Shown here: piece after piece, positions 1-58,765 of the stretch
Position numbering within the stretch: the stretch's first letter is position 1
Layout of the letters: the number at the start of each line of letters is the position of its first letter
Sequence record: PX530564.1
Length of the DNA stretch: 58,765 nucleotides
Reading direction: 5' to 3' (one strand)
From: a phage
Made by a program: the position numbers and the translations under genes
The notes under the pieces: generated by a model
The model's database searches: none
What the model was told of the DNA's origin: nothing
The model's input: the letters and a program-made list of their open reading frames with translations, nothing else

Positions 1-78
1 CAAGTAGCACTCGTAGTAGTCGGTGCTTGTTGCCTAGCGGCAGCCTGTGCTTGCGTGTGGTGCTTCGTCAATTGTTAA
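1..78 (+). CDS. 3' end of a small Cys-rich hydrophobic protein, partial (runs off window start); possibly the gene 1.4 equivalent
   Basis: Open frame from position 1 (..ALVVVGACCLAAACACVWCFVNC) ending TAA 76-78 at the phi1.5 promoter; no start codon inside window. Confidence 0.3.
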   Translation, partial: QVALVVVGACCLAAACACVWCFVNC

Positions 79-98
79 TACGACTCACTAAAGGAGGT
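76..98 (+). promoter_or_regulatory. T7 RNAP class II promoter (phi1.5-like)
   Basis: TAATACGACTCACTAAAGGAGGT, one mismatch to T7 consensus; directly upstream of gene 1.5. Confidence 0.85.
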
Positions 99-103
99 AC
101 ACA

Positions 104-196
104 ATGATGTACTTAATGCCACTACTGATTGTTATCGTTGGGTGCCTTGCGCTGCACTATAGTGACAACGACGATATGCCAGATGGTCACGCCTAA
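104..196 (+). CDS. 1.5: gene 1.5 small membrane protein (29 aa)
   Basis: ATG 104 after promoter, MMYLMPLLIVIVGCLALHYSDNDDMPDGHA, TAA 194-196; matches T7 gp1.5 size and position. Confidence 0.65.
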   Translation: MMYLMPLLIVIVGCLALHYSDNDDMPDGHA

Positions 197-202
197 TATT
201 CC

Positions 203-225
203 TAATACGACTCACTAAAGGAGAC
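203..225 (+). promoter_or_regulatory. T7 RNAP promoter (phi1.6-like)
   Basis: TAATACGACTCACTAAAGGAGAC upstream of gene 1.6. Confidence 0.85.
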
Positions 226-230
226 ACTAT

Positions 231-491
231 ATGTTTCGACTTCATTACAACAAAAGCCTTAAGGGTTTCTCAGTTCGCCGTGCTGACCGTTCAATCGTAT
301 GTGCGAGCGAGCGCCGAGCTAAGCTACCTCTTATTGGTGACACAGTTCCTTTGGCACCGAGCGTCCACATCATTATCACTCGTGGTGACTTTGAGAAAGC
401 AATAGACAAGAAACGTCCGGTTCTTAGTGTGGCAGTGACCCGCTTCCCGTTCGTCCGTCTGTTACTCAAACGCATCAAGGAGGTGTTCTAA
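231..491 (+). CDS. 1.6: gene 1.6 protein (86 aa)
   Basis: ORF track 231..491; position and sequence as T7 gp1.6; second copy at 36408. Confidence 0.85.
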
Positions 492-1132
492 TGGGTTGCA
501 TAGCTTGCTTAGAGAAAGACGACCGTTATCCACACACTTGCAACAAAGGAGCTAACAATATGACCGAACGTGAACAAGAGATTATCATTCAGTTGATAGA
601 TAATAACGAGGGTCGTAGCGGGGACACATCTGGTTGCGGACTGTTCTGCGCTGGAGTACCTTGCGGCGAGTGTCCTGTGACAAACGATGGGCACATTACT
701 CTAGGTGAAATCCGAGCGATGGACCCGCGTAAACCTCACCTGAATAAACTTGAGGTAACTCCTACAGATGACCAGCCTTCAACCGAGGAACACAGCGATG
801 GAATGGTGTGTAACTGCGAGCGTGACTACGATACAAGTGATGGACACGCACTAGACTGTTCAATCCGCGGTGTCAACTCCCAAGCCAATGTGGTCGATGG
901 TGTCACTAATCCGTCCCATTACATGCTGTTCGACGACATTGAGGCTATCGAAGTGATTGCCCGTTCAATGACTCGTGAGCAGTTTAAAGGGTACTGCTTT
1001 GGGAACATCCTTAAGTATCGCCTACGGGCTGGTAAGAAGTCCGAACTGGCTTACTTAGAGAAGGACATGGCGAAAGCGGGGTTCTATGGTGAACTGTATG
1101 AGAAACATAAGGACAAGTGCTATGACTCTTAA
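491..1132 (+). CDS. 1.7: gene 1.7 nucleotide kinase-like protein (213 aa)
   Basis: ORF track; start overlaps 1.6 stop; Cys-rich N-terminal region and conserved C-terminus (..NPSHYMLFDDIEAIEVIARSMT..). Confidence 0.85.
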   Translation: MGCIACLEKDDRYPHTCNKGANNMTEREQEIIIQLIDNNEGRSGDTSGCGLFCAGVPCGECPVTNDGHITLGEIRAMDPRKPHLNKLEVTPTDDQPSTEEHSDGMVCNCERDYDTSDGHALDCSIRGVNSQANVVDGVTNPSHYMLFDDIEAIEVIARSMTREQFKGYCFGNILKYRLRAGKKSELAYLEKDMAKAGFYGELYEKHKDKCYDS

Positions 1133-1212
1133 CGATATTCTGTACTTAGGGTTAATTTTCGCTGGAGCAGGCGCGTTACTTCGCTTAATGTATTGGGCCA
1201 TAGAGGTGGAAT

Positions 1213-1525
<313 letters not shown>

Positions 1526-1528
<3 letters not shown>

Positions 1529-1548
1529 TACGACTCACTATTGGGAGA
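1526..1548 (+). promoter_or_regulatory. T7 RNAP promoter phi2.5-like
   Basis: TAATACGACTCACTATTGGGAGA overlapping gene 2 stop. Confidence 0.8.
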
Positions 1549-1594
1549 AGACTCCCTTTGAGAAACTAAATGAAACCGAAAGGAGACTAACATT

Positions 1595-2302
1595 ATGGCT
1601 AAGAAGATTTTCACCTCTGCGCTGGGTATTGCTGAACCTTACGCTTACATCTCCAAGCCGGACTACGGCAACGAAGAGCGTGGCTTTGGGAACCCTCGTG
1701 GTGTTTATAAAGTTGACCTGACCATTCCTAACAAAGACCCGCGTTGTCAACGTATGGTCGATGAAATCGTGAAGTGTCACGAAGAGGCTTATGCTGCTGC
1801 CGTTGAGGAATATGAGGCCAACCCGCCAGCCGTAGCTCGTGGTAAGAAACCACTGAAACCGTATGAGGGCGACATGCCGTTCTTCGATAACGGTGACGGT
1901 ACGACTACCTTTAAGTTCAAATGCTACGCGTCCTTCCAAGACAAGAAGACCAAAGAGACCAAACACATCAATCTGGTAGTGGTGGACTCCAAGGGCAAGA
2001 AGATGGAAGACGTTCCGATTATCGGTGGTGGCTCTAAGCTGAAAGTCAAGTACTCTCTTGTTCCGTACAAGTGGAACACTGCTGTAGGTGCCAGCGTTAA
2101 GCTGCAACTGGAATCCGTGATGCTGGTCGAACTGGCTACCTTTGGTGGCGGTGAAGACGATTGGGCTGACGAAGTTGAAGAGAACGGCTATGTTGCCTCT
2201 GGTTCTGCCAAAGCGAGCAAACCACGCGACGAAGAAAGCTGGGACGAAGACGACGATAATGAGTCCGAAGAAGAAGAAGCAGACGAAGACGGAGACTTCT
2301 AA
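1595..2302 (+). CDS. 2.5: gene 2.5 ssDNA-binding protein (235 aa, acidic C-terminal tail)
   Basis: ORF track; acidic tail ..DEDDDNESEEEEADEDGDF typical of T7 gp2.5. Confidence 0.9.
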   Translation: MAKKIFTSALGIAEPYAYISKPDYGNEERGFGNPRGVYKVDLTIPNKDPRCQRMVDEIVKCHEEAYAAAVEEYEANPPAVARGKKPLKPYEGDMPFFDNGDGTTTFKFKCYASFQDKKTKETKHINLVVVDSKGKKMEDVPIIGGGSKLKVKYSLVPYKWNTAVGASVKLQLESVMLVELATFGGGEDDWADEVEENGYVASGSAKASKPRDEESWDEDDDNESEEEEADEDGDF

Positions 2303-2758
2303 GTGGCTGGCGCATACGCTGCGCGTGGAATCCGAAAGGTCGGGACATTCCGTTCCGGCCTAGAAGATAAAGTCTCTAAGCAGCTAGAGGGTAAGGGCAT
2401 CAAGTTCGACTATGAACTATGGAAAATCCCTTACGTTGTCCCTGCGAGCAACCATGTGTATACTCCAGACTTCCTGCTGCCGAACGGAATCTTTATTGAA
2501 ACCAAAGGTTTATGGGAGAGTGACGACCGAAAGAAACACTTACTGATTCGCGAACAGTTTCCTGAACTAGACATACGTCTGGTGTTCTCAAGCTCCCGCA
2601 CCAAGCTGTACAAAGGGTCTCCGACCAGTTACGGTGAGTGGTGCGAGAAGCACGGCATACTGTTTGCTGACAAATTAATTCCTGTAGAATGGCTCAAAGA
2701 ACCCAAAAAGGAGGTGCCATTTGACAAGCTAAAGCAATCTAAGGGAGGAAAGAAATAA
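2303..2758 (+). CDS. 3: gene 3 endonuclease I (Holliday junction resolvase)
   Basis: ORF track, GTG start immediately after 2.5 stop; (M)AGAYAARGIRKVGTFRSGLEDKVSKQLEGKGIKF.. as T7 endo I. Confidence 0.9.
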   Translation: MAGAYAARGIRKVGTFRSGLEDKVSKQLEGKGIKFDYELWKIPYVVPASNHVYTPDFLLPNGIFIETKGLWESDDRKKHLLIREQFPELDIRLVFSSSRTKLYKGSPTSYGEWCEKHGILFADKLIPVEWLKEPKKEVPFDKLKQSKGGKK

Positions 2759-3213
2759 TGGCCCGTGTACAGTTTAAACCGCGTGAATCTACCGAAGCAA
2801 TCTTTGTTCACTGCTCAGCGACTAAACCTAGCCAGAACGTAGGTGTCCGTGAGATTCGTCAGTGGCATAAAGAGCAAGGTTGGTTGGACGTAGGGTATCA
2901 CTTTATCATCAAACGCGATGGTACTGTGGAGGAAGGTCGAGACGAGATGGCTGTAGGTTCCCACGCTAAGGGACACAACCACAACTCAATCGGTGTCTGC
3001 CTTGTTGGTGGTATTGACGATAAAGGTAAGTTCGACGCTAACTTTACGCCAGCCCAAATGCAATCCCTTCGCTCACTGCTTGTCACACTGCTGGCTAAGT
3101 ACGAAGGCTCTGTGCTGAAAGCTCACCATGATGTTGCACCGAAGGCTTGCCCTTCGTTCGACCTTAAGCGTTGGTGGGAGAAGAATGAGTTGGTCACATC
3201 TGACCGAGGTTAA
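2758..3213 (+). CDS. 3.5: gene 3.5 lysozyme / N-acetylmuramoyl-L-alanine amidase (151 aa)
   Basis: ORF track; MARVQFKPRESTEAIFVHCSATKPSQNVGVREIRQWHKEQGWLDVGYHFII.. as T7 lysozyme. Confidence 0.92.
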   Translation: MARVQFKPRESTEAIFVHCSATKPSQNVGVREIRQWHKEQGWLDVGYHFIIKRDGTVEEGRDEMAVGSHAKGHNHNSIGVCLVGGIDDKGKFDANFTPAQMQSLRSLLVTLLAKYEGSVLKAHHDVAPKACPSFDLKRWWEKNELVTSDRG

Positions 3214-3214
3214 T

Positions 3215-3239
3215 TAATTGAACTCACTAAAGGGAGACC
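3215..3239 (+). promoter_or_regulatory. T7 RNAP promoter phi3.8-like
   Basis: TAATTGAACTCACTAAAGGGAGACC between lysozyme and gene 4. Confidence 0.75.
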
Positions 3240-3269
3240 ACAACGGTTTCCCTTTGTTCGCAATGTTGA

Positions 3270-4988
<1,719 letters not shown>

Positions 4989-5052
4989 TGTGAACCCATA
5001 TGGACACAGACCGGACGATTCGTGTCTGTGCTCCTATTGCGTATTCAGAGAT

Positions 5053-5075
5053 TAATACAACTCACTAAAGGAGAC
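5053..5075 (+). promoter_or_regulatory. T7 RNAP promoter phi4.3-like
   Basis: TAATACAACTCACTAAAGGAGAC upstream of gene 4.3. Confidence 0.7.
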
Positions 5076-5080
5076 ACATC

Positions 5081-5293
5081 ATGTTCAAACTGATTAAGAA
5101 GTTAGGCCAACTGCTGGTTCGTATGTACAACGTGGAAGCTAAACGCCTGAACGATGAGGCTCGTAAAGAGGCAACCCAGTCACGCGCTCTGGCGATTCGC
5201 TCCAACGAACTGGCTGACAGTGCATCAACTAAAGTTACCGAAGCTGCCCGTGTAGCAAACCAAGCTCAACAGCTTTCCAAATTCTTTGAGTAA
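5081..5293 (+). CDS. 4.3: gene 4.3 protein (70 aa)
   Basis: ORF track; MFKLIKKLGQLLVRMYNVEAKRLNDEARKEATQSRALAIRS.. Confidence 0.8.
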   Translation: MFKLIKKLGQLLVRMYNVEAKRLNDEARKEATQSRALAIRSNELADSASTKVTEAARVANQAQQLSKFFE

Positions 5294-5312
5294 TCAAACA
5301 GGAGAAACCATT

Positions 5313-5582
5313 ATGTCTAACGTAGCTGAAACTATCCGTCTATCCGATACCGCTGACCAGTGGAACCGTCGAGTCCACATCAACGTCCGCAACGGTAAGG
5401 CGACTATGGTTTACCGCTGGAAGGACTCTAAGTCCTCTAAGAATCACACTCAACGTATGACGCTGACAGACGAGCAAGCACTCCGTCTGGTCAATGCCCT
5501 TACGAAAGCTGCCGTGACAGCAATCCATGAAGCTGGTCGCGTCAATGAAGCTATGGCTATTCTCGATAAGATTGATAGCTAA
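5313..5582 (+). CDS. 4.5: gene 4.5 protein (89 aa)
   Basis: ATG 5313 with GGAGA RBS inside ORF 5286..5582. Confidence 0.8.
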   Translation: MSNVAETIRLSDTADQWNRRVHINVRNGKATMVYRWKDSKSSKNHTQRMTLTDEQALRLVNALTKAAVTAIHEAGRVNEAMAILDKIDS

Positions 5583-5583
5583 G

Positions 5584-5622
5584 AGTGGTATACTCAAGGT
5601 CGCCCAAGTGGTGGCCTTCATG
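5584..5622 (+). promoter_or_regulatory. RNase III processing hairpin (R4.7-like)
   Basis: ACTCAAGGTCGCCC..GGTGGCCTTCATGG inverted repeat, the recurring T7 RNase III site motif. Confidence 0.45.
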
Positions 5623-5625
5623 GAT

Positions 5626-5650
5626 ACTATTCGACTCACTATAGGAGACA
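5626..5650 (+). promoter_or_regulatory. T7 RNAP promoter phi4.7-like
   Basis: ACTATTCGACTCACTATAGGAGACA. Confidence 0.7.
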
Positions 5651-5655
5651 TTATC

Positions 5656-6063
5656 ATGCGTGACCCTAAAGTTATCCAAGCAGAAATCGCTAAACTGGAA
5701 GCTGAATTGGAGGACGTTAAGTACCATGAAGCTAAGACTCGCTCCGCTGTTCACATCTTGAAGAACTTAGGTTGGACTTGGACAAGACAGACTGGCTGGA
5801 AGAAACCAGAAGTTACCAAGCTGAGCCATAAAGTGTTCGATAAGGACACAATGACCCACATCAAAGCTAGTGATTGGGTGAAGGTCGACATGGGAGTTGT
5901 TGGTGGATATGGCTACGTCCGCTCAGTTAGTGGTAAATACGCACAAGTGTCATACATCACAGGTGTTACCACACGAGGAGCAATCGTTGCTGATAAGACC
6001 AACATGATTCACACAGGCTTCTTGACAGTTGTCTCGTATGAAGAGATAGTTAAGGCACGATAA
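5656..6063 (+). CDS. 4.7: gene 4.7 protein (135 aa)
   Basis: ATG 5656 (MRDPKVIQAEIAKLEAELE..) inside ORF 5527..6063. Confidence 0.8.
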   Translation: MRDPKVIQAEIAKLEAELEDVKYHEAKTRSAVHILKNLGWTWTRQTGWKKPEVTKLSHKVFDKDTMTHIKASDWVKVDMGVVGGYGYVRSVSGKYAQVSYITGVTTRGAIVADKTNMIHTGFLTVVSYEEIVKAR

Positions 6064-6081
6064 TCAATAGGAGAAATCAAT

Positions 6082-8196
6082 ATGATCGTTTCTGACATCG
6101 AAGCTAACGCCCTCTTAGAGAGCGTCACTAAGTTCCACTGCGGGGTTATCTACGACTACTCCACCGCTGAGTACGTAAGCTACCGTCCGAGTGACTTCGG
6201 TGCGTATCTGGATGCGCTGGAAGCCGAGGTTGCACGAGGCGGTCTTATTGTGTTCCACAACGGTCACAAGTATGACGTTCCTGCATTGACCAAACTGGCT
6301 AAGTTACAGTTGAACCGAGAGTTCCACATTCCTCGTGAGAACTGTATCGACACCCTTGTGCTATCACGTTTGATTCACTCGAACCTCAAAGACACCGATA
6401 TGGGTCTTCTGCGTTCCGGTAAGTTGCCCGGAAAACGCTTTGGGTCTCACGCTTTGGAGGCGTGGGGTTATCGCTTAGGTGAAATGAAAGGTGAATACAA
6501 AGACGACTTTAAGCGGATGCTTGAAGAGCAGGGTGAAGAATACGTTGACGGAATGGAATGGTGGAACTTCAACGAAGAGATGATGGCCTATAACGTTCAG
6601 GACGTTGTGGTCACTAAGGCTCTCCTTGAGAAGCTACTCTCTGACAAACATTACTTTCCTCCTGAGATTGACTTTACGGACGTAGGATACACTACTTTCT
6701 GGTCAGAATCCCTTGAGGCCGTTGACGTTGAACATCGTGCTGCATGGTTACTAGCCAAACAGGAGCGTAATGGGTTCCCGTTTGACACGAAAGCAATCGA
6801 AGAGTTGTACGTAGAGTTAGCTGCTCGACGCTCTGAGTTGCTGCGTAAATTGACCGAAACGTTCGGTTCGTGGTATCAACCTAAAGGCGGCACTGAAATG
6901 TTCTGCCATCCGAGGACTGGTAAACCACTTCCTAAGTATCCTCGCATTAAGACACCTAAAGTTGGTGGCATCTTTAAGAAGCCCAAGAACAAGGCACAGC
7001 GAGAAGGTCGTGAGCCTTGCGAACTGGATACCCGTGAGTACGTTGCTGGTGCTCCTTATACTCCGGTCGAGCACGTAGTGTTTAACCCTTCGTCTCGTGA
7101 CCACATTCAGAAGAAACTCCAAGAGGCTGGATGGGTCCCGACTAAGTTCACCGATAAGGGTGCTCCTGTGGTGGACGATGAGGTACTCGAAGGAGTACGT
7201 GTAGATGACCCTGAGAAGCAAGCTGCTATCGACCTCATTAAAGAGTACTTGATGATTCAGAAGAGAATCGGACAGTCTGCTGAGGGTGATAAGGCTTGGC
7301 TTCGTTACGTTGCTGAGGACGGTAAAATTCATGGTTCTGTTAATCCCAACGGCGCTGTTACTGGTCGCGCTACTCACGCTTTCCCTAACCTCGCACAGAT
7401 ACCCGGTGTCCGTTCTCCTTATGGTGAGCAGTGCCGCGCTGCTTTTGGCGCTGAACATCACCTAGATGGTGTTACTGGTGAGCCTTGGGTTCAGGCTGGT
7501 ATCGATGCGTCCGGTCTGGAGCTACGCTGCTTGGCACATTTCATGGCTCGCTTTGATTACGGTGAGTACGCTAGAGAGATTCTTCATGGCGACATCCACA
7601 CTAAGAACCAGCTAGCTGCCGAATTACCTACCCGTGATAACGCCAAGACGTTCATCTATGGGTTCCTCTATGGCGCTGGTGATGAGAAGATTGGACAGAT
7701 TGTTGGTGCTGGTAAAGAGCGCGGTAAGGAACTCAAGAAGAAATTCCTTGAGAACACCCCAGCGATTGCTGCACTCCGCGAATCTATCCAACAGACACTT
7801 GTCGAGTCCTCTCAGTGGGTCGCTGGTGAGCAACGAGTCAAATGGAAACGCCGCTGGATTAAAGGTCTGGATGGTCGTAAAGTACACGTTCGTAGTCCGC
7901 ACGCTGCGTTGAATACCCTCCTGCAATCTGCTGGTGCTCTCATCTGCAAACTGTGGATTATCAAGACAGAAGAGATGCTCGTAGAGAAAGGCTTGAAGCA
8001 TGGCTGGGATGGGGACTTTGCGTACATGGCGTGGGTACACGATGAAATCCAAGTAGGTTGCCGTACCGAAGAGATTGCTCAGGTGGTAATTGAGACCGCA
8101 CAAGAAGCAATGCGCTGGGTTGGAGACCACTGGAACTTCCGGTGTCTTCTGGATACCGAAGGTAAGATGGGTCCTAACTGGGCCGTATGTCACTAA
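6082..8196 (+). CDS. 5: gene 5 DNA polymerase (704 aa, family A with 3'-5' exonuclease and thioredoxin-binding region)
   Basis: ORF track; [26 protein letters not shown].. and polymerase motifs ..[13 protein letters not shown].., ..WVHDEIQ.. Confidence 0.97.
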   Translation: MIVSDIEANALLESVTKFHCGVIYDYSTAEYVSYRPSDFGAYLDALEAEVARGGLIVFHNGHKYDVPALTKLAKLQLNREFHIPRENCIDTLVLSRLIHSNLKDTDMGLLRSGKLPGKRFGSHALEAWGYRLGEMKGEYKDDFKRMLEEQGEEYVDGMEWWNFNEEMMAYNVQDVVVTKALLEKLLSDKHYFPPEIDFTDVGYTTFWSESLEAVDVEHRAAWLLAKQERNGFPFDTKAIEELYVELAARRSELLRKLTETFGSWYQPKGGTEMFCHPRTGKPLPKYPRIKTPKVGGIFKKPKNKAQREGREPCELDTREYVAGAPYTPVEHVVFNPSSRDHIQKKLQEAGWVPTKFTDKGAPVVDDEVLEGVRVDDPEKQAAIDLIKEYLMIQKRIGQSAEGDKAWLRYVAEDGKIHGSVNPNGAVTGRATHAFPNLAQIPGVRSPYGEQCRAAFGAEHHLDGVTGEPWVQAGIDASGLELRCLAHFMARFDYGEYAREILHGDIHTKNQLAAELPTRDNAKTFIYGFLYGAGDEKIGQIVGAGKERGKELKKKFLENTPAIAALRESIQQTLVESSQWVAGEQRVKWKRRWIKGLDGRKVHVRSPHAALNTLLQSAGALICKLWIIKTEEMLVEKGLKHGWDGDFAYMAWVHDEIQVGCRTEEIAQVVIETAQEAMRWVGDHWNFRCLLDTEGKMGPNWAVCH

Positions 8197-8213
8197 TTCT
8201 ATAGGAGGACCTT

Positions 8214-8441
8214 ATGGCACGGCGCTATAGGATTCGCGAAGTTCGAATGGCTACAGGCGAGACTTTATACTACCCACAGTTCCGTCATGCGTGGCTACCA
8301 TTCTGGTTCCACTTTAAGGGCTACACAGTAGAACGCAGGGTGTCATTCACTTATTATGCCGAAGCATTGGGGTTCATCAATGAATGTAAACTAAATGATG
8401 AACCTGAGGAACGGAATGTTATCAGAAACCACTATCTTTAA
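8214..8441 (+). CDS. hypothetical protein (75 aa), block-A-specific insertion between gene 5 and gene 5.5
   Basis: ORF track; AGGAGG RBS 8 nt upstream of ATG; no equivalent in block D where gene 5 abuts 5.5 directly; no recognisable motif. Confidence 0.5.
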   Translation: MARRYRIREVRMATGETLYYPQFRHAWLPFWFHFKGYTVERRVSFTYYAEALGFINECKLNDEPEERNVIRNHYL

Positions 8442-8454
8442 AGGAGAAATCATT

Positions 8455-8754
8455 ATGGCTATGACCAAGAAATTTAAAGTGTCCTTTGACGTTACCGCTA
8501 AGATGCCGTCTGACGTTCAGGCAATCATCGAGAAAGACATGCTGCACTTGTGTAAGCAGGTTGGCTCCGGTGCTATTGTCCCAGATGGTAAGCAGAAGGA
8601 AATGATTGTCCAGTTCCTGACACACGGTATGGAAGGCGTGATGACGTTCGTAGTGCGTACAGCGTTTCGTGAGGCTGTCAAGGACATGCACGAAGAGTAT
8701 TCCGATAAGGACTGCTTCAAGCTATCTCCTGCAACTGTACGGGAGGTGTTCTAA
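8455..8754 (+). CDS. 5.5: gene 5.5 protein (99 aa)
   Basis: ATG 8455 with AAGGAG RBS inside ORF 8395..8754; MAMTKKFKVSFDVTAKMPSDVQAIIEKDMLHLCKQ.. Confidence 0.85.
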   Translation: MAMTKKFKVSFDVTAKMPSDVQAIIEKDMLHLCKQVGSGAIVPDGKQKEMIVQFLTHGMEGVMTFVVRTAFREAVKDMHEEYSDKDCFKLSPATVREVF

Positions 8755-8963
8755 TGTCTGACTACCTGAAAGTACTGCAAGCAATCAAAGGTTGCCCTAA
8801 GACTTTCCAGTCCAACTATGTACGGAACAATGCGAGCCTCGTAGCGGAGGCCGCTTCCCGTGGTCACATCTCATGCCTGACTACGAGTGGACGTAACGGT
8901 GGAGCTTGGGAAATTACCGCTTCCGGTACTCGCTTTCTGAAACGAATGGGAGGATGTGTCTAA
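8754..8963 (+). CDS. 5.7: gene 5.7 protein (69 aa)
   Basis: ORF track; start overlaps 5.5 stop. Confidence 0.8.
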   Translation: MSDYLKVLQAIKGCPKTFQSNYVRNNASLVAEAASRGHISCLTTSGRNGGAWEITASGTRFLKRMGGCV

Positions 8964-9121
8964 TGGTACGTGACACTGTAACTATTCCTCGTGATGCGTG
9001 GAACGATATGCAGGGTTATATTGATTCTCTGGAACGTGAGAACGATAGCCTTAAGAACCAGCTTATGGAAGCTGACGAGTACGTAGCTGAACTAGAGGAG
9101 AAACTTAATGGCGCTTCTTGA
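8963..9121 (+). CDS. 5.9: gene 5.9 protein (52 aa), RecBCD inhibitor in T7
   Basis: ATG 8963 overlapping 5.7 stop; MVRDTVTIPRDAWNDMQGYIDSLERENDSLKNQLMEADEYVAELEEKLNGAS. Confidence 0.75.
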   Translation: MVRDTVTIPRDAWNDMQGYIDSLERENDSLKNQLMEADEYVAELEEKLNGAS

Positions 9122-10010
9122 CCTTAAACAATTCTACGAGTTACGTGAAGGCTGTAACGATAAAGGCATCCTTGTGATGGATGGCGACTGGTTAGTCTTC
9201 CAAGCTATGAGTGCCGCCGAGTTTGATGCCTCTTGGGAGGAAGAGATTTGGCACCGCTGCTGTGACCACGCTAAGGCCCGTCAGATTCTTGAGGATTCCA
9301 TCAAATCCTACGAGACCCGTAAGAAGGCTTGGGTAGGCGCTCCGATTGTCCTCGCGTTCACCGATAGTGTTAACTGGCGTAAAGAACTAGTTGACCCGAA
9401 CTATAAGGCTAACCGTAAGGCCACGAAGAAACCTGTAGGTTACTTTGAGTTCCTTGAGGCTCTCTTCGAGCGAGAAGAGTTTTACTGCATTCGTGAGCCG
9501 ATGCTTGAGGGTGATGACGTTATGGGGGTTATTGCTTCCAATCCGTCTGCATTCGGTGCTCGTAAGGCGGTAATCATCTCGTGCGATAAGGACTTTAAGA
9601 CCATCCCTAACTGTGACTTCCTGTGGTGTACCACTGGCAACATCCTGACTCAGACAGAAGAATCAGCGGACTGGTGGCATCTCTTCCAGACCATCAAAGG
9701 TGACATTACCGATGGTTACTCAGGGATTGCCGGATGGGGTGATACCGCTGAGGACTTCTTGAATAACCCGTTCATTACCGAGCCTAAGACCTCTGTGCTT
9801 AAGTCTGGTAAGAATAAGGGGCAGGAGGTTACTAAATGGGTTAAACGCGACCCTGAGCCTCATGAGACGCTTTGGGACTGCATTAAGTCCATCGGTGCGA
9901 AGGCTGGTATGTCCGAAGAGGATATCATCAAGCAGGGCCAGATGGCTCGAATCCTACGGTTCAACGAGTACAACTTTATCGACAAGGAGATTTACCTGTG
10001 GAGACCGTAG
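9108..10010 (+). CDS. 6: gene 6 5'-3' exonuclease (300 aa)
   Basis: ORF track; FEN/PIN-like 5' nuclease at the T7 gene 6 position. Confidence 0.92.
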   Translation: MALLDLKQFYELREGCNDKGILVMDGDWLVFQAMSAAEFDASWEEEIWHRCCDHAKARQILEDSIKSYETRKKAWVGAPIVLAFTDSVNWRKELVDPNYKANRKATKKPVGYFEFLEALFEREEFYCIREPMLEGDDVMGVIASNPSAFGARKAVIISCDKDFKTIPNCDFLWCTTGNILTQTEESADWWHLFQTIKGDITDGYSGIAGWGDTAEDFLNNPFITEPKTSVLKSGKNKGQEVTKWVKRDPEPHETLWDCIKSIGAKAGMSEEDIIKQGQMARILRFNEYNFIDKEIYLWRP

Positions 10011-10021
10011 CGTATATCGGT

Positions 10022-10111
10022 ATGGGCCTTTGTGGTCTCGGAGTGTTCCTCATTGCGTGGGGACTTTGGGACTTAGCCAGAACAATCAAGGCGTTACACG
10101 ACACTAAGTGA
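10022..10111 (+). CDS. 6.3: gene 6.3 small hydrophobic protein (29 aa)
   Basis: ATG 10022, MGLCGLGVFLIAWGLWDLARTIKALHDTK, TGA 10109-10111. Confidence 0.5.
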   Translation: MGLCGLGVFLIAWGLWDLARTIKALHDTK

Positions 10112-10131
10112 TAAACTCAAGGTCCCTAAAT

Positions 10132-10154
10132 TAATACGACTCACTATAGGGAGA
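10132..10154 (+). promoter_or_regulatory. T7 RNAP class III promoter phi6.5-like
   Basis: TAATACGACTCACTATAGGGAGA exact consensus, embedded in a CTCAAGGTCCC..GGGGCCTTTATGAT hairpin (R6.5-like). Confidence 0.9.
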
Positions 10155-10208
10155 TAGGGGCCTTTATGATTATTACTTTAAGATTTAACTCTAAGAGGAA
10201 TCTTTATC

Positions 10209-10463
10209 ATGTTGACACCTATTAACAATTTACTTAAGAACCCTAACGATATTCCAGATGTACCTCGTGCAACCGCTGAGTATCTACAGGTTCGATTCAA
10301 CTATGCGTACCTCGAAGCGTCTGGTCATATAGGACTTATGCGTGCTAATGGCTGTAGTGAGGCCCACATCTTGGGTTTCATTCAGGGTCTACAGTATGCC
10401 TCTAACGTCATTGACGAGATTGATGTACGTAAGGAACAACTAAGAGATGATGGGGAGGATTGA
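10209..10463 (+). CDS. 6.5: gene 6.5 protein (84 aa)
   Basis: ORF track. Confidence 0.8.
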
Positions 10464-10467
10464 CCTT

Positions 10468-10734
10468 ATGTGTTTCTCACCGAAAGTTAAAGTTCCGAAG
10501 ATGGATACCAATCAGATTCGAGCCGTTGAACCAGCGCCTCTGACCCAAGAAGTGTCAAGCGTGGAGTTCGGTGGGTCTTCTGATGAGACGGATACCGAAG
10601 GCACAGAAGTGTCTGGACGCAAAGACCTCAAGGTCGAACGCGATGATTCAGTAGAGAAATATAAAGCTACGAATACTGGTTCCGCTCGTATGAAATCTTC
10701 AATCCGTAAGTCTGCATTCGGAGGCAAGAAGTGA
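10468..10734 (+). CDS. 6.7: gene 6.7 protein (88 aa; virion and ejected protein in T7)
   Basis: ATG 10468 inside ORF 10447..10734; MCFSPKVKVPKMDTNQIRAVEPAPL.. Confidence 0.8.
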   Translation: MCFSPKVKVPKMDTNQIRAVEPAPLTQEVSSVEFGGSSDETDTEGTEVSGRKDLKVERDDSVEKYKATNTGSARMKSSIRKSAFGGKK

Positions 10735-11135
10735 TGTCTGAGTTCACATGTGTGGAGGCCAAAAGTCGCTTCCGTGCAATCCGGTGGACTGTAGAGCACC
10801 TTGGGTTGCCTAAAGGATTCGAAGGACACTTTGTAGGATACAGCCTCTACGTTGATGAAGTTATGGACATGTCTGGTTGTCGTGAAGAGTACATTCTGGA
10901 CTCTACCGGAAAACATGTAGCGTACTTCTCGTGGTGCGTAAGCTGTGACATTCACCACAAAGGAGACATTCTGGATGTAACGTCCGTTGTCATTAATCCT
11001 GAGGCAGACTCTAAGGGCTTACAGCGATTCCTAGCGAAACGCTTTAAATACCTTGCAGAACTCCACGATTGCGATTGGGTGTCCCGCTGTAAACATGAAG
11101 GCGAGACAATGCGTGTATACTTTAAGGAGGTATAA
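10731..11135 (+). CDS. 7: gene 7 protein (134 aa)
   Basis: ORF track; position as T7 gene 7. Confidence 0.8.
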   Translation: MMSEFTCVEAKSRFRAIRWTVEHLGLPKGFEGHFVGYSLYVDEVMDMSGCREEYILDSTGKHVAYFSWCVSCDIHHKGDILDVTSVVINPEADSKGLQRFLAKRFKYLAELHDCDWVSRCKHEGETMRVYFKEV

Positions 11136-11138
11136 GTT

Positions 11139-11441
11139 ATGGGTAAGAAAATTAAGAAGGCCGTGAAGAAAGTCACTAAGTCCGTTAAGAAAGTCGTTAA
11201 GGAAGTGGCTCGTCCGGTTAAACAGGTTGCTAGTGGTCTGGCTGGTGGTGCTGGTGAAGCACAGGTAGTCGAAGTGCCACAACCAGCCGCAACCCCAGCG
11301 GCACAGATTGTTGACGTACCTGAGAAAGAGGTTTCCACTGAGGACGAAGCACAGACCGAAAGCGGACGTAAGAAAGCTCGCGCTGGCGGTAAGAAGTCCT
11401 TAAGTGTGGCTCGTAGCTCCGGTGGCGGCATCAATATTTAA
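11139..11441 (+). CDS. 7.3: gene 7.3 tail-associated protein (100 aa)
   Basis: ORF track; lysine-rich N-terminus MGKKIKKAVKKVTKSVKKVVKEV.. Confidence 0.8.
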   Translation: MGKKIKKAVKKVTKSVKKVVKEVARPVKQVASGLAGGAGEAQVVEVPQPAATPAAQIVDVPEKEVSTEDEAQTESGRKKARAGGKKSLSVARSSGGGINI

Positions 11442-11455
11442 TCAGGAGGTGACAC

Positions 11456-13066
11456 ATGGCTGAGAAGCGTACAGGTCTAGCCGAGGAAGGTGCAAAGTCC
11501 GTTTATGACCGATTGAAGAACGACCGCGCTCCTTATGAGACTCGTGCTCAAAACTGCGCTCAGTACACCATTCCGTCCCTCTTCCCTAAGGACTCCGATA
11601 ACTCATCCACAGACTACACGACTCCGTGGCAAGCTGTGGGTGCTCGCGGTCTCAATAACTTGGCCTCTAAGCTCATGTTGGCGCTATTCCCAATGCAAAC
11701 GTGGATGAAGCTGACCATCTCTGAGTATGAGGCAAAACAGTTACTGAATGACCCCGATGGACTCGCCAAGGTCGATGAGGGACTCTCAATGGTAGAGCGT
11801 ATCATCATGAACTACATTGAGTCTAACAGCTACCGAGTGACGCTCTTTGAGGCTCTCAAGCAGTTAGTCGTTGCTGGTAACGTCCTGCTATACCTGCCGG
11901 AACCAGACGGGTCAAATTACAATCCCATGAAGCTGTACCGATTGTCTTCTTATGTGGTCCAACGAGACGCATTCGGCAACGTTCTGCAAATGGTGACTCG
12001 TGACCAGATAGCTTTTGGTGCGCTCCCTGAGGACATCCGCAAGGCAGTTGAAGGACAGGGCGGCGAGAAGAAAGCTGATGAGACCATTGATGTGTACACT
12101 CACATCTATCTGGACGAAGAATCAGGTGAGTATCTCCGCTACGAAGAGGTTGAGGGTATGGAGGTACAAGGCTCCGATGGGTCTTACCCACAAGAGGCTT
12201 GCCCATACATTCCGATTCGAATGGTTCGACTAGACGGGGAATCCTACGGTCGTTCGTACATTGAGGAATACTTAGGTGACTTGAGGTCCCTTGAGAATCT
12301 CCAAGAGGCTATCGTTAAGATGTCCATGATTAGCTCTAAGGTTATCGGCTTAGTGAATCCTGCTGGTATCACCCAGCCACGCCGACTGACTAAGGCTCAG
12401 ACTGGTGACTTCGTTACTGGTCGTCCCGAGGACATCTCGTTCCTACAATTGGAGAAGCAAGCAGACTTTACCGTAGCCAAGGCTGTAAGTGACGCTATTG
12501 AGGCTCGACTTTCGTTTGCCTTCATGTTGAACTCCGCTGTTCAGCGTACAGGTGAACGTGTGACCGCCGAAGAGATTCGGTACGTTGCGTCAGAACTTGA
12601 AGATACTTTAGGTGGTGTCTACTCTATCCTTTCTCAAGAATTACAATTGCCTCTGGTACGAGTGCTCTTGAAGCAACTACAAGCCACGCAACAGATTCCT
12701 GAGTTACCTAAGGAAGCCGTAGAGCCAACCATTAGTACAGGTCTGGAAGCAATCGGTCGTGGTCAAGACCTTGATAAGCTGGAGCGTTGCGTTACTGCGT
12801 GGGCTGCTCTTGCTCCTATGCGTGATGACCCTGATATCAACTTAGCGATGATTAAGTTGCGTATTGCCAACGCTATCGGTATTGACACTTCTGGTATTCT
12901 TCTCACCGAAGAACAGAAGCAACAGAAGATGGCCCAACAGTCTATGCAGATGGGTATGGATAATGGTGCCGCTGCGCTGGCTCAAGGTATGGCTGCACAG
13001 GCTACAGCTTCACCTGAGGCTATGGCTGCTGCTGCTGATTCCGTGGGTCTACAGCCAGGCATTTAA
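11456..13066 (+). CDS. 8: gene 8 portal (head-tail connector) protein (536 aa)
   Basis: ORF track; begins immediately after 7.3 with no intervening ORF. Confidence 0.95.
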   Translation: MAEKRTGLAEEGAKSVYDRLKNDRAPYETRAQNCAQYTIPSLFPKDSDNSSTDYTTPWQAVGARGLNNLASKLMLALFPMQTWMKLTISEYEAKQLLNDPDGLAKVDEGLSMVERIIMNYIESNSYRVTLFEALKQLVVAGNVLLYLPEPDGSNYNPMKLYRLSSYVVQRDAFGNVLQMVTRDQIAFGALPEDIRKAVEGQGGEKKADETIDVYTHIYLDEESGEYLRYEEVEGMEVQGSDGSYPQEACPYIPIRMVRLDGESYGRSYIEEYLGDLRSLENLQEAIVKMSMISSKVIGLVNPAGITQPRRLTKAQTGDFVTGRPEDISFLQLEKQADFTVAKAVSDAIEARLSFAFMLNSAVQRTGERVTAEEIRYVASELEDTLGGVYSILSQELQLPLVRVLLKQLQATQQIPELPKEAVEPTISTGLEAIGRGQDLDKLERCVTAWAALAPMRDDPDINLAMIKLRIANAIGIDTSGILLTEEQKQQKMAQQSMQMGMDNGAAALAQGMAAQATASPEAMAAAADSVGLQPGI

Positions 13067-13086
13067 TACGACTCACTATAGGGAGA
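13064..13086 (+). promoter_or_regulatory. T7 RNAP class III promoter phi9-like
   Basis: TAATACGACTCACTATAGGGAGA overlapping gene 8 stop. Confidence 0.9.
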
Positions 13087-13163
13087 GTAAGACTTCGAGG
13101 TAATCCGTACTGCGGACCTTCGATGCATCTCCCTCATAGTTCAACTTTAAGGAGACAATAATA

Positions 13164-14087
13164 ATGGCTGAATCTAATGCAGACGTATATGCATCTTTTG
13201 GCGTGAACTCCGCTGTGATGTCTGGTGGTTCCGTTGAGGAACACGAGCAGAATATGCTGGCTCTCGATGTTGCTGCCCGTGATGGCGATGATGCAATCGA
13301 GTTAGCGTCCGACGAAGTGGAAACAGAACGTGACCTGTACGATAACTCTGACCCATTCGGTCAAGAGGACGATGAGGGGCGCATTCAGGTTCGTATTGGC
13401 GATGGCTCTGAGCCGACCGATGTGGACGCTGGGGAAGAAGACTTCGAGGGCACAGAAGGTTCCGAAGAGTTTACACCGCTGGGCGAGACTCCAGAAGAAC
13501 TGGTAGCTGCCTCTGAGCAACTTGGTGAGCACGAAGAGGGCTTCCAAGAGATGATTAACATTGCTGCCGAGCGTGGTATGAGTGCCGAAACCATTGAGGC
13601 TATCCAGCGTGAGTACGAGGAGAACGAAGAGTTGTCCGATGCGTCCTACGCTAAGCTGGCTGAAATTGGTTACACTAAGGCTTTCATTGACTCATACATC
13701 CGTGGTCAAGAGGCTCTGGTGGAACAGTACGTAAACAGTGTGATTGAATATGCTGGTGGTCGTGACCGTTTTGACGCACTGTATAATCACCTTGAGACGC
13801 ATAACCCTGAGGCTGCACAGTCGCTGGACAATGCGTTGACCAATCGTGACTTAGCAACCGTTAAGGCTATCATCAACTTGGCTGGCGAGTCTCGCGCTAA
13901 GGCGTTCGGTCGTAAGCCAACTCGTAGTGTAACCAATCGTGCTATTCCGGCTAAACCTCAGGCTACTAAGCGTGAAGGCTTTGCGGACCGTAGCGAGATG
14001 ATTAAAGCTATGAGTGACCCTCGGTATCGTACAGATGCCAACTATCGTCGTCAAGTCGAACAGAAAGTAATCGATTCTAACTTCTGA
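13164..14087 (+). CDS. 9: gene 9 capsid assembly (scaffolding) protein (307 aa, acidic)
   Basis: ORF track; highly acidic composition and position before capsid gene. Confidence 0.9.
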   Translation: MAESNADVYASFGVNSAVMSGGSVEEHEQNMLALDVAARDGDDAIELASDEVETERDLYDNSDPFGQEDDEGRIQVRIGDGSEPTDVDAGEEDFEGTEGSEEFTPLGETPEELVAASEQLGEHEEGFQEMINIAAERGMSAETIEAIQREYEENEELSDASYAKLAEIGYTKAFIDSYIRGQEALVEQYVNSVIEYAGGRDRFDALYNHLETHNPEAAQSLDNALTNRDLATVKAIINLAGESRAKAFGRKPTRSVTNRAIPAKPQATKREGFADRSEMIKAMSDPRYRTDANYRRQVEQKVIDSNF

Positions 14088-14100
14088 TAGACTCTGAAAT

Positions 14101-14123
14101 TAATACGACTCACTATAGGGAGA
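14101..14123 (+). promoter_or_regulatory. T7 RNAP class III promoter phi10
   Basis: TAATACGACTCACTATAGGGAGACCACAACGG followed by ..TTTAACTTTCTTAAGAAGGAGATACACAT ATG leader. Confidence 0.92.
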
Positions 14124-14185
14124 CCACAACGGTTTCCCTCTAGAAATAATTCTTTGTTTAACTTTCTTAAGAAGGAGATACACAT

Positions 14186-15217
14186 ATGGCTAACATGACT
14201 GGTGGACAGCAACTGGGTACTAACCAAGGTAAAGGCGCAAGTGCTTCTGATAAACTGGCGTTGTTCTTAAAGGTATTTGGTGGTGAAGTCCTGACTGCAT
14301 TCGCTCGTACCTCCGTGACCACTTCTCGACACATGGTCCGCTCCATCTCCAGCGGTAAATCTGCTCAGTTCCCTGTACTGGGTCGCACTCAGGCAGCATA
14401 TCTGGCTCCGGGTGAGAACCTCGACGATAAACGTAAAGACATCAAGCACACCGAAAAGGTAATCACCATTGATGGTCTCCTGACGGCTGACGTTCTGATT
14501 TACGATATCGAGGACGCGATGAACCACTACGACGTTCGTTCTGAGTACACCTCCCAGTTGGGTGAGTCTCTGGCAATGGCTGCCGATGGTGCAGTTCTGG
14601 CTGAGATTGCTGGCCTGTGTAACTTGGCGAGCGCCTCTAATGAGAACATTGAGGGCCTCGGCACTGCAACGATTATCGAAGCGTCTCAGACCAAGGCTGC
14701 TCTGACCGACCAAGTTGCTCTGGGTAAAGAGATTATCGCTGCCTTGACTAAGGCTCGTGCGGCTCTGACCAAGAACTACGTTCCGGCTGCTGACCGCGTA
14801 TTCTACTGTGACCCAGATAGCTACTCTGCGATTCTGGCAGCACTGATGCCGAACGCTGCAAACTACGCTGCTCTGATTGACCCTGAGAAGGGTTCTATCC
14901 GCAACGTTATGGGCTTTGAGGTTGTCGAGGTTCCACACCTGACCTCTGGTGGCGCTGGTACTGCTCGTGACGGTGTAACTGGTCAGAAGCACGCCTTCCC
15001 AGCAACCGTTGGTGGTAACAACAAGGTCGCACAGGACAACGTTATCGGCCTGTTCATGCACCGCTCTGCCGTTGGTACTGTGAAGCTGCGTGATTTGGCT
15101 CTGGAACGCGCTCGCCGTGCTAACTTCCAAGCAGACCAGATTATCGCCAAGTACGCAATGGGTCACGGTGGTCTGCGCCCAGAAGCTGCTGGTGCAGTGG
15201 TTTTCAAGGGGGAGTAA
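14186..15217 (+). CDS. 10A: gene 10A major capsid protein (343 aa)
   Basis: ORF track; MANMTGGQQLGTNQGKGASASDKLALF.. Confidence 0.96.
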   Translation: MANMTGGQQLGTNQGKGASASDKLALFLKVFGGEVLTAFARTSVTTSRHMVRSISSGKSAQFPVLGRTQAAYLAPGENLDDKRKDIKHTEKVITIDGLLTADVLIYDIEDAMNHYDVRSEYTSQLGESLAMAADGAVLAEIAGLCNLASASNENIEGLGTATIIEASQTKAALTDQVALGKEIIAALTKARAALTKNYVPAADRVFYCDPDSYSAILAALMPNAANYAALIDPEKGSIRNVMGFEVVEVPHLTSGGAGTARDGVTGQKHAFPATVGGNNKVAQDNVIGLFMHRSAVGTVKLRDLALERARRANFQADQIIAKYAMGHGGLRPEAAGAVVFKGE

Positions 15218-15378
15218 TGCAAGGAGTGGCCTCAACGGTCGCTGCTAGTCCCGAAGAGGTGAGTGTTACTTCAACCGAAGAAACCTTAACGCCAGCACAG
15301 AAGGCCGCACGCACCCGCGCTGCTAACAAAGCCAGAAAGGAAGCTGAGTTGGCTGCCGCTGCTGCTGCTGAGCAATAA
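14186..15378 (+). CDS. 10B: gene 10B minor capsid protein via -1 ribosomal frameshift near the end of 10A
   Basis: The -1 frame stays open from the 10A terminus to TAA 15376-15378, just before the terminator, as in T7. Confidence 0.55.
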
Positions 15379-15380
15379 CT

Positions 15381-15427
15381 AGCATAACCCCTTGGGGCCT
15401 CTAAACGGGTCTTGAGGGGTTTTTTGC
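15381..15427 (+). terminator. T-phi-type transcription terminator
   Basis: GC-rich hairpin AACCCCTTGGGGCCTCTAAACGGGTCTTGAGGGGTT followed by TTTTTTG. Confidence 0.9.
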
Positions 15428-15445
15428 TTCATAAGGAGAAACTAT

Positions 15446-16036
15446 ATGCGCTCATACGATATGAACGTTGAGACTGCCGCTGAGTTATCCGCTGTGAACG
15501 ACATTCTGGCATCTATCGGTGAACCTCCGGTATCGACGCTTGAGGGTGACTCTAACGCAGACGTAGCGAACGCTCGACGTATTCTCAACAAGATTAACAG
15601 GCAGATTCAGTCTCGTGGCTGGACGTTCAACATTGAGGAAGGAATAACGCTATTACCTGATGTTTACTCCAACCTGATTGTGTACAGCGATGACTATCTA
15701 TCCCTAATGGCTACTTCCGGTCAATCCGTCTATGTCAACCGAGGTGGCTATGTGTATGACCGAACGAGTCAATCAGACCGCTTTGACTCTGGCATTACTG
15801 TGAACATTATCCGTCTCAGAGACTACGATGAGATGCCTGAATGCTTCCGCTACTGGATTGTCACCAAGGCTTCCCGTCAGTTCAACAACCGATTCTTTGG
15901 GGCACCAGAAGTAGAGGGTGTACTCCAAGAAGAGGAAGATGAGGCTAGACGTCTCTGTATGGAGTACGAAGTGGACTACGGTGGGTACAATATGCTGGAT
16001 GGCGATGCGTTCACTTCTGGTCTACTGACTCGCTGA
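15446..16036 (+). CDS. 11: gene 11 tail tubular protein A / gatekeeper (196 aa)
   Basis: ORF track; position and size as T7 gp11. Confidence 0.9.
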
Positions 16037-16057
16037 TTAATAAATAAGGAGGCTCTA

Positions 16058-18448
16058 ATGGCACTCATTAGCCAATCAATCAAGAACTTGAAGGGTGGTA
16101 TCAGCCAACAGCCTGACATCCTTCGTTATCCAGACCAAGGGTCACGCCAAGTTAACGGTTGGTCTTCGGAGACCGAGGGCCTCCAAAAGCGTCCACCTAT
16201 GGTTTTCCTTAAGACATTGGGAGGAAGTGGTGACTTAGGGCAAGCGCCTTATATTCACCTTATTAACCGAGACGAGTACGAGCGGTACTATGCAGTATTT
16301 ACCGGAAGTACCATCCGAGTTTTTGATTTAGCTGGTAACGAGAAACAAGTGCGTTTCCCTACAGGGGCAGCATATGTACAAACAGCTAACCCACGGAATG
16401 ACCTGAGGATGGTCACTGTGGCAGACTACACGTTTGTTGTGAACAGGAACGTCACAGTCACCGAGTCTACAGAAATCTCAACTGGCGGGACATTCAGGGA
16501 TAAAGGAGACGCTTTGATTAACGTAAGGGGAGGACAATACGGAAGAACGTTGAAGGTGCTGATTAATGGTGCAGTATATGCAGCGTACACAATCCCTAAC
16601 GGGTCCGCTCCAGAACACGTCAACAATACTGATGCTCAATGGCTGGCTAACGAGTTGGCTACTCAACTCAGGAACAACCTAGGACCACACGGGTGGACAT
16701 TCAATGTTGGTCAAGGGTTCATCCATGTGATAGCACCTGCCAGTGGTGAGGTGTGGAACATATCGACAGAGGATGGTTATGCAGACCAGCTAATTAGTCC
16801 TGTCACCCACTACGCTCAGTCGTTCTCTAAGCTGCCACCAAACGCTCCAGATGGTTACATGGTTAAGATTGTAGGAGATTCCTCAAAGTCCGCTGACCAG
16901 TATTACGTTCAGTATGATGCCAGTCGTAAGGTATGGAAGGAAGTTGTTGGGTGGAACACCAAGCTGCACTACACGCACGATACAATGCCTCACGCTCTAA
17001 TCAGGGCCTCTGACGGCAACTTTGAGTTCAAGACAATCTCATGGAACCCTAGGATGTGCGGTGATGCTGATACTAACCCGTATCCTTCATTCGTAGGCTC
17101 TACGATTAACGATGTCTTCTTCTTCCGTAACCGTTTAGGGTTCCTTAGCGGAGAGAACATTATATTGAGCCGTACTGCAAAATACTTTAACTTCTTCCCA
17201 GCGTCAGTAGCTAACCTAAGTGACGATGACCCTATAGACGTAGCCGTGAGCACAAACCGAATAGCAATCCTCAAGTACGCCGTTCCATTCTCAGAGGAGC
17301 TACTCATCTGGTCTGACGAAGCACAATTCGTATTGACAGCTTCTGGCACTCTCACGTCTAAGTCGGTTGAGTTGAACCTAACGACTCAGTTTGACGTACA
17401 GGACAGAGCGAGACCGTATGGCATTGGGCGTAATGTCTACTTTGCTAGTCCAAGGTCCAGCTTCACGTCCATCCACAGGTACTACGCTGTGCAGGATGTA
17501 AGCTCCGTTAAGAACGCTGAGGACATTACAGCACACGTTCCTAACTACATCCCTAATGGTGTGTTCAGTATTTGTGGTAGTGGTACGGAAAACTTCTGTT
17601 CAGTACTATCTCACGGAGACCCTAGCAAAATCTTCATGTACAAATTCCTGTACCTGAATGAAGAGTTAAGGCAACAGTCATGGTCCCATTGGGACTTTGG
17701 GGCAAACGTGCAGGTTTTGGCATGTCAAAGCATCAACTCAGATATGTTCATTATCCTACGTAACGAGTTCAATACGTTCCTTGCGAGGGTTTCCTTTACG
17801 AAGAACGCCATTGACTTACAGGGTGAACCTTATCGTGCATTTATGGACATGAAGATTCGCTACACTATTCCAGGCGGGACGTATAATGATGACACCTACG
17901 AAACATCCATCCACTTACCAACCATCTACAACGCTAACTTCGCGAGAGGGAAGATTACTGTTCTGGAGCCGGACGGTAAGATTACCGAATTTGAGCAACC
18001 TCAGGTCGGCTGGAATAATGACCCTTGGTTGAGACTCAACGGTAACTTAGAGGGACGTACAGTGTACATTGGGTTCAACATTAACTTCGTCTATGAGTTC
18101 TCTAAGTTTCTCATTAAGCAGACTGCCGACGATGGGTCTACCTCCACGGAAGACATTGGTCGCTTACAGTTACGCCGAGCGTGGGTTAACTATGAGGAGT
18201 CTGGTACGTTCGACATTTATGTTGAGAATCAATCGTCCAACTGGAAGTACACAATGGCTGGTGCTCGCTTAGGTTCGAACACCCTGAGGGCTGGTCGACT
18301 GAACTTAGGGACCGGACAATACCGTTTCCCTGTGGTGGGTAACGCCAAGTTCAATACCGTGTCCATCTTGTCCGATGAGACTACCCCGCTGAACATCATT
18401 GGGTGTGGCTGGGAAGGAAACTACTTACGGAGAAGTTCTGGTATTTAA
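16058..18448 (+). CDS. 12: gene 12 tail tubular protein B / nozzle (796 aa)
   Basis: ORF track; position and size as T7 gp12. Confidence 0.9.
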   Translation: MALISQSIKNLKGGISQQPDILRYPDQGSRQVNGWSSETEGLQKRPPMVFLKTLGGSGDLGQAPYIHLINRDEYERYYAVFTGSTIRVFDLAGNEKQVRFPTGAAYVQTANPRNDLRMVTVADYTFVVNRNVTVTESTEISTGGTFRDKGDALINVRGGQYGRTLKVLINGAVYAAYTIPNGSAPEHVNNTDAQWLANELATQLRNNLGPHGWTFNVGQGFIHVIAPASGEVWNISTEDGYADQLISPVTHYAQSFSKLPPNAPDGYMVKIVGDSSKSADQYYVQYDASRKVWKEVVGWNTKLHYTHDTMPHALIRASDGNFEFKTISWNPRMCGDADTNPYPSFVGSTINDVFFFRNRLGFLSGENIILSRTAKYFNFFPASVANLSDDDPIDVAVSTNRIAILKYAVPFSEELLIWSDEAQFVLTASGTLTSKSVELNLTTQFDVQDRARPYGIGRNVYFASPRSSFTSIHRYYAVQDVSSVKNAEDITAHVPNYIPNGVFSICGSGTENFCSVLSHGDPSKIFMYKFLYLNEELRQQSWSHWDFGANVQVLACQSINSDMFIILRNEFNTFLARVSFTKNAIDLQGEPYRAFMDMKIRYTIPGGTYNDDTYETSIHLPTIYNANFARGKITVLEPDGKITEFEQPQVGWNNDPWLRLNGNLEGRTVYIGFNINFVYEFSKFLIKQTADDGSTSTEDIGRLQLRRAWVNYEESGTFDIYVENQSSNWKYTMAGARLGSNTLRAGRLNLGTGQYRFPVVGNAKFNTVSILSDETTPLNIIGCGWEGNYLRRSSGI

Positions 18449-18476
18449 TTAAAATGTTCTCCCTGTGGTGTGGAAT

Positions 18477-18499
18477 TAATACGACTCACTATAGGGAGA
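18477..18499 (+). promoter_or_regulatory. T7 RNAP class III promoter phi13-like
   Basis: TAATACGACTCACTATAGGGAGA. Confidence 0.9.
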
Positions 18500-18526
18500 A
18501 CAATACGACTACGGGAGGGTTTTCTT

Positions 18527-18943
18527 ATGATGATTATAAGACCTACTAAAAGTACAGACTTTGAGGTATTCACTCCGGCTCACCATGACATTCTTGAAGC
18601 TAAGGCTGCTGGTATTGAGCCGAGTTTCCCTGATGCTTCCGAGTGTGTCACGTTGAGCCTCTATGGGTTCCCTCTAGCCATTGGTGGTAACTGTGGGGAC
18701 CAATGCTGGTTCGTTACGAGCGACCAAGTGTGGCGACTTAGTGGAAAGGCTAAGCGAGAGTTCCGTAAGTTAATCATGGAGTATCGCGATAAGATGCTTG
18801 AGAAGTATGATACTCTTTGGAATTACGTATGGGTGGGCAATACGTCCCACATTCGTTTCCTCAAGACTATCGGTGCGGTATTCCATGAAGAGTACACACA
18901 GGATGGTCAATTTCAACTATTCACAATAACGAAAGGAGGATAA
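18527..18943 (+). CDS. 13: gene 13 internal virion protein A (138 aa)
   Basis: ATG 18527 inside ORF 18470..18943. Confidence 0.8.
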   Translation: MMIIRPTKSTDFEVFTPAHHDILEAKAAGIEPSFPDASECVTLSLYGFPLAIGGNCGDQCWFVTSDQVWRLSGKAKREFRKLIMEYRDKMLEKYDTLWNYVWVGNTSHIRFLKTIGAVFHEEYTQDGQFQLFTITKGG

Positions 18944-18947
18944 CCAT

Positions 18948-19538
18948 ATGTGTTGGCCTGCCGCAATTCCAATAGCAATAGCTGGCGCTCAGGCTGTAAG
19001 TAGCCAGAGTGCACAAGCCAAAATGATTGCCGCTCAGACCGCTGCTGGTCGTCGTCAAGCTATCGAACTCATGAAGCAGACGAACATTCAGAATGCTGAC
19101 CTATCGTTGCAAGCTCGAAGTAAACTTGAGGAAGCATCCTCGGAGTTGACCTCTCAGAACATGCAGAAGGTTCAGGCTATGGGGTCAATCCGAGCGGCTA
19201 TCGGAGAGAGTATGCTTGAAGGTGCCTCAATGGACCGCATTAAGCGAGTCACAGAAGGTCAGTTCATTCGGGAAACCAACATGGTAACTGAGAACTACCG
19301 ACGAGACTATCAAGCAATCTTCGCGCAACAACTTGGTGGTACTCAAAGTACTGCAAGTCAGATTGATGAAATCTACAGAGGCGAACAGAAACAGAAGAGT
19401 AAGCTACAGATGGTTCTTGACCCACTGGCTATCATGGGGTCTTCCGCTGCGAGTGCTTACGCGTCCGGTGCGTTCGACTCTAAGTCAACCACTAAGGCAC
19501 CTATAGTTGCCGCTAAAGGAACCAAGACGGGGAGGTAA
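18948..19538 (+). CDS. 14: gene 14 internal core protein B (196 aa)
   Basis: ORF track. Confidence 0.85.
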   Translation: MCWPAAIPIAIAGAQAVSSQSAQAKMIAAQTAAGRRQAIELMKQTNIQNADLSLQARSKLEEASSELTSQNMQKVQAMGSIRAAIGESMLEGASMDRIKRVTEGQFIRETNMVTENYRRDYQAIFAQQLGGTQSTASQIDEIYRGEQKQKSKLQMVLDPLAIMGSSAASAYASGAFDSKSTTKAPIVAAKGTKTGR

Positions 19539-19544
19539 TGAACT

Positions 19545-21788
19545 ATGAGTAAGATTGAATCTGCCCTTCAAGCGGCACAGCCGGGACTCTCTCGGTTACG
19601 TAGTGGCGCTGGTGGTATGGGCTACAGGGCCGCATCTACACAAGCTGAGCAACCTAAGTCCAGCCTACTGGACACCATTGGTCGATTCGCTAAGGCAGGT
19701 GCTGACATGTATGCAGCAAAGGAGCAAAGAGCACGCGACCTTGCTGATGAACGCTCTAACGAGATTATCCGTAAGTTGACCCCTGAGCAACGCCGAGAGG
19801 CCCTCAATAACGGGACCCTTCTGTATCAGGATGACCCATACGCTATGGAAGCACTACGAGTCAAGACTGGTCGCAACGCTGCGTACCTCGTCGATGATGA
19901 TGTTATGCAGAAGGTCAAAGAGGGTGTCTTCCGTACTCGTGAAGAGATGGAACAGTATCGCCATAGTCGTCTTCAAGAGGGCGCGAAGGCATACGCTGAG
20001 CAGTTCGGGATTGACCCTGAGGATGTTGACTATCAGCGTGGTTTCAACGGAGACATTACCGAGCGTAACATTTCGCTGTATGGTGCACACGATAACTTCT
20101 TGAGCCAACAAGCTCAGAAGGGTGCCATCATGAACAGCCGAGTGGAACTCAACGGTGTACTTCAAGACCCTGATATGCTTCGTCGCCCAGACTCCGCTGA
20201 CTTCTTTGAGAAGTACATCGACAATGGTCTGGTTACTGGAGCTATCCCGTCTGACGCTCAGGCTACACAGCTTATTGGTCAAGCGTTCAGTGATGCTTCC
20301 AGCCGTGCTGGTGGTGCTGACTTCCTGATGCGAGTTGGCGACAAGAAGGTAACACTCAACGGAGCCACTACGACTTACCGAGAGTTGATGGGCGAAGAGC
20401 AGTGGAATGCACTTATGGTCACAGCGCAACGGTCTCAGTTTGAGAACGACGCTAAGTTGAACGAGCAGTACCGCTTAAAGATTAACTCTGCGTTGAACCA
20501 AGAAGACCCTCGTACTGCGTGGGAGATGCTTCAAGGTATCAAAGCGGAACTCGATAAGGTGCAACCTGATGAACAGATGACACCCCAACGTCAGTGGTTA
20601 ATCTCGGCACAGGAGCAAGTTCAGAACCAGATGAATGCATGGACGAAAGCTCAGGCCAAGGCTCTGGATGATTCCATGAAGTCGATGAACAAACTTGATG
20701 TAATCGACAAGCAGTTCCAGAAGCGAATCAACGGTGAGTGGGTCTCAACGGACTTCAAGGACATGCCTACCAACGAGAACACTGGGGAGTTCAAGCATAG
20801 CGATATGGTTAACTACGCCAATAAGAAACTAGCTGAGATTGACCGTATGGATATTCCAGATGGCGCTAAGGACGCTATGAAGTTGAAGTACCTTCAAGCT
20901 GACTCTAAGGACGGTGCATTCCGTACAGCTATCGGAACCATGGTAACAGACGCTAGTCAAGAGTGGTCTGCCGCTGTGATTAACGGTAAGCTGCCTAGCA
21001 ATACTCCAGCTATGAACGCTCTACGTAGAATCCGTAATGCTGACCCACAGTTGATTGCTGCATTGTATCCAGACCAAGCCGAGTTATTCTTAACGTTGGA
21101 CATGATGGACAAGCAAGGTATCGACCCTCAGGTTATTCTTGATGCTGACAGACTGAGTGCCAAACGCTCCAAGGAGCAACGCTTCGAAGACGATAAGGCG
21201 TTCGAGTCTGCCCTGAATAGCTCAACCGCACCTGAGATTGCCCGTATGCCAGCGGCGCTTCGTGACTCTGCTCGTAAGATTTATGACTCCGTTAAATACC
21301 GCTCAGGTAACGAGAGCATGGCTATGGAGCAGATGTCAAAGTTCCTTAAGGAATCTACATACACGTTTACCGGAGACGATGTCGATGGTGATACAGTGGG
21401 CGTAATCCCTAAGAACATGATGCAAGTCAACTCGGACCCAAAATCGTGGGAACAAGGTCGTGATATTTTGGAGGAAGCACGTAAGGGAATCATAGCGAAC
21501 AACCCTTGGATTACCAACAAGCAACTTACCATGTATTCTCAAGGTGACTCCATTTACCTTATGGACACAACTGGTCAAGTACGCATCCGGTATGACAAAG
21601 AGTTACTCTCGAAGGTCTGGAGTGAGAACCAGAAGAAACTTGAAGAGAAAGCGCGTGAGAAAGCATTGAAGGATGTCAACAAGCGAGCACCTATCACTGC
21701 TGCTACCAAGGCTCGTGAAGCTGGTGCTAAACGAGTCCGAGAGAAACGTAAACAGACTCCGAAGTTCATCTATGGACGTAAGGAGTAA
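19545..21788 (+). CDS. 15: gene 15 internal core protein C (747 aa)
   Basis: ORF track. Confidence 0.9.
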   Translation: MSKIESALQAAQPGLSRLRSGAGGMGYRAASTQAEQPKSSLLDTIGRFAKAGADMYAAKEQRARDLADERSNEIIRKLTPEQRREALNNGTLLYQDDPYAMEALRVKTGRNAAYLVDDDVMQKVKEGVFRTREEMEQYRHSRLQEGAKAYAEQFGIDPEDVDYQRGFNGDITERNISLYGAHDNFLSQQAQKGAIMNSRVELNGVLQDPDMLRRPDSADFFEKYIDNGLVTGAIPSDAQATQLIGQAFSDASSRAGGADFLMRVGDKKVTLNGATTTYRELMGEEQWNALMVTAQRSQFENDAKLNEQYRLKINSALNQEDPRTAWEMLQGIKAELDKVQPDEQMTPQRQWLISAQEQVQNQMNAWTKAQAKALDDSMKSMNKLDVIDKQFQKRINGEWVSTDFKDMPTNENTGEFKHSDMVNYANKKLAEIDRMDIPDGAKDAMKLKYLQADSKDGAFRTAIGTMVTDASQEWSAAVINGKLPSNTPAMNALRRIRNADPQLIAALYPDQAELFLTLDMMDKQGIDPQVILDADRLSAKRSKEQRFEDDKAFESALNSSTAPEIARMPAALRDSARKIYDSVKYRSGNESMAMEQMSKFLKESTYTFTGDDVDGDTVGVIPKNMMQVNSDPKSWEQGRDILEEARKGIIANNPWITNKQLTMYSQGDSIYLMDTTGQVRIRYDKELLSKVWSENQKKLEEKAREKALKDVNKRAPITAATKAREAGAKRVREKRKQTPKFIYGRKE

Positions 21789-21814
21789 CTAAAGGCTACA
21801 TAAGGAGGCCCTAA

Positions 21815-24800
21815 ATGGATAAGTACGATAAGAACGTACCAAGTGATTATGATGGTCTGTTCCAAAAGGCGGCTGATGCCAACGGGGTCTCTTATGACCT
21901 TTTACGTAAAGTCGCTTGGACAGAATCACGATTCCAACCAACAGCTAAATCTAAGACTGGACCCTTAGGTATGATGCAGTTCACCAAGGCAACCGCCAAG
22001 GCAATGGGATTGCGCGTTACCGATGGTCCAGACGATGACCGACTGAACCCTGAGTTGGCTATCAACGCTGCCGCTAAGCACCTTGCAGGTCTGGTTGGTA
22101 AGTTTGATGGCGATGAACTTAAAGCTGCCCTTGCGTATAACCAAGGTGAGGGACGCTTGGGTAATCCACAACTTGAGGCATACTCTAAGGGTGACTTCTC
22201 GGCTATCTCCGAGGAGGGACGAAACTACCTACGTAATCTTCTGGATGTTGCCAAGTCTCCTATGGCTGGACAGTTGGAAGCATTCGGTGGTATCACCCCA
22301 AAGGGTAAAGGCATTCCGGCTGAGGTAGGACTTGCTGGTATTGGACATAAGCAGAAGGTTACACAGGACCTTCCTGAGTCCACAAGTTTCGACGTTAAGG
22401 GTATCGAACAGGAGGCTCCGGCGAAACCATTCGCCAAGGACTTTTGGGAGACCCACGGAGAAACGCTTGACGAGCACAACAACCGTTCAACCTTCTTCGG
22501 ATTCAAAGACGCTGCCGAAGCTGAACTCTCCAACTCAGTCGCTGGGATGGCTTTCCGTGCTGGTCGTCTTGATAACGGTTTTGACGTGTTTAAAGACACC
22601 ATTACGCCGACTCGCTGGAACTCTCACATCTGGACTCCAGAAGAGTTAGAGAAGATTCGAACCGAGGTTAAGAACCCTGCGTACATCAACGTGGTGACTG
22701 GTGGTTCTCCTGAGAATCTTGATGACCTCATTAAGTTAGCCAACGAGAACTTTGAGGCTGACTCACGCGCTGCTGAGGCTGGTCTGGGTGCTAAGCTGAG
22801 TGCTGGTGTTATTGGTGCTGGCGTAGACCCACTGAGCTATGTTCCGATGGTTGGTGTCACAGGTAAAGGCTTTAAGCTAATCAATAAGGCACTCGTTGTT
22901 GGCGCTGAGAGTGCAGCACTTAACGTTGCTTCCGAGGGACTTCGAACCTCAGTCGCTGGAGGTGACTCCGACTATGCTGGTGCTGCCTTAGGTGGCTTTG
23001 TGTTCGGTGCTGGTATGTCTGCAATCAGTGACGCTATCGCTGCTGGACTCAAACGTGGTAAACCAGAAGCCGAGTTCGACAATGAGTTCATTGGCCCTAT
23101 GATGCGAATGGAAGCCCGTGAGACAGCGCGTAACGCTAACTCTACTGACCTTTCTCGGATGAACACAGAAAACATGAAGTTTGAAGGTGAGCACAACGGT
23201 GTGCCCTATGAAGACCTTCCTGCTGAGAAGGGTGCTGTGGTACTCCATGACGGTTCTGTGATTAGCGCAAGTAACCCAATCAACCCTAAGACACTCAAAG
23301 AGTTCTCTGAGGTTGACCCTGAGAAGGCTGCGTGGGGCGTTAAACTGGCAGGGTTCACTGAGATTGGCTTGAAGACCTTAGGGTCTGACGATGCCAATAT
23401 TCGCAGGATAGCGATTGACCTTGTTCGTTCTCCTACTGGGATGCAATCGGGTGCCTCAGGTAAGTTTGGAGCTACTGCATCTGACATCCACGAGAGACTC
23501 CACAGTACCGACCAGAGAACCTACAACGACCTGTACAAAGCAATGTCAGACGCTATGAAAGACCCTGAGTTCTCTACAGGTGGCTCTAAGATGTCACGAG
23601 AAGAGGCTCGTTACACTATCTACCGTAGAGCGGCATTGGCTATTGAGCGTCCAGAACTACAGAAGGTTCTCACTCCGTCTGAGCGTATAGTAATGGACAT
23701 CATTAAGCGCCACTTTGACACTAAGCGTGAACTCATGGAGAATCCAGCAATCTTCGGTAATACGAAGGCTGTAAGCATCTTCCCTGAGAGTCGCCATAAA
23801 GGAACCTACGTCCCGCACGTTTACGACCGTCACGCCAAGGCTCTGATGATTCAACGGTACGGTGCCGAAGGGTTACAGGAAGGTATTGCCCGTTCTTGGT
23901 TGAACAGCTATGCCTCCCGCCCTGAGGTCAAAGCGCGTGTTGATGAGATGCTCAAGGAAGTTCATGGGGTAAAGGAAGTTACGCCGGAGATGGTTGAGAA
24001 GTACGCTATGGACAAGGCATACGGTATCTCTCATTCAGACCAGTTCACTAACAGTTCTGTGATTGAAGAGAACATTGAGGGCCTAGTAGGTATTGAGAAC
24101 AACTCGTTCCTTGAAGCTCGTAACTTGTTTGACTCTGACTTATCTATCACGATGCCTGATGGACAACAGTTTGCCGTGAATGACCTAAGGGACTTCGACA
24201 TGTTCCGCATCATGCCTGCATATGACCGCCGTATCAATGGAGACATTGCTATCATGGGGTCTACCGGTAAAACCACTCAGGAACTTAAGGACGAGATTCT
24301 AGCACTCAAAGCAAGTGCTGAGGGTAACGGTAAGAAGACTGGCGAGGTTCATGCTCTTATGGATACCGTTAAGATTCTCACCGGACGTGCTCGACGTAAT
24401 CACGACACAGTTTGGGAAACCTCGCTGCGTTCTATCAATGACTTAGGGTTCTTCGCTAAGAACGCCTATATGGGTGCTCAGAACCTTACTGAGATTGCTG
24501 GGATGATTGCTACTGGTAACGTCCGTGCTCTCGGTCACGGTATTCCGATTCTTCGTGATACTCTCTATAAGTCTAAACCAGTTTCCGCTAAGGAACTCAA
24601 GGAACTCCATGCGTCTCTGTTCGGGAAGGAAGTGGACCAGTTGATTCGACCTAAACGTGCTGACATTGTTCAGCGATTAAGGGAGGCAACTGATACAGGA
24701 CCGATGGTTGCGAACATCGTAGGGACCTTGAAGTATTCCACACAGGAATTGGCTGCTCGTTCTCCGTGGACGAAGATGCTTAATGGGACCACTAACTATC

Positions 24801-25771
24801 TTCTTGATGCTGCCCGTCAAGGTATGCTTGGGGATGTGATTAGTGCCACCCTATCTGGTAAGACTACTCGCTGGGAGAAGGAAGGATTCCTCCGTGGTGC
24901 ATCGGTAACGCCTGAACAGATGAAAGGAATCAAGGCGCTCATCAAGGAACACATGGTTCGCGGTGAGGATGGTAAGTACACTGTCAAGGATAAGCAAGCG
25001 TTCTCTATGGACCCTAGGGCTATGGACCTGTGGCGACTGGCTGATAAGGTTGCAGATGAGGCTATGCTACGTCCACATAAGGTGTCCTTACAGGATTCCC
25101 ATGCTTTTGGTGCGCTTGGTAAGATGGTAATGCAGTTCAAATCGTTTACCATCAAGTCGCTGAACTCTAAGTTCATCAAGCTCTTCTATGATGGCTACAA
25201 GAATAGCCGTGCGGTTGATGCTGCCTTGACAGGTATCATCTCCATGGGGCTTGCTGGTGGCTACTATGCGATGGCTGCACACGTCAAAGCATATGGAATG
25301 CCTAAGGAGAAACGTAAGGAGTACTTAGAGCGAGCACTGGACCCAACCATGATTGCTCACGCTTCCTTGTCTCGTAGTTCTCAATTGGGTGCACCTTTAG
25401 CTATGGCTGACCTTATTGGTGGTGCGTTCGGTGTAGAATCTTCTAAGATGGCTCGTTCCACGATTCTACCTAAGGATACCATGAAGAAACGAGACCCTAA
25501 CAAGCCTTACACCTCGTGGGAGGTAATGGGTGCTATGGGTTCAAACCTTCTGGAGCAGATGCCTTCGGCTGGCTTTGTGGCTAACGTTGGTGCTACCCTA
25601 CTGAACACTGCTGGTGTGGTTAATGCTCCCAACAAGGCTACCGAGCAGGACTTCATGACTGGCTTGATGAACTCTACAAAAGAGTTAGTTCCTAACGACC
25701 CTTTGACTCAACAGCTTGTGTTGAAGATTTATGAGGCCAATGGTGTCAATTTGAAGGAGCGTCGGAAATAA
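21815..25771 (+). CDS. 16: gene 16 internal core protein D with N-terminal lytic transglycosylase domain (1318 aa)
   Basis: ORF track; N-terminal ..ESRFQPTAKSKTGPLGMMQFT.. SLT-like motif. Confidence 0.92.
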   Translation: MDKYDKNVPSDYDGLFQKAADANGVSYDLLRKVAWTESRFQPTAKSKTGPLGMMQFTKATAKAMGLRVTDGPDDDRLNPELAINAAAKHLAGLVGKFDGDELKAALAYNQGEGRLGNPQLEAYSKGDFSAISEEGRNYLRNLLDVAKSPMAGQLEAFGGITPKGKGIPAEVGLAGIGHKQKVTQDLPESTSFDVKGIEQEAPAKPFAKDFWETHGETLDEHNNRSTFFGFKDAAEAELSNSVAGMAFRAGRLDNGFDVFKDTITPTRWNSHIWTPEELEKIRTEVKNPAYINVVTGGSPENLDDLIKLANENFEADSRAAEAGLGAKLSAGVIGAGVDPLSYVPMVGVTGKGFKLINKALVVGAESAALNVASEGLRTSVAGGDSDYAGAALGGFVFGAGMSAISDAIAAGLKRGKPEAEFDNEFIGPMMRMEARETARNANSTDLSRMNTENMKFEGEHNGVPYEDLPAEKGAVVLHDGSVISASNPINPKTLKEFSEVDPEKAAWGVKLAGFTEIGLKTLGSDDANIRRIAIDLVRSPTGMQSGASGKFGATASDIHERLHSTDQRTYNDLYKAMSDAMKDPEFSTGGSKMSREEARYTIYRRAALAIERPELQKVLTPSERIVMDIIKRHFDTKRELMENPAIFGNTKAVSIFPESRHKGTYVPHVYDRHAKALMIQRYGAEGLQEGIARSWLNSYASRPEVKARVDEMLKEVHGVKEVTPEMVEKYAMDKAYGISHSDQFTNSSVIEENIEGLVGIENNSFLEARNLFDSDLSITMPDGQQFAVNDLRDFDMFRIMPAYDRRINGDIAIMGSTGKTTQELKDEILALKASAEGNGKKTGEVHALMDTVKILTGRARRNHDTVWETSLRSINDLGFFAKNAYMGAQNLTEIAGMIATGNVRALGHGIPILRDTLYKSKPVSAKELKELHASLFGKEVDQLIRPKRADIVQRLREATDTGPMVANIVGTLKYSTQELAARSPWTKMLNGTTNYLLDAARQGMLGDVISATLSGKTTRWEKEGFLRGASVTPEQMKGIKALIKEHMVRGEDGKYTVKDKQAFSMDPRAMDLWRLADKVADEAMLRPHKVSLQDSHAFGALGKMVMQFKSFTIKSLNSKFIKLFYDGYKNSRAVDAALTGIISMGLAGGYYAMAAHVKAYGMPKEKRKEYLERALDPTMIAHASLSRSSQLGAPLAMADLIGGAFGVESSKMARSTILPKDTMKKRDPNKPYTSWEVMGAMGSNLLEQMPSAGFVANVGATLLNTAGVVNAPNKATEQDFMTGLMNSTKELVPNDPLTQQLVLKIYEANGVNLKERRK

Positions 25772-25791
25772 TACGACTCACTATAGGGAGA
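25769..25791 (+). promoter_or_regulatory. T7 RNAP class III promoter phi17-like
   Basis: TAATACGACTCACTATAGGGAGA overlapping gene 16 stop. Confidence 0.9.
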
Positions 25792-25841
25792 GGAGAAGGT
25801 CTTCTCCCTGTAGTATTCTAGATTTACTTTAAGGAGGTCAA

Positions 25842-27518
25842 ATGGCTAACGTAATTAAGACCGTTTTGACTTACCCGCTGGATGGCTCTACGCGTGATTT
25901 TAATATTCCGTTTGAGTATCTAGCCCGTAAGTTCGTAGTGGTAACTCTTATTGGCGTAGACCGTAAGGTCCTTACGATTAATACAGACTATCGCTTTGCT
26001 ACACGCACTACCATCTCTCTGACCAAGGCTTGGGGTACAGCCGATGGTTATACGACCATTGAGTTGCGTCGAGTAACCTCCACTACAGACCGCTTGGTTG
26101 ACTTTACGGATGGCTCAATCCTCCGTGCTTATGACCTTAACGTGGCCCAGATTCAGACGATGCATGTAGCGGAAGAGGCCCGTGACCTAACTGCGGATAC
26201 CATTGGTGTCAATAATGATGGTCACTTGGACGCCCGTGGTCGCCGTATCGTGAACCTAGCGAACGCCGTGGATGACCGTGACGCTGTTCCGTTTGGTCAA
26301 CTTAAGACCATGAACCAGAACTCGTGGCAAGCGCGTAATGAAGCCTTACAGTTCCGCAATGAGGCTGAGACTTTCCGTAACCAAGCGGAGGGCTTTAAGA
26401 ACGAGTCCAGCACTAACGCTTCGAATACCAATCAGTGGCGTAATGAGGCTAAGGGGTTCCGAGATGAGGCCGAACAGTTTAAGAACACTGCGACACAACA
26501 GGCTACCGCTGCTAGTGGCTCTGCGACGGCTGCTCACCAATCTGAGGTGAACGCTGCGAACTCTGCAAAAGAATCTGCTAACTCTGCTACTTTGGCAGAA
26601 CAACAAGCAGACCGTGCGGAACGTGAAGCTGACAAGCTGGGTAACTGGAATGCACTTGCAGGTGCCGTTGATAAAGTAGTGGGCGTAGATGTGTACTTTA
26701 AAGGGGTTCTCTTTTGCCGTCAAGGAGTACAGGTATTATCCTCTACCGTTCAAGGGGACCTATATCGCTCCGGTCTTTGGAGAGATACTGCTGGCAACCT
26801 TTTCTACGACTATGTACTTGAGCGTGGAACAGGTACAGGACGTGCGTTTTCAACTTTAGTCTATGAAGCTAGTGGGAATAATTACACCAAGTTTGACAGC
26901 AGAACATACCATGTAAGGGACATCCAGACTGGCTGGAGCGGAGCCAGGTCTTACGCAGACCAGTGGAATGAGAGTGCCCCATTGTGGGGTACGGTTCCAG
27001 ATGGTGCCCGTAACGAGTACTTTCCTCTTATTAAACAGCGTTCCTATCAATCCGGAATAGACGCCAAAGCATGGCATCAAGGTATTCTAGTGCAAGGTGA
27101 CGGTAAGAACGTGTGGAACATCGTGTTTACAGATGAGGGCGGTAACGTTAGAGTGTGGACATTCGACGGAGATGGTAGCTTTTGGTCTCCTATGGATATC
27201 AATGCCTCGCGGCAGGTGATCTCTGGCTCTTTCAGAACACATGGTGGCGGTACGCTCAACGGTGAAGGTCGTGTATACGGCTCTGCATACGATGGTGGCT
27301 ACCTTGACGACTGGGTTCGAAGACATTTCATAGGGGATGTCTACCTAGGACCTCACGTGTGGAACCAGTACGGTGGAGGCTATCACGACATTATAGCGCC
27401 ATCTGGACATGTCCAAACAGGCACAACCGTTAATAATGGGGGTGTTGCTGGTATCTTTGTAAGACCAGTATGGCTTGGTTTCCATAACGGCACAAAAAGA
27501 ATCATTGCGTCACAGTAA
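25842..27518 (+). CDS. 17: gene 17 tail fibre (558 aa): conserved N-terminal module plus a C-terminal receptor-binding module unlike T7 and unlike block E
   Basis: ORF track; N-terminus MANVIKTVLTYPLDGSTRDFNIPFEYLARKF..; diverges from the block-E fibre after ..FKG (about aa 285). Confidence 0.9.
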   Translation: MANVIKTVLTYPLDGSTRDFNIPFEYLARKFVVVTLIGVDRKVLTINTDYRFATRTTISLTKAWGTADGYTTIELRRVTSTTDRLVDFTDGSILRAYDLNVAQIQTMHVAEEARDLTADTIGVNNDGHLDARGRRIVNLANAVDDRDAVPFGQLKTMNQNSWQARNEALQFRNEAETFRNQAEGFKNESSTNASNTNQWRNEAKGFRDEAEQFKNTATQQATAASGSATAAHQSEVNAANSAKESANSATLAEQQADRAEREADKLGNWNALAGAVDKVVGVDVYFKGVLFCRQGVQVLSSTVQGDLYRSGLWRDTAGNLFYDYVLERGTGTGRAFSTLVYEASGNNYTKFDSRTYHVRDIQTGWSGARSYADQWNESAPLWGTVPDGARNEYFPLIKQRSYQSGIDAKAWHQGILVQGDGKNVWNIVFTDEGGNVRVWTFDGDGSFWSPMDINASRQVISGSFRTHGGGTLNGEGRVYGSAYDGGYLDDWVRRHFIGDVYLGPHVWNQYGGGYHDIIAPSGHVQTGTTVNNGGVAGIFVRPVWLGFHNGTKRIIASQ

Positions 27519-27527
27519 GGAGGGACA

Positions 27528-27905
27528 ATGAGAGTATTTACTAACTGGAAGTGGACCGAAGGGTTTTACTTTGGAAAACCAATCTATGAGATTCGTGACC
27601 ACAATAACGTTGATTGGTATACCTTGATGGACGAACTAGATGAGCGCCAAGAAACATGGGTGGTAGGTATTGGACCTAACGGCGACGTTATGTGGTTTAC
27701 TGATGGACCAGTGTCTGGACTGTATGTACCTGTAGAGGGAGGGACTGTTGTTGTAACTGATTCTTTTGAGTTCTCGACTAACTGGAGAGGGTGCACATGG
27801 GATGGAAAGACGTTCCATGCACCAGAAGAAGTCCAGAAGCGAACTAAGGAGGACATTGAGCAGGACTTGCTGAAACTAATGGCTGAGTTGAAGGGTCTGG
27901 AATAA
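27528..27905 (+). CDS. hypothetical protein (125 aa) downstream of tail fibre; candidate tail-fibre assembly chaperone or cargo gene
   Basis: ORF track; AAGGAGGG RBS 7 nt upstream of ATG; Trp- and acidic-rich; absent at the equivalent position in block E. Confidence 0.5.
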   Translation: MRVFTNWKWTEGFYFGKPIYEIRDHNNVDWYTLMDELDERQETWVVGIGPNGDVMWFTDGPVSGLYVPVEGGTVVVTDSFEFSTNWRGCTWDGKTFHAPEEVQKRTKEDIEQDLLKLMAELKGLE

Positions 27906-27925
27906 TTATACCAAGGAAAGACGTG

Positions 27926-27943
27926 TAGTCCACGGATGGACTA
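27926..27943 (+). promoter_or_regulatory. conserved stem-loop upstream of holin gene 17.5
   Basis: Perfect 7-bp inverted repeat TAGTCCA-CGGA-TGGACTA; related hairpins at 55223..55236 and 58075..58088. Confidence 0.35.
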
Positions 27944-27961
27944 TTTGAGGGAGGACGCTAC

Positions 27962-28009
27962 ATGTTGTCTTTAGATTTTAACAACGAGTTAGTCAAGGCT
28001 ACCTAAAGT
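27962..28009 (+). pseudogene. 17.5: 5' fragment of gene 17.5 (holin), 13 codons, truncated at junction with terminal-repeat sequence
   Basis: ATG 27962, MLSLDFNNELVKA matches the start of the intact holin at 55254, then runs into repeat sequence and stops at TAA 28007-28009. Confidence 0.6.
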
Positions 28010-28167
28010 TCCCCCATAGGGGTACCTAAAGCCCAGCCAATCACCTAAAGTCAACCTTCGGTTGACCTTGAGGGTTCCCTAGGGTTGGGATGACCCTTTG
28101 GTTTACCTTTGAGTGTCTCCTTGTCCCTATCTGTTCAGTCTCCTAAAGTCACCTCCTAAAGTCCATC
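28001..28167 (+). repeat. terminal-repeat-homologous sequence, entered about 15 bp inside the repeat
   Basis: CCTAAAGTTCCCCCATAGGGGTACCTAAAGCCCAGCC.. matches the T7-type terminal repeat; the same repeat type begins TCTCACAGTGTACGG at 58687. Confidence 0.65.
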
Positions 28168-28300
28168 ATCAAGCCAACGCCTAAAGAATACCCTTAAAGA
28201 CCCATCAAGTCAATCCCTATCTTAAAGATATTCTAAAGACCATACCTAAAGACCATACCTAAAGATGCCTTGTTGTTACCTATAAAGAGATTATCTTTAA
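28168..28300 (+). repeat. left-end array of short CCTAAAG / CTTAAAG direct repeats
   Basis: More than 8 copies of the heptamer at irregular spacing, as in T7 left-end short repeats. Confidence 0.5.
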
Positions 28301-28310
28301 CCATTGTCTT

Positions 28311-28333
28311 TAATACAACTCACTATAAGGAGA
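28311..28333 (+). promoter_or_regulatory. T7 RNAP promoter phiOL-like
   Basis: TAATACAACTCACTATAAGGAGA near the genome left end. Confidence 0.7.
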
Positions 28334-28383
28334 CTACTTAAAGGCCTTAAAGAGATTAATCAAAATAATTTAAAAAAGAGTAT

Positions 28384-28412
28384 TGACTTAAGGAGTCCTA
28401 GGGGTTACTATT
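28384..28412 (+). promoter_or_regulatory. sigma70-type early promoter A1-like
   Basis: AAAAAGAGTATTGACTTAAGG.. with -35 TTGACT and -10-like TACTAT at 17-bp spacing. Confidence 0.6.
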
Positions 28413-28509
28413 CATCTCGTCAACGGGACAACGGCCTAAAAGCCACTCCCTGAGATACCGGGGTCAACCGGATAAGTAGACAGCCTGTAAGTCGCACGAA
28501 AAACAGGCA

Positions 28510-28538
28510 TTGACAACACGCAGTAACATGCAGTAAGA
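28510..28538 (+). promoter_or_regulatory. sigma70-type early promoter A2-like
   Basis: TTGACAACACGCAGTAACATGCAGTAAGATAC. Confidence 0.6.
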
Positions 28539-28616
28539 TACACAGCGTCAACACGGTAGCACGGTGTCTTCTAGGTGACTTAAGCGCACCACGGCACATA
28601 AGGTGAAACAAAACGG

Positions 28617-28645
28617 TTGACAACATGCAGTAAACACGGTACGAT
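28617..28645 (+). promoter_or_regulatory. sigma70-type early promoter A3-like
   Basis: TTGACAACATGCAGTAAACACGGTACGATGTACC. Confidence 0.6.
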
Positions 28646-28763
28646 GTACCACAAGCAGTAAGGGTGTAGGGATAGGAACCGAGAAACCTGCCCGCGACCC
28701 GCCACGGATAAGGCACTAGCTATGAGTCGAATTCGGTCACTCATCGCATAAAAGAATAACAGG

Positions 28764-28792
28764 TTGACAGCCTCCTTTAAAAGCTGTAAGAT
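28764..28792 (+). promoter_or_regulatory. additional sigma70-like promoter inside a 137-bp block shared with 40531..40667
   Basis: TTGACAGCCTCCTTTAAAAGCTGTAAGATGTACC (-35 TTGACA, -10 TAAGAT). Confidence 0.45.
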
Positions 28793-29070
28793 GTACCACA
28801 GAAAGACACCGAGTGTCGTAGGTGTAAAAACGCGACATAGTGGATAGATGCCGAAAGCACAAGCGACCACGATAATAAAGAGCTTGTCGGAAATGTAACG
28901 CAAGTGACGGCTAACACTGAAACAGCCTCGGCTCGACGAAACTGTAGCTTAAAGTTCTTTAACAATTTGGTAAATAGCTCTTGGGTGCACGAATAGCGGA
29001 TAACTCAAGGGTATCGCAAGGTGCCCTTTATGATATCCACTAACATTCACATACAATGAGGTAACACAAG

Positions 29071-29421
29071 ATGGCTATGTCTAACATGACTTATAACAAC
29101 GTTTTCGACCACGCTTACGAAATGCTGAAAGAAAACATCCGTTATGATGACATCCGTGACACTGATGACCTGCACGATGCAGTACACATGGCAGCCGATA
29201 GCGCCGTTCCGCACTATTACAGCGACATTTTCAGCGTAATGGCAAGCGAGGGCATTGACCTTGAGTTCGAAGACTCTGGTCTGATGCCGGACACCAAGGA
29301 CGTAATCCGTATCCTGCAAGCACGTATCTATGAGCAACTCACAATCGACCTTTGGGAAGACGCTGAGGACTTACTGAACGAGTATCTTGAGGAAGTCGAA
29401 GCAGAAGAGGATGAAGAGTAA
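29071..29421 (+). CDS. ocr: gene 0.3 Ocr, DNA-mimic anti-restriction protein (116 aa)
   Basis: ORF track; [36 protein letters not shown].. with acidic C-terminus. Confidence 0.93.
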
Positions 29422-29576
29422 TGGCCAACAACACCACGCAATATGGTCTGACCGCTCAAACTGTACTGTTTTATAGTGACATGGTGCGCTGTGGATTTGA
29501 TTGGTCGCTCGCAATGGAACACCTTAAGGAACTGTATGAAAACAACAAGGCAATAGCCTTGGAGTCTGCTGAGTGA
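29421..29576 (+). CDS. 0.4: gene 0.4 protein (51 aa)
   Basis: ATG 29421 overlapping ocr stop, TGA 29574-29576. Confidence 0.65.
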   Translation: MANNTTQYGLTAQTVLFYSDMVRCGFDWSLAMEHLKELYENNKAIALESAE

Positions 29577-29625
29577 TAAACTCAAGGTCGCTCCTAGCGA
29601 GTGGCCTTTCATGATTATCACTTTA
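29577..29625 (+). promoter_or_regulatory. RNase III processing hairpin (R0.5-like)
   Basis: AACTCAAGGTCGCTCCTAGCGAGTGGCCTTTCATGATTATCAC. Confidence 0.4.
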
Positions 29626-29643
29626 CTTACGGGAGTAATGTAT

Positions 29644-29769
29644 ATGCTTACTATCGGTCTACTCACCGCTCTGGGTCTAGCTGTAGGCGCATCCTTTGGG
29701 AAGTCTTTGGGCGTAGCTGTAGGCTCTTACTTGGTCGCTTGTATCATCACGGGAGCACTGCGCAAATGA
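29644..29769 (+). CDS. 0.5: gene 0.5 small membrane protein (41 aa)
   Basis: ATG 29644, MLTIGLLTALGLAVGASFGKSLGVAVGSYLVACIITGALRK. Confidence 0.6.
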   Translation: MLTIGLLTALGLAVGASFGKSLGVAVGSYLVACIITGALRK

Positions 29770-29906
29770 TGAAACATTACGTTATGCCTATCCACACCAA
29801 GAACGGTGCTACAGTTTGCACACCTGATGGCTTCGCAATGAAACAACGCATTGAGCGCCTTAAGCGCGAACTGCGCATCAACCGCAAGCGTCTTCAACTA
29901 GGCTGA
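29766..29906 (+). CDS. 0.6: gene 0.6-like protein (46 aa)
   Basis: ATG 29766 overlapping 0.5 stop; MMKHYVMPIHTKNGATVCTPDGFAMKQRIERLKRELRINRKRLQLG. Confidence 0.55.
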   Translation: MMKHYVMPIHTKNGATVCTPDGFAMKQRIERLKRELRINRKRLQLG

Positions 29907-29931
29907 AATTCTTGTAACTAAAGGCAACTGT

Positions 29932-30386
29932 ATGCTTAATTGCTCCAAAACGTGTATAGCATGTGGTGAGATGAAACCACTGAATATGTACTCGAAAAAT
30001 GCAGCATCGCGAGATGGTCACATCGGTACGTGTAAGAAATGCAAGGCAAAGCAACAAAGGGAACGAAGAGCCAAGGCAAAGGCTTCTGGTGCGCCAACTG
30101 AGAAGGCAATCAAGGATGCCAAGCGTAGACGAAACAATCACCTGAAAATTAGTTACGGTATCGACGAATCAGTGTACAAAAAGATGTACGAAGAACAACA
30201 CGGCGTCTGCGCCATATGTAAACAACCTGAAAGCATTGAGGGTAGGCGACTATGTGTTGACCATTCGCACATGACAGGAGACGTAAGGGTCTTCTGTGCT
30301 CAAACTGCAACAGAGGAATAGGCCTTCTTAAAGACTCACCTGAACTATTACGCAACGCTTTCTATTATTTAACTGGTAAACTCTAA
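29932..30386 (+). pseudogene. Endonuclease VII-type (His-Cys box) homing-endonuclease-like gene with apparent 1-nt frameshift
   Basis: ORF 29932..30321 carries CAICKQP..LCVDHSHMTGDVR; the motif continues in the +1 frame (GLLCSNCNRGIGLLKDSPELLRNAFYYL) to TAA 30384-30386; break is in the G-run at 30287-30289. Confidence 0.7.
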
Positions 30387-30399
30387 AGGACACACTGTA

Positions 30400-31479
30400 A
30401 TGAACATTACCGACATCATGAACGCTATCGACGCAATCAAAGCACTGCCAATCTGTGAACTTGATAAGCGTCAAAGTATGCTCATTGATTTGCTGGTCGA
30501 GATGGTCAACAACGAAACGTGTGACGGTGAAATCACCAAGCTGGACAAGCCGCTTGAATATCAGGACTGGTGGACTACCTTAAGGTGCCTGACTACTGAC
30601 GCTGGCTTCACGATGCTCGGTAATGGTCACTTCTCCGCTGCATATAGTCACCCACTGCTGCCTAACAGAGTGATTAAGGTGGGCTTTAAGAAAGAGGATT
30701 CAGGCGCTGCGTATATCGCATTCTGCCGCATGTATCAGGGTCGCGCTGGTATCCCTAACGTCTACGATGTTCAACGCCATGCAGGCTGCTATACGGTGGT
30801 TCTTGATGCCCTGAATGAATGTGAGCGAGACGATAACTATGAGCACGACAAATACGCTGAGATTGCAAGCGACATCATTGACTGCAACTCTGATATGCAC
30901 GATTGGCGTGGCGGATGGGTTGGGGAGTTCGTCGAAACTTGCAAACTAATCCGCAAGTTCTTTGAGGGCATCGCTTCGTTCGACATGCACAGCGGGAACA
31001 TCATGTTCGACGATAATGACGTACCGTACATTACCGACCCTGTGTCATTCTCACAGAAGAAAGATGGTGGCGTGTTCAGCATGGACCCTGAGGAACTCAT
31101 CAAGGAAGTCGAGGAAGTCGCACGACAGAAAGAAATTGACCGCGCCAAGGAACGTAAAGAACGCCATGAGGGACGATTACAAGCGCGTAGAGTCAAACGC
31201 ATTAATCGCAAGGCACGTAAGGCACACCGCGCTAAGCGTGAAAGGATGCTTGCTGCGTGGCGCATGGCTGAGCGTCACGAACGGCGTAACCATGAGGTAG
31301 CTGTAGATGTGCTAGGAAGAACCAATAACGCTATGCTCTGGGCGCACATGTTCGCTGGGGACTTTAAGGCGCTTGAGGAACGAATCGCAGCGCACTGGTT
31401 CCAAGCTGACCGCATGGCTATAGCTAATGGTCTTCCACTAAACATTGATAAGAAACTTGACGCAATGCTAATGGGATGA
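30400..31479 (+). CDS. 0.7: gene 0.7 protein kinase / host transcription shut-off protein (359 aa)
   Basis: ORF track; [25 protein letters not shown].. full length as T7 gp0.7. Confidence 0.9.
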
Positions 31480-31549
31480 TAGTCTTATCTTACAGGTCAT
31501 CTGCGGGTGGCCTGAAATAGATACGATTACTGACCGAAAGAGGTACAAA

Positions 31550-34201
31550 ATGAGCACGATTAACATCGCTAAGAACGATTTCTCTGACATCGAACTGGCT
31601 GCTATCCCGTTCAACACTCTGGCTGACCACTATGGTGAGCGTCTAGCTCGCGAACAGTTGGCCCTTGAGCATGAGTCTTACGAGATGGGCGAGGCACGTT
31701 TCCGCAAGATGTTTGAGCGTCAACTCAAGGCCGGTGAGGTTGCAGACAATGCGGCTGCTAAGCCACTGATTACTACTCTACTGCCCAAGATGGTTACACG
31801 CATCAACGACTGGTTTGAGGAAGTGAAAGCTAAGCGTGGCAAACGTCCAACCGCTTTCCAGTTCCTGCAAGGAATCAAGCCGGAAGCCGTAGCGTATATC
31901 ACCATTAAGACTACTCTTGCTTGCCTAACGAGCGTAGACAATACAACCGTTCAGGCTGTAGCAAGCGCCATCGGACGGGCTATCGAGGAAGAGGCTCGCT
32001 TCGGTCGAATCCGTGACCTAGAAGCTAAGCACTTCAAGAAAAACGTTGAGGAACAACTAAACAAGCGCGTAGGGCACGTCTATAAGAAAGCATTCATGCA
32101 AGTAGTAGAGGCCGATATGCTCTCTAAGGGTCTACTCGGTGGCGAGGCGTGGTCTACATGGCACAAGGAAGATTCCATTCACGTAGGTGTGCGCTGCATT
32201 GAGATGCTCATTGAGTCCACCGGAATGGTTAGCTTGCACCGCCAAAATGCTGGCGTAGTGGGCCAAGACTCTGAGACTATCGAGCTGGCACACGAATACG
32301 CTGAGGCTATCGCAACACGGGCTGGGGCACTGGCGGGTATCTCTCCGATGTATCAGCCTTGCATAGTACCGCCTAAACCTTGGACCGGTGTAACTGGTGG
32401 TGGATACTGGGCCAACGGTCGCCGTCCACTGGTACTGGTGCGTACCCACAGCAAGAAGGCACTGATGCGCTACGAAGATGTTTACATGCCTGAGGTATAC
32501 AAGGCGATCAACATTGCGCAAAACACCGCTTGGAAAATCAACAAGAAAGTCCTAGCGGTCGCCAACGTAATCACCAAGTGGAAGCACTGCCCGGTCGAGG
32601 ACATCCCAGCGATTGAACGTGAAGAACTCCCGATGAAACCGGAAGACATCGACACGAATCCTGAGGCTCTCACTGCATGGAAACGTGCCGCTGCCGCTGT
32701 GTACCGTAAAGACAAGGCTCGCAAGTCTCGCCGCATAAGCCTTGAGTTCATGCTTGAGCAAGCCAATAAGTTCGCTAACCATAAGGCCATCTGGTTCCCT
32801 TACAACATGGACTGGCGCGGTCGTGTTTACGCTGTGTCAATGTTCAACCCGCAAGGTAACGACATGACCAAGGGACTGCTGACACTGGCTAAGGGTAAAC
32901 CAATCGGTAAAGAAGGTTACTACTGGCTGAAAATCCACGGTGCAAACTGTGCGGGTGTCGATAAGGTTCCGTTCCCTGAGCGCATCAAGTTCATTGAGGA
33001 CAACCACGAGAACATCATGGCTTGCGCTAAGTCTCCTCTGGAGAACACTTGGTGGGCTGAGCAAGATTCTCCGTTCTGCTTCCTTGCGTTCTGCTTTGAG
33101 TACGCTGGGGTACAACACCACGGCCTTAGCTACAACTGCTCTCTTCCGCTGGCGTTCGATGGGTCTTGCTCTGGTATTCAGCACTTCTCCGCGATGCTCC
33201 TTGATGAGATAGGTGGTCGTGCGGTTAACCTGCTGCCTAGTGAAACCGTTCAGGACATCTACGGGATTGTCGCTAAGAAAGTCAACGTGATTCTGCAAGA
33301 AGACGTAATCAACGGGACCGACAACGAAGTAGTTACCGTGACTGATGAGAACACTGGCGAAATCTCTGAGAAAGTTAAGCTGGGCACCAAGGCATTGGCT
33401 GGTCAGTGGTTGGCTTACGGTGTTACTCGCAGCGTGACTAAGCGTTCAGTCATGACGCTGGCTTACGGGTCCAAAGAGTTCGGCTTCCGTCAACAAGTGC
33501 TGGAAGATACCATTCAGCCAGCTATTGATTCCGGTAAAGGTCTGATGTTCACTCAACCGAATCAGGCCGCTGGATACATGGCGAAACTGATTTGGGAAGC
33601 TGTGAGCGTCACGGTGGTAGCTGCGGTTGAAGCAATGAACTGGCTTAAGTCTGCCGCTAAGCTGCTGGCTGCTGAGGTCAAAGATAAGAAGACTGGAGAG
33701 ATTCTTCGCAAGCGTTGCGCTGTGCATTGGGTAACTCCTGATGGGTTCCCAGTGTGGCAGGAATACAAGAAGCCAATTCAGACTCGCTTGAACCTGATGT
33801 TCCTCGGTCAGTTCCGCTTACAGCCGACCATTAACACCAACAAAGACAGCGAGATTGATGCACACAAACAGGAGTCCGGTATTGCTCCTAACTTTGTACA
33901 CAGCCAAGATGGTAGCCACCTGCGTAAGACTGTAGTGTGGGCGCATGAGAAGTACGGAATCGAATCATTTGCGTTGATTCACGACTCCTTCGGGACCATT
34001 CCGGCTGACGCTGCCAACCTGTTCAAAGCTGTTCGCGAAACTATGGTTGACACCTATGAGTCTTGCGATGTACTGGCTGACTTCTATGAGCAGTTCGCTG
34101 ACCAGTTACATGAGTCTCAATTGGATAAAATGCCAGCACTTCCGGCTAAAGGTAACTTGAATCTCCAAGACATCCTTAAGTCAGACTTCGCGTTCGCGTA
34201 A
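31550..34201 (+). CDS. 1: gene 1 single-subunit DNA-dependent RNA polymerase (883 aa)
   Basis: ORF track; near-identical to T7 RNAP (MSTINIAKNDFSDIELAAIPFNTLADHYGERLAREQ.. ..DFAFA). Confidence 0.98.
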   Translation: MSTINIAKNDFSDIELAAIPFNTLADHYGERLAREQLALEHESYEMGEARFRKMFERQLKAGEVADNAAAKPLITTLLPKMVTRINDWFEEVKAKRGKRPTAFQFLQGIKPEAVAYITIKTTLACLTSVDNTTVQAVASAIGRAIEEEARFGRIRDLEAKHFKKNVEEQLNKRVGHVYKKAFMQVVEADMLSKGLLGGEAWSTWHKEDSIHVGVRCIEMLIESTGMVSLHRQNAGVVGQDSETIELAHEYAEAIATRAGALAGISPMYQPCIVPPKPWTGVTGGGYWANGRRPLVLVRTHSKKALMRYEDVYMPEVYKAINIAQNTAWKINKKVLAVANVITKWKHCPVEDIPAIEREELPMKPEDIDTNPEALTAWKRAAAAVYRKDKARKSRRISLEFMLEQANKFANHKAIWFPYNMDWRGRVYAVSMFNPQGNDMTKGLLTLAKGKPIGKEGYYWLKIHGANCAGVDKVPFPERIKFIEDNHENIMACAKSPLENTWWAEQDSPFCFLAFCFEYAGVQHHGLSYNCSLPLAFDGSCSGIQHFSAMLLDEIGGRAVNLLPSETVQDIYGIVAKKVNVILQEDVINGTDNEVVTVTDENTGEISEKVKLGTKALAGQWLAYGVTRSVTKRSVMTLAYGSKEFGFRQQVLEDTIQPAIDSGKGLMFTQPNQAAGYMAKLIWEAVSVTVVAAVEAMNWLKSAAKLLAAEVKDKKTGEILRKRCAVHWVTPDGFPVWQEYKKPIQTRLNLMFLGQFRLQPTINTNKDSEIDAHKQESGIAPNFVHSQDGSHLRKTVVWAHEKYGIESFALIHDSFGTIPADAANLFKAVRETMVDTYESCDVLADFYEQFADQLHESQLDKMPALPAKGNLNLQDILKSDFAFA

Positions 34202-34209
34202 CGTCAAAT

Positions 34210-34232
34210 TAATACGACTCACTATAGAGGGG
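34210..34232 (+). promoter_or_regulatory. T7 RNAP promoter phi1.1A-like
   Basis: TAATACGACTCACTATAGAGGGA immediately after gene 1. Confidence 0.85.
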
Positions 34233-34233
34233 A

Positions 34234-34275
34234 CAAACTCAAGGTCATTCGCAAGAGTGGCCTTTATGATTGACC
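34234..34275 (+). promoter_or_regulatory. RNase III processing hairpin (R1.1-like)
   Basis: CAAACTCAAGGTCATTCGCAAGAGTGGCCTTTATGATTGACC. Confidence 0.45.
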
Positions 34276-34298
34276 TTCTTCCGGTTAATACGACTCAC
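34276..34298 (+). promoter_or_regulatory. T7 RNAP promoter phi1.1B-like
   Basis: TAATACGACTCACTATAGGAGAA. Confidence 0.85.
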
Positions 34299-34386
34299 TA
34301 TAGGAGAACCTTAAGGTTTAACTTTAAGACCCTTAAGTGTTAATTAAAGATTTAAATTAAAGAATTACTAAGAGAGGACTTTAAGT
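34299..34386 (+). other. AT-rich tract downstream of phi1.1A/B; candidate primary origin of replication
   Basis: About 75% A+T (..TTTAACTTTAAGACCCTTAAGTGTTAATTAAAGATTTAAATTAAAGAATTAC..) at the position of the T7 primary origin. Confidence 0.4.
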
Positions 34387-34515
34387 ATGCGTAACTTCGA
34401 AAAGATGACCAAACGTTCTACCCGTAATGCTCATGACTTCGAGGCAACTAAAGGTCGCAAGTTGAATAAGACTAAGCGTGACCGTTCCCATAAGCGTAGC
34501 TGGGAGGGTCAGTAA
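34387..34515 (+). CDS. 1.1: gene 1.1 basic protein (42 aa)
   Basis: ATG 34387, MRNFEKMTKRSTRNAHDFEATKGRKLNKTKRDRSHKRSWEGQ. Confidence 0.7.
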   Translation: MRNFEKMTKRSTRNAHDFEATKGRKLNKTKRDRSHKRSWEGQ

Positions 34516-34516
34516 G

Positions 34517-34774
34517 ATGGGACGTTTATACAGTGGGAACTTGAATGACTTCAAGGATGCTTGCAACAGGCTCTACCAGTTAGACTTTGCTGTTATTTGT
34601 GATGAATGGCATGATGCTTACAAACGCCTTGCGTGTATACGTCTACGCGTAGAGGACAGGGCTGGAAATCTGATTGATACCAATACGTTCTGTCACCACG
34701 ATGAAGACGTCTTGTACAATACGTGTACTGACTGGCTGAACCGTATGTACGACCAGTTGAAGGACTGGAAGTAA
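34517..34774 (+). CDS. 1.2: gene 1.2 protein (85 aa; dGTPase inhibitor in T7)
   Basis: ATG 34517 inside ORF 34478..34774; MGRLYSGNLNDFKDACNRLYQLDFAVICDEWHDAYKR.. Confidence 0.85.
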   Translation: MGRLYSGNLNDFKDACNRLYQLDFAVICDEWHDAYKRLACIRLRVEDRAGNLIDTNTFCHHDEDVLYNTCTDWLNRMYDQLKDWK

Positions 34775-34794
34775 TACGACTCAGTATAGGGACA
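34772..34794 (+). promoter_or_regulatory. T7 RNAP promoter phi1.3-like
   Basis: TAATACGACTCAGTATAGGGACA overlapping 1.2 stop. Confidence 0.75.
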
Positions 34795-34830
34795 ATGCTT
34801 AAGGTCGCTCATTGAGTGGCCTTAGTCATT
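34795..34830 (+). promoter_or_regulatory. RNase III processing hairpin (R1.3-like)
   Basis: AATGCTTAAGGTCGCTCATTGAGTGGCCTTAGTCATT. Confidence 0.4.
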
Positions 34831-34852
34831 TAACCAATAGGAGATAAACATT

Positions 34853-35878
34853 ATGATGAACATTAAGACCAACCCATTCAAAGCCGTGTCTTTCATAGAG
34901 TCTGCCATTAAGAAAGCTCTGGATAACGCTGGGTATCTTATTGCTGACATTAAGTACGATGGTGTGCGTGGTAACATCTGCGTAGACAATACCGCTAACT
35001 GCTGCTGGCTCTCTCGTGTATCCAAACCGATTCCGGCACTGTCTTACCTTAATGGGTTCGACGCACGTTGGCAGCGTCTACTAAAGGATGACCGTTGCTT
35101 CTACCCTGATGGCTTCATGCTGGATTGCGAACTTATGGTCAAGGGAGTGGACTTCAACACTGGCTCCGGCCTTCTGCGGACCAAGTGGCTCAACAAGAAG
35201 AACATGCAGTTCGATATTGGAGGTCCGTATGAATCGTGGGACGTGAGCCTGAAGGGACTTCCTTTCGGTATTGACCCGAACTTACTAACAGTTAAACTCT
35301 ACGCTATCCTTCCGTACCACATTGTGGAATCTGGGGAAGACTGTGATGTCATGACGTTGCTCATGCAGGAACACGTTAAGAACATGCTGCCTCTGCTACA
35401 GGAATACTTTCCTGAAATCGAATGGCAAGCGGCTGAGTCTTACGAGGTTTACGACATGGTAGAACTACAGCAACTGTACGAGAAGAAGCGTGAAGAAGGG
35501 CATGAGGGTCTCATTGTGAAAGACCCGATGTGCATCTACAAGCGCGGTAAGAAGTCCGGCTGGTGGAAACTTAAGCCTCTTGAGGAAGCTGACGGTATCA
35601 TTCAAGGTGTAAACTGGGGAACCGAAGGGCTTGCTAACGAAGGTAAGGTAATTGGATTCAAGGTGCTTCTTGAGACTGGTCGTCTTGTGGATGCCAATAA
35701 CATCTCTCGCGCCTTAATGGATGAATTTACAGCTAACGTTAAAGAACATGGCGAGGACTATTATAATGGCTGGGCTTGCCAGATTGGATTTATGGAGGAA
35801 ACACCAGATGGCTCATTGCGTCACCCGTCCTTCACCTGCTTCCGAGGAACTGAGGACAATCCGAAAGAGAAAGTATAA
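34853..35878 (+). CDS. 1.3: gene 1.3 ATP-dependent DNA ligase (341 aa)
   Basis: ORF track; adenylation-site motif ..IADIKYDGVRG.. and C-terminus ..ETPDGSLRHPSFTCFRGTEDNPKEKV. Confidence 0.92.
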   Translation: MMNIKTNPFKAVSFIESAIKKALDNAGYLIADIKYDGVRGNICVDNTANCCWLSRVSKPIPALSYLNGFDARWQRLLKDDRCFYPDGFMLDCELMVKGVDFNTGSGLLRTKWLNKKNMQFDIGGPYESWDVSLKGLPFGIDPNLLTVKLYAILPYHIVESGEDCDVMTLLMQEHVKNMLPLLQEYFPEIEWQAAESYEVYDMVELQQLYEKKREEGHEGLIVKDPMCIYKRGKKSGWWKLKPLEEADGIIQGVNWGTEGLANEGKVIGFKVLLETGRLVDANNISRALMDEFTANVKEHGEDYYNGWACQIGFMEETPDGSLRHPSFTCFRGTEDNPKEKV

Positions 35879-36278
35879 GTATAACCCTGCGGCTCCTTCG
35901 GGAGTCATTTCTGCCTCTGGTAAACCCATAGGGTACAAGCGGAAAGATGGGTATTGGGTTCTTTCTTATGGAGGAAAGCAGTTACTTGCACACAGGGTGG
36001 TCTGGATGCTTAACTTCGGTGCAATACCCGATGGAATGGTGATAGACCACATTAACAGAAACCCTAGCGACAACCGCATAGAGAATCTTCGAGTAGTAAC
36101 TCAATCAGCTAACCTAAGGAATGTAGGCGTCCGGTCTCACTGTAGGAGTGGAGAGAAGTTTATCTCCCTTGATGTGAGAACCGGACGTTTTTCCGTTCGT
36201 ATCAGGAGAAAATCCTATGGAACATATGGTACTCTCGAAGAGGCTATAGCTGTGCGCGATGCTAATACGACTCACTAA
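35808..36278 (+). CDS. HNH homing-endonuclease-like protein (about 156 aa) between ligase and gene 1.5
   Basis: ATG 35808 with GGAGGA RBS, inside ORF 35721..36278; motif ..GMVIDHINRNPSDNRIENLRVVTQSAN..; overlaps ligase 3' end by 71 nt; stop is the TAA of the phi1.5 promoter. Confidence 0.7.
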   Translation: MAHCVTRPSPASEELRTIRKRKYKYNPAAPSGVISASGKPIGYKRKDGYWVLSYGGKQLLAHRVVWMLNFGAIPDGMVIDHINRNPSDNRIENLRVVTQSANLRNVGVRSHCRSGEKFISLDVRTGRFSVRIRRKSYGTYGTLEEAIAVRDANTTH

Positions 36279-36285
36279 AGGAGGT
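36263..36285 (+). promoter_or_regulatory. T7 RNAP promoter phi1.5-like (block B copy)
   Basis: TAATACGACTCACTAAAGGAGGT. Confidence 0.85.
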
Positions 36286-36292
36286 ACACATC

Positions 36293-36382
36293 ATGATGTA
36301 CTTAATGCCATTACTCATTGTCATCATAGGATGCCTTGCGCTCCACTGTAGCGATGACGATATGCCAGATGGTCATGCTTAA
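36293..36382 (+). CDS. 1.5: gene 1.5 small membrane protein (29 aa), block B copy
   Basis: ATG 36293, MMYLMPLLIVIIGCLALHCSDDDMPDGHA, TAA 36380-36382. Confidence 0.65.
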   Translation: MMYLMPLLIVIIGCLALHCSDDDMPDGHA

Positions 36383-36402
36383 TACGACTCACTAAAGGAG
36401 AC
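36380..36402 (+). promoter_or_regulatory. T7 RNAP promoter phi1.6-like (block B copy)
   Basis: TAATACGACTCACTAAAGGAGAC. Confidence 0.85.
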
Positions 36403-36407
36403 ACTAT

Positions 36408-36668
36408 ATGTTTCGACTTCATTACAACAAAAGCATTAAGAATTTCACGGTTCGCCGTGCTGACCGTTCAATCGTATGTGCGAGCGAGCGCCGAGCTAAG
36501 TTACCTCTTATTGGTAACACAGTTCCTTTGGCACCGAGCGTCCACATCATTATCACCCGTGGTGACTTTGAGAAAGCAGTAGATAAGAAACGTCCGGTTC
36601 TTAGCGTGGCAGTGACCCGCTTCCCGTTCGTCCGTCTGTTACTCAAACGTATCAAGGAGGTGTTCTAA
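36408..36668 (+). CDS. 1.6: gene 1.6 protein (86 aa), block B copy
   Basis: ORF track; 5 aa differences from the copy at 231..491. Confidence 0.85.
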
Positions 36669-36995
36669 TGACTATTAACCATAAAGAATATTGTCGCTCC
36701 GTACTTAGCTTTGGGTCGTGCGATTGTGGTGCCACTACGAACCACGTGTCCAACAAACAACAAGACGTAGACGGTGTTCGTACTCCGAGCCATTACATGC
36801 TGTTTGACGACATTGAGGCTATTGAAGTGATTGCCCGTTCGATGACCAGTGAGCAGTTCAAAGGGTACTGCTTCGGGAACGTACTTAAATATCGCCTACG
36901 TGCTGGTAAGAAATCCGAACTGGCTTACTTAGAGAAGGACATGGCGAAAGCTGAGTTCTACGGTGAACTGTACGAGAAACATAAGGATAAGTGCT

Positions 36996-37009
<14 letters not shown>
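36668..37009 (+). CDS. 1.7: gene 1.7 protein, short allele (113 aa)
   Basis: ORF track; conserved C-terminal half, N-terminal Cys-rich region largely absent relative to the 213-aa block A allele. Confidence 0.8.
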
Positions 37010-37329
<320 letters not shown>

Positions 37330-37332
<3 letters not shown>

Positions 37333-37352
37333 TACGACTCACTATTGGGGGA
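37330..37352 (+). promoter_or_regulatory. T7 RNAP promoter phi2.5-like (block B copy)
   Basis: TAATACGACTCACTATTGGGGGA. Confidence 0.75.
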
Positions 37353-37398
37353 AGACTCCCTCTGAGAAACTAAACGAAACCTAAAGGAGATTAACATT

Positions 37399-38097
37399 AT
37401 GGCTAAGAAGATTTTCACCTCTGCGCTGGGTACTGCTGAACCTTACGCTTACATCTCTAAGCCGGACTACGGCAACGAAGAGCGTGGCTTTGGGAACCCT
37501 CGCGGTGTCTACAAAGTTGACCTGACTATTCCCAACAAAGACCCGCGCTGCCAACGTATGGTCGATGAAATCGTGAAGTGCCACGAAGAGGCTTATGCTG
37601 CTGCCGTTGAGGAATACGAAGCGAACCCGCCTTCTGTAGCTCGTGGTAAGAAACCACTGAAACCGTATGAAGGCGACATGCCGTTCTTCGATAACGGTGA
37701 CGGTACGACTACCTTTAAGTTCAAATGCTACGCGTCTTTCCAAGACAAGAAGACCAAAGAGACCAAGCACATTAATCTGGTTGTGGTTGACTCCAAAGGT
37801 AAGAAGATGGAAGACGTTCCGATTATCGGTGGTGGCTCTAAACTGAAAGTAAAATACTCGCTGGTTCCGTACAAGTGGAACACCGCTGTAGGCGCGAGCG
37901 TTAAGCTACAACTGGAATCCGTAATGCTGGTCGAACTGGCTACCTTTGGTGGCGGTGAAGATGATTGGGCTGACGAAGTTGAAGAGAACGGCTATGTTGC
38001 CTCTGGTTCTGCCAAAGCGAGCAAACCACGCGACGAAGAAAGCTGGGACGAAGACGACGAAGAGTCCGAGGAAGTAGACGAAGACGGAGACTTCTAA
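37399..38097 (+). CDS. 2.5: gene 2.5 ssDNA-binding protein (232 aa), block B copy
   Basis: ORF track. Confidence 0.9.
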   Translation: MAKKIFTSALGTAEPYAYISKPDYGNEERGFGNPRGVYKVDLTIPNKDPRCQRMVDEIVKCHEEAYAAAVEEYEANPPSVARGKKPLKPYEGDMPFFDNGDGTTTFKFKCYASFQDKKTKETKHINLVVVDSKGKKMEDVPIIGGGSKLKVKYSLVPYKWNTAVGASVKLQLESVMLVELATFGGGEDDWADEVEENGYVASGSAKASKPRDEESWDEDDEESEEVDEDGDF

Positions 38098-38553
38098 GTG
38101 GCTGGCGCATACGCTGCGCGTGGTATCAGAAAGGTCGGGACATTCCGTTCCGGCCTAGAAGATAAGGTCTCTAAGCAGCTAGAGGGTAAGGGTATTAAGT
38201 TCGATTATGAACTGTGGAAAATCCCTTACGTTGTCCCTGCGAGCAACCATGTGTATACTCCAGACTTCCTGCTGCCTAACGGAATCTTTATTGAAACCAA
38301 AGGTTTATGGGAGAGTGACGACCGAAAGAAACACTTATTGATTCGCGAACAGTTTCCTGAACTGGACATCCGTCTGGTGTTCTCAAGCTCACGCACCAAG
38401 CTATACAAAGGGTCTCCGACCAGTTACGGCGAATGGTGTGAGAAGCACGGTATTCTGTTTGCTGACAAATTAATTCCTGTAGAATGGCTCAAAGAACCCA
38501 AAAAGGAGGTGCCATTTGACAAGCTGAAACAATCGAAGGGAGGAAAGAAATAA
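38098..38553 (+). CDS. 3: gene 3 endonuclease I, block B copy
   Basis: ORF track, GTG start. Confidence 0.9.
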   Translation: MAGAYAARGIRKVGTFRSGLEDKVSKQLEGKGIKFDYELWKIPYVVPASNHVYTPDFLLPNGIFIETKGLWESDDRKKHLLIREQFPELDIRLVFSSSRTKLYKGSPTSYGEWCEKHGILFADKLIPVEWLKEPKKEVPFDKLKQSKGGKK

Positions 38554-39008
38554 TGGCTCGTGTACAGTTTAAACAACGTGAATCCACTGACGCAATCTTT
38601 GTTCACTGCTCGGCTACCAAGCCAAGCCAGAATGTAGGTGTCCGTGAGATTCGTCAGTGGCATAAAGAGCAAGGTTGGCTTGATGTCGGGTATCACTTTA
38701 TCATCAAGCGTGATGGTACTGTAGATGAAGGCCGAGATGAGATGGCTGTAGGTTCTCACGCTAAGGGTTACAACCACAACTCTATTGGTGTCTGCCTTGT
38801 AGGTGGTATCGACGATAAAGGCAAGTTCGACGCTAACTTTACGCCAGCCCAAATGCAATCCCTTCGCTCACTGCTTGTCACACTGCTGGCTAAGTATGAA
38901 GGCGCTGTACTGAAAGCCCATCACGATGTCGCACCCAAGGCTTGCCCTTCGTTCGACCTTAAGCGTTGGTGGGAGAAGAACGAACTGGTCACTTCTGACC
39001 GTGGATAA
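38553..39008 (+). CDS. 3.5: gene 3.5 lysozyme / amidase, block B copy
   Basis: ORF track. Confidence 0.92.
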   Translation: MARVQFKQRESTDAIFVHCSATKPSQNVGVREIRQWHKEQGWLDVGYHFIIKRDGTVDEGRDEMAVGSHAKGYNHNSIGVCLVGGIDDKGKFDANFTPAQMQSLRSLLVTLLAKYEGAVLKAHHDVAPKACPSFDLKRWWEKNELVTSDRG

Positions 39009-39009
39009 T

Positions 39010-39034
39010 TAATTGAACTCACTAAAGGGAGACC
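39010..39034 (+). promoter_or_regulatory. T7 RNAP promoter phi3.8-like (block B copy)
   Basis: TAATTGAACTCACTAAAGGGAGACC. Confidence 0.75.
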
Positions 39035-39064
39035 ACAACGGTTTCCCTTTGTTCGCGTTGTTGA

Positions 39065-40537
<1,473 letters not shown>

Positions 40538-40631
40538 GGATAGGAACCGAGAAACCTGCCCGCGACCCGCCAAGGATAAGGCACTAGCTATGAGTCGAAT
40601 TCGGTCACTCATCGCATAAAAGAATAACAGG

Positions 40632-40660
40632 TTGACAGCCTCCTTTAAAAGCTGTAAGAT
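40632..40660 (+). promoter_or_regulatory. sigma70-like promoter inside the shared 137-bp block (block C copy)
   Basis: TTGACAGCCTCCTTTAAAAGCTGTAAGATGTACC; block 40531..40667 near-identical to 28663..28799. Confidence 0.45.
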
Positions 40661-40847
40661 GTACCACGAAATGACGGAACAGTGAGTCACCACACTGAAA
40701 GGTGATGCGGCCTAACGAAACCTGACCAAAGACGCTCTTTAACAATCTGGTAAACGGCTCTTGAGTGTACACACGTAGCGGATAACTCAAGGGTATCGCA
40801 AGGTGCCCTTTATGATATCCACTAACAACACTATGAGGTAACACACA

Positions 40848-41198
40848 ATGGCTATGTCTAACATGACTTATAACAACGTTTTCGATCACGCTTACGAAAT
40901 GCTGAAAGAAAACATCCGTTATGATGACATCCGTGACACTGATGACCTGCACGATGTAGTACACATGGCAGCCGATAGCGCCGTTCCGCACTATTACAGC
41001 GACATTTTCAGCGTAATGGCAAGCGAGGGCATTGACCTTGAGTTCGAAGACTCTGGTCTGATGCCGGACACCAAGGACGTAATCCGTATCCTGCAAGCGC
41101 GTATCTATGAGCAACTCACGATTGACCTCTGGGAAGACGCTGAGGACTTACTGAACGAGTACCTTGAGGAAGTCGAAGCAGAAGAGGACGAAGAGTAA
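40848..41198 (+). CDS. ocr: gene 0.3 Ocr anti-restriction protein (116 aa), second copy
   Basis: ORF track; one aa difference from the copy at 29071. Confidence 0.93.
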
Positions 41199-41353
41199 TG
41201 ACTAACAACACCACGCAATACGGTCTGACCGCTCAAACTGTACTGTTCTATAGCGACATGGTGCGCTGTGGCTTTAACTGGTCGCTCGCAATGGAACACC
41301 TTAAGGAACTGTACGAAAACAACAAGGCAATAGCCTTGGAGTCTGCCGAGTGA
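41198..41353 (+). CDS. 0.4: gene 0.4 protein (51 aa), second copy
   Basis: ATG 41198, TGA 41351-41353. Confidence 0.65.
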   Translation: MTNNTTQYGLTAQTVLFYSDMVRCGFNWSLAMEHLKELYENNKAIALESAE

Positions 41354-41421
41354 TAGGCTCAAGGTCGCTCGATATGAGTGGCCTTTATGATTATCACTTT
41401 ACTTGAATGGGAGTAATGCAC

Positions 41422-41550
41422 ATGCTTACTATCGGTCTACTCACCGCTCTAGGTCTAGCTGTAGGCGCATCCTTTGGGAAGTCCTTAGGCGTAGCTGTAG
41501 GCGCTTACTTGGTCGCTTGTATCATTACGGGAGCACTGCGCAAATGCTGA
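41422..41550 (+). CDS. 0.5: gene 0.5 small membrane protein, second copy
   Basis: ATG 41422, MLTIGLLTALGLAVGASFGKSLGVAVGAYLVACIITGALRKC. Confidence 0.6.
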   Translation: MLTIGLLTALGLAVGASFGKSLGVAVGAYLVACIITGALRKC

Positions 41551-41706
41551 AACACTACGTTATGCCTATCCACACATCCAACGGGTCTACAGTATGCACA
41601 CCTGATGGGTTCGCAATGAAACAACGAATCGAACGCCTTAAGCGTGAACTGCGCATCAACCGCAAGATTAACAAGATAGGTTCCAGCTATGACAGAACTC
41701 ACTGAT
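41545..41706 (+). CDS. 0.6: gene 0.6A (53 aa); the overlapping frame 41689..41907 may give a 0.6B-type extension
   Basis: ATG 41545, MLKHYVMPIHTSNGSTVCTPDGFAMKQRIERLKRELRINRKINKIGSSYDRTH; overlapping ORF 41689..41907 in ORF track. Confidence 0.6.
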
Positions 41707-41928
41707 GGCTTAAAGAAAGGTTACATGACCAACGGTACACTATACGCTGCAAATAGGCGAATAGTGAGAACTTGGCGAGAGAACAACCTTGAACGCCGTA
41801 AGGCCCAAGAAAGGGCGGCATGGCATCGGCGAAAGGAAAAGGTTAAAGCCAAGAAACTCGCCGCACTTGAAAAGGCACTAGCCAATACACTGAACGCTAT
41901 CTCATAACGAACTAAAGGACACACTGAA

Positions 41929-42987
<1,059 letters not shown>

Positions 42988-43000
42988 TACGTGATGATAT

Positions 43001-43023
43001 TAATTAGACTCACTAAAGGAGGT
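43001..43023 (+). promoter_or_regulatory. T7 RNAP promoter (phi4.3-type) upstream of HNH gene
   Basis: TAATTAGACTCACTAAAGGAGGT. Confidence 0.65.
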
Positions 43024-43029
43024 AGCCAC

Positions 43030-43449
43030 ATGAGCACTGACTTAGAGAGACTTGAAAGATTCTTGAAGATTGAGGGCGATTGCTGGCTGTTCACTGGCGG
43101 CAAGTCACATGCCTACGGAGTGTTCTGGATGGGTGGTAAGAATCACAAGGCACATAGGGCTGCCTTCGAACTTTATAATGGGAGGAAACCTAATGGTGTT
43201 ATATTACACTCTTGTGATAATCCTTTGTGCTGCAATCCCGCTCATCTATCTGAGGGAACTCAGCTTGATAATATGGTGGACATGGTTAGAAAGGGACGCT
43301 CGTTAAAGGGTACGAAGAATCCCGCATGTAAGTTTACCGATGAGGATGTCAAGTTCATTCAGGAGTCTACCATGAAGGTCAAAGATTTAGCCACTCTATT
43401 CGGAGTGACGCGCCAAACAATAACCAGATGGAGGAAACACCATGTTTAA
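43030..43449 (+). CDS. HNH homing-endonuclease-like protein with C-terminal helix-turn-helix (139 aa) between gene 4 and gene 4.3
   Basis: ATG 43030 with AAGGAGG RBS inside ORF 42991..43449; ..HRAAFELYNGRKPNGVILHSCDNPLCCNPAHLSEGTQLDN.. and C-terminal ..LATLFGVTRQTITRWRK. Confidence 0.75.
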   Translation: MSTDLERLERFLKIEGDCWLFTGGKSHAYGVFWMGGKNHKAHRAAFELYNGRKPNGVILHSCDNPLCCNPAHLSEGTQLDNMVDMVRKGRSLKGTKNPACKFTDEDVKFIQESTMKVKDLATLFGVTRQTITRWRKHHV

Positions 43450-43654
43450 ACTGATTAAGAAGTTGGGCAAACTGCTGGTTCGTTTGTATAACGTGGAAGC
43501 CAAGCGACTGAACGACGAGGCCCGTAATGAAGCCACACAGTCCCGCGCTCTGGCTATCCGCTCTAACGAACTGGCTGACAGCGCATCAAATAAAGTTACC
43601 GAGGCAGCTCGCGTAGCCAACCAAGCTCAACAACTTTCCAAATTCTTTGAGTAA
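43442..43654 (+). CDS. 4.3: gene 4.3 protein (70 aa), block D copy
   Basis: ORF track. Confidence 0.8.
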   Translation: MFKLIKKLGKLLVRLYNVEAKRLNDEARNEATQSRALAIRSNELADSASNKVTEAARVANQAQQLSKFFE

Positions 43655-43673
43655 TCAAACAGGAGAAACCATC

Positions 43674-43943
43674 ATGTCTAACGTAGCTGAAACTATCCGT
43701 CTATCCGATACCGCTGACCAGTGGAACCGTCGAGTCCACATCAACGTTCGCAACGGTAAGGCGACTATGGTTTACCGCTGGAAGGACTCTAAGTCCTCTA
43801 AGAATCACACTCAGCGTATGACATTGACTGACGAGCAAGCACTGCGTCTGGTCAATGCGCTTACCAAAGCTGCCGTGACCGCAATTCATGAGGCTGGTCG
43901 CGTTGATGAAGCTATGGCTATCCTCGACAAGATTGACAGCTAA
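43674..43943 (+). CDS. 4.5: gene 4.5 protein (89 aa), block D copy
   Basis: ATG 43674 inside ORF 43647..43943. Confidence 0.8.
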   Translation: MSNVAETIRLSDTADQWNRRVHINVRNGKATMVYRWKDSKSSKNHTQRMTLTDEQALRLVNALTKAAVTAIHEAGRVDEAMAILDKIDS

Positions 43944-43984
43944 GAGTGGTATGCTCAAGGTCGCCCAAGCGGTGGCCTTCATGA

Positions 43985-44008
43985 ATACTATTCGACTCAC
44001 TATAGGAG
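43985..44008 (+). promoter_or_regulatory. T7 RNAP promoter phi4.7-like (block D copy)
   Basis: ACTATTCGACTCACTATAGGAGAT. Confidence 0.7.
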
Positions 44009-44016
44009 ATATGACC

Positions 44017-44424
44017 ATGCGTGACCCTAAAGTTATCCAAGCAGAAATCGCTAAACTGGAAGCTGAACTTGAGGACGTTAAGTACCATGAAGCCAAGACT
44101 CGCTCCGCTGTTCACATTTTGAAGAACTTAGGGTGGACTTGGACACGACAGACTGGCTGGAAGAAGCCGGAAGTTTACAAGTTGAGCCACAAGGTGTTCG
44201 ATAAGGACACTATGACCCACATCAAGGCTGGTGATTGGGTTAAGGTTGACATGGGAGTTGTTGGTGGGTACGGCTATGTCCGCTCAGTGAGTGGCAAATA
44301 CGCACAAGTGTCATACATCACTGGCGTTACTCCGCGAGGAGCAATCGTTGCAGACAAGACCAACATGATTCACACAGGCTTCTTGACAGTTGTCTCGTAT
44401 GAAGAGATTGTTAAGTCACGATAA
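44017..44424 (+). CDS. 4.7: gene 4.7 protein (135 aa), block D copy
   Basis: ATG 44017 (MRDPKVIQ..) inside ORF 43888..44424. Confidence 0.8.
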   Translation: MRDPKVIQAEIAKLEAELEDVKYHEAKTRSAVHILKNLGWTWTRQTGWKKPEVYKLSHKVFDKDTMTHIKAGDWVKVDMGVVGGYGYVRSVSGKYAQVSYITGVTPRGAIVADKTNMIHTGFLTVVSYEEIVKSR

Positions 44425-44442
44425 TCAATAGGAGAAATCAAT

Positions 44443-46557
44443 ATGATCGTTTCTGACATCGAAGCTAACGCCCTCTTAGAGAGCGTCACTAAGTTCCACT
44501 GCGGGGTTATCTACGACTACTCCACCGCTGAGTACGTAAGCTACCGTCCGAGTGACTTCGGTGCGTATCTGGATGCGCTGGAAGCCGAGGTTGCACGAGG
44601 CGGTCTTATTGTGTTCCACAACGGTCACAAGTATGACGTTCCCGCATTGACCAAACTGGCAAAGCTACAATTGAACCGAGAGTTCCACCTTCCTCGTGAG
44701 AACTGTATCGACACCCTTGTGCTGTCACGCTTGATTCACTCTAACCTAAAGGACACCGATATGGGTCTTCTGCGTTCCGGTAAACTGCCTGGGAAACGCT
44801 TTGGGTCTCACGCTCTGGAGGCGTGGGGTTATCGCTTAGGAGAGATGAAGGGTGAATACAAGGATGACTTTAAGCGTATGCTTGAAGAGCAAGGTGAAGA
44901 ATACGTTGACGGAATGGAGTGGTGGAACTTCAACGAAGAGATGATGGACTATAACGTTCAGGACGTTGTTGTCACTAAGGCTCTCCTTGAGAAGCTACTC
45001 TCTGACAAACATTACTTCCCTCCTGAGATTGACTTTACGGACGTAGGTTACACTACGTTCTGGTCAGAATCCCTTGAGGCCGTTGATGTTGAACATCGCG
45101 CTGCATGGCTACTCGCTAAGCAAGAGCGCAATGGATTCCCGTTTGACACTAAAGCAATCGAAGAGTTGTACGTAGAGTTAGCTGCTCGACGCTCTGAGTT
45201 GCTCCGTAAATTGACCGAAACGTTCGGCTCGTGGTATCAGCCTAAAGGTGGCACAGAAATGTTCTGCCATCCGAGGACTGGTAAGCCATTGCCTAAATAC
45301 CCTCGCATTAAGACACCTAAAGTTGGTGGTATCTTTAAGAAGCCTAAGAACAAGGCACAGCGAGAAGGCCGTGAGCCTTGCGAACTGGATACCCGCGAGT
45401 ACGTTGCTGGTGCTCCGTATACTCCAGTTGAGCACGTAGTGTTTAACCCTTCGTCTCGTGACCACATCCAGAAGAAACTCCAAGAGGCTGGATGGGTCCC
45501 AACCAAGTACACCGATAAGGGCGCTCCTGTGGTGGACGATGAGGTACTCGAAGGAGTGCGTGTGGATGACCCTGAGAAGCAAGCTGCTATCGACCTCATT
45601 AAAGAATACTTGATGATTCAGAAGAGAATCGGACAGTCCGCTGAGGGAGACAAGGCTTGGCTTCGCTATGTTGCCGAGGACGGTAAGATTCATGGTTCTG
45701 TTAACCCTAATGGAGCAGTTACGGGTCGTGCTACCCATGCGTTCCCCAACCTTGCGCAAATTCCGGGTGTACGTTCTCCTTATGGAGAGCAGTGTCGCGC
45801 TGCTTTTGGCGCTGAGCACCATTTGGATGGGATAACTGGTAAGCCTTGGGTGCAGGCAGGTATCGACGCATCCGGTCTGGAGCTACGCTGCTTGGCTCAC
45901 TTCATGGCTCGCTTTGATAACGGCGAGTACGCTCACGAGATTCTTAATGGTGACATTCACACTAAGAACCAGATGGCTGCTGAATTGCCTACCCGTGATA
46001 ACGCTAAGACGTTCATCTATGGGTTCCTTTATGGGGCTGGCGATGAGAAGATTGGGCAGATTGTCGGTGCTGGTAAAGAGCGCGGTAAGGAACTCAAGAA
46101 GAAATTCCTTGAGAACACCCCTGCGATTGCAGCACTACGTGAGTCTATCCAACAGACCCTTGTTGAGTCCTCTCAGTGGGTGGCTGGTGAACAGCAAGTC
46201 AAGTGGAAACGCCGCTGGATTAAAGGTCTGGATGGTCGTAAGGTACACGTCCGTAGTCCTCACGCTGCCTTGAATACCCTACTACAATCTGCTGGTGCTC
46301 TCATCTGCAAACTGTGGATTATCAAGACCGAAGAGATGCTCGTAGAGAAAGGCTTGAAGCACGGCTGGGATGGGGACTTTGCGTACATGGCATGGGTACA
46401 TGATGAAATCCAAGTAGGTTGCCGTACCGAAGAGATTGCTCAGGTTGTCATTGAGACAGCACAAGAAGCAATGCGCTGGGTTGGAGACCACTGGAACTTC
46501 CGGTGTCTTCTGGATACCGAAGGTAAGATGGGTCCTAATTGGGCCGTATGTCACTAA
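44443..46557 (+). CDS. 5: gene 5 DNA polymerase (704 aa), block D copy
   Basis: ORF track; near-identical to 6082..8196. Confidence 0.97.
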
Positions 46558-46576
46558 TTCTATAGGAGAAATTATT

Positions 46577-46873
46577 ATGGCTATCACGAAGAAATTTAAA
46601 GTGTCCTTTGATGTTACCCTTAAGCTGGACAGCGAGACCGAAGAACTTATGCGAGAAAAGATTCTGGACTTAGCTCATCGTGCTGGCGCTGGTGAGGAGA
46701 TTGGTCCTATGGACCGAGAGTTGTTAGTTCAGGCCCTGACACGCGGCCCAGATGGTGCTGCTGCATTTGCTGTACGACAAGGTATCCGTAATGCTGTCAA
46801 GGAGATGTTCGAAGATTCTAGTGATAAAGCACTGTTCAAACAGTCTCCTGCAACTGTACGGGAGGTGTTCTGA
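46577..46873 (+). CDS. 5.5: gene 5.5 protein, divergent allele (98 aa)
   Basis: ATG 46577 inside ORF 46436..46873; conserved ends MA.TKKFKVSFDVT.. and ..KQSPATVREVF with a divergent centre. Confidence 0.8.
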   Translation: MAITKKFKVSFDVTLKLDSETEELMREKILDLAHRAGAGEEIGPMDRELLVQALTRGPDGAAAFAVRQGIRNAVKEMFEDSSDKALFKQSPATVREVF

Positions 46874-47082
46874 TGTCTGACTATCTGAAAGTGCTGCAAG
46901 CAATCAAAGGTTGCCCTAAGACTTTCCAGTCCAACTATGTACGGAACAACGCGAGCCTCGTAGCGGAGGCCGCTTCCCGTGGTCACATCTCATGTCTGAC
47001 TACAAGCGGACGAAACGGTGGTGCTTGGGAAATCACTGCTTCTGGTACTCGCTTTCTGAAACGAATGGGAGGGTGTGTCTGA
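46873..47082 (+). CDS. 5.7: gene 5.7 protein (69 aa), block D copy
   Basis: ORF track; identical protein to 8754..8963. Confidence 0.8.
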   Translation: MSDYLKVLQAIKGCPKTFQSNYVRNNASLVAEAASRGHISCLTTSGRNGGAWEITASGTRFLKRMGGCV

Positions 47083-47240
47083 TGGTGCGTGACACTGTAA
47101 CAATTCCTCGTGATGCGTGGAACGATATGCAGGGTTATATTGATTCTCTGGAACGTGAGAACGATAGCCTTAAGAACCAACTTATGGAAGCTGACGAATA
47201 CGTGGCTGAGCTAGAGGAGAAACTTAATGGCGCTTCTTGA
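47082..47240 (+). CDS. 5.9: gene 5.9 protein (52 aa), block D copy
   Basis: ATG 47082 inside ORF 46992..47240. Confidence 0.75.
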   Translation: MVRDTVTIPRDAWNDMQGYIDSLERENDSLKNQLMEADEYVAELEEKLNGAS

Positions 47241-48129
47241 CCTTAAACAATTCTACGAGTTACGTGAAGGCTGTAACGACAAGGGTATCCTTGTGATGGA
47301 TGGTGACTGGCTGGTCTTCCAAGCTATGAGTGCTGCCGAGTTTGATGCCTCTTGGGAGGAAGAGATTTGGCACCGCTGCTGCGACCACGCTAAGGCCCGT
47401 AAGATTCTGGATGATTCCATCAAGTCCTATGAGACCCGTAAGAAGGCTTGGGTAGGTGCTCCGATTGTCCTTGCGTTCACAGATAGTGTCAACTGGCGTA
47501 AAGAACTGGTGGACCCGAACTACAAGGCTAACCGTAAGGCCACGAAGAAACCTGTAGGTTACTTTGAGTTCCTTGATGCTCTCTTTGAGCGTGAAGAGTT
47601 CTACTGCATTCGTGAGCCTATGCTTGAGGGAGATGACGTTATGGGAGTGATTGCTTCCAATCCGTCTGCCTTCGGTGCCCGTAAGGCGGTAATCATCTCG
47701 TGTGATAAGGACTTCAAGACCATCCCTAACTGTGACTTCTTGTGGTGTACCACTGGTAACATCCTGACTCAGACCGAAGAGTCCGCTGACTGGTGGCACC
47801 TATTCCAGACAATCAAGGGTGATATTACCGATGGTTACTCAGGGATTGCCGGATGGGGTGATACCGCTGAGGACTTCTTGAATAACCCGTTCATTACCGA
47901 GCCTAAGACCTCTGTGCTTAAGTCTGGTAAGAACAAAGGGCAGGAGGTAACTAAGTGGGTTAAACGCGACCCTGAGCCTCATGAGACGCTTTGGGACTGC
48001 ATTAAGTCCATTGGTGCGAAGGCTGGTATGACCGAAGAGGATGTCATCAAGCAGGGCCAAATGGCTCGCATCCTACGGTTCAATGAGTACAACTTTATTG
48101 ACAAGGAGATTTACCTGTGGAGACCGTAG
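47227..48129 (+). CDS. 6: gene 6 5'-3' exonuclease (300 aa), block D copy
   Basis: ORF track. Confidence 0.92.
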   Translation: MALLDLKQFYELREGCNDKGILVMDGDWLVFQAMSAAEFDASWEEEIWHRCCDHAKARKILDDSIKSYETRKKAWVGAPIVLAFTDSVNWRKELVDPNYKANRKATKKPVGYFEFLDALFEREEFYCIREPMLEGDDVMGVIASNPSAFGARKAVIISCDKDFKTIPNCDFLWCTTGNILTQTEESADWWHLFQTIKGDITDGYSGIAGWGDTAEDFLNNPFITEPKTSVLKSGKNKGQEVTKWVKRDPEPHETLWDCIKSIGAKAGMTEEDVIKQGQMARILRFNEYNFIDKEIYLWRP

Positions 48130-48250
48130 CGTATATTGGCATTGGTCTTTGTGTCCTCGGAATTGGCCTCATTGCGTGGGGCCTTTGGGACTTAGCCCGA
48201 ATAATCAAGTCCTTACACGACACTAAGTGATAAACTCAAGGTCCCTAAAT

Positions 48251-48273
48251 TAATACGACTCACTATAGGGAGA
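48251..48273 (+). promoter_or_regulatory. T7 RNAP class III promoter phi6.5-like (block D copy)
   Basis: TAATACGACTCACTATAGGGAGA. Confidence 0.9.
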
Positions 48274-48327
48274 TAGGGGCCTTTATGATTATTACTTTAA
48301 GATTTAACTCTAAGAGGAATCTTTATC

Positions 48328-48582
48328 ATGTTAACACCTATTAGCCAATTACTTAAGAACCCTAACGATATTCCAGACGTGCCTCGTGCAACCGCTGAGT
48401 ATCTACAGGTTCGATTCAACCATGCGTATCTCGAAGCGTCTGGTCATATAGGACTTATGCGTGCTAATGGTTGCAGTGAAGCCCACATCTTGGGTTTCAT
48501 TCAGGGCCTACAGTATGCCTCTAACGTCATTGACGAGATTGAGTTACGCAAGGAACAACTAAGAGATGATTTGGAGGATTGA
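48328..48582 (+). CDS. 6.5: gene 6.5 protein (84 aa), block D copy
   Basis: ORF track. Confidence 0.8.
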
Positions 48583-48586
48583 CACT

Positions 48587-48720
48587 ATGTGTTTCTCACC
48601 GAAAATTAAAACTCCGAAGATGGATACCAATCAGATTCGAGCCGTTGAGCCAGCGCCTCTGACCCAAGAAGTGTCAAGCGTGGAGTTCGGTGGGTCTTCT
48701 GATGAGACGGATACCGAAGG
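48587..48720 (+). pseudogene. 6.7: gene 6.7 5' portion (about 45 codons) truncated by deletion junction
   Basis: ATG 48587, MCFSPKIKTPKMDTNQIRAVEPAPLTQEVSSVEFGGSSDETDTEG, then sequence switches to the gene 15 3' region at 48721. Confidence 0.8.
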
Positions 48721-49278
48721 CCTGAGATTGCCCGTATGCCAGCGTCACTGCGTGAGTCTGCGCGTAAGATTTATGACTCAGTTAAATATCGCTCAGGGAA
48801 CGAAAGTATGGCTATGGAGCAGATGACCAAGTTCCTTAAGGAATCTACCTACACGTTCACTGGTGACGATGTTGGTGGTGATACCGTTGGTGTAATTCCG
48901 AAGAACATGATGCAAGTCAACTCTGACCCGAAATCATGGGAGCAAGGTCGCGATATTCTGGAGGAAGCACGTAAGGGAATCATTGCGAGCAACCCTTGGA
49001 TAACCAACAAGCAACTGACCATGTATTCTCAAGGTGACTCCATTTACCTCATGGACACCACTGGTCAAGTCCGCGTCCGTTATGATAAAGAGTTACTATC
49101 GAAGGTATGGAGTGAGAACCAGAAGAAACTCGAAGAGAAGGCTCGCGAGAAGGCTCTGACTGATGTTAACAAGCGAGCACCTATCGTTGCCGCTAAGAAG
49201 GCCCGTGAAGCTGCTGCTAAACGAGTCCGAGAGAAACGTAAACAGACTCCGAAGTTCATCTATGGACGTAAGGAGTAA
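48721..49278 (+). pseudogene. 15: 3' portion of gene 15 (last ~185 codons) without native start
   Basis: In gene-15 frame ..PEIARMPASLRESARKIYDSVKYRSGNE.. matching the C-terminus of 19545..21788; ORF track 48736..49278. Confidence 0.85.
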
Positions 49279-49304
49279 CTAAAGGCTACATAAGGAGGCC
49301 CTAA

Positions 49305-52300
49305 ATGGATAAGTACGATAAGAACGTACCAAGTGATTATGATGGTCTGTTCCAAAAGGCGGCTGATGCCAACGGGGTCTCGTATGACCTTTTACGTAAA
49401 GTCGCTTGGACGGAATCACGCTTTGTACCTACAGCAAAATCTAAGACTGGACCATTAGGCATGATGCAGTTCACCAAGGCAACCGCTAAGGCACTTGGTC
49501 TGCGAGTTACCGATGGTCCAGATGATGACCGACTAAACCCTGAGTTGGCTATCAATGCTGCCGCCAAGCACCTTGCAGGTCTGGTAGGGAAGTTTGATGG
49601 CGATGAACTCAAAGCTGCCCTTGCATACAACCAAGGCGAGGGACGCTTGGGTAATCCTCAACTTGAGGCGTACTCTAAGGGAGACTTCGCGTCCATCTCT
49701 GAGGAAGGACGGAACTACATGCGTAACCTTCTGGATGTTGCTAAGTCACCTATGGCTGGACAGTTAGAAACTTTTGGAGGTATCACCCCAAAGGGTAAAG
49801 GCATTCCGGCTGACGTTGGACTAGCTGGAATAGACCATAGTCAGAAAGTAACACAGGAACTTCCTGAGTCCACAAGTTTTGACGTTAAAGGTATCGAACA
49901 GGAGGCTCCGGCGAAACCATTCGCCAAGGACTTTTGGGAGACCCACGGAGAAACACTTGATGAGTACAACAGTCGTTCAACCTTCTTCGGATTCAAAAAT
50001 GCTGCCGAAGCTGAACTCTCCAACTCAGTCGCTGGGATGGCTTTCCGTGCTGGTCGCCTCGATAATGGTTTTGATGTGTTTAAAGACACCATTACGCCGA
50101 CTCGCTGGAACTCTCACATCTGGACTCCAGAAGAGTTAGAGAAGATTCGAACTGAGGTTAAGAACCCTGCGTATATCAACGTGGTAACTGGTGGTTCTCC
50201 TGAGAATCTTGACGACCTCATTAAGCTGGCTAACGAGAACTTTGAGAATGACTCACTCGCTGCCGAAGCTGGCCTCGGTGCTAAACTGAGTGCTGGCATT
50301 ATTGGCGCTGGTGTGGACCCTCTTAGTTATGTTCCCATGGTTGGTGTAACTGGTAAGGGCTTTAAGTTAATCAATAAGGCTCTTGTGGTTGGTGCAGAAA
50401 GTGCTGCGCTGAACGTTGCATCCGAAGGTCTCCGCACATCCGTAGCTGGTGGCGATGCAGATTATGCTGGTGCTGCCTTAGGTGGCTTTGTGTTTGGCGC
50501 TGGTATGTCTGCAATCAGTGATGCTGTAGCTGCTGGTCTGAAACGTAGTAAACCAGAAGCTGAGTTCGACAATGAGTTCATTGGTCCCATGATGCGGATG
50601 GAAGCCCGTGAGACAGCGCGTAACGCCAACTCTGCGGACCTCTCTCGGATGAACACTGAGAACATGAAGTTTGAAGGTGAATACAAAGGCGTTCCATATG
50701 AGGAACTTCCGACCGAAAAGGGTGCTGTGGTTCTCCATGACGGCTCCATACTTAGTGCGAGCAACCCAATCAACCCCAAGACTCTCAAAGAGTTCTCCGA
50801 GGTTGACCCTGAGAAAGCGGCACGAGGAATCAAACTAGCAGGGTTCACTGAGATAGGGTTAAAGACCTTAGGCTCAGACGACGCTGATATTCGACGGGTA
50901 GCTATTGACCTAGTGCGGTCTCCTACCGGAATGCAATCAGGTTCCTCAGGGAAGTATGGTTCAACAGCTTCGGACATTTTCGAGAAACTTCGTGGCACTG
51001 ACCAGCGTACTTACAACGACTTGTATAAGGCGATGTCTGACGCGATGAAAGACCCTGAGTTCTCCACTGGCGGCGCTAAGATGTCTCGCGAAGAAGCTCG
51101 TTACACTATCGAGCGTCGAGTGTCCTTGGCTATTGAGAACCCTGAGCTACAGAAGGCTTTAACTCCTAACGAGCGAATCGTAATGGACATCGTTAAGCGA
51201 CATTATGACACCAAGCGTGAACTTATGGAGAACCCTGCGGTCTTTGGTAACACGAAGGCTGTGAGTATCTTTCCGGAGAGTAGACACAAGGGAACATATG
51301 TTCCACATGTGTACGACAAGTACGCTAAGGCACTCAAAATTCAACAATATGGTGCTGAGGGCTTACAGGAAGGTATCGCTCGGTCATGGATGTGTAGCTA
51401 CGATTTGAGGCCTGCGGTAAAGGCCCGTATTGACGAAGCACTTAAAGAGATGCACGGTGTAGAGGAAGTCACACATGATATGGTGTATAAGTACGCTATG
51501 GATAAAGCATACGGTATCTCTCACTCAGACAGGTTCACTAATAGCTCCATCATTGAGGAGAACATTGAGGGTCTTGTTGGTATTGAGAATAACTCATTCC
51601 TTGAAGCACGAAACCTCTTTGACTCCGACTTAGCAATCACCATGCCAGATGGTCAGCAATTCTCTGTGAACGATTTGAGGGACTTTAGTATGTTCCGTAT
51701 CATGCCAGCGTATGACCGCCGTATCAACGGTGACATAGCCATCATGGGGTCTACCGGTAAAACCACTAAGGAACTTAAGGATGAGATTTTGGCTCTCAAA
51801 GCGAAAGCTGAGGGTGACGGTAAGAAGACTGGCGAGGTTCATGCTCTAATGGATACCGTTAAGATTCTTACTGGTCGTGCTCGACGCAATCAGGACACTG
51901 TGTGGGAAACCTCACTGCGTGCCATTAATGACCTAGGGTTCTTCGCCAAGAACGCCTATATGGGTGCTCAGAACCTTACGGAGATTGCTGGGATGATTGC
52001 CACGGGTAACGTGCGTGCTCTTGGTCACGGTATCCCAATTCTACGTGATACACTCTACAAGTCTAAACCAGTTTCCGCTAAGGAACTTAAGGAACTCCAT
52101 GCGTCTCTGTTCGGGAAGGAGGTGGACCAGTTGATTAGACCTCAACGTGCTGACATAGTGCAGCGTCTAAGGGAAGCAACTGACACAGGGCCTGTTGTGG
52201 CGAACATCGTAGGAACCTTAAAGTATTCCACACAGGAACTAGCTGCTCGCTCTCCATGGACTAAGCTGCTTAATGGAACCACTAACTACCTTCTTGATGC

Positions 52301-53111
52301 TGCGCGTCAAGGTATGCTTGGGGACGTTATTAGTTCTACCCTAACAGGTAAGACTACCCGCTGGGAGAAAGAAGGATTCCTTCGTGGTGCCTCCGTAACT
52401 CCTGAGCAGATGGCTGGAATCAAGGCTCTCATCAAGGAACATATGGTACGTGGTGAGGACGGGAAGTTTACCGTTAAGGATAAGCACGCGTTCTCTATGG
52501 ACCCTCGTGCTATGGACTTATGGAGACTGGCTGACAAGGTAGCTGATGAGGCGATGCTGCGTCCACACAAGGTGTCCTTACAGGATTCCCATGCGTTCGG
52601 AGCATTAGGTAAGATGGTCATGCAGTTTAAGTCTTTCACTATCAAGTCCCTTAACTCTAAGTTCCTGCGAACCTTCTACGATGGGTACAAGAACAACCGA
52701 GCGATTGACGCTGCGCTGACTGGTATCATATCTATGGGTCTCGCTGGTGGCTACTACGCTATGGCTGCACACGTCAAAGCATATGGAATGCCTAAGGAGA
52801 AACGTAAAGAGTACTTGGAGCGAGCACTGGACCCAACCATGATTGCCCACGCTTCGTTGTCTCGTAGTTCTCAATTGGGTGCTACTTTGGCTATGGCTGA
52901 CCTAGTTGGTGGCCTGTTCGGGGTTGAGTCCTCAAAGATGGCCCGCTCTACGATTCTGCCTAAAGACACCATGAGGGAGCGTGACCCTAATAAGCCTTAT
53001 ACCTCGTGGGAGGTAATGGGTAATATGGGTTCCAACATTCTTGAACAGATGCCATCGGCTGGATTTGTGGCTAACGTTGGGGCTTCCCTACTTAATCTGC
53101 TGGCGTGGTGA
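49305..53111 (+). CDS. 16: gene 16 internal core protein D, C-terminally truncated by a 1-nt deletion (1268 aa; full length would be about 1318)
   Basis: ORF track; collinear with 21815..25771 until about 53090, where a missing base shifts the frame (..LLNLLAW stop); remaining conserved codons 53100..53260 are out of frame. Confidence 0.85.
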   Translation: MDKYDKNVPSDYDGLFQKAADANGVSYDLLRKVAWTESRFVPTAKSKTGPLGMMQFTKATAKALGLRVTDGPDDDRLNPELAINAAAKHLAGLVGKFDGDELKAALAYNQGEGRLGNPQLEAYSKGDFASISEEGRNYMRNLLDVAKSPMAGQLETFGGITPKGKGIPADVGLAGIDHSQKVTQELPESTSFDVKGIEQEAPAKPFAKDFWETHGETLDEYNSRSTFFGFKNAAEAELSNSVAGMAFRAGRLDNGFDVFKDTITPTRWNSHIWTPEELEKIRTEVKNPAYINVVTGGSPENLDDLIKLANENFENDSLAAEAGLGAKLSAGIIGAGVDPLSYVPMVGVTGKGFKLINKALVVGAESAALNVASEGLRTSVAGGDADYAGAALGGFVFGAGMSAISDAVAAGLKRSKPEAEFDNEFIGPMMRMEARETARNANSADLSRMNTENMKFEGEYKGVPYEELPTEKGAVVLHDGSILSASNPINPKTLKEFSEVDPEKAARGIKLAGFTEIGLKTLGSDDADIRRVAIDLVRSPTGMQSGSSGKYGSTASDIFEKLRGTDQRTYNDLYKAMSDAMKDPEFSTGGAKMSREEARYTIERRVSLAIENPELQKALTPNERIVMDIVKRHYDTKRELMENPAVFGNTKAVSIFPESRHKGTYVPHVYDKYAKALKIQQYGAEGLQEGIARSWMCSYDLRPAVKARIDEALKEMHGVEEVTHDMVYKYAMDKAYGISHSDRFTNSSIIEENIEGLVGIENNSFLEARNLFDSDLAITMPDGQQFSVNDLRDFSMFRIMPAYDRRINGDIAIMGSTGKTTKELKDEILALKAKAEGDGKKTGEVHALMDTVKILTGRARRNQDTVWETSLRAINDLGFFAKNAYMGAQNLTEIAGMIATGNVRALGHGIPILRDTLYKSKPVSAKELKELHASLFGKEVDQLIRPQRADIVQRLREATDTGPVVANIVGTLKYSTQELAARSPWTKLLNGTTNYLLDAARQGMLGDVISSTLTGKTTRWEKEGFLRGASVTPEQMAGIKALIKEHMVRGEDGKFTVKDKHAFSMDPRAMDLWRLADKVADEAMLRPHKVSLQDSHAFGALGKMVMQFKSFTIKSLNSKFLRTFYDGYKNNRAIDAALTGIISMGLAGGYYAMAAHVKAYGMPKEKRKEYLERALDPTMIAHASLSRSSQLGATLAMADLVGGLFGVESSKMARSTILPKDTMRERDPNKPYTSWEVMGNMGSNILEQMPSAGFVANVGASLLNLLAW

Positions 53112-53257
53112 ATGCTCCCAACAAAGCCACTGAGCAGGACTTCATGACTGGCTTGATGAACTCTACCAAGGAGTTAGTACCTAACGACCCTCTTACTCAA
53201 CAGCTTGTGTTGAAGATTTATGAGGCGAATGGTGTTAACTTGAGGGAACGTCGGAAA

Positions 53258-53280
53258 TAATACGACTCACTATAGGGAGA
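53258..53280 (+). promoter_or_regulatory. T7 RNAP class III promoter phi17-like (block E copy)
   Basis: TAATACGACTCACTATAGGGAGA. Confidence 0.9.
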
Positions 53281-53332
53281 GGCGAAAGAATCTTCTCCCT
53301 GTAGTCTCTTAGATTTACTTTAAGGAGGTCAA

Positions 53333-55205
53333 ATGGCTAACGTAATTAAAACCGTTTTGACTTACCAGTTAGATGGCTCCACTCGTGATTTTAATATCCC
53401 GTTTGAGTATCTAGCCCGTAAGTTCGTAGTGGTAACTCTTATTGGTGTAGACCGCAAGGTCCTTACGATTAATACAGACTACCGTTTTGCTACTCGCACT
53501 ACTATCTCACTAACCAAGGCTTGGGGTCCAGCGGATGGATATACTACAATAGAGCTACGTCGAGTAACCTCCACGACCGACCGCTTGGTTGACTTTACGG
53601 ATGGCTCAATCCTCCGTGCGTATGACCTTAACGTCGCTCAGATTCAAACGATGCACGTAGCGGAAGAGGCCCGTGACTTAACTGCGGATACTATCGGTGT
53701 CAATAATGATGGTAACTTGGATGCTCGTGGTCGTCGAATTGTGAACCTAGCGAACGCTGTAGATGACCGTGACGCTGTTCCGTTTGGTCAACTTAAGGCT
53801 ATGAACCAGAACTCATGGCAGGCGCGTAATGAGGCCTTACAGTTCCGTAATGAGGCTGAGACTTTCAGAAATCAAGCGGAGGGCTTTAAGACCGAGTCTG
53901 GCACTAACGCTGCTAATACGAAGCAGTGGCGTGATGAGACCAAAGGTTTCCGAGACGAAGCTGAGCAGTTTAAGAATACTGCTGGTCAATATTCTACATC
54001 CGCTGGGAACTCTGCGACCGCAGCACACCAATCTGAGGTAAACGCTGAGAACTCCGCAACAGCCTCCGCTAACTCTGCCCAGTCAGCAGAACAGCAAGCA
54101 GACCGCGCTAAGGTGGAAGCAGACAAGTTGGGTAACTGGAATGCACTTGCAGGGGCAATTGATAGTGTTGACGGGAACAATGTCATGTTTAAAGGCGACA
54201 TTTAGAACACCTGCAAATATCGTAGGTGGTGGCTTAATCTCCAACGGTTCTGGTCATTTTGAGAAAGGCGTGGCTGTTAAGGGTGAATTAGATGTTGTAG
54301 GGGATGTTTCGGCGCATAAGGATGTGTGGGTAGATGGTGTAGTTGTAGCCAATGGTGGGATACAGCAACATTCAAATCCTAATACCCTTAATGAGGTGTG
54401 GAGGGTGTTTATTAAGGGGGTCCCACTCCATATTGGAAACCGACAAGGTCTTCATCTTGGTTGGAACGAGACCAGTAATGGCGAGTCGTGTTTTGTTACT
54501 AACAAAGGTGCAGGTGGTGGTGGTTTTGTTTTCCGCACGGTAAACTTTGAGAACACTGCTGAGATTGGTCGCGTTACATTCACTGGTAACGGTGGAGTAC
54601 GCGCCTTCGATTTACAAGCAATTAATGGTGCTCGTATTGAGGCTGGGAATAATATAGTTGGTGCGAGCATTTTCTCAGGAATGGGCGCCTGCCAGTTCAA
54701 TACCGAAGGTAACTTGCTGGGAGGTCTATGGAACAGAGTTGGAGGTGACCTATACAACTACCTGTGGAACAAGAGTCACTTTGCTAAGCCACCTGCTGGG
54801 GTTCAATTGTTTACAGGCCGTGGTGGGGACTACCTTGAGGGCCTTGTTGATACTACAGCTGTTGGGTTCCGCTGGTTCAATTCTGACAGAAGGCTTAAAG
54901 AAAACATAAAGGTTGTACGTTCCGCTGATGATATGCTTAAGATTATCCGCTCATACATCCCGGTTTCCTATAAGTATAAGGACTCTGAGTATGTTGATAA
55001 GCGTGGCAGAACGGTAAGCGTTACCGGTAAGAACTCTCGTGCTGGTTTCATTACTCAGGATTTGATTCGAATCTGGCCAGAGGCGGTGGACGTGCTATCC
55101 GATGGTATGCAATCCCCAGACCCTAACCAAATCATCGGTGGACTCATGCTTCTTGTCAAGAATCTTGATGAACGCGTACAGGAGTTGGAGAAAAATAACG
55201 TTTAA
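53333..55205 (+). pseudogene. 17: gene 17 tail fibre split by a 1-nt frameshift near 54200; C-terminal module carries an intramolecular-chaperone (endosialidase-chaperone-like) autocleavage domain
   Basis: ORFs 53333..54205 and 54141..55205; removing one T of the TTT at 54201-54203 joins ..NVMFKGDI to RTPANIVGGG..; C-terminal ..WFNSDRRLKENIKVV.. motif. Confidence 0.8.
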
Positions 55206-55222
55206 GGATAACACTGGATTAG

Positions 55223-55236
55223 GACCAAGGATGGTA
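55223..55236 (+). promoter_or_regulatory. stem-loop upstream of holin gene
   Basis: ACCA-AGGA-TGGT-type hairpin, related to 27926..27943. Confidence 0.3.
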
Positions 55237-55253
55237 TTTAATAAGGAGGATAC

Positions 55254-55457
55254 ATGCTGTCTTTGGATTTCAATAATGAGTTAGTCAAGGCTGCGCCTAT
55301 TGTTGGCACTGGTGTTGCCGATGGTGCTGCGAGGCTTTTCTTCGGGCTGAGTCTTAATGAGTGGTTCTATATTGCTGCTATCGCCTACACAGTGGTTCAG
55401 ATTGGTGCCAAGGTAGTCGATAAGATGATTGACTGGAAGAAAGCCAATAAGGAGTGA
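55254..55457 (+). CDS. 17.5: gene 17.5 holin (67 aa)
   Basis: ORF track; MLSLDFNNELVKAAPIVGTGVADGAARLFFGLSLNEWFYIAAIAYTVVQIGAKVVDKMIDWKKANKE, one transmembrane segment. Confidence 0.9.
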   Translation: MLSLDFNNELVKAAPIVGTGVADGAARLFFGLSLNEWFYIAAIAYTVVQIGAKVVDKMIDWKKANKE

Positions 55458-55462
55458 TATGT

Positions 55463-55732
55463 ATGGAAAAAGATAAGAGCCTCATTACGTTCTTAGAGAT
55501 GTTGGACACTGCGATGGCTCAGCGTATGCTTGCGGACCTTTCGGACCCTGAGCGGCGCTCTCCTCAACTCTATAACGCCATCAACAAACTGTTAGACCGC
55601 CACAAGTTCCAGATTGGTAAGTTGCAGCCGGATGTTCACATCTTAGGTGGCCTTGCTGGTGCTCTTGAAGAGTACAAAGAGAAAGTAGGTGATAACGGTC
55701 TTATGGATGACGATATTTACACATTACAGTGA
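55463..55732 (+). CDS. 18: gene 18 terminase small subunit (89 aa)
   Basis: ATG 55463 (MEKDKSLITFLEMLDTAMAQRMLADLSD..) inside ORF 55454..55732. Confidence 0.88.
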   Translation: MEKDKSLITFLEMLDTAMAQRMLADLSDPERRSPQLYNAINKLLDRHKFQIGKLQPDVHILGGLAGALEEYKEKVGDNGLMDDDIYTLQ

Positions 55733-55774
55733 TATACTCAAGGCCACTACATATAGTGGTCTTTATGGATGTCA
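55729..55774 (+). promoter_or_regulatory. RNase III processing hairpin (R18.5-like)
   Basis: GTGATATACTCAAGGCCACTACATATAGTGGTCTTTATGGATGTC. Confidence 0.4.
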
Positions 55775-55826
55775 TTGTCTACACGAGATGCTCCTACGTG
55801 AAATCTGAAAGTTAACGGGAGGCATT

Positions 55827-56270
55827 ATGCTAGAATTTTTACGTAAGCTAATCCCTTGGGTTCTCGCTGGGATGCTATTCGGATTAGGATGGCATCTAGG
55901 GTCAGACTCAATGGACTCTAAATGGAAACAGGAGGTACACGATGAGTACGTTAAGAGAGTTGAGGCTACGGCGAGCACTCAAAGAGCAATCAATGAAATA
56001 TCGGCTAAGTATCAAGAAGACCTTGCCGCGCTGGAAGGGAGCACTGATAGGATTATTTCTGATTTGCGTAGCGACAATAAGCGGCTGCGCGTCAGAGTCA
56101 AAACTACCGGAACCTCCGATGGTAAGTGTGGATTCGAGCCTGATGGTCGAGCCGAACTTGACGACCGAGATGCTAAACGTATTCTCGCAGTGACCCAGAA
56201 GGGTGACGCATGGATTCGTGCGTTACAGGATACTATTCGTGAACTGCAACGTAAGCAGGAAATCAAGTAA
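55827..56270 (+). CDS. 18.5: gene 18.5 inner-membrane spanin (Rz-like, 147 aa)
   Basis: ORF track; N-terminal transmembrane segment then coiled-coil region. Confidence 0.85.
   Translation: MLEFLRKLIPWVLAGMLFGLGWHLGSDSMDSKWKQEVHDEYVKRVEATASTQRAINEISAKYQEDLAALEGSTDRIISDLRSDNKRLRVRVKTTGTSDGKCGFEPDGRAELDDRDAKRILAVTQKGDAWIRALQDTIRELQRKQEIK
55942..56193 (+). CDS. 18.7: gene 18.7 outer-membrane lipoprotein spanin (Rz1-like, 83 aa) embedded in the +1 frame of 18.5
   Basis: ORF track; signal peptide plus lipobox ..ATISGC; embedded architecture as in T7. Confidence 0.75.
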   Translation: MSTLRELRLRRALKEQSMKYRLSIKKTLPRWKGALIGLFLICVATISGCASESKLPEPPMVSVDSSLMVEPNLTTEMLNVFSQ

Positions 56271-56279
56271 GGAGGCAAT

Positions 56280-58040
56280 GTGTCTACTCAATCCAATCGT
56301 AATGCGCTCGTAGTGGCGCAACTGAAAGGAGACTTCGTGGCGTTCCTGTTCGTCTTATGGAAGGCGTTAAACCTTCCGGTACCCACCAAGTGTCAGATTG
56401 ATATGGCTAAGGTACTGGCGAATGGAGACAACAAGAAGTTCATCCTACAGGCTTTCCGTGGTATCGGTAAGTCGTTCATCACGTGTGCGTTCGTTGTGTG
56501 GTCCTTATGGAGAGACCCTCAGTTGAAGATACTTATCGTATCAGCCTCTAAGGAACGTGCAGACGCTAACTCCATCTTTATTAAGAACATCATTGACCTG
56601 CTCCCGTTCCTAGCTGAGCTAAAGCCAAGACCCGGACAGCGTGATTCTGTAATCAGCTTTGATGTAGGTCCGGCTAACCCTGACCACTCTCCTAGTGTGA
56701 AATCAGTAGGTATCACTGGTCAGTTAACTGGTAGCCGTGCTGACATTATCATTGCGGATGACGTTGAGATTCCGTCTAACAGTGCAACTATGGGTGCCCG
56801 TGAGAAGCTATGGACTCTCGTTCAGGAGTTCGCTGCGTTACTTAAACCGCTGCCTTCCTCTCGCGTTATCTACCTTGGTACACCTCAGACAGAGATGACT
56901 CTCTATAAGGAACTTGAGGATAACCGTGGGTACACAACCATTATCTGGCCTGCCCTGTACCCAAGGACGCGTGAAGAGAACCTCTATTACTCACAGCGTC
57001 TTGCTCCTATGTTACGCGCTGAGTATGATGAGAACCCTGAGGCCCTCGCTGGGACTCCTACAGACCCTGTTCGCTTTGACCGTGATGACCTCCGTGAGCG
57101 TGAGTTGGAATACGGCAAGGCTGGCTTCACACTACAGTTCATGCTTAACCCGAACCTGAGTGATGCCGAGAAGTACCCTCTGAGGCTCCGTGACGCTATC
57201 GTAGCGGCCTTAGACTTAGAGAAGGCCCCAATGCATTACCAGTGGCTTCCGAACCGTCAGAACATCATTGAGGACCTTCCTAACGTTGGCCTTAAGGGTG
57301 ATGACCTTCATACGTATCACGATTGCTCCAACAACTCTGGTCAGTATCAACAGAAGATTCTGGTCATTGACCCTAGTGGTCGCGGTAAGGACGAAACAGG
57401 TTACGCTGTGCTGTACACCCTGAACGGTTATATCTACCTTATGGAAGCTGGAGGTTTCCGTGATGGTTACTCCGATAAGACCCTTGAGTTGCTCGCTAAG
57501 AAGGCCAAGCAGTGGGGAGTCCAGACGGTTGTCTATGAGAGTAACTTCGGTGACGGTATGTTTGGTAAGGTGTTCAGTCCTATCCTTCTTAAACACCACA
57601 ACTGTGCAATGGAAGAGATTCGCGCTCGTGGTATGAAGGAGATGCGTATTTGTGATACCCTTGAGCCAGTCATGCAGACTCACCGCCTTGTCATTCGTGA
57701 TGAGGTCATTCGGGCCGACTACCAGTCCGCTCGTGACGTAGACGGTAAGCATGACGTTAAGTACTCACTGTTCTACCAGATGACCCGTATCACCCGTGAG
57801 AAAGGCGCTCTGGCTCATGATGACCGATTGGATGCCCTTGCGTTAGGCATTGAGTATCTCCGTGAGTCCATGCAGTTGGATTCCATTAAGGTCGAGGGTG
57901 AAGTACTTGCTGACTTCCTTGAGGAACACATGATGCGTCCTACAGTAGCTGCCACGCACATCATTGAGATGTCTGTGGGAGGAGTTGATGTGTACTCTGA
58001 GGACGATGAGGGTTACGGTACGTCTTTCATTGAGTGGTGA
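56280..58040 (+). CDS. 19: gene 19 terminase large subunit (586 aa)
   Basis: ORF track, GTG start after AGGAGG RBS; (M)[53 protein letters not shown].. Confidence 0.95.
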
Positions 58041-58121
58041 TTTATGCATTGAGACTGCATAGGGATGCACTATAGACCACGGATGGTCAGTTCCTTAAGT
58101 TACTGAAAAGACATGATAAAT

Positions 58122-58144
58122 TAATACGACTCACTATAGGGAGA
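58122..58144 (+). promoter_or_regulatory. T7 RNAP promoter phiOR-like
   Basis: TAATACGACTCACTATAGGGAGA after gene 19. Confidence 0.9.
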
Positions 58145-58297
58145 GGAGGGACGAAAGGTTACTATATAGATACTGAATGAATACTTATAGAGTGCATAAA
58201 GTATGCATAGTAGTGTACCTAAAGTGACCTCTAAGAATGGTGATTATATTGTATTAATATCACCTTAACTTAAAGACCAACATAAAGGAGGAGACTC

Positions 58298-58447
58298 ATG
58301 TTCCGCTTATTGTTGAACCTACTGCGGCATAGAGTCACCTACCGCTTTCTTATGGTACTTTGTGCTGCCCTTGGTTACGCAGTTCTTAATGGAGACCTCA
58401 GTTCATTGGAGTCTACCGTTTGCTCTTTACTTACTTGTGTTGATTAA
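58298..58447 (+). CDS. 19.5: gene 19.5 small membrane protein (49 aa)
   Basis: ATG 58298 with AAGGAGG RBS; MFRLLLNLLRHRVTYRFLMVLCAALGYAVLNGDLSSLESTVCSLLTCVD. Confidence 0.7.
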   Translation: MFRLLLNLLRHRVTYRFLMVLCAALGYAVLNGDLSSLESTVCSLLTCVD

Positions 58448-58489
58448 GGTCTTCATAACAGACTGATGGCTCACCGAGGGATTCAGCGG

Positions 58490-58686
58490 TATGATTGCAT
58501 CACACCACTTCATCCCTATAGAGTCAAGTCCTAAAGTATATCCATAAAGAGCCTCTAATGGTCTATCCTAAGGTCTATACCTAAAGATAGGCCATCCTAT
58601 CAGTGTCACCTAAAGAGAGTCCTAGAGAGGGCCTAGGGAGTTCCTAGAGGGTCCTTTAAAATATACCATAAAAATCTGAGTGACTA
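58490..58686 (+). repeat. right-end short-repeat region (CCTAAAG-type heptamers and GAGGGYCCT-type motifs) before the terminal repeat
   Basis: Several CCTAAAG / CTAAAGA copies and CCTAGAGAGGGCCTAGGGAGTTCCTAGAGGGTCCT. Confidence 0.45.
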
Positions 58687-58765
58687 TCTCACAGTGTACG
58701 GACCCAAAGTTCCCCCCATACGGGGTACCTAAAGCCCACCTAAAGTCAACCGAAGGTCCTTAGGG
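58687..58765 (+). repeat. right terminal repeat, first ~79 bp (runs off window end)
   Basis: TCTCACAGTGTACGGACCCAAAGTTCCCCCCATACGGGGTACCTAAAGCCCACC..; differs by substitutions and indels from the repeat copy at 28001. Confidence 0.7.

Follow-up and report, generated by a model that had tools for sequence, protein, structure and literature searches.

Composite sequences of T7-like phages can arise in several ways, each with a recognisable structure. In natural Teseptimavirus mosaicism, which proceeds by homologous recombination and homing-endonuclease exchange, identity to relatives varies from block to block, and gene order and reading frames are kept. Inter-strain chimeras in metagenome assemblies place a mosaic of close strains in one contig, with gene sets duplicated at less than 100% identity; they switch between parents at shared k-mers and usually keep synteny. 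A T7 replication concatemer is longer than one unit, lies on one strand and contains an internal left terminal repeat, and its true junction consists of the right end, one repeat and the left end of the same genome. Corrupted or hand-edited multi-FASTA files yield blocks identical to database records, boundaries at line ends in both source and product, the first or last base of a record at block ends, and no overlap between neighbouring blocks. The window analysed here (the whole stretch of 58765 nt) shares features with each of these. We conclude that it was almost certainly made by computer, by splicing whole lines of FASTA text from the files of at least four T7-like phage genomes; unlike the typical corrupted file, it includes a block (block A) for which no public source was found.

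Results

Block structure of the window

The window consists of five blocks separated by four joins, which lie exactly at 28000/28001, 40530/40531, 42770/42771 and 48720/48721. In a BLAST comparison with the T7 genome (NC_001604), the blocks fall on five separate diagonals, whose T7 positions are given last in each line.

1..28000, + strand: block A, 400 x 70 nt, from the 3′ part of T7 gene 1.4 through gene 17 and 32 nt into gene 17.5; T7 7686 to about 36.3 kb
28001..40530, + strand: block B, 179 x 70 nt, equal to bases 1-12530 of Escherichia phage vB_EcoM_CQ615 (PQ010280.1); T7 16-13015
40531..42770, + strand: block C, 32 x 70 nt, equal to 701-2940 of Escherichia phage C5 (MH717099.1); T7 about 712-2858
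42771..48720, + strand: block D, 85 x 70 nt, equal to C5 12321-18270; T7 13056-18998
48721..58765, + strand: block E, equal to 29191-39235 (the last base) of Escherichia phage 64795_ec1 (KU927499.1); T7 30011-39849

Genes 1.4/1.5-6.7, 0.3-0.7 and 15-17 are each present twice, at 86.5-98.6% identity by self-BLAST. The HNH and endonuclease VII insertions are not alike between the duplicate copies.

73-4735 versus 36260-40530: 89-93.5% identity
4776-10602 versus 42771-48721: 88-93% identity
21231-26673 versus 48721-54164: 86.5% identity
28663-31228 versus 40531-42757: 86.5-98.6% identity

The original prediction had described a mosaic of five blocks from related T7-like genomes, abruptly joined out of collinear order and about 1.5 unit genomes long, in which genes 0.3-0.7, 15-17 and 1.5-6.7 recur as inexact repeats. 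The total length, the self-comparison and T7 comparison that it had suggested, and the naming of the sources agree with this description. Three of its joins (28000, 40530 and 48720) were placed correctly, and the fourth, 42768, was 2 nt short of the true 42770. It had rightly expected several parents and copies below 100% identity; its count of at least three genomes was too low, since at least four were found, and its identity range of 90-98% was narrower than the one measured.

The window does not have the organisation of a complete Teseptimavirus genome, in which the genes from 0.3 to 19.5 stand in a single collinear order within about 38-40 kb. It begins within gene 1.4, and direct terminal repeats are not found at both ends of the molecule; the left repeat is internal, at 28001-28127. 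A gene for a single-subunit RNA polymerase is present (gene 1 at 31550-34201, 883 aa, in block B and in a single copy), as are T7-type promoters (14 matches in the window versus 0 expected by chance), which occur at the T7 consensus in all blocks.

Source records of blocks B to E

Block B is 100.000% identical to CQ615 over 12530 nt with 0 gaps, and the two strings are equal. It contains the left terminal repeat, genes 0.3-0.7, gene 1, genes 1.1-3.5 and gene 4 minus its last 250 nt. The first 15 nt of the T7-type repeat are missing from the start of the CQ615 record, which begins at a point equivalent to C5 position 16, and its direct terminal repeat, which has become internal in the window, also equals CQ615 39583-39709 at 100%.

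28001..28127, + strand: direct terminal repeat of CQ615

Blocks C and D are both identical to phage C5 by string equality. Block C (100.0% over 2240 nt) comprises genes 0.3, 0.4 and 0.6B together with the early promoter region, and it breaks off after 842 nt of gene 0.7; because phage N30 matches it only from query base 124 onward, its source is C5. Block D (100.0% over 5950 nt, versus only 99.7% for N30) carries an HNH endonuclease gene and genes 4.3-6.5 between the gene 4 tail and the opening 155 nt of gene 6.7. Block E is 100.000% identical to 64795_ec1 over 10045 nt, again with string equality, and runs from the gene 15 tail through gene 16 (frameshifted), gene 17 (split) and genes 17.5, 18, 18.5 and 19 to the right end. 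In the annotation of KU927499.1 itself, ‘tail fibers protein’ is entered as two CDSs and gp16 is shortened. The three records are the work of different laboratories, in more than one country: C5 was obtained in China from swine faeces, CQ615 in Shandong from sewage, and 64795_ec1 in Italy. A literature search for CQ615 or for co-mention of the source phages returned nothing relevant.

Internal frameshifts are confined to block B, where gene 1.7 is split, and block E, where gene 16 is shortened and gene 17 split. These are already in the deposited CQ615 and 64795_ec1 records and were carried over unchanged, and blocks C and D are cut at their edges only. The earlier reading that block A alone is free of frameshifts and truncations thus holds for the 11 large genes of block A, which are intact, and fails in two respects: the edges of block A are themselves cut, and blocks C and D also lack internal frameshifts.

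Structure of the joins

At the joins, neighbouring sources have 0-1 nt in common, and the map positions that are linked are non-homologous. Genes 17.5, 4, 0.7, 6.7 and 15 are cut in their interior, which leaves truncated products and out-of-frame fusions.

27969..28000, + strand: join 1, start codon of gene 17.5 (holin) plus 29 nt, followed by base 1 of the CQ615 record
39080..40537, + strand: join 2, primase/helicase gene 4 cut at 40530, then 7 nt of the non-coding C5 early region and a stop (ORF list)
41929..42987, + strand: join 3, chimeric 352-aa ORF in which the gene 0.7 kinase N-terminus is followed by the final 213 nt of gene 4, read in another frame
48566..48826, + strand: join 4, 86-aa ORF, the first 155 nt of gene 6.7 joined to the gene 15 interior

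The sequence before join 1 has a close natural counterpart in ENA scaffold L005, which is 99.2% identical to 27394-28000 and continues into the holin gene, gp18, Rz and gp19, whereas the window switches to a genome left end. In CQ615, gene 4 occupies 11080-12780 of the record and was cut at 12530. The exact sequence of the join-3 chimeric protein was not in the public gene-position index. At join 4, C5 18270 directly abuts 64795_ec1 29191.

The 70-nt register

The block lengths 28000, 12530, 2240 and 5950 and the source offsets 700, 2940, 12320, 18270 and 29190 share exactly 70 as their greatest common divisor, block A contributing its length of 28000 and not an offset in a source record. In window coordinates, the joins coincide with the ends of 70-nt lines 400, 579, 611 and 696. 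The chance that seven independent coordinates would all be 0 modulo 70 is 70^-7, or about 1.2e-13. NCBI FASTA output has a line width of 70. We excluded the possibility that the unit came from the wrapping of our own analysis files, as those wrap at 60 and 80. Block ends also coincide with record termini: the first base of block B is base 1 of CQ615, an arbitrary position within the terminal repeat, and the last base of 64795_ec1 closes both block E and the window.

Origin of block A

Genes 7-14 have their sole window copies in block A. Its closest relative in the phage collection is Serratia phage Pila (MN098329.1), at 95.2% identity over 95% of the query, with per-gene identities from 91.8% to 98.4%. 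The block runs collinearly with Pila 7662-35283 and ends within gene 17.5 at the equivalent of Pila 35283 of 38678, about 3.4 kb before the right end. In the 11 large genes, all of them intact, 738 of the 870 mismatches to Pila are at codon position 3. The longest exact run shared with any reference is at most 698 nt. Block A is a natural stretch, intact and collinear, of a Pila-like T7-like phage, here called X.

Other readings of block A were considered. A computationally mutated copy of Pila is excluded by the third-position share of the mismatches (85%), and further hidden joins within the block are ruled out by the collinearity with Pila, the intact large genes and the lack of a kilobase-scale exact run with references. 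An alignment break at 493, close to 490, a multiple of 70, is not a join; it falls within the gp1.7 nucleotide kinase, which is full-length and aligns with its relatives from end to end. ENA contigs encoding the exact block-A exonuclease were rejected as X because their gene 5 region differs (a 660-aa polymerase and an HNH gene).

Searches for X or for the chimera itself gave no match in the plasmid and E. coli genome collections, and Pila, at the identity given above, remained the best match in the phage collection. Exact 60-mers from join 1 and the tail-fibre region had 0 matches in IMG/VR, and an exact 34-mer had 0 matches in JGI metagenome contigs and GTDB genome contigs. The gp17 ORF was not in the public gene-position index. 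In an exact look-up, 12 of 16 block-A proteins were absent from the protein collection, in which control proteins of C5 and 64795_ec1 were present and the CQ615 RNA polymerase was absent. Because this control indicates that recent records can be missing from the collections, the negative result is no proof that X is unpublished.

Discussion

What process could have produced this arrangement? Three features are observed directly: four blocks are identical to public records, every boundary keeps the 70-nt register, and neighbouring blocks do not overlap at the joins. Together with the record termini at block ends, they are the features of a line-wise splice of FASTA text. In such a splice, whole 70-character lines from several files would have been joined with their headers absent, the pieces being 400 lines of X, CQ615 lines 1-179, C5 lines 11-42 and 177-261, and 64795_ec1 from line 418 to its end. 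Line ranges, including headers, may have been lost from an ordered multi-FASTA file, or line ranges may have been pasted by hand or by a script; the splice could be either accidental or deliberate. We infer that the window never existed as a physical DNA molecule. The original prediction had set a real contiguous molecule against an assembly artefact, to be decided by read mapping; the data point instead to a third cause, a splice at the level of the file text. Since the boundaries lie at multiples of 70, the blocks are 100% identical to records and the joins share no sequence, read mapping is unnecessary to reject a real molecule.

We also considered that an assembler might have made the window, by mis-joining T7-like strains from a mixed sample or co-assembly in a de Bruijn or overlap graph. 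The sources are 86-98% identical relatives, which is the setting in which inter-strain chimeras arise, and public metagenome assemblies hold many T7-like contigs of 39-40 kb. However, path switches need shared k-mers at homologous positions, and no change of parent was seen at such positions inside a stretch of at least one common k-mer; the joins, with at most 1 nt in common, connect for example T7 positions of about 13.0 kb with 0.7 kb and of 19.0 kb with 30.0 kb. Under misassembly, one sample would also have had to contain strains matching the Chinese and Italian isolates at 100.000% over 12.5 kb and 10 kb, and this reading leaves both the register of GenBank coordinates and the coincidence of block ends with record termini unexplained. 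We therefore regard an assembler chimera as very unlikely. Ordinary mosaicism by homologous recombination does not fit either: synteny and reading frames are kept inside block A and are lost at the four joins.

A real molecule would be either a replication concatemer or an illegitimate-recombination product of co-infection by T7-like phages. T7 does replicate through head-to-tail concatemers, the window does contain a genome left end at 28001, and the promoters in all blocks suggest parent phages that would have been transcriptionally compatible. Yet join 1 is not a junction of right end, terminal repeat and left end: block A breaks off after 32 nt of gene 17.5, leaving about 3.4 kb to the right end, and the block that follows is a different genome, 89-93.5% identical where A and B overlap; the other three joins have no concatemer logic. 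Such a molecule would further need four illegitimate joins all on multiples of 70 in database coordinates, parents base-identical to records deposited years apart, and a length of 58.8 kb, about 1.5 times the T7 genome, which exceeds the capacity of the T7 capsid; genes 4, 0.7, 6.7, 15 and 17.5 are broken in it. This origin is extremely unlikely, and a synthetic hybrid T7 scaffold built from parts of several phages is equally so. Modular T7-family chimeras have been made in laboratories, but the window has no vector, marker or designed overlap sequence, and its joins are mid-gene, out of frame and off the borders of genes or modules. The early and replication genes are present twice and genes 7-14 are supplied by block A alone, the design would be non-viable, and the 70-nt register has no cloning logic. 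That the joins are physical in any form, as a 58.8 kb hybrid (an illegitimate-recombination or defective co-infection product, or a synthetic stitch) whose parents were base-identical to CQ615, C5 and 64795_ec1 and whose register was coincidental, is vanishingly improbable. A separate and far more likely reading is that block A derives from a Pila-like Teseptimavirus without an exact match in the searched collections.

As a line-wise splice, the mosaic is a data-handling artefact without biological novelty and a matter of data hygiene. In a sequence scan, it would give rise to false calls of a recombinant phage, gene duplication or fusion proteins, such as the 352-aa kinase/helicase and 86-aa gp6.7/gp15 chimeras. 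A cheap and reusable test is to find stretches 100% identical to public records and to check their offsets for a FASTA line-width divisor (60, 70 or 80). We recommend flagging the window and then removing it or splitting it into its five blocks, of which only block A, an ordinary T7-like genome segment, is absent from the searched collections.

The blocks follow the order X, PQ010280, MH717099 and KU927499, with the internal order of each record kept and the accessions running from newest to oldest. This order might hint at a single pass through a newest-first NCBI download, and for the three known records it would arise by chance in 1 of 6 cases.

Block structure and sources

The sequence had been read as a mosaic of at least three related T7-like genomes in five blocks with abrupt joins, and comparison with T7 (NC_001604) did resolve it into five separate diagonals, on the + strand throughout. 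The four predicted join positions were likewise confirmed, their exact places being 28000/28001, 40530/40531, 42770/42771 and 48720/48721. Sources were assigned by searches of a phage collection, after which GenBank records were compared with the blocks by local BLAST and string matching. These comparisons supported the mosaic interpretation and raised the number of contributing phage records to at least four: four of the five blocks (B-E) are letter-for-letter GenBank copies.

Blocks of the window, their source records and their T7 counterparts
Block A, 1-28000: phage X, the phage from which this block derives; T7 7686 to about 36.3 kb
Block B, 28001-40530: Escherichia phage vB_EcoM_CQ615, PQ010280.1, 1-12530; T7 16-13015
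Block C, 40531-42770: Escherichia phage C5, MH717099.1, 701-2940; T7 about 712-2858
Block D, 42771-48720: Escherichia phage C5, MH717099.1, 12321-18270; T7 13056-18998
Block E, 48721-58765: Escherichia phage 64795_ec1, KU927499.1, 29191-39235 (last base); T7 30011-39849

Phage N30, a near-twin of C5, was rejected as the source of blocks C and D, since it is only 99.7% identical across D and leaves the initial 123 nt of C unmatched. C5 came from swine faeces in China, CQ615 from sewage in Shandong and 64795_ec1 from Italy. Block E, and with it the window, ends at the last base of the 64795_ec1 record, and block B begins at base 1 of CQ615 as deposited, which falls arbitrarily within the T7-type terminal repeat, 15 nt in. 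Because of this starting point, and because a 127-nt repeat is found at both ends of the CQ615 record, its deposited termini are probably not its physical ends. The record start (window 28001-28045) is equivalent to C5 position 16.

The duplications originally predicted were seen again when the window (58765 nt) was compared with itself: 73-4735 recurs at 36260-40530 (identity up to 93.5%), 4776-10602 at 42771-48721 (88-93%), 21231-26673 at 48721-54164 (86.5%) and 28663-31228 at 40531-42757 (86.5-98.6%). GC content per kb is even (0.43-0.52).

How might the mosaic have arisen?

Every join cuts a gene and brings together positions that are non-homologous on the T7 map; the neighbouring sources have 0, 0, 0 and 1 nt in common at joins 1-4, respectively.

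Genes cut at the joins
Join 1, 28000: gene 17.5 (holin), cut after 32 nt
Join 2, 40530: gene 4 (primase/helicase), cut 250 nt short of its end
Join 3, 42770: gene 0.7, cut after 842 nt and continued into the final 213 nt of gene 4, in the wrong frame
Join 4, 48720: gene 6.7, cut after 155 nt, then the interior of gene 15

The block lengths 28000, 12530, 2240 and 5950 and the source offsets 700, 2940, 12320, 18270 and 29190 have 70 as their greatest common divisor, the number of characters per line in NCBI FASTA output. Counted in such lines, block A is 400 lines of X, B is CQ615 lines 1-179, C and D are C5 lines 11-42 and 177-261, and E runs from 64795_ec1 line 418 to the end; the joins fall at window lines 400, 579, 611 and 696. 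By chance, seven independent coordinates would all be divisible by 70 with a probability of about 1.2e-13. We rejected the wrapping of our analysis files as the origin of this register, as those files wrap at 60 and 80.

The cause of the mosaic is a splice at the level of text, neither biological nor introduced by assembly, and it holds no novel feature. We are nearly certain that at least four phage records contributed whole 70-column FASTA lines, which were strung together with no headers between them, accidentally or deliberately. Line ranges, header lines among them, may have been lost from one ordered multi-FASTA; the preserved internal order of each record and the sequence of blocks, the most recent accession first and the oldest last (PQ, MH, KU), would fit such a loss, with little statistical weight. 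As the CQ615 accession is recent, the splicing probably dates from no earlier than 2024.

An assembler chimera is very unlikely: a switch would be expected within k-mers shared at homologous positions, and an assembler is blind to GenBank line breaks. A real concatemer or recombinant molecule is more improbable by far, in that join 1 lies about 3.4 kb before a right end and is followed by another genome, essential genes are disrupted, and the T7 capsid is too small for 58.8 kb. We give just as little credence to an engineered construct, of whose design joins in mid-gene and out of frame would not be expected. We recommend that the window be marked as a chimeric data artefact, the cause being a text-level splice.

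Block A

Block A alone carries sequence new to the collections searched, and is an ordinary T7-like segment. In the phage collection, Serratia phage Pila comes closest (95.2% identity across 95% of 25 kb), and its positions 7662-35283 are collinear with block A. Identity per gene ranges from 91.8% (gp4, gp6, gp17) to 98.4% (gp10). The divergence looks natural, in that 738 of the 870 mismatches in 11 large genes affect third codon positions and each of these genes is full length. No kb-scale exact run was shared with any reference compared, no sequence identical to block A or to the chimera was found in the phage, plasmid or E. coli collections, and neither had exact-word matches in IMG/VR, JGI metagenomes or GTDB genomes. 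Most block A proteins and the junction ORF were missing from the protein and gene-position indexes searched; as a control, the 2024 CQ615 RNA polymerase was likewise missing from the protein collection. X may be a newer or unpublished genome and probably represents a distinct relative at species level within Teseptimavirus. An ENA metagenome scaffold, 99.2% identical to 27394-28000, continues into holin, gp18, Rz and gp19, as the natural continuation of block A would look.

Gene defects and accessory features

The original prediction that only block A is free of frameshifts and truncations stood in part: although truncated at either end, block A has intact genes, and C and D have no internal defects. 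Defects inside B and E are already in the deposited records, where they are probably sequencing errors.

Defective genes in the deposited records
36668-37136: gene 1.7, split in the CQ615 record into 113-aa and 46-aa ORFs
49305-53111: gp16, 1268 aa rather than 1318 in the 64795_ec1 record, plus a 50-aa ORF
53333-55205: gene 17, two annotated CDSs in the 64795_ec1 record

In the C5 block, genes 4 and 4.3 are separated by an HNH gene (42991-43449) that block A lacks (4986 to 5073); in the CQ615 block, 0.6 and 0.7 are separated by an endonuclease VII gene (29932-30321) that the C5 block lacks. A putative homing endonuclease (36006-36278) lies downstream of the CQ615 ligase gene. Such presence or absence of endonuclease-type genes between copies is how mobile genes usually vary among T7-like phages.

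The T7 class III promoter consensus had 14 matches in the window (8 exact and 6 near) versus 0 expected by chance, with the exact copies at 10132, 13064, 14101, 18477, 25769, 48251, 53258 and 58122. As exact copies are present in blocks A, D and E, promoter specificity of the T7 RNA polymerase type appears to be common to all the source phages. T7-like protein clusters also contain names of unlikely hosts (a Staphylococcus hyicus DNA polymerase, a Xylella fastidiosa internal virion protein D and an Enterococcus phage EFA-2 capsid), so that some public assemblies seem to be mislabelled or contaminated with T7-family sequence.

Follow-up and report, generated by a model that had tools for sequence, protein, structure and literature searches.

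In block A of the phage DNA analyzed here (record PX530564.1; the whole stretch of 58,765 nt is referred to as the window), genes 1.7 and 1.8 are separated by a gap, which the initial annotation put at about 80 bp and in which it noticed a 35-codon mini-ORF. This raises the question of whether the mini-ORF encodes a small membrane peptide or is merely part of a spacer. The gap measures exactly 80 nt (1133-1212), i.e., from the TAA stop codon of gene 1.7 (1130-1132) to the ATG of gene 1.8 (1213). The mini-ORF itself has the sequence and coordinates that had been assigned to it (1122-1229, plus strand), with an ATG at 1122-1124 and 35 codons followed by a TGA at 1227-1229, and was delineated from the ORF listing, a match to the family phrog_29660 and conservation.

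The upstream gene 1.7 (491-1132, plus strand) encodes a 213-aa protein of the nucleotide kinase family, according to the ORF listing and to profile matches with phrog_2585 'nucleotide kinase' (E=1.7e-79) and also with Pfam DUF3310; its final 11 nt are shared with the 5' end of the mini-ORF. Gene 1.8 (1213-1332, plus strand; 39 aa in the ORF listing), which matches phrog_1312 (E=9e-21), overlaps the 3' end of the mini-ORF by its first 17 nt, in a different frame. Next in the same operon is gene 2 (1334-1528, plus strand; 64 aa), encoding the host RNA-polymerase inhibitor, homologues of which are annotated as RNA polymerase inhibitor in relatives. A longer product of 47 aa, starting from an in-frame ATG at 1086, was considered on the basis of the ORF listing and rejected, given that ATG 1122 is the only in-frame start that is conserved in relatives.

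Expression signals around the mini-ORF

No obvious ribosome-binding site had been seen in the initial annotation. However, an SD-like TAAGGA (1108-1113, plus strand) lies within the 1.7 coding sequence, 8 nt 5' of ATG 1122, and pairs with the anti-SD over 6 nt. At the same position, AAGGA or AAAGG is found in every relative with 1.7 upstream, and GGTGA in K1F, in which gp1.75 is located upstream of the mini-ORF. Furthermore, the mini-ORF ATG overlaps the stop codon of gene 1.7 (ATGACTCTTAA). The overlap of a start codon with an upstream stop is the usual layout for translational coupling, and ATGCTTAA-type stop/start overlaps recur in relatives, including after gp1.75 in K1F. Translation of the mini-ORF would proceed via the TAAGGA SD and/or by coupling to 1.7 termination.

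Two candidate promoters were read from the sequence, the homologous sites in phage 13a being annotated as phi1.5 and phi1.6, respectively. The first, a phi1.5-type phage RNA-polymerase promoter (TAATACGACTCACTAAAGGAGGT; 76-98, plus strand), has four mismatches to the T7 consensus, hence its absence from a promoter scan allowing three; it is likely to be one source of the mini-ORF transcript. The second, a phi1.6-type phage promoter (TAATACGACTCACTAAAGGAGAC; 203-225, plus strand), lies upstream of genes 1.6 and 1.7, the mini-ORF, and genes 1.8 and 2. The phi2.5 promoter was matched by a promoter-consensus scan after gene 2 (1526-1548), and a pattern scan of positions 800-1700 returned no promoter-like or terminator-like sites. 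The mini-ORF would be transcribed by the phage RNA polymerase, together with the middle (class II) genes, from phi1.5 and phi1.6.

The SD of gene 1.8, GAGGTGG (1203-1209, plus strand), is contained within codons 28-30 of the mini-ORF and is invariant across the alignment, except for GAGGTGT in the Pipis/KM02 type. It is hardly credible that ribosomes shift by +1 within the 17-nt overlap, so that the mini-ORF would form the N-terminus of a gp1.8 fusion anchored in the membrane: gene 1.8 does lie in the +1 frame, tRNA-Lys could re-pair at an AAA-G in the overlap and the same ATG does start gp1.8 in phages with no mini-ORF at this site (empty-site phages), but neither a hungry codon nor a stop codon is present at the putative shift site, gene 1.8 is equipped with an SD and ATG of its own, and the ORF stop varies among relatives (TGA; TAG, one codon sooner; TAA, ahead of the 1.8 ATG), which means that the overlap with 1.8 is not conserved.

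Conservation of the frame and its family

Open frames of this size are not rare. By our own arithmetic, the chance of 35 stop-free codons in random sequence is approximately 0.19, and the window contains 233 ATG-ORFs of 28-60 aa in its six frames. The ORF alone is thus within chance expectation, and its significance rests on its conservation in relatives, the check that had been proposed in the initial annotation. An intact frame with the same ATG was found at 21 of 21 homologous loci, which correspond to 18 distinct nucleotide sequences from the genera Teseptimavirus, Berlinvirus and Kayfunavirus (Studiervirinae). Frameshifts and internal stops were absent from all 21 loci, and the hydrophobic character of the product is retained in all three genera.

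Conservation of the first four and last eight codons is uninformative regarding the peptide, as these overlap gene 1.7 and the SD and start of gene 1.8, respectively. We therefore considered the 23 overlap-free codons, in which the numbers of variable columns at the first, second and third codon positions were 11, 11 and 21, with minimum numbers of substitutions of 15, 13 and 33. Third positions were thus variable in 21 of 23 cases, compared with 22 of 46 first and second positions (Fisher p=0.0005). The pooled Nei-Gojobori pN/pS was 0.21 (dN/dS 0.12), whereas the two remaining frames of this alignment gave 0.99 and 1.37; as the sequences are phylogenetically related and offer some 16 synonymous sites per pair, individual pairwise ratios are noisy. 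On the minus strand, two frames of this stretch contain many stops and the third contains one. Judged from this alignment, the substitutions in the mini-ORF are those of a coding sequence under purifying selection.

The product also belongs to a recognized family. By hmmscan, it matches phrog_29660 from end to end (E=4.7e-23, 81.8 bits), with residues 1-34 aligning to profile positions 1-34 of 35. The synteny of the family holds at all 21 loci, i.e., the frame begins on the upstream stop codon (that of 1.7 or, in K1F, of gp1.75) and terminates either at the 1.8 start or within it. Using tblastn, we detected the mini-ORF in 67 phage records, adjoining gene 1.7 every time. The records of 13a, JSS1, SH3, PYps49T, CarlSpitteler and CECAV_058 carry it as a CDS, and its product is labeled a hypothetical protein in relatives. 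In Escherichia phage 13a, the counterpart at the same locus, with the same ATG, is CDS AS5_0012 (ACF15895.1 / YP_002003945.1, 'unknown product; ORF'); others at the same 1.7/1.8 locus are SH3 gp15 (AMR59517.1), JSS1_012 and PYps49T ORF042. The counterparts are 33-35 aa long and share 76-86% identity with the window's peptide in the case of 13a and most alleles, and 61-73% in that of the 285P, PhiV-1 and Pipis types. The gene is therefore already known, having been in GenBank since the deposition of 13a and having its own PHROG family. Many GenBank annotations skip the mini-ORF, and several records annotate neither it nor gp1.8.

The exact allele of the window (F13, A16, L9, E35) had no identical entry in a collection of 15 billion proteins. 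Its nearest allele, from IMG/VR UViG_3300045988_000100, differs by two residues, and a pattern scan of IMG/VR yielded eight genomes, all of which had been matched by the earlier searches. Database entries for phages of Citrobacter, Yersinia and Salmonella include one and the same 34-aa peptide. Sequence searches of Pfam, NCBIfam and the PDB with the peptide gave no match, and PADLOC-DB, searched for defense or counter-defense families with three alleles, returned none at E<=10. A HMMER search of 1.84 billion representatives gave no match at E<=0.001, a 35-aa query having too few bits and clusters of tiny proteins being mixed. Apparent homology within 90% protein clusters that combine the peptide, gp1.8 variants and one 630-aa protein was read as a clustering artefact. 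Neither blastn against 5,426 E. coli genomes nor tblastn against plasmids matched the mini-ORF, and hence no host or plasmid origin was seen. A search of the full-text literature with the peptide sequence, gp1.75, the PHROG identifier and the accessions returned nothing relevant, and the peptide sequence is absent from the supplements of a phage accessory-gene screen.

These data bear directly on the view that the 80-nt gap is a non-functional spacer between 1.7 and 1.8, open by accident. The frequency of comparable ORFs and the omission of this one from many annotations are in keeping with an accident, but neither the conserved ATG and intact frame at every locus, nor the PHROG match, nor the third-position excess and the low pN/pS confined to the mini-ORF frame would be expected from it; moreover, in phages that can do without a spacer, 1.7 and 1.8 simply overlap. 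We regard a chance ORF as very improbable and this reading as close to refuted. Of the two options offered by the initial annotation, that of plain spacer thus falls away, while that of a membrane peptide is strengthened as regards frame conservation and purifying selection, its membrane location being predicted.

An equally improbable explanation is that the conserved entity is a cis-acting nucleic-acid element, such as a structured RNA, an RNase III site, a promoter or a recombination site, with the ORF being incidental. The 3' third of the mini-ORF (GAGGTGGAATATGG...) is indeed nearly invariant at the nucleotide level. This invariance is explained, however, by the presence there of the SD and start of gene 1.8, and elsewhere 21 of 23 third positions vary. 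The predicted RNA fold was no better than that of shuffled sequences (z=+1.0; 167 of 200 shuffles at least as good), no Rfam match was obtained at E<=1, no promoter- or terminator-like site was detected and positions 1100-1240 do not contain the phage-promoter consensus.

Taken together, the data make it probable that, in T7-like (Studiervirinae) phages, the mini-ORF is a true gene that codes for protein but can be dispensed with, and that its product amounts to little beyond one hydrophobic alpha-helix of 28-35 aa. As a gene prediction, the mini-ORF adds little. Nevertheless, a selected gene of 35 codons that is often dropped by annotation pipelines should be carried in annotations of this junction.

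The 88-nt cassette at the junction

Comparison of occupied and empty loci defined a presence/absence cassette of 88 nt (1133-1220, plus strand), the boundaries of which are ambiguous by 2 nt because of flanking AA. The cassette contains the body of the mini-ORF together with the new SD and ATG that gene 1.8 then uses (GAGGTGGAATATG), and is flanked by the end of 1.7 on one side and by the conserved KPSEWC core of gp1.8 on the other. In relatives without it, CTTAA is joined directly to (A/G)CC, and the ATG overlapping the 1.7 stop codon starts gp1.8 (MTLKPSEWC...), whereas with the cassette the same ATG starts the peptide. Occupied and empty junctions with identical boundaries exist in all three genera, and gp1.8-like genes were found in 966 phage records as compared with 67 for the peptide.

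T7 is among the many phages without the mini-ORF, as is block B of the window. In agreement with the initial annotation, gene 1.7 of block B (36668-37009) overlaps gene 1.8 (36996-37136, plus strand; 46 aa), which is read from the ATG corresponding to 1122 and leaves no mini-ORF. Given that so many phages do without the gene, any function must be conditional, and the mini-ORF is an ordinary, conserved but optional accessory gene.

Cassette alleles have been shuffled separately from gene 1.7. The peptide is the same in JSS1 and SH3, yet the C-terminus of 1.7 differs between them (pN 0.22); conversely, JSS1 and 285P are nearly alike in 1.7 (pN 0.01), yet differ in the peptide (pN 0.20). The N-terminal extension of T7 gp1.8 (MHNFKSTPPADSLSDDFTSC-SEWC...), as well as the fillers of block B and other empty sites, occupy the same slot from an equivalent ATG. 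These fillers are hydrophilic and are read within gp1.8, whereas the cassette specifies a separate peptide in another frame, followed by a restart at 1.8. Homology of the cassette to these fillers by overprinting in two frames was rejected, the local alignment being no better than that of shuffled sequences. We also rejected a miniature mobile element with terminal inverted repeats, as the 6-nt match between the ends (ATATTC/GAATAT) is lost in relatives (ATGTTC, ACATTC).

The anatomy of the junction might alternatively mean that only translation across the gap matters, either to deliver ribosomes from 1.7 to 1.8 or to unfold the mRNA, with the peptide as a by-product. The mini-ORF overlaps both the 1.7 stop and the 1.8 start, as would a coupling relay, and phages with an empty site couple 1.8 to 1.7 without an intermediary. 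A relay requires an open frame and nothing more, however, whereas here selection acts on the residues and hydrophobicity is preserved. Moreover, gene 1.8 has its own strong SD, with GAGGTGG 3 nt (GAGGT 5 nt) before the ATG, and so needs no relay; the Pipis/KM02 alleles stop ahead of the 1.8 ATG, and for coupling the empty junction suffices, at a saving of 88 bases. We consider this explanation quite unlikely, though less so than either a chance ORF or a cis-acting element.

Read as the gain of a coding gene, the cassette neatly illustrates how a phage may acquire a gene in 88 nt without disturbing its neighbors, the route being reuse of a coupled start codon and supply of a new SD and ATG at the 3' side. 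The natural occupied and empty junctions in three genera also constitute ready isogenic designs for studying one-helix membrane proteins of phages.

The predicted membrane helix and its likeness to known systems

The single transmembrane segment noted in the initial annotation is borne out by two predictions. Codons 6-27 (ILYLGLIFAGAGALLRLMYWAI; 1137-1202, plus strand) are predicted to form one transmembrane helix by Kyte-Doolittle analysis and AlphaFold2. The best Kyte-Doolittle means were 1.94 over 17 residues (6-22), 1.77 over 19 (6-24) and 1.64 over 21 (6-26), all above the classical threshold of 1.6, and residues 6-27 span the approximately 19-23 residues required. Across alleles, the means were 1.8-2.6, with 19-residue values of 2.4-2.6 in 285P and Pipis. 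AlphaFold2, run on the single sequence with no alignment, predicted a single helix at residues 3-30 (mean pLDDT 93.3), although a high-confidence helix is by itself no proof of membrane insertion. Within this segment, residues G15, G17, L22 and W25 do not vary, and replacements elsewhere remain hydrophobic (R21 to F/L; G10 to V/L/C). The allele of the window is only moderately hydrophobic, its segment containing three Gly, five Ala and one Arg, and an unweighted sum on the Hessa scale was marginal for this allele (+1 to +2 kcal/mol). The N-tail has a charge of -1 and the C-tail of -2 to 0, with R21 near the C-side, giving no firm positive-inside call; the C-tail is EVEYGKAE (net -2) in the window and EVEYGKTK in relatives, and is absent in the Pipis type. 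We infer that the product is a dispensable inner-membrane micro-protein.

Small hydrophobic helical peptides of the inner membrane include type I toxins (Ldr, TisB, Hok, Ibs/Sho) and holins (T7 gp17.5). The product could accordingly be pictured as a membrane-damaging or lysis-timing factor (holin-, antiholin- or type I toxin-like) that depolarizes or permeabilizes the inner membrane instead of binding a partner. Its size and single-helix hydrophobic build resemble those of type I toxins and small pore-formers, and the AlphaFold2 helix has invariant glycines in its middle. On the other hand, holin genes belong to the late lysis cassette, next to those for endolysin and spanin, whereas the mini-ORF lies in the middle, DNA-metabolism operon between 1.7 and 1.8/2, and its product would be made minutes ahead of lysis. 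The highly charged, usually basic C-terminal tail of holins is likewise missing, the net charge being 0 to -2. No similarity to holin or toxin families was found in Pfam, NCBIfam or PADLOC. Nor does the locus resemble that of a type I toxin: there is no antisense RNA locus, a crude pattern scan of both strands over 800-1700 detected no sigma-70-like, and hence no antisense, promoter, and Rfam gave no antitoxin RNA at the mini-ORF. A membrane-damaging role is unlikely, albeit less so than any of the alternatives weighed above.

On the reading that we favor, the helix of the product would insert in the host inner membrane as a single pass and most likely act by helix-helix contact, perhaps, by analogy, via the invariant G15 and G17. 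The partner contacted would be either a membrane protein of the host or a membrane component of a competitor phage, and its benefit would be conditional, e.g., in host takeover, counter-defense or exclusion; a core step of the phage cycle is not a likely site of action. As a tentative extension, which we consider rather unlikely, the cassette may be a minimal 'plug-in' gene exchanged among T7-like phages of the three genera by recombination at one hot-spot junction, with the product acting as a determinant of host range or competition. Such a cassette would hijack the start codon of gp1.8 and supply a replacement; the product might, for example, block an abortive-infection effector bound to the membrane, or else the channel through which a superinfecting phage ejects its DNA, and the fast, mosaic turnover of alleles would reflect an arms race.

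Within the same middle-gene operon, gp1.5 of the T7 group (104-196 and 36293-36382; phrog_12128) is also a hydrophobic mini-protein of approximately 30 aa. It has no sequence similarity to the mini-ORF product, and is hydrophobic in its N-terminal part, behind which comes an acidic tail. Furthermore, gp1.5 is found in both blocks of the window and in the annotations of 13a, 285P and PhiV-1, whereas the mini-ORF is optional. Among bacterial proteins, AcrZ, MgtS, MgrB and CydX are small, cross the membrane once and modulate larger proteins within it. Although no sequence relationship to these was found in E. coli genomes, plasmids, NCBIfam or Pfam, the class is alike in its length of approximately 30-50 aa, its one transmembrane helix and its very short tails, and intramembrane helix packing of the same kind is plausible for the mini-ORF product as an analogy of mechanism.

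Position and start signals of the mini-ORF

In block A, the left part of this T7-like (Studiervirinae) phage DNA, genes 1.5 (104-196), 1.6 (231-491) and 1.7 (491-1132; 213 aa, phrog_2585 'nucleotide kinase', Pfam DUF3310) are followed by the mini-ORF, gene 1.8 (1213-1332; 39 aa, phrog_1312), gene 2 (1334-1528; host RNA-polymerase inhibitor) and, after a phi2.5-type promoter (1526-1548), gene 2.5. The mini-ORF was confirmed to run for 35 codons from ATG 1122 to TGA 1227-1229, as the initial annotation had proposed, and the spacer that it put at ~80 bp measures 80 nt, gene 1.7 stopping at 1130-1132 and gene 1.8 starting at 1213. The mini-ORF is indeed missing from block B, the second T7-like part, where genes 1.7 (36668-37009) and 1.8 (36996-37136) overlap. 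The claim that no RBS is obvious did not hold, however, as an RBS-like TAAGGA lies at 1108-1113, 8 nt 5' of the ATG. This ATG is located within ATGACTCTTAA and overlaps the 1.7 stop; a start codon overlapping the preceding stop is the usual arrangement for translational coupling.

Gene 1.7 encodes 213 aa in block A versus 113 aa in block B, and its T7 product is 196 aa long. Its N-terminal half, rich in Cys, varies or is lacking altogether, and the DNA of the C-terminal DUF3310 part shows ~89% identity between the blocks. Taken as a whole, the window does not form a collinear T7-like genome (27528-31479, 39080-42981, 48721-54164). Block A extends from gene 1.5 to gene 17 and passes directly into a left-end/early region with an ocr-like 0.3 (29071-29421), the 0.7 kinase (30400-31479) and gene 1 (31550-34201), genes 17.5-19.5 being absent. 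A second copy of the early region 28663-31228 (87-99% identity) lies at 40531-42757, within block B gene 4. Block B lacks genes 7-14, its gene 6 region (48721) being followed directly by that of gene 15/16. The window resembles a chimera joined from at least two related strains or, alternatively, a genome that has been rearranged or engineered. Judged from their translations, a 185-aa HNH/AP2-like homing-endonuclease-type ORF overlapping the end of ligase gene 1.3 in block B (35721-36278) and a 129-aa Cys-rich HNH-like ORF between 0.6 and 0.7 in the early region (29932-30321) are probably mobile endonuclease insertions.

Conservation and coding character

A stop-free stretch of 35 codons is expected about once in five in random sequence, and the window contains 233 ATG-ORFs of 28-60 aa in six frames. 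Given that the mini-ORF alone is not beyond chance, a comparative test was required. By tblastn of 50,697 phage records, the peptide was found in 67, all from T7-like phages (host genera Escherichia, Salmonella, Yersinia, Citrobacter, Serratia and Shigella) and always adjoining the nucleotide-kinase gene, in agreement with blastn. We collected 21 homologous loci, representing 18 distinct nucleotide sequences and three genera: Teseptimavirus (13a, EG1, C5 and an IMG/VR genome whose gp1.7 is 99% identical to that of block A), Berlinvirus (JSS1, PYps49T, BP12A, CarlSpitteler, CECAV_058, P151, 285P, D226, PhiV-1) and Kayfunavirus or Kayfunavirus-like (K1F, SH3, PRF-SP2, KM02, 22664UKE3-2 and, with no genus given in their records, Pipis and BUCT788). 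The frame proved to be conserved: at 21/21 loci an ATG occupies the equivalent position and opens 28-35 codons without interruption. In-frame starts further upstream, e.g., ATG 1086, are not conserved among these relatives.

Substitution tests were limited to codons 5-27, which are clear of gene 1.7 and of the 1.8 SD and start. Of the 23 columns at each codon position, 11, 11 and 21 were variable at positions 1, 2 and 3, with minimum substitutions of 15, 13 and 33 (third versus first plus second position variability, p=0.0005, Fisher's test). The pooled Nei-Gojobori pN/pS was 0.21 (Jukes-Cantor dN/dS 0.12), pairwise pN/pS values being individually noisy, with related sequences and few synonymous sites. 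The other frames, drawn from the same sequences and hence an internal control, gave 0.99 and 1.37 for the two forward frames over the same columns, with 62 stops in one; two reverse frames contained 54 and 13 stops and the third a single stop (19 sequences). Replacements are conservative for a membrane helix (I/V, L/V, F/L/Y, G/V/L/C, A/V/M, R/F/L), and D5, G15, G17, L22 and W25 are invariant. As read from these alignments, the substitution pattern is that of protein-coding sequence under purifying selection, and we consider the mini-ORF very likely to be a real translated gene.

The peptide matches phrog_29660, a family without assigned function, end to end (E=4.7e-23). The record of phage 13a lists the mini-ORF (AS5_0012, ACF15895.1) as 'unknown product; ORF', and those of SH3, JSS1, PYps49T, CarlSpitteler and CECAV_058 list it as 'hypothetical protein'; it is omitted in P151, BUCT788, PRF-SP2, PhiV-1, D226, 285P, Pipis, 22664UKE3-2 and KM02. 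Annotation of the junction is thus inconsistent (the nine omitting GenBank records are loci L021, L023 and L028-L034), and in PRF-SP2, D226, KM02 and Pipis neither the mini-ORF nor gp1.8 is annotated, with both frames intact. The window's exact peptide was absent from a 15-billion-protein collection; the closest sequence differs at two residues. No match was obtained in Pfam, NCBIfam, PADLOC, PDB, E. coli genomes or plasmids, nor among 1.84 billion protein representatives, and we found no mention of the peptide in the literature searched. The 90%-identity clusters holding the peptide (members P0005-P0027) also hold variants of gp1.8 that are unrelated to it (MTLKPSEWC...), together with a transporter-like protein of 630 aa (P0025). 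Such mixing looks like an artefact of clustering very short sequences and may account for the empty search of 50% representatives. The mini-ORF belongs to a catalogued accessory gene family.

An optional 88-nt cassette

Alignment of junctions with and without the mini-ORF revealed a clean indel whose boundaries are identical in the three genera. At empty sites the sequence is ...TGCTATGAC(G/T)CTTAA/(A/G)CC...GA(A/C)TGGTGC, the slash marking the junction, and there gp1.8 begins at the ATG overlapping the 1.7 stop (MTLKPSEWC..., MILKPSEWC... or MLKPSEWC...). Occupied sites carry an additional 88 nt (window 1133-1220) between CTTAA and GCC, with boundaries uncertain by +/-2 nt because of the flanking AA. 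Because 88 is not divisible by three, the peptide frame is now read from the old ATG, and the 3' end of the cassette brings a new SD and ATG (GAGGTGGAATATG) that restore gp1.8 as MEKPSEWC.... The same pairing occurs behind an extra gene 1.75, where K1F has the cassette and a K1F-like IMG/VR genome lacks it (MLKPSEWC). The slot is filled in T7 by a hydrophilic stretch of 20 aa that extends the N-terminus of gp1.8, in block B and one IMG/VR genome by MM(H/R)GETVYY, and in another genome by an unrelated 57-aa ORF; no nucleotide similarity of the cassette to the T7 and block B fillers was found. Genes resembling 1.8 are present in 966 phage records as against 67 with the peptide, and the cassette is therefore optional.

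JSS1 (Berlinvirus) and SH3 (Kayfunavirus) have an identical peptide, yet their 1.7 C-termini differ at pN 0.22; JSS1 and 285P, both Berlinvirus, have nearly identical 1.7 (pN 0.01) and peptides at pN 0.20. On these comparisons, the history of the cassette is decoupled from that of the neighbouring gene 1.7. One identical 34-aa peptide is recorded from Citrobacter, Yersinia and Salmonella phages. We infer that the cassette is exchanged by homologous recombination via its conserved flanks. Of the by-products of the analysis, the most useful are the anatomy of the cassette and the naturally paired occupied and empty sites.

The post-1.7 junction is a hot spot for insertions. An additional gene, 1.75, encoding 75-87 aa follows gene 1.7 in K1F-type phages, and another IMG/VR genome has the unrelated 57-aa ORF at this place (L002 932-1159, K1F gp1.75; L019 1715-1978; L016 1820-1993). 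Each begins on the preceding gene's stop (ATG...TGA or ATG...TAA overlap), giving a chain of coupled small genes.

A predicted membrane helix and its possible action

Single-sequence AlphaFold2 predicted a helix over residues 3-30 (mean pLDDT 93.3), so that the peptide is essentially one helix. Its tails measure 4-5 residues N-terminally and 1-8 C-terminally. The C-tail EYGK(A/T)(K/E) is absent from the Pipis/KM02 type and coincides with the 1.8 start in the others, which points to the helix as the functional core. The best 19-residue Kyte-Doolittle mean was 1.77 for the window allele, with the 285P and Pipis alleles reaching 2.4-2.6. An unweighted sum on the Hessa scale was marginal for the window allele (+1 to +2), and that of the 285P type (-3) was clearly favourable. 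The peptide has no signal-peptide-like basic N-terminus, and its charges indicate no firm topology. It is probably a membrane helix; the small-membrane-peptide reading put forward initially, with spacer sequence as its alternative, is supported by purifying selection on the frame and the single predicted hydrophobic helix. Taken together, the data show that the 88-nt cassette holds a gene which is optional and under selection and which encodes a hydrophobic peptide of one helix.

That the mini-ORF is needed only as a bridge for coupling is disfavoured, given that selection acts at the amino-acid level and gene 1.8 has its own SD. A lysis or toxin-type membrane disruptor would be in the wrong operon, and the peptide has neither a basic tail nor a family match of that kind. 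Frameshift fusion to gp1.8 is at odds with the varying position of the mini-ORF stop. Against a cis-acting element, RNA 1100-1240 folds no better than shuffles (z=+1.0) and matches nothing in Rfam at E<=1; neither a sigma-70-like promoter nor an intrinsic terminator was found in 800-1700, nor a phage-promoter consensus within the mini-ORF, and nucleotide invariance is confined to GAGGTGGAATATGG, the SD and start of gene 1.8. A chance ORF is contradicted by the frame's integrity at all 21 loci and its low pN/pS relative to the other forward frames.

The phi1.5 and phi1.6 promoters (76-98, 203-225), whose homologous sites are annotated as promoters in 13a, would drive transcription of the mini-ORF along with the middle genes, and translation would proceed via TAAGGA and/or coupling to gene 1.7. 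Another hydrophobic mini-protein of ~30 aa is encoded in this operon by gene 1.5 (104-196, 36293-36382; MMYLMPLLIVIVGCLALH..., phrog_12128), with a Kyte-Doolittle mean of up to 2.5; unlike the 1.7/1.8 peptide, it is present in both blocks. The 1.7/1.8 peptide would insert into the inner membrane and may pack there against a membrane component of the host or of a rival phage, conferring a conditional benefit, although any specific role is at best doubtful. Small membrane regulators of bacteria and exclusion proteins of phages provide the analogy on which such intramembrane helix packing is suggested.

What the first reader, a model, noticed from the sequence alone, without database searches (positions are those of the whole stretch)
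8197..8454. Unknown 75-aa ORF inserted between DNA polymerase and gene 5.5 in block A only
A ~240-bp insertion relative to block D carries a well-initiated ORF (AGGAGG RBS) encoding an aromatic-rich protein (..LYYPQFRHAWLPFWFHFKGYTVERRVSFTYY..) with no motif I recognise. This intergenic site holds a homing endonuclease (gene 5.3) in T7 as I recall it, so it is a hotspot for accessory cargo.
Basis: partly seen in the sequence, partly recalled or inferred. Interest (0 to 1): 0.5.

Follow-up and report, generated by a model that had tools for sequence, protein, structure and literature searches.

The report
Small swappable T7-like phage accessory gene
The 75-codon ORF is a real, selected, but uncharacterised small accessory gene that some T7-like phages carry between the DNA polymerase gene and gene 5.5 and swap as a cassette; it is neither new nor a nuclease, and its function is still unknown.

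Summary
An ATG ORF (8214..8441, 75 aa) with an AGGAGG ribosome-binding site fills the 258-nt gap between the DNA polymerase gene and gene 5.5. The window's second genome copy has a 19-nt gap there instead. The ORF is not new. It matches PHROG 18049 (unknown function, E 2.5e-40), annotated elsewhere as gp5.1, 5.01, hypothetical or, without support, "putative homing endonuclease". About 31 of 583 gp5.5-bearing phage records have it, always in this slot. It is under purifying selection and is unrelated to T7 gp5.3, which is a PD-(D/E)XK-family nuclease. It moves as a cassette: it is 95% identical to the Berlinvirus CarlSpitteler copy, while the flanking genes are T7-type and only 68-75% identical to CarlSpitteler's. 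An exhaustive search finds about 80 clusters of remote relatives, all small and unnamed. Two AlphaFold2 models agree on a β-hairpin, short strands, one helix and a conserved flexible tail. No significant fold or family match exists; WGR and YegP-like similarities are weak. The most likely role, by inference only, is a dispensable middle-gene protein that binds a host or competitor factor, like its neighbours gp5.5, gp5.7 and gp5.9. Interest is low to moderate.

The parts
8203..8208 (+). Ribosome-binding site AGGAGG of the 75-aa ORF. It is also the left border of the indel and of the exchanged cassette.
   Evidence: sequence; the left junction TAATTCTATAGGAG is shared with NC-A and with block D.
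8214..8441 (+). Coding sequence of a 75-aa, 9.4-kDa basic, aromatic-rich protein of the gp5.1/5.01 family (PHROG 18049).
   Evidence: purifying selection; AlphaFold2 models; exact protein in 4 metagenome contigs.
8220..8288 (+). Codons 3-25: the N-terminal β-hairpin (YRIxEV ... G ... YYPQFR). It is the most conserved part and holds R6, P21 and Q22, which are invariant or nearly so across the superfamily.
8355..8396 (+). Codons 48-61: the single α-helix, the least conserved element.
8397..8438 (+). Codons 62-75: the C-terminal tail DEPEE..VIRNHYL. It is predicted to be flexible yet is as conserved as the hairpin, so it is a candidate partner-binding motif or a terminal strand.
   Evidence: pLDDT 58-72; top-residue frequency 0.78, against 0.56 for the helix.
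8439..8448 (+). Right junction TAAAGGAGAA: the ORF's stop codon overlaps the gene 5.5 ribosome-binding site. It is the right border of the 95%-identity tract shared with CarlSpitteler and of the indel.
46558..46576 (+). The empty slot in the second genome copy: a 19-nt spacer with one AGGAG between the polymerase stop and the gene 5.5 ATG.

Best explanation
Shown: this is a real protein-coding gene for a 75-residue basic, aromatic-rich protein. It belongs to an already catalogued but uncharacterised family (PHROG 18049; 'gp5.1' in Cronobacter phage Dev2; '5.01' in Citrobacter phage CR8). In T7-like phages (Studiervirinae) the family is found only between gene 5 (DNA polymerase) and gene 5.5. 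It is dispensable and patchy, and it is exchanged between phage genera as a gene-sized cassette. The exchange borders fall on the short conserved junctions, namely the two ribosome-binding sites. Inferred: it is transcribed with the middle (class II) genes by the phage RNA polymerase and translated from its own strong ribosome-binding site. It folds into a small β-sheet capped by one helix and acts stoichiometrically by binding another macromolecule rather than as an enzyme. The most likely partner is a host factor or a defence or competitor component, engaged through the conserved hairpin face and the conserved C-terminal tail. That is how the small proteins immediately downstream work: gp5.5 binds H-NS, gp5.7 binds sigma-S RNA polymerase, and gp5.9 binds RecBCD. 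Which factor it binds is unknown.
For: Gene reality and family: full-length PHROG 18049 match, E 2.5e-40. 31 phage records carry it, all with at least 95% query coverage and all in the polymerase/5.5 slot. Further homologues P0001-P0017 come mostly from contigs of about 39-40 kb. pN is 0.23-0.28 against pS 0.81-0.98, and dN/dS is 0.21 against the closest relative. The exact protein occurs in 4 independent metagenome contigs with the same gene order, 97.6-99.6% identical to the window. Accessory status: the family is in about 31 of 583 records that carry gp5.5. It is absent from the 92%-identical block D. It is absent from SH4 and SH5, close relatives of Dev2 (PMC4925675). Cassette exchange: the ORF is 95.2% identical to CarlSpitteler, while polymerase, 5.7 and gene 6 are 68-75% identical to that phage and 91-97% identical to T7 and NC-A. 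NC-A and CQ615 carry a 46-47%-identical allele between identical junctions. Not an enzyme or nuclease: no Pfam, NCBIfam or PADLOC hit, only one Asp and one Cys, and no significant fold match. Binder inference: the neighbours were confirmed as gp5.5 and gp5.9 by Pfam. The tail is predicted flexible but strongly conserved. Remote relatives in larger phages lie within long runs of small unannotated ORFs. Phage accessory regions are reported to be enriched in counter-defence genes (bioRxiv 10.1101/2023.04.06.535777).
Against: No direct evidence for any partner or phenotype exists. Guilt by association in a compact 40-kb phage is weak. The family was not found in the supplements of the accessory-gene screen that was checked. 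The basic N-terminal half (pI 10.6) and weak resemblances to nucleic-acid-binding folds (WGR E 0.056; Pur-alpha; dsRBD) fit a DNA/RNA-binding role equally well. Even relatives at about 30% identity sit right after the polymerase gene, which could mean a replication-linked role.
Confidence: 0.5

Rival explanations
1. It is a nucleic-acid-binding accessory of replication or recombination. A small β-sheet-plus-helix domain (WGR-, PUR- or YegP-like), basic on its hairpin face, would bind DNA ends, nicks or RNA and act with the adjacent DNA polymerase and exonuclease genes.
Confidence: 0.2
2. It is a selfish or protective 'slot filler'. It would persist because occupying the polymerase/5.5 junction destroys the target site of the free-standing endonucleases (gp5.3-type, HNH) that invade this slot. 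Alternatively it spreads by co-conversion during such homing events, and the protein has little function of its own.
For: The same slot alternatively holds gp5.3-type and HNH endonuclease genes or is empty. The ORF is exchanged as a discrete cassette with borders at the junction sequences.
Against: Strong purifying selection acts on the protein sequence, with invariant residues kept down to 44% identity. A mere spacer would not need that. Remote relatives also exist in large phages outside this slot.
Confidence: 0.1
3. It is a homing endonuclease or a degenerate remnant of gene 5.3, as four GenBank records annotate it ('putative homing endonuclease') and as the first reader suggested might be the case.
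For: Position only. T7 and phiYeO3-12 carry endonuclease-type genes in this slot. CarlSpitteler, ErnstBeyeler, WW1 and CQ615 use that label.
Confidence: 0.03
4. It is not a functional gene, only a chance ORF or an annotation artefact in an intergenic insert.
For: It is small, has no known domain, and its GC content is slightly lower than its neighbours' (0.447 against 0.48-0.51).
Against:: it is conserved at full length across genera, synonymous change far exceeds nonsynonymous change, it has a consensus ribosome-binding site, and a confident structure is predicted.
Confidence: 0.02

Closest known systems
PHROG 18049, which includes Cronobacter phage Dev2 gp5.1, Citrobacter phage CR8 5.01 (UniProt W6PUQ3) and CarlSpitteler bas68_0032
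   Same: Full-length HMM match (E 2.5e-40). Same length (74-77 aa). Same slot between gene 5 and gene 5.5. 46-95% identity. The predicted structure matches the CR8 protein model (TM 0.87).
   Different: Nothing essential differs: the window's gene is one more allele. Here it sits in a T7-type (Teseptimavirus-like) backbone although the allele is of the Berlinvirus type.
T7 gene 5.3 protein (PF11645, PD-(D/E)XK endonuclease family) and the phiYeO3-12/T3-type gp5.3 'homing endonuclease'
   Same: It occupies the same genomic slot and is equally dispensable and patchy.
   Different: There is no sequence similarity and no nuclease domain. It is shorter (75 aa against 110-118 aa) and has a different predicted fold.
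T7 class II small host-factor inhibitors: gp5.5 (H-NS), gp5.7 (sigma-S RNA polymerase), gp5.9 (RecBCD), gp1.2 (dGTPase), gp4.5 (PF17574 TA_inhibitor)
   Different: There is no homology to any of them, and no target is known. The likeness is one of proposed mode of action, not of family.
WGR domain (PF05406; PARP1-3) and UPF0339/YegP (DUF1508) small β-sheet-plus-helix domains

Membership tests
PHROG 18049 (gp5.1/5.01 family of Studiervirinae) | Full-length match to the family profile | tested here: met
   E 2.5e-40, residues 1-75 on profile positions 1-75 of 75.
PHROG 18049 (gp5.1/5.01 family of Studiervirinae) | Conserved position between the DNA polymerase gene and gene 5.5 of a T7-like genome | tested here: met
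   window; relatives.
PHROG 18049 (gp5.1/5.01 family of Studiervirinae) | Family-invariant residues present (Y5, R6, E9, Y19, P21, Q22, P29, F30, W31, A51, E63, E65) | tested here: met
   all are present in the window protein.
T7 gp5.3 / PDDEXK_5 (PF11645) | Sequence similarity to gp5.3 or to the Pfam model | tested here: not met
   best local match is 5 of 12 residues, E 0.036 for a single comparison; no Pfam hit at E up to 10, whereas T7 gp5.3 itself scores 1.1e-10.
T7 gp5.3 / PDDEXK_5 (PF11645) | PD-(D/E)XK catalytic motif (an Asp followed downstream by (D/E)-x-K) on an α/β nuclease core | tested here: not met
   The only Asp is D62, and no (D/E)xK follows it. The model has a hairpin, short strands and one helix.
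HNH, GIY-YIG and LAGLIDADG homing endonucleases | Catalytic domain detectable by profile; for HNH, His/Asn/His with a metal-binding ββα core | tested here: not met
   no Pfam family at E up to 10. One Cys only. Fold searches give no significant nuclease match.
HNH, GIY-YIG and LAGLIDADG homing endonucleases | Site-specific cleavage of the empty allele | not testable with these tools
   Needs purified protein and block-D-type DNA as substrate.
WGR domain (PF05406) | Match to the Pfam model, or a significant profile-profile match | tested here: not met
   no WGR hit among the listed families. PARP3 WGR at E 0.056 only; hhalign probability 34%.
WGR domain (PF05406) | Structural superposition on solved WGR domains | tested here: inconclusive
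UPF0339 / YegP (DUF1508) | Fold similarity and a profile match | tested here: inconclusive
Phage counter-defence or host-takeover small proteins (a functional class, not a homology family) | Binds and neutralises a host or defence factor; confers a host-dependent plating phenotype | not testable with these tools
   Only context supports this. The family was not found in the screen supplements searched.

The most novel reading that the evidence does not exclude
The 75-aa protein would be the T7-like branch of a large, unnamed superfamily of small phage proteins. About 80 clusters at 50% identity share the consensus KYRIxE..G..YYPQYK..FW.F....F..eA..FI (PHROGs 18049, 8363, 12822, 24605, 34121 and 13062, all of unknown function). 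The superfamily would have a fold not clearly related to any solved structure and would act as a new class of counter-defence or host-takeover factor. In T7-likes a conserved flexible C-terminal motif (DEPEV..VVRNHYL) would dock it onto its target.
Probability: 0.25. Interest if true: 0.55.

Novelty: new member of a known kind. Interest (0 to 1): 0.27.

Why it matters
On its own it matters little: it is one more allele of a catalogued hypothetical gene in a well-studied phage group. Three points have some value. First, four GenBank records call this family a 'putative homing endonuclease', and no evidence found here supports that label. Second, the locus is a clean example of gene-cassette exchange at ribosome-binding-site junctions between Berlinvirus-type and T7-type genomes. 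It also shows that the polymerase/5.5 junction is a multi-cargo hotspot. Third, T7 is among the best-characterised phages, and most of its small middle proteins have turned out to be specific inhibitors of host factors. A conserved, confidently folding 9-kDa protein in that neighbourhood, with natural plus and minus variants only about 8% diverged, is therefore a cheap and tractable candidate for finding a new target.

Tried and rejected
- **gp5.3 remnant:** rejected by BLASTP and Pfam.
- **Homing endonuclease:** rejected.
- **Foldseek against PDB:** nothing significant, best E 0.14.
- **BFVD:** only uncharacterised phage proteins.
- **afdb50 fold search:** library unavailable.
- **RNA element, promoter or terminator in the interval:** none.
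- **Domain fusions as functional clues:** the long 'hits' P0028 and P0053 are repeat-protein artefacts. The word-indexed search with the superfamily profile added no named or multi-domain proteins.
- **Contexts of several remote relatives:** on contigs too short to say anything.
- **Literature:** no paper containing the peptide. No hit in the supplements of the accessory-gene screen. The only mention is that Dev2 gp5.1 is missing from SH4 and SH5.

Full report
**1. What is in the sequence**

The window encodes a T7-type family A DNA polymerase (6082..8196, 704 aa; Pfam DNA_pol_A). Its stop codon TAA lies at 8194-8196. Then come AGGAGG at 8203-8208, a 5-nt spacer and ATG at 8214. The open frame runs to TAA at 8439-8441, giving 75 codons.

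The stop codon overlaps the ribosome-binding site of the next gene (TAAAGGAG). That gene starts at 8455 and is gene 5.5 (Pfam Phage_T7_55, E 2.7e-63). It is followed by a 69-aa ORF in the gene 5.7 position (96.7% nt identical to T7 gene 5.7), then gp5.9 (Pfam) and the gene 6 exonuclease.

The protein is 9.4 kDa, has pI 9.25 and is 20% aromatic. Its first 47 residues are strongly basic (pI 10.6) and the rest is acidic (pI 4.7). Rfam finds nothing in the whole window. A promoter and terminator scan of 7900-8800 finds nothing above background.

**2. The 'insertion'**

The window is a composite of two related T7-like genome copies (self-BLAST). Positions 5073-8207 align with 43434-46568 at 92.6% identity, and 8430-10602 align with 46552-48721 at 90.3%.

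In the second copy the polymerase stop (46557) and the gene 5.5 ATG (46577) are 19 nt apart: TAATTCTATAGGAGAAATTATTATG. In the first copy the distance is 258 nt, a difference of 239 nt. No second copy or remote paralogue of the ORF exists in the window.

The borders of the indel fall on the two ribosome-binding sites (TATAGGAG... and TAAAGGAG...), and the second copy keeps one of them. The sequence therefore cannot tell whether the first copy gained the gene or the second lost it by recombination between the two short repeats.

The arrangement is natural and not an artefact of the composite window. The exact protein occurs in four metagenome contigs from several samples. These have the same order (polymerase, ORF, 5.5, 5.7, and where the contig is long enough 5.9 and exonuclease) and are 97.6-99.6% identical to the window over the region.

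**3. It is a real gene of a catalogued family**

The protein matches PHROG 18049 ('unknown function') over its full length at E 2.5e-40.

tblastn finds it in 31 phage records. All are genomes of about 38-41 kb, and those examined in detail belong to Studiervirinae (Berlinvirus, Teseptimavirus, Caroctavirus). Their hosts are Escherichia, Salmonella, Shigella, Citrobacter, Cronobacter, Klebsiella, Yersinia and Erwinia. A consensus query adds only Pantoea phage SK1.

In each locus examined in detail it lies directly between the polymerase gene and gene 5.5. It is annotated as 'hypothetical protein', 'gp5.1' (Dev2) or '5.01' (CR8). Four records label it 'putative homing endonuclease'.

The large protein collection adds 17 clusters of 74-77 aa, mostly from contigs of about 39-40 kb.

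Distant pairs differ at 0.23-0.28 of nonsynonymous sites while synonymous sites are saturated (0.81-0.98). Against the closest relative dN/dS is 0.21. Twelve residues besides the initiator Met are invariant across 18 sequences down to 43% identity. This is a protein under purifying selection, not a chance ORF.

**4. It is accessory and moves as a cassette**

gp5.5 homologues occur in 583 phage records, but this family occurs in only 31, about 5%. A spread sample of records matching the 1.2-kb region shows several states of the slot:
- Usually it is empty, with spans of about 941-962 nt for the 1201-nt query.
- T7 wild type and Kvp1 carry gene 5.3 (spans 1326 and 1282 nt).
- Several phages with an HNH or 'homing' endonuclease annotated under the match have longer spans (1265-1563 nt).
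- A few, such as EG1 and P483, carry this ORF.

The literature notes that Dev2 gp5.1 is missing from its close relatives SH4 and SH5 (PMC4925675).

The window's flanking genes are of the T7 type. The polymerase 3' end is 93% identical to T7, gene 5.5 is 95.6% identical to NC-A, gene 5.7 is 96.7% identical to T7 and gene 6 is 93% identical to T7. The ORF, however, is 95.2% identical to that of the Berlinvirus CarlSpitteler, whose flanking genes are only 68-75% identical to the window's.

The tract of high identity begins at about the ATG and ends at the gene 5.5 ribosome-binding site. The T7-type phages NC-A and CQ615 carry a different allele (46-47% amino-acid identity) between junction sequences nearly identical to the window's.

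The gene has therefore been exchanged between genera as a unit, with crossovers in the short conserved junctions.

**5. It is not gene 5.3 and not a nuclease**

T7 gp5.3 (118 aa) belongs to Pfam PF11645, a PD-(D/E)XK endonuclease family (E 1.1e-10). BLASTP between gp5.3 and the 75-aa protein gives only a 12-residue match that is not meaningful.

The 75-aa protein has no Pfam hit even at E 10, and no hit in NCBIfam or PADLOC. It has one Asp and one Cys. I found no evidence for the 'putative homing endonuclease' label, which may rest only on the gene's position.

**6. Wider relatives and fold**

An exhaustive HMMER search of 1.84 billion representative proteins found 84 hits at E < 0.001. Two long ones are repeat-protein artefacts. 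The rest are mostly stand-alone proteins of 60-100 aa that share the pattern KYRIxE..G..YYPQYK..FW.F....F..eA..FI. R6 is invariant, and P21, Q22, W31 and A51 are nearly so.

These relatives map to PHROGs 18049, 8363, 12822, 24605, 34121, 13062 and 2010 (the last with a single member). All are of unknown function, and no consistent Pfam family appears.

Two of them at about 30% identity again sit between the polymerase gene and gene 5.5 of other T7-like contigs. Two others lie in 58-kb and 81-kb phage contigs within long runs of small unannotated ORFs.

AlphaFold2 gives a confident model with the family alignment (pLDDT 84.8, pTM 0.69). The deeper superfamily alignment gives the same layout (pLDDT 78.3):
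- a β-hairpin at residues 3-11 and 17-25
- short strands around residues 32-45
- one helix at residues 48-61
- a low-confidence tail at residues 62-75

Within the T7-like family that tail (DEPEV..VVRNHYL) is as conserved as the hairpin and more conserved than the helix. Top-residue frequencies are 0.78, 0.80 and 0.56 respectively.

Fold searches were uninformative:
- BFVD returns only uncharacterised phage proteins; the CR8 protein matches at TM 0.87.
- Foldseek against PDB finds nothing significant.

The only sequence-level lead was the PARP3 WGR domain, with E 0.056 against 177,635 sequences and the secondary-structure elements in the same order (the segment was confirmed as WGR). hhalign against a PARP2/PARP3 WGR profile gives 34% probability, and PARP1 and PARP2 were not hit. 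The link is not established.

**7. How it most likely works**

Shown: the gene is real, selected, dispensable, horizontally exchanged and without any catalytic signature.

Inferred: it is a stoichiometric binder made in the middle period. The proteins encoded immediately downstream are all small inhibitors of host proteins. From established knowledge of T7, gp5.5 targets H-NS, gp5.7 targets sigma-S RNA polymerase and gp5.9 targets RecBCD. gp5.5 and gp5.9 were confirmed here by Pfam.

Variable accessory regions of phage genomes are reported to be enriched in counter-defence genes (bioRxiv 10.1101/2023.04.06.535777). A conserved but flexible tail is what a docking motif would look like.

I put about 0.5 on 'binds a host, defence or competitor factor'. 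I put about 0.2 on a nucleic-acid-binding role linked to replication, given the basic hairpin, the weak WGR/PUR/YegP likeness and the persistent position after the polymerase gene. I put about 0.1 on a largely selfish slot-filler or hitch-hiker role, and very little on nuclease or non-gene readings.

**8. Verdict**

The gene is a new allele of a known, uncharacterised family, so I rate it a new member of a known kind. Interest is low to moderate. The most novel reading not excluded is that the wider superfamily is an unrecognised class of phage counter-defence proteins with a fold not clearly related to solved structures.

Noticed in passing
window 36260-58765, compared with 1-36260: The window is a composite or rearranged join of two related T7-like genome copies about 86-98% identical. 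In the second copy, gene 4 is cut short at 40537 (485 aa against 567 aa). It is followed by a second version of an early-region segment (40531-42757 resembles 28663-31228). The copy then jumps from gene 6 (48721) straight to sequence homologous to 21231-26673 (the gp15/16 region), skipping about 10.6 kb. This looks like a chimeric assembly, a concatenation or a defective recombinant.
   Followed up: partly
window 8455-8754 compared with 46577-46873: The gene 5.5 alleles of the two copies are only 69% identical in nucleotides, while the genes on both sides are 92-94% identical. The 5' part of the block D allele resembles the CarlSpitteler (Berlinvirus) allele. Gene 5.5 therefore seems to be swapped as a cassette as well, right next to the ORF under study.
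   Followed up: partly
GenBank MZ501055 (bas68_0032), MZ501064, OP161218, PQ010280: Four phage records annotate this 75-76-aa family as 'putative homing endonuclease'. No sequence, motif or fold evidence found here supports that label, and it could spread to further annotations.
   Followed up: yes
L001 (T7 NC_001604) 2484-2840: RefSeq lists T7 gene 5.3 as 'hypothetical protein', but it matches Pfam PF11645, a PD-(D/E)XK endonuclease family, at E 1.1e-10. Several deposited T7 records (MZ375257, MZ375279, PV223882) lack it, with spans of 988 nt against 1326 nt.
   Followed up: partly
L006 (Klebsiella phage K12P1.1) 2226-2558 and L008 6721-7053: In some carriers of the family, the gp5.9 position is taken by a 110-aa protein of Pfam PF26835 (Phage_T4_Y04K), which one record labels 'ribonucleotide reductase'. 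The 5.7-to-6 interval is therefore a second variable slot.
   Followed up: no
P0058 (167 aa), P0072 (241 aa), P0030 and P0048 (about 100 aa): A few remote relatives depart from the stand-alone form. One has two tandem copies of the domain. One has the domain at the C-terminus of a longer protein. Two have an N-terminal hydrophobic, probably membrane-spanning, segment in front of it.
   Followed up: no

What the first reader, a model, noticed from the sequence alone, without database searches (positions are those of the whole stretch)
26690..27518. Tail-fibre receptor-binding module in block A differs from both T7 and block E
The first ~285 residues of gp17 are near-identical to the block E fibre, but after ..DKLGNWNALAGA.D.V.G..V.FKG the C-terminal 270 residues are unrelated (Gly/Trp-rich, ..GTGTGRAFSTLVYEASGNNY.., ..GGGYHDIIAPSGHVQTG..). 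This is a modular tip swap and implies a different receptor or host range.
Basis: partly seen in the sequence, partly recalled or inferred. Interest (0 to 1): 0.55.

Follow-up and report, generated by a model that had tools for sequence, protein, structure and literature searches.

The report
T7-type tail fibre with Mu-like tip
The tail-fibre gene of this T7-like phage keeps the T7 front half but carries a different, rare rear half whose tip resembles the fibre tip of phage Mu, followed by a small Mu-like assembly-chaperone gene; related published phages already carry the same arrangement, so it is real but ordinary.

Summary
gp17 (25842..27518, 558 aa) is 90% identical to T7 gp17 and to the block E fibre over residues 1-288. 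Residues 289-558 are unrelated to both, apart from a 39-residue linker motif.

- The swapped part is two nested modules: a middle domain (289-470) and a linker plus tip (471-558). They have different closest relatives.
- The tip profile aligns with the tips of Mu S and of lambdoid and P2-like fibres (hhalign 97%).

The pair is not new. Serratia phage Pila has it at 90% nucleotide identity. N30, CQ615, AV103, Bas104 and others carry variants, and independent metagenome contigs carry it intact. A Mu-like Tfa behind a Teseptimavirus fibre was reported for Bas103.

I conclude this is a new member of a known kind. A receptor different from T7's is plausible but not shown. Interest is low to moderate.

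Separately, the window is a patchwork of T7-like blocks, and block A breaks off 13 codons into the holin gene.

The parts
25769..25791 (+). T7 class III promoter (phi17 equivalent) that drives gene 17 and the downstream chaperone gene
   Evidence: Perfect match to TAATACGACTCACTATAGGGAGA. No other T7 promoter match lies between here and 28311, so gene 17 and the 125-aa ORF are inferred to be co-transcribed.
25842..27518 (+). Gene 17, tail fibre protein, 558 aa (whole gene, stop codon included)
   Evidence: ORF. Pfam PF03906 Phage_T7_tail matches residues 1-162 at E 1.4e-71.
25842..26705 (+). Conserved T7-type part: tail-attachment domain (aa 1-162), coiled shaft and the ..DKLGNWN..VYFKG junction (aa 163-288)
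   Evidence: 90% identity to T7 gp17 and to the block E fibre.
26706..27251 (+). Middle domain (aa 289-470), module 1 of the swapped region
   Evidence: 93% identical to Pila, 55-56% to Koku and YSYH, 24-26% to N30, CQ615, AV103, C5 and Bas104. Its second half (YADQWN..APLW..EYFPLIKQR..) is shared with lambdoid and P2-like side tail fibres P0018, P0020 and P0021. No Pfam or PDB sequence match.
27252..27518 (+). Linker (GGYLDDWVRRHF) plus small distal tip (aa 471-558), module 2, a Mu S-type tip
   Evidence: Nucleotide identity to CQ615 rises from 44-48% to 70% and then 82-93% from about 27242 onward. hhalign of the tip profile against Mu S plus lambdoid and P2-like tips gives probability 97.3%, E 2e-11. 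The shared motif is D(I/Y)xAPSGHV(Q/I)TG...(V/I)RPV. The linker is the only stretch similar to T7 gp17, residues 442-480.
27517..27524 (+). Shine-Dalgarno sequence (AAGGAGGG) of the chaperone gene, overlapping the gene 17 stop codon
   Evidence: Read directly from the sequence.
27528..27905 (+). Short Mu-like tail fibre assembly protein (Tfa), 125 aa: N-terminal beta-rich domain (1 to about 104) and one conserved C-terminal helix (107-124)
27962..28000 (+). First 13 codons of holin gene 17.5. Block A ends here, and a T7-like genome left end follows from 28001.
   Evidence: Alignment to contigs L016 and L017 and to Pila stops matching after 28000. Position 28001 corresponds to position 1 of GenBank CQ615.

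Best explanation
**What it is.** Block A encodes a mosaic T7-type tail fibre. Residues 1-288 are the standard T7 tail-attachment domain and coiled shaft, so the fibre mounts on an ordinary T7-like tail. Residues 289-558 replace the T7 distal half with a region of the class used by Mu S, lambda Stf and P2 H-type fibres. That region has three pieces:
- a middle domain (289-470);
- a short linker helix (about 486-498);
- a roughly 60-residue tip ending ..RPVWLGFHNGTKRIIASQ.

**The extra gene.** This type of tip does not fold on its own, so the cassette brings its own gene (27528..27905) between genes 17 and 17.5. It has its own ribosome-binding site and is inferred to be transcribed from the same late promoter.

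**How it most likely works.** The 125-aa product is a short Mu-like tail fibre assembly protein.
- Its variable N-terminal domain grips the tip of nascent gp17 chains.
- Its conserved C-terminal helix brings three copies together.
- This sets the register for trimerisation of the fibre from the C-terminal end.

The distal region then binds a surface receptor different from the one T7 uses, most likely an LPS or O-antigen glycan.

**Shown here:** the domain boundaries, the mosaic pattern, the Tfa fold prediction, the tip homology and the tip-Tfa co-variation.

**Inferred:** chaperone activity, 3:3 stoichiometry, the nature of the receptor, and whether Tfa stays on the virion.
For: - **T7-type N-part.** Pfam PF03906 at E 1.4e-71. 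90% identity to T7 over residues 1-288.
- **Non-T7 C-part.**
  - No similarity to T7 beyond the linker.
  - No PDB sequence hit.
- **Tfa identification.**
  - AF2 mean pLDDT 90.2.
  - Foldseek hits to annotated phage Tfa proteins.
  - PHROG_136 'tail fiber assembly protein' at E 3.4e-5.
- **Tip homology.** hhalign probability 97.3% against Mu S plus lambdoid and P2-like tips, and 75% against Mu S alone.
- **Related fibres outside T7-like phages.** An exhaustive search found lambdoid (phage_tail_N) and P2-like (tail-collar) fibres sharing C-part positions of about 70-250 (gp17 residues about 350-535).
- **Mosaicism and linkage.**
  - Pila: middle 93%, tip 83%, Tfa 86%. N30, CQ615 and AV103: middle 24-25%, tip 78-84%, Tfa 92-94%.
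  - Tip-Tfa identity correlation is r 0.89-0.92, against 0.51 for the middle domain and 0.38 for the N-terminus.
  - The nucleotide breakpoint lies at about 27250-27340.
- **The same Tfa family sits behind fibre genes elsewhere.** It is found in 56 phage records. In T4-like Erwinia phage Cronus it occupies the gp38 position.
- **Tfa architecture.** Variable N-domain (33-45% identity among distant members) and conserved C-helix RTKEDIEQDLLKLMAEL (52-100%). This matches the scheme described for TfaMu and Pam3 gp25: a variable fibre-binding domain plus a conserved trimerising helix (PMC9608196).
- **The gene is real.** dN/dS 0.08-0.11.
- **The arrangement is real.** Pila and independent contigs L015-L021 show fibre, Tfa and holin in the same order.
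Against: - No structure could be obtained for the fibre C-part (AF2 pLDDT 31). The Mu-type tip fold therefore rests on sequence profiles only.
- The tip HMM against Mu S alone is weak (10.5 bits).
- The Tfa has no Pfam or NCBIfam match, including Caudo_TAP.
- Sequence-level hhalign of the Tfa to Mu U is only 50% probability.
- The Tfa is 50 residues shorter than Mu U and has one C-terminal helix where TfaMu is described with two (PMC9608196).
- Tip and Tfa are adjacent on the DNA, so physical linkage alone would produce part of their co-variation.
- No experiment links this fibre to a receptor.
Confidence: 0.8

Rival explanations
1. The 125-aa protein is mainly a virion-bound adhesin or cap. 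It would stay on the fibre tip and itself contact the receptor, as gp38 does in T2-type phages, instead of acting only as a transient folding chaperone.
For: - Mu Tfa is reported to remain on the mature fibre and to contribute to host recognition (PMC9608196 citing the TfaMu study).
- In T4-like Erwinia phage Cronus the homologue sits exactly in the gp38 position.
- The N-terminal domain is the variable part of the protein.
Against: - The protein is 92-94% identical among the window, N30, CQ615 and AV103, and 86% identical in Pila, although these were isolated on different hosts: several E. coli strains and Serratia. A primary specificity determinant would be expected to vary more.
- It is small and lacks the glycine-rich motifs typical of gp38 adhesins (that expectation is from my own knowledge).
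- The fold match is to a chaperone.
Confidence: 0.25
2. The unusual C-terminal half is an assembly artefact. The window is visibly chimeric, so the fibre could be a false join of a T7-like N-part to DNA from an unrelated phage.
For: The window is a patchwork of blocks with abrupt junctions, for example 28000/28001 inside the holin gene.
Against: - The same continuous ORF plus the downstream gene is present in the isolate Serratia phage Pila, at 90% nucleotide identity over all 2064 nt.
- It is also present in independent contigs from several samples, where an intact holin, gp18, Rz and gp19 follow.
- The C-part shows purifying selection against Pila (dN/dS 0.11).
- About 17 phage records carry variants of the C-part.
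Confidence: 0.02
3. The C-terminal region is an enzymatic tailspike-like domain (a depolymerase or an O-antigen-modifying enzyme), not a simple binding fibre.
For: - Many Autographiviridae target O-antigen or capsule using enzymatic receptor-binding proteins (PMC11990801).
- The middle domain (289-470) has no assigned function.
Against: - No Pfam, PHROG or PDB hit to any enzyme family.
- 270 residues is too short for a beta-helix depolymerase (from my own knowledge).
- All detectable homologues are fibre proteins.
- There is a dedicated Tfa, which is typical of slender fibres.
Confidence: 0.05

Closest known systems
Serratia phage Pila (MN098329) gp45 tail fibre and gp46 'hypothetical protein'
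   Same: Same gene pair in the same place, between gene 16 and the holin gene. 90.1% nucleotide identity over the whole 2064 nt. C-part 89.5% amino-acid identity, Tfa 86%. Block A as a whole is 95% identical to Pila.
   Different: The tip and Tfa of the window are closer to E. coli phages CQ615, N30 and AV103 (Tfa 92-94%) than to Pila. In Pila the second gene is unannotated, and the genome announcement does not mention the fibre.
Escherichia phage EmilieLinder (Bas103): Teseptimavirus fibre with a separate Mu-like Tfa (PMC11990801, S7 Fig)
   Same: [quoted passage not shown]
   Different: It belongs to a different subfamily. The Bas103 Tfa is 175 aa and annotated as a Tfa. BLASTP to the window Tfa gives only E 0.005 over 33 residues, and the fibre C-parts are essentially unrelated. 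Bas104, from the same study, carries a relative of the window-type short Tfa (47.6% identity) annotated 'hypothetical protein'.
Phage Mu tail fibre S with assembly protein U (PDB 5YVQ)
   Different: Mu is a myovirus, and its S protein has a different N-terminus. U is 175 aa with a longer helical C-terminal region. Sequence identity is only 14% for the Tfa and about 33-44% over the short tip alignment. There is no invertible G segment here.
T7 gp17 (NP_042005; distal part solved as PDB 4A0T, recalled from my own knowledge)
   Same: Residues 1-288 are 90% identical. The linker motif G..(W/Y)(G/D)G.(W/Y)LD.(Y/W)(L/V)R..F aligns window 475-513 to T7 442-480. That stretch joins the pyramid and tip domains in T7. 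The same promoter and the same gene position are used.
   Different: The T7 tip domain and most of the distal half are absent, and T7 has no gene between 17 and 17.5. A metagenomic fibre, P0017, combines the second half of a window-like middle domain with a T7-type tip. The linker therefore acts as an exchange point.
Block E fibre, identical to that of Escherichia phage 64795_ec1, with Bas102 a close relative: T7-type fibre with a C-terminal intramolecular chaperone
   Same: Same N-terminal 288 residues (90%) and the same junction motif. It is another solution to the same problem of folding a foreign distal fibre domain.
   Different: It uses a Peptidase_S74 intramolecular chaperone domain fused to the fibre instead of a separate Tfa gene. 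Its C-part is unrelated to that of block A.

Membership tests
T7 gp17 tail fibre family | N-terminal tail-attachment domain (Pfam PF03906 Phage_T7_tail) | tested here: met
   E 1.4e-71 over residues 1-162, covering the full profile.
T7 gp17 tail fibre family | T7-type distal pyramid and tip domains (gp17 residues about 371-553) | tested here: not met
   BLASTP shows only a 39-residue linker match (E 0.004). There is no PDB sequence hit, although the solved T7 distal fragment should be in that library (from my own knowledge). The tip HMM matches T7 only in the linker.
Tail fibre assembly protein (Tfa; Mu U, lambda Tfa, P2 G class) | Gene lies directly downstream of the fibre gene, on the same strand and in the same transcription unit | tested here: met
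   There is a 9-nt gap after the gene 17 stop codon, and the gene has its own Shine-Dalgarno sequence. No promoter match lies between the two genes. The arrangement is the same in 56 phage records.
Tail fibre assembly protein (Tfa; Mu U, lambda Tfa, P2 G class) | Fold of the TfaMu fibre-binding domain | tested here: met
Tail fibre assembly protein (Tfa; Mu U, lambda Tfa, P2 G class) | Sequence signature of the curated family (Pfam Caudo_TAP; accession PF02413 recalled from my own knowledge) | tested here: not met
   None of the 12 family members has a Pfam hit even at E up to 10, and there is no NCBIfam hit. The only support is a weak PHROG_136 match (E 3.4e-5) and hhalign at 50% probability to Mu U.
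Tail fibre assembly protein (Tfa; Mu U, lambda Tfa, P2 G class) | Conserved C-terminal helical region that trimerises | tested here: inconclusive
   One predicted helix (107-124) is the most conserved segment of the protein. It is shorter than in TfaMu. Oligomerisation cannot be tested with these tools.
Tail fibre assembly protein (Tfa; Mu U, lambda Tfa, P2 G class) | Binds the fibre tip and is needed for fibre trimerisation | not testable with these tools
   The only evidence is indirect: tip-Tfa identity correlation r 0.89-0.92. No multimer prediction was available.
Mu S / lambda Stf / P2 H-type distal fibre tip | Sequence homology of the C-terminal tip | tested here: met
   hhalign probability 97.3%, E 2e-11 over 70 columns against Mu S plus P0018, P0020 and P0021. 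Against Mu S alone: 75%, E 2.5e-5. HMM E-values of 3e-5 to 2e-3 against lambdoid and P2-like fibres.
Mu S / lambda Stf / P2 H-type distal fibre tip | Three-dimensional fold of the tip as seen in 5YVQ chain A | tested here: inconclusive
   The AF2 model of residues 284-558 failed (mean pLDDT 31, three-sequence alignment).
Fibres with a C-terminal intramolecular chaperone (Peptidase_S74) | Peptidase_S74 domain at the C-terminus | tested here: not met
   Absent from the block A fibre. Present in the block E fibre at E 1.6e-12.

The most novel reading that the evidence does not exclude
The tip of about 60-85 residues and the 125-aa minimal Tfa (one C-terminal helix, no Pfam model) together form a self-contained, horizontally mobile 'tip plus chaperone' cassette. 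It moves between podoviruses of the Studiervirinae and T4-like Straboviridae independently of the rest of the fibre. In this reading the Tfa stays on the virion as part of the receptor-binding tip. Host range would then be set jointly by three exchangeable pieces: the middle domain, the tip and the Tfa.
Probability: 0.3. Interest if true: 0.5.

Novelty: new member of a known kind. Interest (0 to 1): 0.3.

Why it matters
- **Host range and engineering.** Tail-fibre tips set host range, and T7-like phages are a favoured chassis for engineered host-range changes. This fibre type comes with a dedicated small chaperone gene. Anyone moving this receptor-binding module into T7 would probably have to move gene 27528..27905 with it, or the fibre would probably not fold.
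- **Annotation.** The short Tfa family is called 'hypothetical protein' in most of the records listed, and 'ssDNA-binding protein' for two phages. The fold match found here would allow it to be named correctly.
- **Limits.** The biological concept, modular fibre exchange with a Mu-like Tfa, is already established. This is a refinement, not a discovery.

Tried and rejected
- **Word-indexed protein searches.** Searches with the C-part alone and with a 13-sequence profile each returned only two partial hits, P0001 and P0002. Both share the tip only. Close relatives seem to be absent from that database.
- **Structure of the fibre C-part.** The permitted three-sequence alignment gave an unusable model (pLDDT 31), so no fold search was run on it.
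- **PDB sequence searches with the C-part.** The single-sequence search found nothing. The profile search found only GFP-family chains at E 0.13 or worse, which I treat as chance.
- **Curated family libraries for the 125-aa protein.** Pfam and NCBIfam gave no meaningful hit.
- **Direct HMM of the Tfa family against Mu U and U'.** Scores were insignificant. Only the fold comparison settled the assignment.
- **The 'T4-like' hit Escherichia phage ST2 (OM982647).** That record is itself a chimera containing T7-like pieces, so I discarded it.
- **Literature.** The Pila genome announcement says nothing about the fibre. A search for the N30 phage found nothing relevant.
- **Rejected ideas.** An assembly artefact and an enzymatic tailspike are covered under the rival explanations.

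Full report
**1. The observation**

The ORF 25842..27518 (+) encodes a 558-aa protein that carries the quoted peptide strings.
- Residues 1-288 are 90% identical to the N-part of the block E fibre (259/288) and to T7 gp17 (260/288).
- After the conserved ..DKLGNWNALAGA.D.V.G..V.(F/W)KG junction, similarity to both disappears.
  - The best local match to the block E C-part has E 0.85.
  - The only match to T7 is a 39-residue stretch, window 475-513 to T7 442-480 (E 0.004).
- In 100-nt windows, nucleotide identity to T7 is 88% at 26542-26641, 50% at 26642-26741 and 40% or lower after that. The stated start, 26690, is therefore accurate.
- The C-part is Gly- and Trp-rich: 15.2% G and 4.1% W, against 5.6% and 1.4% in the N-part.

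**2. The feature is larger than reported**

Nine bases after the gene 17 stop codon lies a 125-codon ORF (27528..27905) with its own AAGGAGGG ribosome-binding site.
- A perfect T7 class III promoter lies at 25769-25791. No promoter match lies between the two genes. I therefore infer that the ORF is expressed late, together with the fibre.
- The ORF is a real gene.
  - Its dN/dS against four relatives is 0.08-0.11.
  - tblastn finds it in 56 phage records, always next to a fibre gene.
- With a 12-sequence alignment, AlphaFold2 gave a confident model, mean pLDDT 90.2.
- Foldseek against viral models found, beyond the close family, several annotated tail fibre assembly proteins.
- Sequence methods barely detect the relationship:
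  - PHROG_136 'tail fiber assembly protein' at E 3.4e-5;
  - hhalign to Mu U at 50% probability;
  - nothing in Pfam or NCBIfam.

**3. The C-part is two modules, not one**

I aligned the fibre with 12 phage homologues, two metagenome contigs and two database proteins. The table gives percent identity to the window.

| Relative | Middle domain (289-470) | Linker + tip (471-558) | Tfa |
|---|---|---|---|
| Pila | 93 | 83 | 86 |
| N30, CQ615, AV103 | 24-25 | 78-84 | 92-94 |
| JB01, 04922B, C5, Bas104, UFV01 | 24-26 | 51-58 | 44-47 |
| Koku, YSYH | 55-56 | 47-48 | 42-43 |

- At the nucleotide level, identity to CQ615 is 34-48% across the middle domain (26742-27241). It rises to 70% at 27242-27341 and to 82-93% from 27342 on, through the Tfa gene. 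Identity to Pila falls to 75-87% over the same stretch.
- Over all pairs of 17 fibre-Tfa loci, Tfa identity correlates with tip identity at r 0.89-0.92. The correlation is 0.51 for the middle domain and 0.38 for the N-terminus. It remains 0.84 among pairs whose middle domains are under 35% identical.
- The caveat is that the tip and the Tfa gene are neighbours on the DNA, so linkage alone contributes to this correlation.
- P0001 and P0002 carry the same linker and tip on a quite different, shorter middle region.
- P0017 carries the second half of a window-like middle domain fused to a T7-type tip.

The linker (G..YD.GYLDDWVRRHF), which is the only stretch resembling T7 gp17, is therefore a recurrent exchange joint. 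From my own knowledge of the T7 gp17 crystal structure, T7 residues about 448-464 form the helix that joins the pyramid and tip domains. That fits this picture.

**4. What the distal part is related to**

An exhaustive phmmer search of the 275-residue C-part against 1.84 billion cluster representatives found only 16 hits at E 0.001 or better, and three at 1e-30 or better. The module is rare.
- Of the ten hits scanned against Pfam, six are T7-type fibres.
- Three are not: a lambdoid side tail fibre (phage_tail_N), a P2 H-like fibre (tail-collar N-terminus), and a protein made of Phage_fiber_2 repeats. They share C-part positions of about 70-250, which are gp17 residues about 350-535. This stretch includes the motifs ADQ(W/Y)N..AP(L/F) and EY(F/H)P(L/I)IKQR and the linker.
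- A profile of the last 92 residues aligns with the tips of Mu S plus these three fibres at hhalign probability 97.3% (E 2e-11, 70 columns). Against Mu S alone it gives 75%.
- The shared motifs are D(I/Y)xAPSGHV(Q/I)TG and (V/I)RPV, in register with the extreme C-termini.
- I could not confirm the fold. The only alignment the structure tool accepted had three sequences and gave pLDDT 31.

**5. Mechanism**

The published scheme for TfaMu and for Pam3 gp25 is a variable N-terminal domain that binds the fibre tip and a conserved C-terminal helical part that trimerises. This drives the registered folding of the fibre (PMC9608196).

The protein here shows the same pattern.
- Among distant members, the N-domain is 33-45% identical.
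- The C-terminal helix RTKEDIEQDLLKLMAEL is 52-100% identical and is the most conserved block.

I conclude, with confidence about 0.8, that block A encodes a T7-mounted fibre with a Mu, lambda or P2-class distal end, and that the end is folded with the help of a co-transferred short Tfa.

Two points remain open.
- **Whether the Tfa is released or retained.** TfaMu is reported to stay bound. In T4-like Erwinia phage Cronus the homologue occupies the gp38 position.
- **The receptor.** It is not known. Pila was isolated on Serratia marcescens. The Teseptimaviruses Bas102-104 depend on O16 O-antigen, and Bas104 carries a window-type Tfa. A surface glycan other than the rough LPS core that T7 uses is the most likely target, but this is inference.

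**6. Comparison with what is known, and novelty**

- The gene pair exists in isolates. Pila has it at 90.1% nucleotide identity over all 2064 nt. N30, CQ615, AV103, C5, JB01, 04922B, Bas104, UFV01, D226, P694, Koku and YSYH carry variants.
- Independent metagenome contigs carry fibre, Tfa, holin, gp18, Rz and gp19 intact, with the Tfa 99-100% identical. This rules out an assembly artefact for the fibre itself.
- The BASEL completion paper reports a Teseptimavirus fibre with a C-terminal intramolecular chaperone (Bas102, the block E type). It also reports one with a separate Mu-like Tfa (Bas103).
- The Bas103 Tfa is the long 175-aa kind and is only marginally similar to the one here.
- The window's fibre is therefore a new member of a known kind.
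- The modest additions are the fold-based naming of a short Tfa family that lacks a Pfam model, and the two-level mosaic with the tip and Tfa travelling together.

**7. Context**

The window is not one natural genome.
- Self-comparison shows five collinear T7-like blocks.
- Block A ends at 28000, 13 codons into holin gene 17.5. Base 28001 corresponds to position 1 of the GenBank record of CQ615.
- Block E is 100% identical to Escherichia phage 64795_ec1 over the fibre region. This includes a one-base insertion at 54204 that splits that fibre gene.

Noticed in passing
window 27962-28001: Block A stops 13 codons into holin gene 17.5. From 28001 the sequence is the left end of a T7-like genome: 'cctaaagttcccccatagggg' repeats, then the early promoters, ocr at 29071 and the RNA polymerase gene at 31550. 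Position 28001 corresponds to position 1 of GenBank CQ615. The two sides share essentially no sequence at the join (at most a few bases), so it does not look like a repeat-mediated join.
   Followed up: partly
window 1-58765 (blocks: 1-28000, 28001-40530, 40531-42757, 42771-48721, 48721-58765): The window is a patchwork. Genes 2.5 to 6 are present twice at 90-94% identity. A second copy of the early region (40531-42757, matching 28663-31228) sits inside gene 4. At 48721 the second series jumps from the gene 6 region to the gene 15/16 region and so skips the head and tail genes.
   Followed up: partly
window 53333-55205: The block E fibre is split into two ORFs (53333..54205 and 54141..55205) by one extra base at 54204, judged against the intact Bas102 gene. 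The stretch is 100% identical to GenBank KU927499 (phage 64795_ec1), where two 'tail fibers protein' CDS are annotated. Its C-end carries a Peptidase_S74 intramolecular chaperone domain. It is either a sequencing error in that record or a real pseudogene.
   Followed up: yes
window 49305-53111: gp16 of block E is 1268 aa, against 1318 aa in block A (21815..25771). KU927499 annotates a separate small 'ORF39' after it, which suggests a second frame disruption near the 3' end of gene 16 in that genome.
   Followed up: no
window 29932-30321: A 129-aa ORF in the early region of block B has CxxC and CVDHSH motifs. It looks like an HNH or endonuclease VII-type homing endonuclease. No family search was run on it.
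   Followed up: no
L026:4001-4393 (Erwinia phage Cronus, MH059636): A 130-aa homologue of the short Tfa (42.5% identity in tblastn) lies directly after the distal long-tail-fibre gene and before the holin gene, which is the gp38 position, in a T4-like phage. That fibre ends with the same ..R..W..Y.NG....I.AS motif. The tip-plus-Tfa pair therefore crosses phage families.
   Followed up: partly
GenBank records MZ428229 (Klebsiella phage vB_KpnP-VAC1) and MK542821 / NC_048164 (Escherichia phage HZP2): Homologues of the short Tfa are annotated 'ssDNA-binding protein' in these records, and 'hypothetical protein' in most of the others listed. These are probably misannotations.
   Followed up: no
L014 (GenBank OM982647, 'Escherichia phage ST2', 171 kb): This record is filed under Kagunavirus but carries T7-like fibre, Tfa, holin and terminase pieces next to unrelated genes. 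It appears to be a chimeric assembly.
   Followed up: no
window 27926-27945: A short inverted repeat (tagtcca cgga tggacta) lies in the spacer between the Tfa gene and the holin gene. It is largely conserved in Pila (one arm base differs) and unchanged in contigs L016 and L017. It could be an RNA hairpin. It was not analysed.
   Followed up: no

What the first reader, a model, noticed from the sequence alone, without database searches (positions are those of the whole stretch)
27906..28010. Holin gene start fused to an internal point of the terminal repeat
After the 125-aa ORF, a conserved hairpin and the first 13 codons of gene 17.5 (MLSLDFNNELVKA), the sequence switches at about 28000 into terminal-repeat sequence starting about 15 bp inside the repeat (CCTAAAGTTCCCCC..). 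A true concatemer junction would be right end, full repeat, left end; here genes 18 to 19.5 of block A are missing. There is only weak microhomology at the join (AAGGCT / ACGGAC before CCTAAAG).
Basis: seen in the sequence. Interest (0 to 1): 0.5.

Follow-up and report, generated by a model that had tools for sequence, protein, structure and literature searches.

The report
Seam between two pasted phage records
The "holin fused to the terminal repeat" is the point where one T7-like phage sequence stops and base 1 of a different GenBank phage record has been pasted on, so it is a data artefact and not a biological junction.

Summary
At 28000/28001 the sequence jumps from codon 13 of a T7-type holin gene (17.5) to position 16 of a T7-type terminal repeat.

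It is not a junction in any genome. Window 28001-40530 is string-identical to bases 1-12530 of GenBank PQ010280.1 (Escherichia phage vB_EcoM_CQ615). That record happens to start 15 nt inside the repeat.

The rest of the window is built the same way:
- 40531-42770 = phage C5 (MH717099.1) 701-2940.
- 42771-48720 = C5 12321-18270.
- 48721-58765 = phage 64795_ec1 (KU927499.1) 29191 to its last base, 39235.

All pieces are exact. Every interior cut falls on a 10-nt grid of record coordinates. Block A is exactly 28000 nt long. The joins share 0-1 nt.

The closest natural relatives of block A's end are metagenome contigs that are 99.2% identical over the last ~600 nt. They continue past the breakpoint into the full 67-aa holin and genes 18, 18.5 and 19. 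The junction string is absent from every collection searched.

Verdict: an in-silico concatenation seam, not a real feature. Interest is very low.

The parts
1..28000 (+). Block A: one continuous 28000-nt stretch of a T7-like (Teseptimavirus) genome. It runs from the gene 1.x region to codon 13 of gene 17.5, with all major genes intact. Its source record was not found.
   Evidence: Best match is 94.9% to Serratia phage Pila 7662-35283. ORFs for gp4, 5, 6, 8-17 are full length. No identical sequence in phages, plasmids, E. coli genomes, viral, metagenome or genome contigs.
27528..27905 (+). 125-aa ORF between tail fibre gene 17 and holin gene 17.5, ending in TAA at 27903-27905.
   Evidence: No Pfam hit. 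Weak PHROG hit to tail fiber assembly protein phrog_136, E = 3.4e-5. Homologues are annotated as hypothetical in Pila, CQ615 and C5.
27906..27961 (+). Intergenic spacer holding a small hairpin (27926-27943) and the holin ribosome-binding site GAGGGAGG (27947-27954).
   Evidence: The fold is not better than shuffles.
27962..28000 (+). First 13 codons of holin gene 17.5 (MLSLDFNNELVKA), cut off by the end of block A. Read across the seam, the frame stops after one more codon (MLSLDFNNELVKAT*).
28000..28001 (.). Seam 1: last base of block A | base 1 of GenBank PQ010280.1. No shared bases.
28001..40530 (+). Exact copy of PQ010280.1 (Escherichia phage vB_EcoM_CQ615) bases 1-12530. The first 127 nt are the record's terminal overlap, which corresponds to terminal-repeat positions 16-142.
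   Evidence: 12530/12530 identical. 28001-28127 also equals record 39583-39709. The record's right-hand copy is preceded by TCTCACAATGTACGG.
40531..42770 (+). Exact copy of MH717099.1 (Escherichia phage C5) 701-2940. Seam 2 lies at 40530/40531.
42771..48720 (+). Exact copy of MH717099.1 (phage C5) 12321-18270. Seam 3 lies at 42770/42771.
48721..58765 (+). Exact copy of KU927499.1 (Escherichia phage 64795_ec1) 29191-39235, which is the last base of the record. Seam 4 lies at 48720/48721. Contains the intact holin (55254-55457) and 79 nt of the right terminal repeat (58687-58765).

Best explanation
The join at 28000/28001 is a seam made by computer. The window is not one molecule. It is at least five pieces of at least four different T7-like phage sequences laid end to end without spacers.

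The left piece (block A) stops at a round 28000 nt, which happens to be codon 13 of its holin gene. The right piece is the start of GenBank record PQ010280.1. That record was deposited with its first 15 terminal-repeat bases missing, which is why the sequence appears to enter the repeat 15 nt in.

Nothing 'works' here. The truncated holin (14 codons, then a stop) and the missing genes 18-19.5 are consequences of where the pieces were cut.

Shown: the identity and coordinates of four of the five pieces, and the continuation of block A relatives past the cut. Inferred: that a fragmenting or redundancy-reducing step with a 10-nt stride produced the pieces. I could not reconstruct the rule itself.
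For: (1) Window 28001-40530 equals PQ010280.1 1-12530 with 0 mismatches and starts at base 1 of the record.

(2) The other pieces are also exact substrings of records: C5 701-2940, C5 12321-18270, and 64795_ec1 29191-39235, the record end, which is also the window end.

(3) All six interior cut coordinates sit on a 10-nt grid (starts end in 1, ends end in 0), and block A is exactly 28000 nt. The chance of this is about 1e-5 to 1e-6, allowing for a 1-nt ambiguity at one join.

(4) The source phages come from different places: sewage in Shandong, swine faeces in China, and Italy.

(5) The joins share 0-1 nt between the parents and connect non-homologous positions, for example gene 6.7 to gene 15.

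(6) The closest natural relatives of block A's end are L003 and L006, 99.2% identical over window 27394-28000. Their alignments stop exactly at 28000, and the contigs continue into a full 67-aa holin, gp18, gp18.5 and gp19.

(7) The junction 38-mer is absent from viral, genome and metagenome contigs. No phage record spans it; 0 records cover 80% or more of 27400-28600.
Against: The source record of block A was not found in any collection. I therefore cannot show directly that the very same sequence continues past 28000.

I also could not derive the rule that chose the pieces. A simple 'drop what resembles earlier pieces' filter does not reproduce them.
Confidence: 0.97

Rival explanations
1. 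Assembly chimera. A sample holding several T7-like phages was assembled, and the assembler jumped between strains, producing a mis-joined contig.
For: All pieces are closely related Teseptimaviruses, 85-95% identical to one another. Such mixtures and terminal repeats do cause mis-joins.
Against: Graph assemblers join through shared k-mers, but these joins share 0-1 nt and link non-homologous positions. The cuts fall on a 10-nt grid of GenBank coordinates and at record termini. The pieces are 100.000% identical to isolates from different countries. The junction is in no public contig collection.
Confidence: 0.02
2. A real aberrant DNA molecule. Illegitimate recombination, mis-processing of a concatemer or a defective genome joined the holin start of one phage to the repeat of a co-infecting phage.
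For: T7-like phages replicate through concatemers and recombine actively, and deletion mutants arising at short repeats are known (my own knowledge, not tested here).
Against: There is no microhomology in register. The break coincides with the arbitrary first base of a database record rather than with a genome end. That record itself lacks 15 nt of its own repeat. Three further seams of the same kind would require four independent events, all on a 10-nt grid. The product lacks genes 18-19 for block A and genes 8-15 for the second part, so it could not propagate.
Confidence: 0.005
3. A deliberately engineered or synthetic chimeric phage construct assembled from parts of several phages.
For: Modular T7-family chimeras have been built in the laboratory (my own knowledge).
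Against: The cuts fall inside genes (holin codon 13, gene 4, kinase 0.7, gene 6.7, gene 15) and make truncated or nonsense fusion ORFs. Replication genes are duplicated while packaging and head genes are missing in parts. No such record is in the phage collection.
Confidence: 0.005

Closest known systems
Unmarked record or fragment boundary in a concatenated sequence set (in-silico chimera)
   Same: Abrupt switch with no shared bases. One side begins at base 1 of a database record and the window ends at the last base of another. Cut points are round numbers in record coordinates. There are several such seams in one window.
   Different: Nothing differs, except that the source of the first piece and the rule that chose the pieces remain unidentified.
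T7 concatemer junction (right end, one copy of the ~160-bp terminal repeat, left end)
   Same: Late-gene DNA is followed by terminal-repeat and early-region DNA on the same strand.
   Different: The left side stops in gene 17.5 instead of running through genes 18-19.5 to the right end. The repeat is entered at position 16, not position 1. The two sides belong to different phages, about 91% identical where they are comparable.
T7 deletion or illegitimate-recombination junctions at short direct repeats
   Same: A join between two distant, non-homologous points of a T7-type genome.
   Different: Such junctions use a short shared repeat. Here 0 nt are shared in register, and the coordinates follow a database grid.
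GenBank phage records with assembler-overlap ends (PQ010280.1)
   Same: This explains the '15 nt inside the repeat' detail. The record's two ends are an identical 127-nt overlap that starts at repeat position 16.
   Different: That is a property of the deposited record, not of the window's join.

Membership tests
T7-type concatemer junction | The left flank is the genome's right end (through genes 19/19.5 to the last unique base) | tested here: not met
   The left flank ends at codon 13 of gene 17.5. Relatives carry about 3.4 kb more (the rest of the holin, gp18, gp18.5, gp19) before the repeat.
T7-type concatemer junction | One complete terminal repeat, starting at TCTCACAG..., lies between the right and left unique sequences | tested here: not met
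   The repeat starts at its position 16 (ACCTAAAG...). The first 15 nt are absent.
T7-type concatemer junction | Both flanks belong to the same genome | tested here: not met
   The right flank is 100% CQ615. The left flank is only about 90-93% identical to CQ615 and 95% to Pila.
Illegitimate (microhomology-mediated) recombination junction | A short stretch of identical bases is shared by both parents at the crossover | tested here: not met
   0 nt are shared in register at 28000/28001, and 0-1 nt at the other seams.
De Bruijn-graph assembly chimera | The join passes through a k-mer (at least ~21 nt) common to both parents | tested here: not met
   No shared sequence at any of the four joins. 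The joined positions are not homologous.
In-silico concatenation of database fragments | The flanks are exact substrings of independent database records | tested here: met
   Four of the five pieces are string-identical to PQ010280.1, MH717099.1 (twice) and KU927499.1. The fifth (block A) has no identical record in the collections searched.
In-silico concatenation of database fragments | Breakpoints coincide with record termini or follow a regular coordinate grid | tested here: met
   The cuts are at record base 1, at the last base (39235), and at 12530, 701, 2940, 12321, 18270 and 29191. Block A is 28000 nt long.
In-silico concatenation of database fragments | The junction is absent from primary data or other public sequences | tested here: met
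   The junction 38-mer has 0 hits in viral, genome and metagenome contigs, and no phage record spans it. Raw reads cannot be tested with these tools.
T7 class II holin (gp17.5, Pfam PF10746) | A full ~67-aa protein matching the family profile | tested here: not met
   At 27962 only 13 codons are present and the frame stops at codon 15. The intact copies (window 55254-55457; L003 569-772) match PF10746 at E about 1e-35.

The most novel reading that the evidence does not exclude
The most novel reading not strictly excluded is that block A's source really is a molecule in which a truncated holin gene was joined to the repeat of a co-infecting T7-like phage, that is, a defective inter-phage recombinant. 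Under that reading, the coincidence with base 1 of PQ010280.1 and with the 10-nt grid would be accidental. A more modest novelty is that block A comes from a Teseptimavirus with no identical public record (about 95% identical to Serratia phage Pila), so it may be an undescribed strain or borderline species.
Probability: 0.01. Interest if true: 0.3.

Novelty: not a real feature. Interest (0 to 1): 0.03.

Why it matters
It matters only for data hygiene. This window is a patchwork, so any feature that spans 28000/28001, 40530/40531, 42770/42771 or 48720/48721 is an artefact and should not be interpreted biologically. That covers fusion ORFs, apparent 'duplications' of early and replication genes, and 'missing' genes 8-15 or 18-19.5. 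Other first-stage findings from this window that compare 'block A' with 'block B' are really comparing different phages.

Tried and rejected
(1) I looked for the source of block A and found no identical sequence.
- BLAST of 1-8000, 3001-28000 and 26001-28000 against phages, plasmids and E. coli genomes.
- Exact 48- to 54-mers ending at 28000 in viral, metagenome and genome contigs.
- Exact-protein look-ups for gp17 and gp16, which returned nothing.
- Exact-protein look-up for the capsid protein, which returned only relatives 93-96% identical.

(2) I tested whether the pieces are what is left after removing parts similar to earlier pieces, that is, a redundancy filter. The dropped parts of CQ615, C5 and 64795_ec1 are no more similar to earlier window content (85-96%) than the kept parts are. 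The selection rule stays unknown.

(3) I considered the hairpin before the holin as a functional element. It is a 7-bp stem whose fold energy is not distinguishable from shuffles, and there is no covariation to test, because the relatives are near-identical or simply different there. I did not pursue it.

(4) I considered microhomology at the join. There is none in register.

(5) I considered hidden seams inside block A. All large genes are intact, and alignment breaks against Pila and CQ615 fall in known variable intergenic regions or in the fibre tip. Block A looks like one continuous piece.

Full report
**1. The observation**

- A 125-aa ORF lies at 27528-27905.
- A 56-nt spacer follows. 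It holds a small hairpin (stem 27926-27932 with 27937-27943) and a GAGGGAGG ribosome-binding site.
- An ATG at 27962 is followed by 13 codons, MLSLDFNNELVKA.
- These are the first 13 residues of the T7-family class II holin. The intact copy at 55254-55457 and the copy in a close relative both read MLSLDFNNELVKAAPIVGTG... and match Pfam PF10746 at E about 1e-35.
- After base 28000 the frame runs into ...T-stop, and the DNA becomes ACCTAAAGTTCCCCCATAGGGGTACCTAAAGCCC. This is T7-type terminal-repeat sequence.
- Records that begin at the true genome end (Pila, C5, phiA1122, T7, Yanou) align to it from their position 16. The window's own right-end repeat at 58687 shows the 15 missing bases, TCTCACAGTGTACGG.

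So the description, the coordinates and the '15 bp inside the repeat' detail are all correct.

**2. What the join is**

A BLAST search of 27400-28600 against 50,697 phage records found no record spanning the join. The right half matched PQ010280.1 (Escherichia phage vB_EcoM_CQ615) at 100%, starting at record position 1.

Local comparison showed that window 28001-40530 equals record bases 1-12530 with 0 mismatches and 0 gaps, after which the two diverge completely.

Searching the remainder gave the same picture (string comparison):

| Window | Source record | Record coordinates |
|---|---|---|
| 28001-40530 | PQ010280.1 (CQ615) | 1-12530 |
| 40531-42770 | MH717099.1 (phage C5) | 701-2940 |
| 42771-48720 | MH717099.1 (phage C5) | 12321-18270 |
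| 48721-58765 | KU927499.1 (phage 64795_ec1) | 29191-39235 (last base of the record, also the last base of the window) |

- All four pieces are string-identical to their records.
- The six interior cut coordinates all lie on a 10-nt grid: starts end in 1, ends end in 0.
- The first piece, block A, is exactly 28000 nt long.
- By chance the grid fit would occur about once in 1e5 to 1e6, allowing for a 1-nt placement ambiguity at one join.
- Two further block ends are record termini.
- The joins share 0-1 nt between the parents and connect non-homologous positions, for example C5 gene 6.7 to 64795_ec1 gene 15.
- The source phages were isolated from sewage in Shandong, from swine faeces in China, and in Italy.

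Only a computational cut-and-paste explains all of this together.

**3. Why the repeat starts 15 nt in**

PQ010280.1 carries an identical 127-nt stretch at both ends, 1-127 and 39583-39709. The right-hand copy is preceded by TCTCACAATGTACGG. The deposited record therefore lacks the first 15 nt of its own terminal repeat at the left end. The 127-nt identical ends look like an assembler overlap; that is my inference. The 'internal point of the repeat' is thus a property of the GenBank record, not of a recombination event.

**4. What block A would look like beyond the seam**

Block A (1-28000) is a continuous stretch of a T7-like genome with intact genes 4 to 17. Its best match is 94.9% to Serratia phage Pila 7662-35283. 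I found no identical source anywhere.

An exact-protein look-up of the 125-aa ORF found five metagenome contigs. Two of them, L003 (ENA ERZ28620594 scaffold_12004) and L006 (Logan ERR2241770), are 99.2% identical to window 27394-28000 and 27405-28000 respectively (607 nt and 596 nt). Their alignments to the window stop exactly at 28000. The contigs themselves continue GCACCCATTGTTGGC..., which is the rest of a 67-aa holin. In L003, genes 18, 18.5 and 19 follow. Pila and CQ615 behave the same way at the homologous point.

**5. Rivals**

- **Assembly chimera.** This needs shared k-mers at the joins and would not respect GenBank coordinates. Rejected.
- **Real illegitimate recombinant or aberrant concatemer.** This needs microhomology and a viable or at least plausible molecule. 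Here there is no microhomology in register, and there are four seams of the same kind. The product has two sets of replication genes, no genes 18-19 after block A, and no genes 8-15 in the second part.
- **Engineered construct.** This would not cut inside the holin, gene 4, the 0.7 kinase, gene 6.7 and gene 15.
- **Public occurrence.** The junction 38-mer has no exact match in viral, genome or metagenome contigs.

**6. Comparison with known things**

The join superficially resembles a T7 concatemer junction: late genes, then the repeat, then early genes. It fails all three defining features I could test.
- The left flank is not the genome's right end.
- The repeat is incomplete.
- The two flanks come from different phages.

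It meets the features of an unmarked fragment boundary in a concatenated sequence set.

**7. Verdict**

The biological reading is not. This is not a real feature, and interest is about 0.03.

The practical lesson is that this window has four seams, at 28000/28001, 40530/40531, 42770/42771 and 48720/48721. Anything that spans them or compares the 'blocks' should be re-read in that light.

What remains unknown is the source record of bases 1-28000 and the rule that picked the fragments. A simple redundancy filter does not reproduce them.

Noticed in passing
window 40530/40531, 42770/42771, 48720/48721: Three further artificial seams of the same kind. They create false ORFs. 39080-40537 is CQ615 gene 4 cut to 485 aa. 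41929-42987 is the start of the C5 0.7 kinase running into C5 gene 4 tail sequence. 48566-48826 is the start of C5 gene 6.7 running into 64795_ec1 gene 15 sequence. They also create the apparent second copy of the early region at 40531-42770.
   Followed up: yes
window 1-28000: Block A has no identical sequence in any collection searched. Its best match is about 95% to Serratia phage Pila, with relatives 93-96% identical in ENA and Logan metagenome contigs. It may be an undescribed Teseptimavirus strain or borderline species, or a record newer than the collections.
   Followed up: partly
window 27528-27905: The 125-aa ORF between tail fibre gene 17 and the holin has no Pfam match. It has a weak PHROG match to 'tail fiber assembly protein' (phrog_136, E = 3.4e-5). 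It is conserved at this position in Pila, CQ615, C5 and N30, where it is annotated as hypothetical. No separate ORF of this kind lies between the fibre gene and the holin in 64795_ec1.
   Followed up: partly
window 53333-55205: In the 64795_ec1 piece the tail fibre is read as two overlapping ORFs (53333-54205 and 54141-55205; annotated as two 'tail fibers protein' CDS in the record). Its distal half has no megablast match (>=200 nt) to block A's fibre or to the CQ615 and Pila records. This could be a frameshift or a genuinely split fibre gene.
   Followed up: no
L001 (PQ010280.1) 1-127 and 39583-39709: The CQ615 record has identical 127-nt ends and lacks the first 15 nt of its terminal repeat at the left end, which looks like an assembler-overlap artefact left in the deposit. 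The phage is named vB_EcoM (myovirus) although it is filed under Autographiviridae, genus Teseptimavirus.
   Followed up: partly
L012 (KU927499.1) 1-60 and window 58687-58765: The 64795_ec1 record starts well inside the left-end region (ACAAAAGCCTATTCCTAAAG...), with no terminal-repeat start. It ends only 79 nt into the right terminal repeat, so its ends are not the physical genome ends.
   Followed up: no
window 73-114, 3212-3253, 5050-5091, 10129-10170, 14098-14139, 18474-18515, 25766-25807, 34283-34324, 39007-39048, 48248-48289, 53255-53296: Eleven copies of the T7-type phage RNA polymerase promoter (TAATACGACTCACTATAGGGAGA and variants) lie at the expected positions before late and middle genes. 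This is ordinary for the genus.
   Followed up: no
window 42991-43449: An ORF in the C5 piece is annotated as a putative HNH endonuclease, located between gene 4 and gene 4.3. Block A and CQ615 show little or no match at this position. This is typical mobile homing-endonuclease variation in T7-like phages.
   Followed up: no
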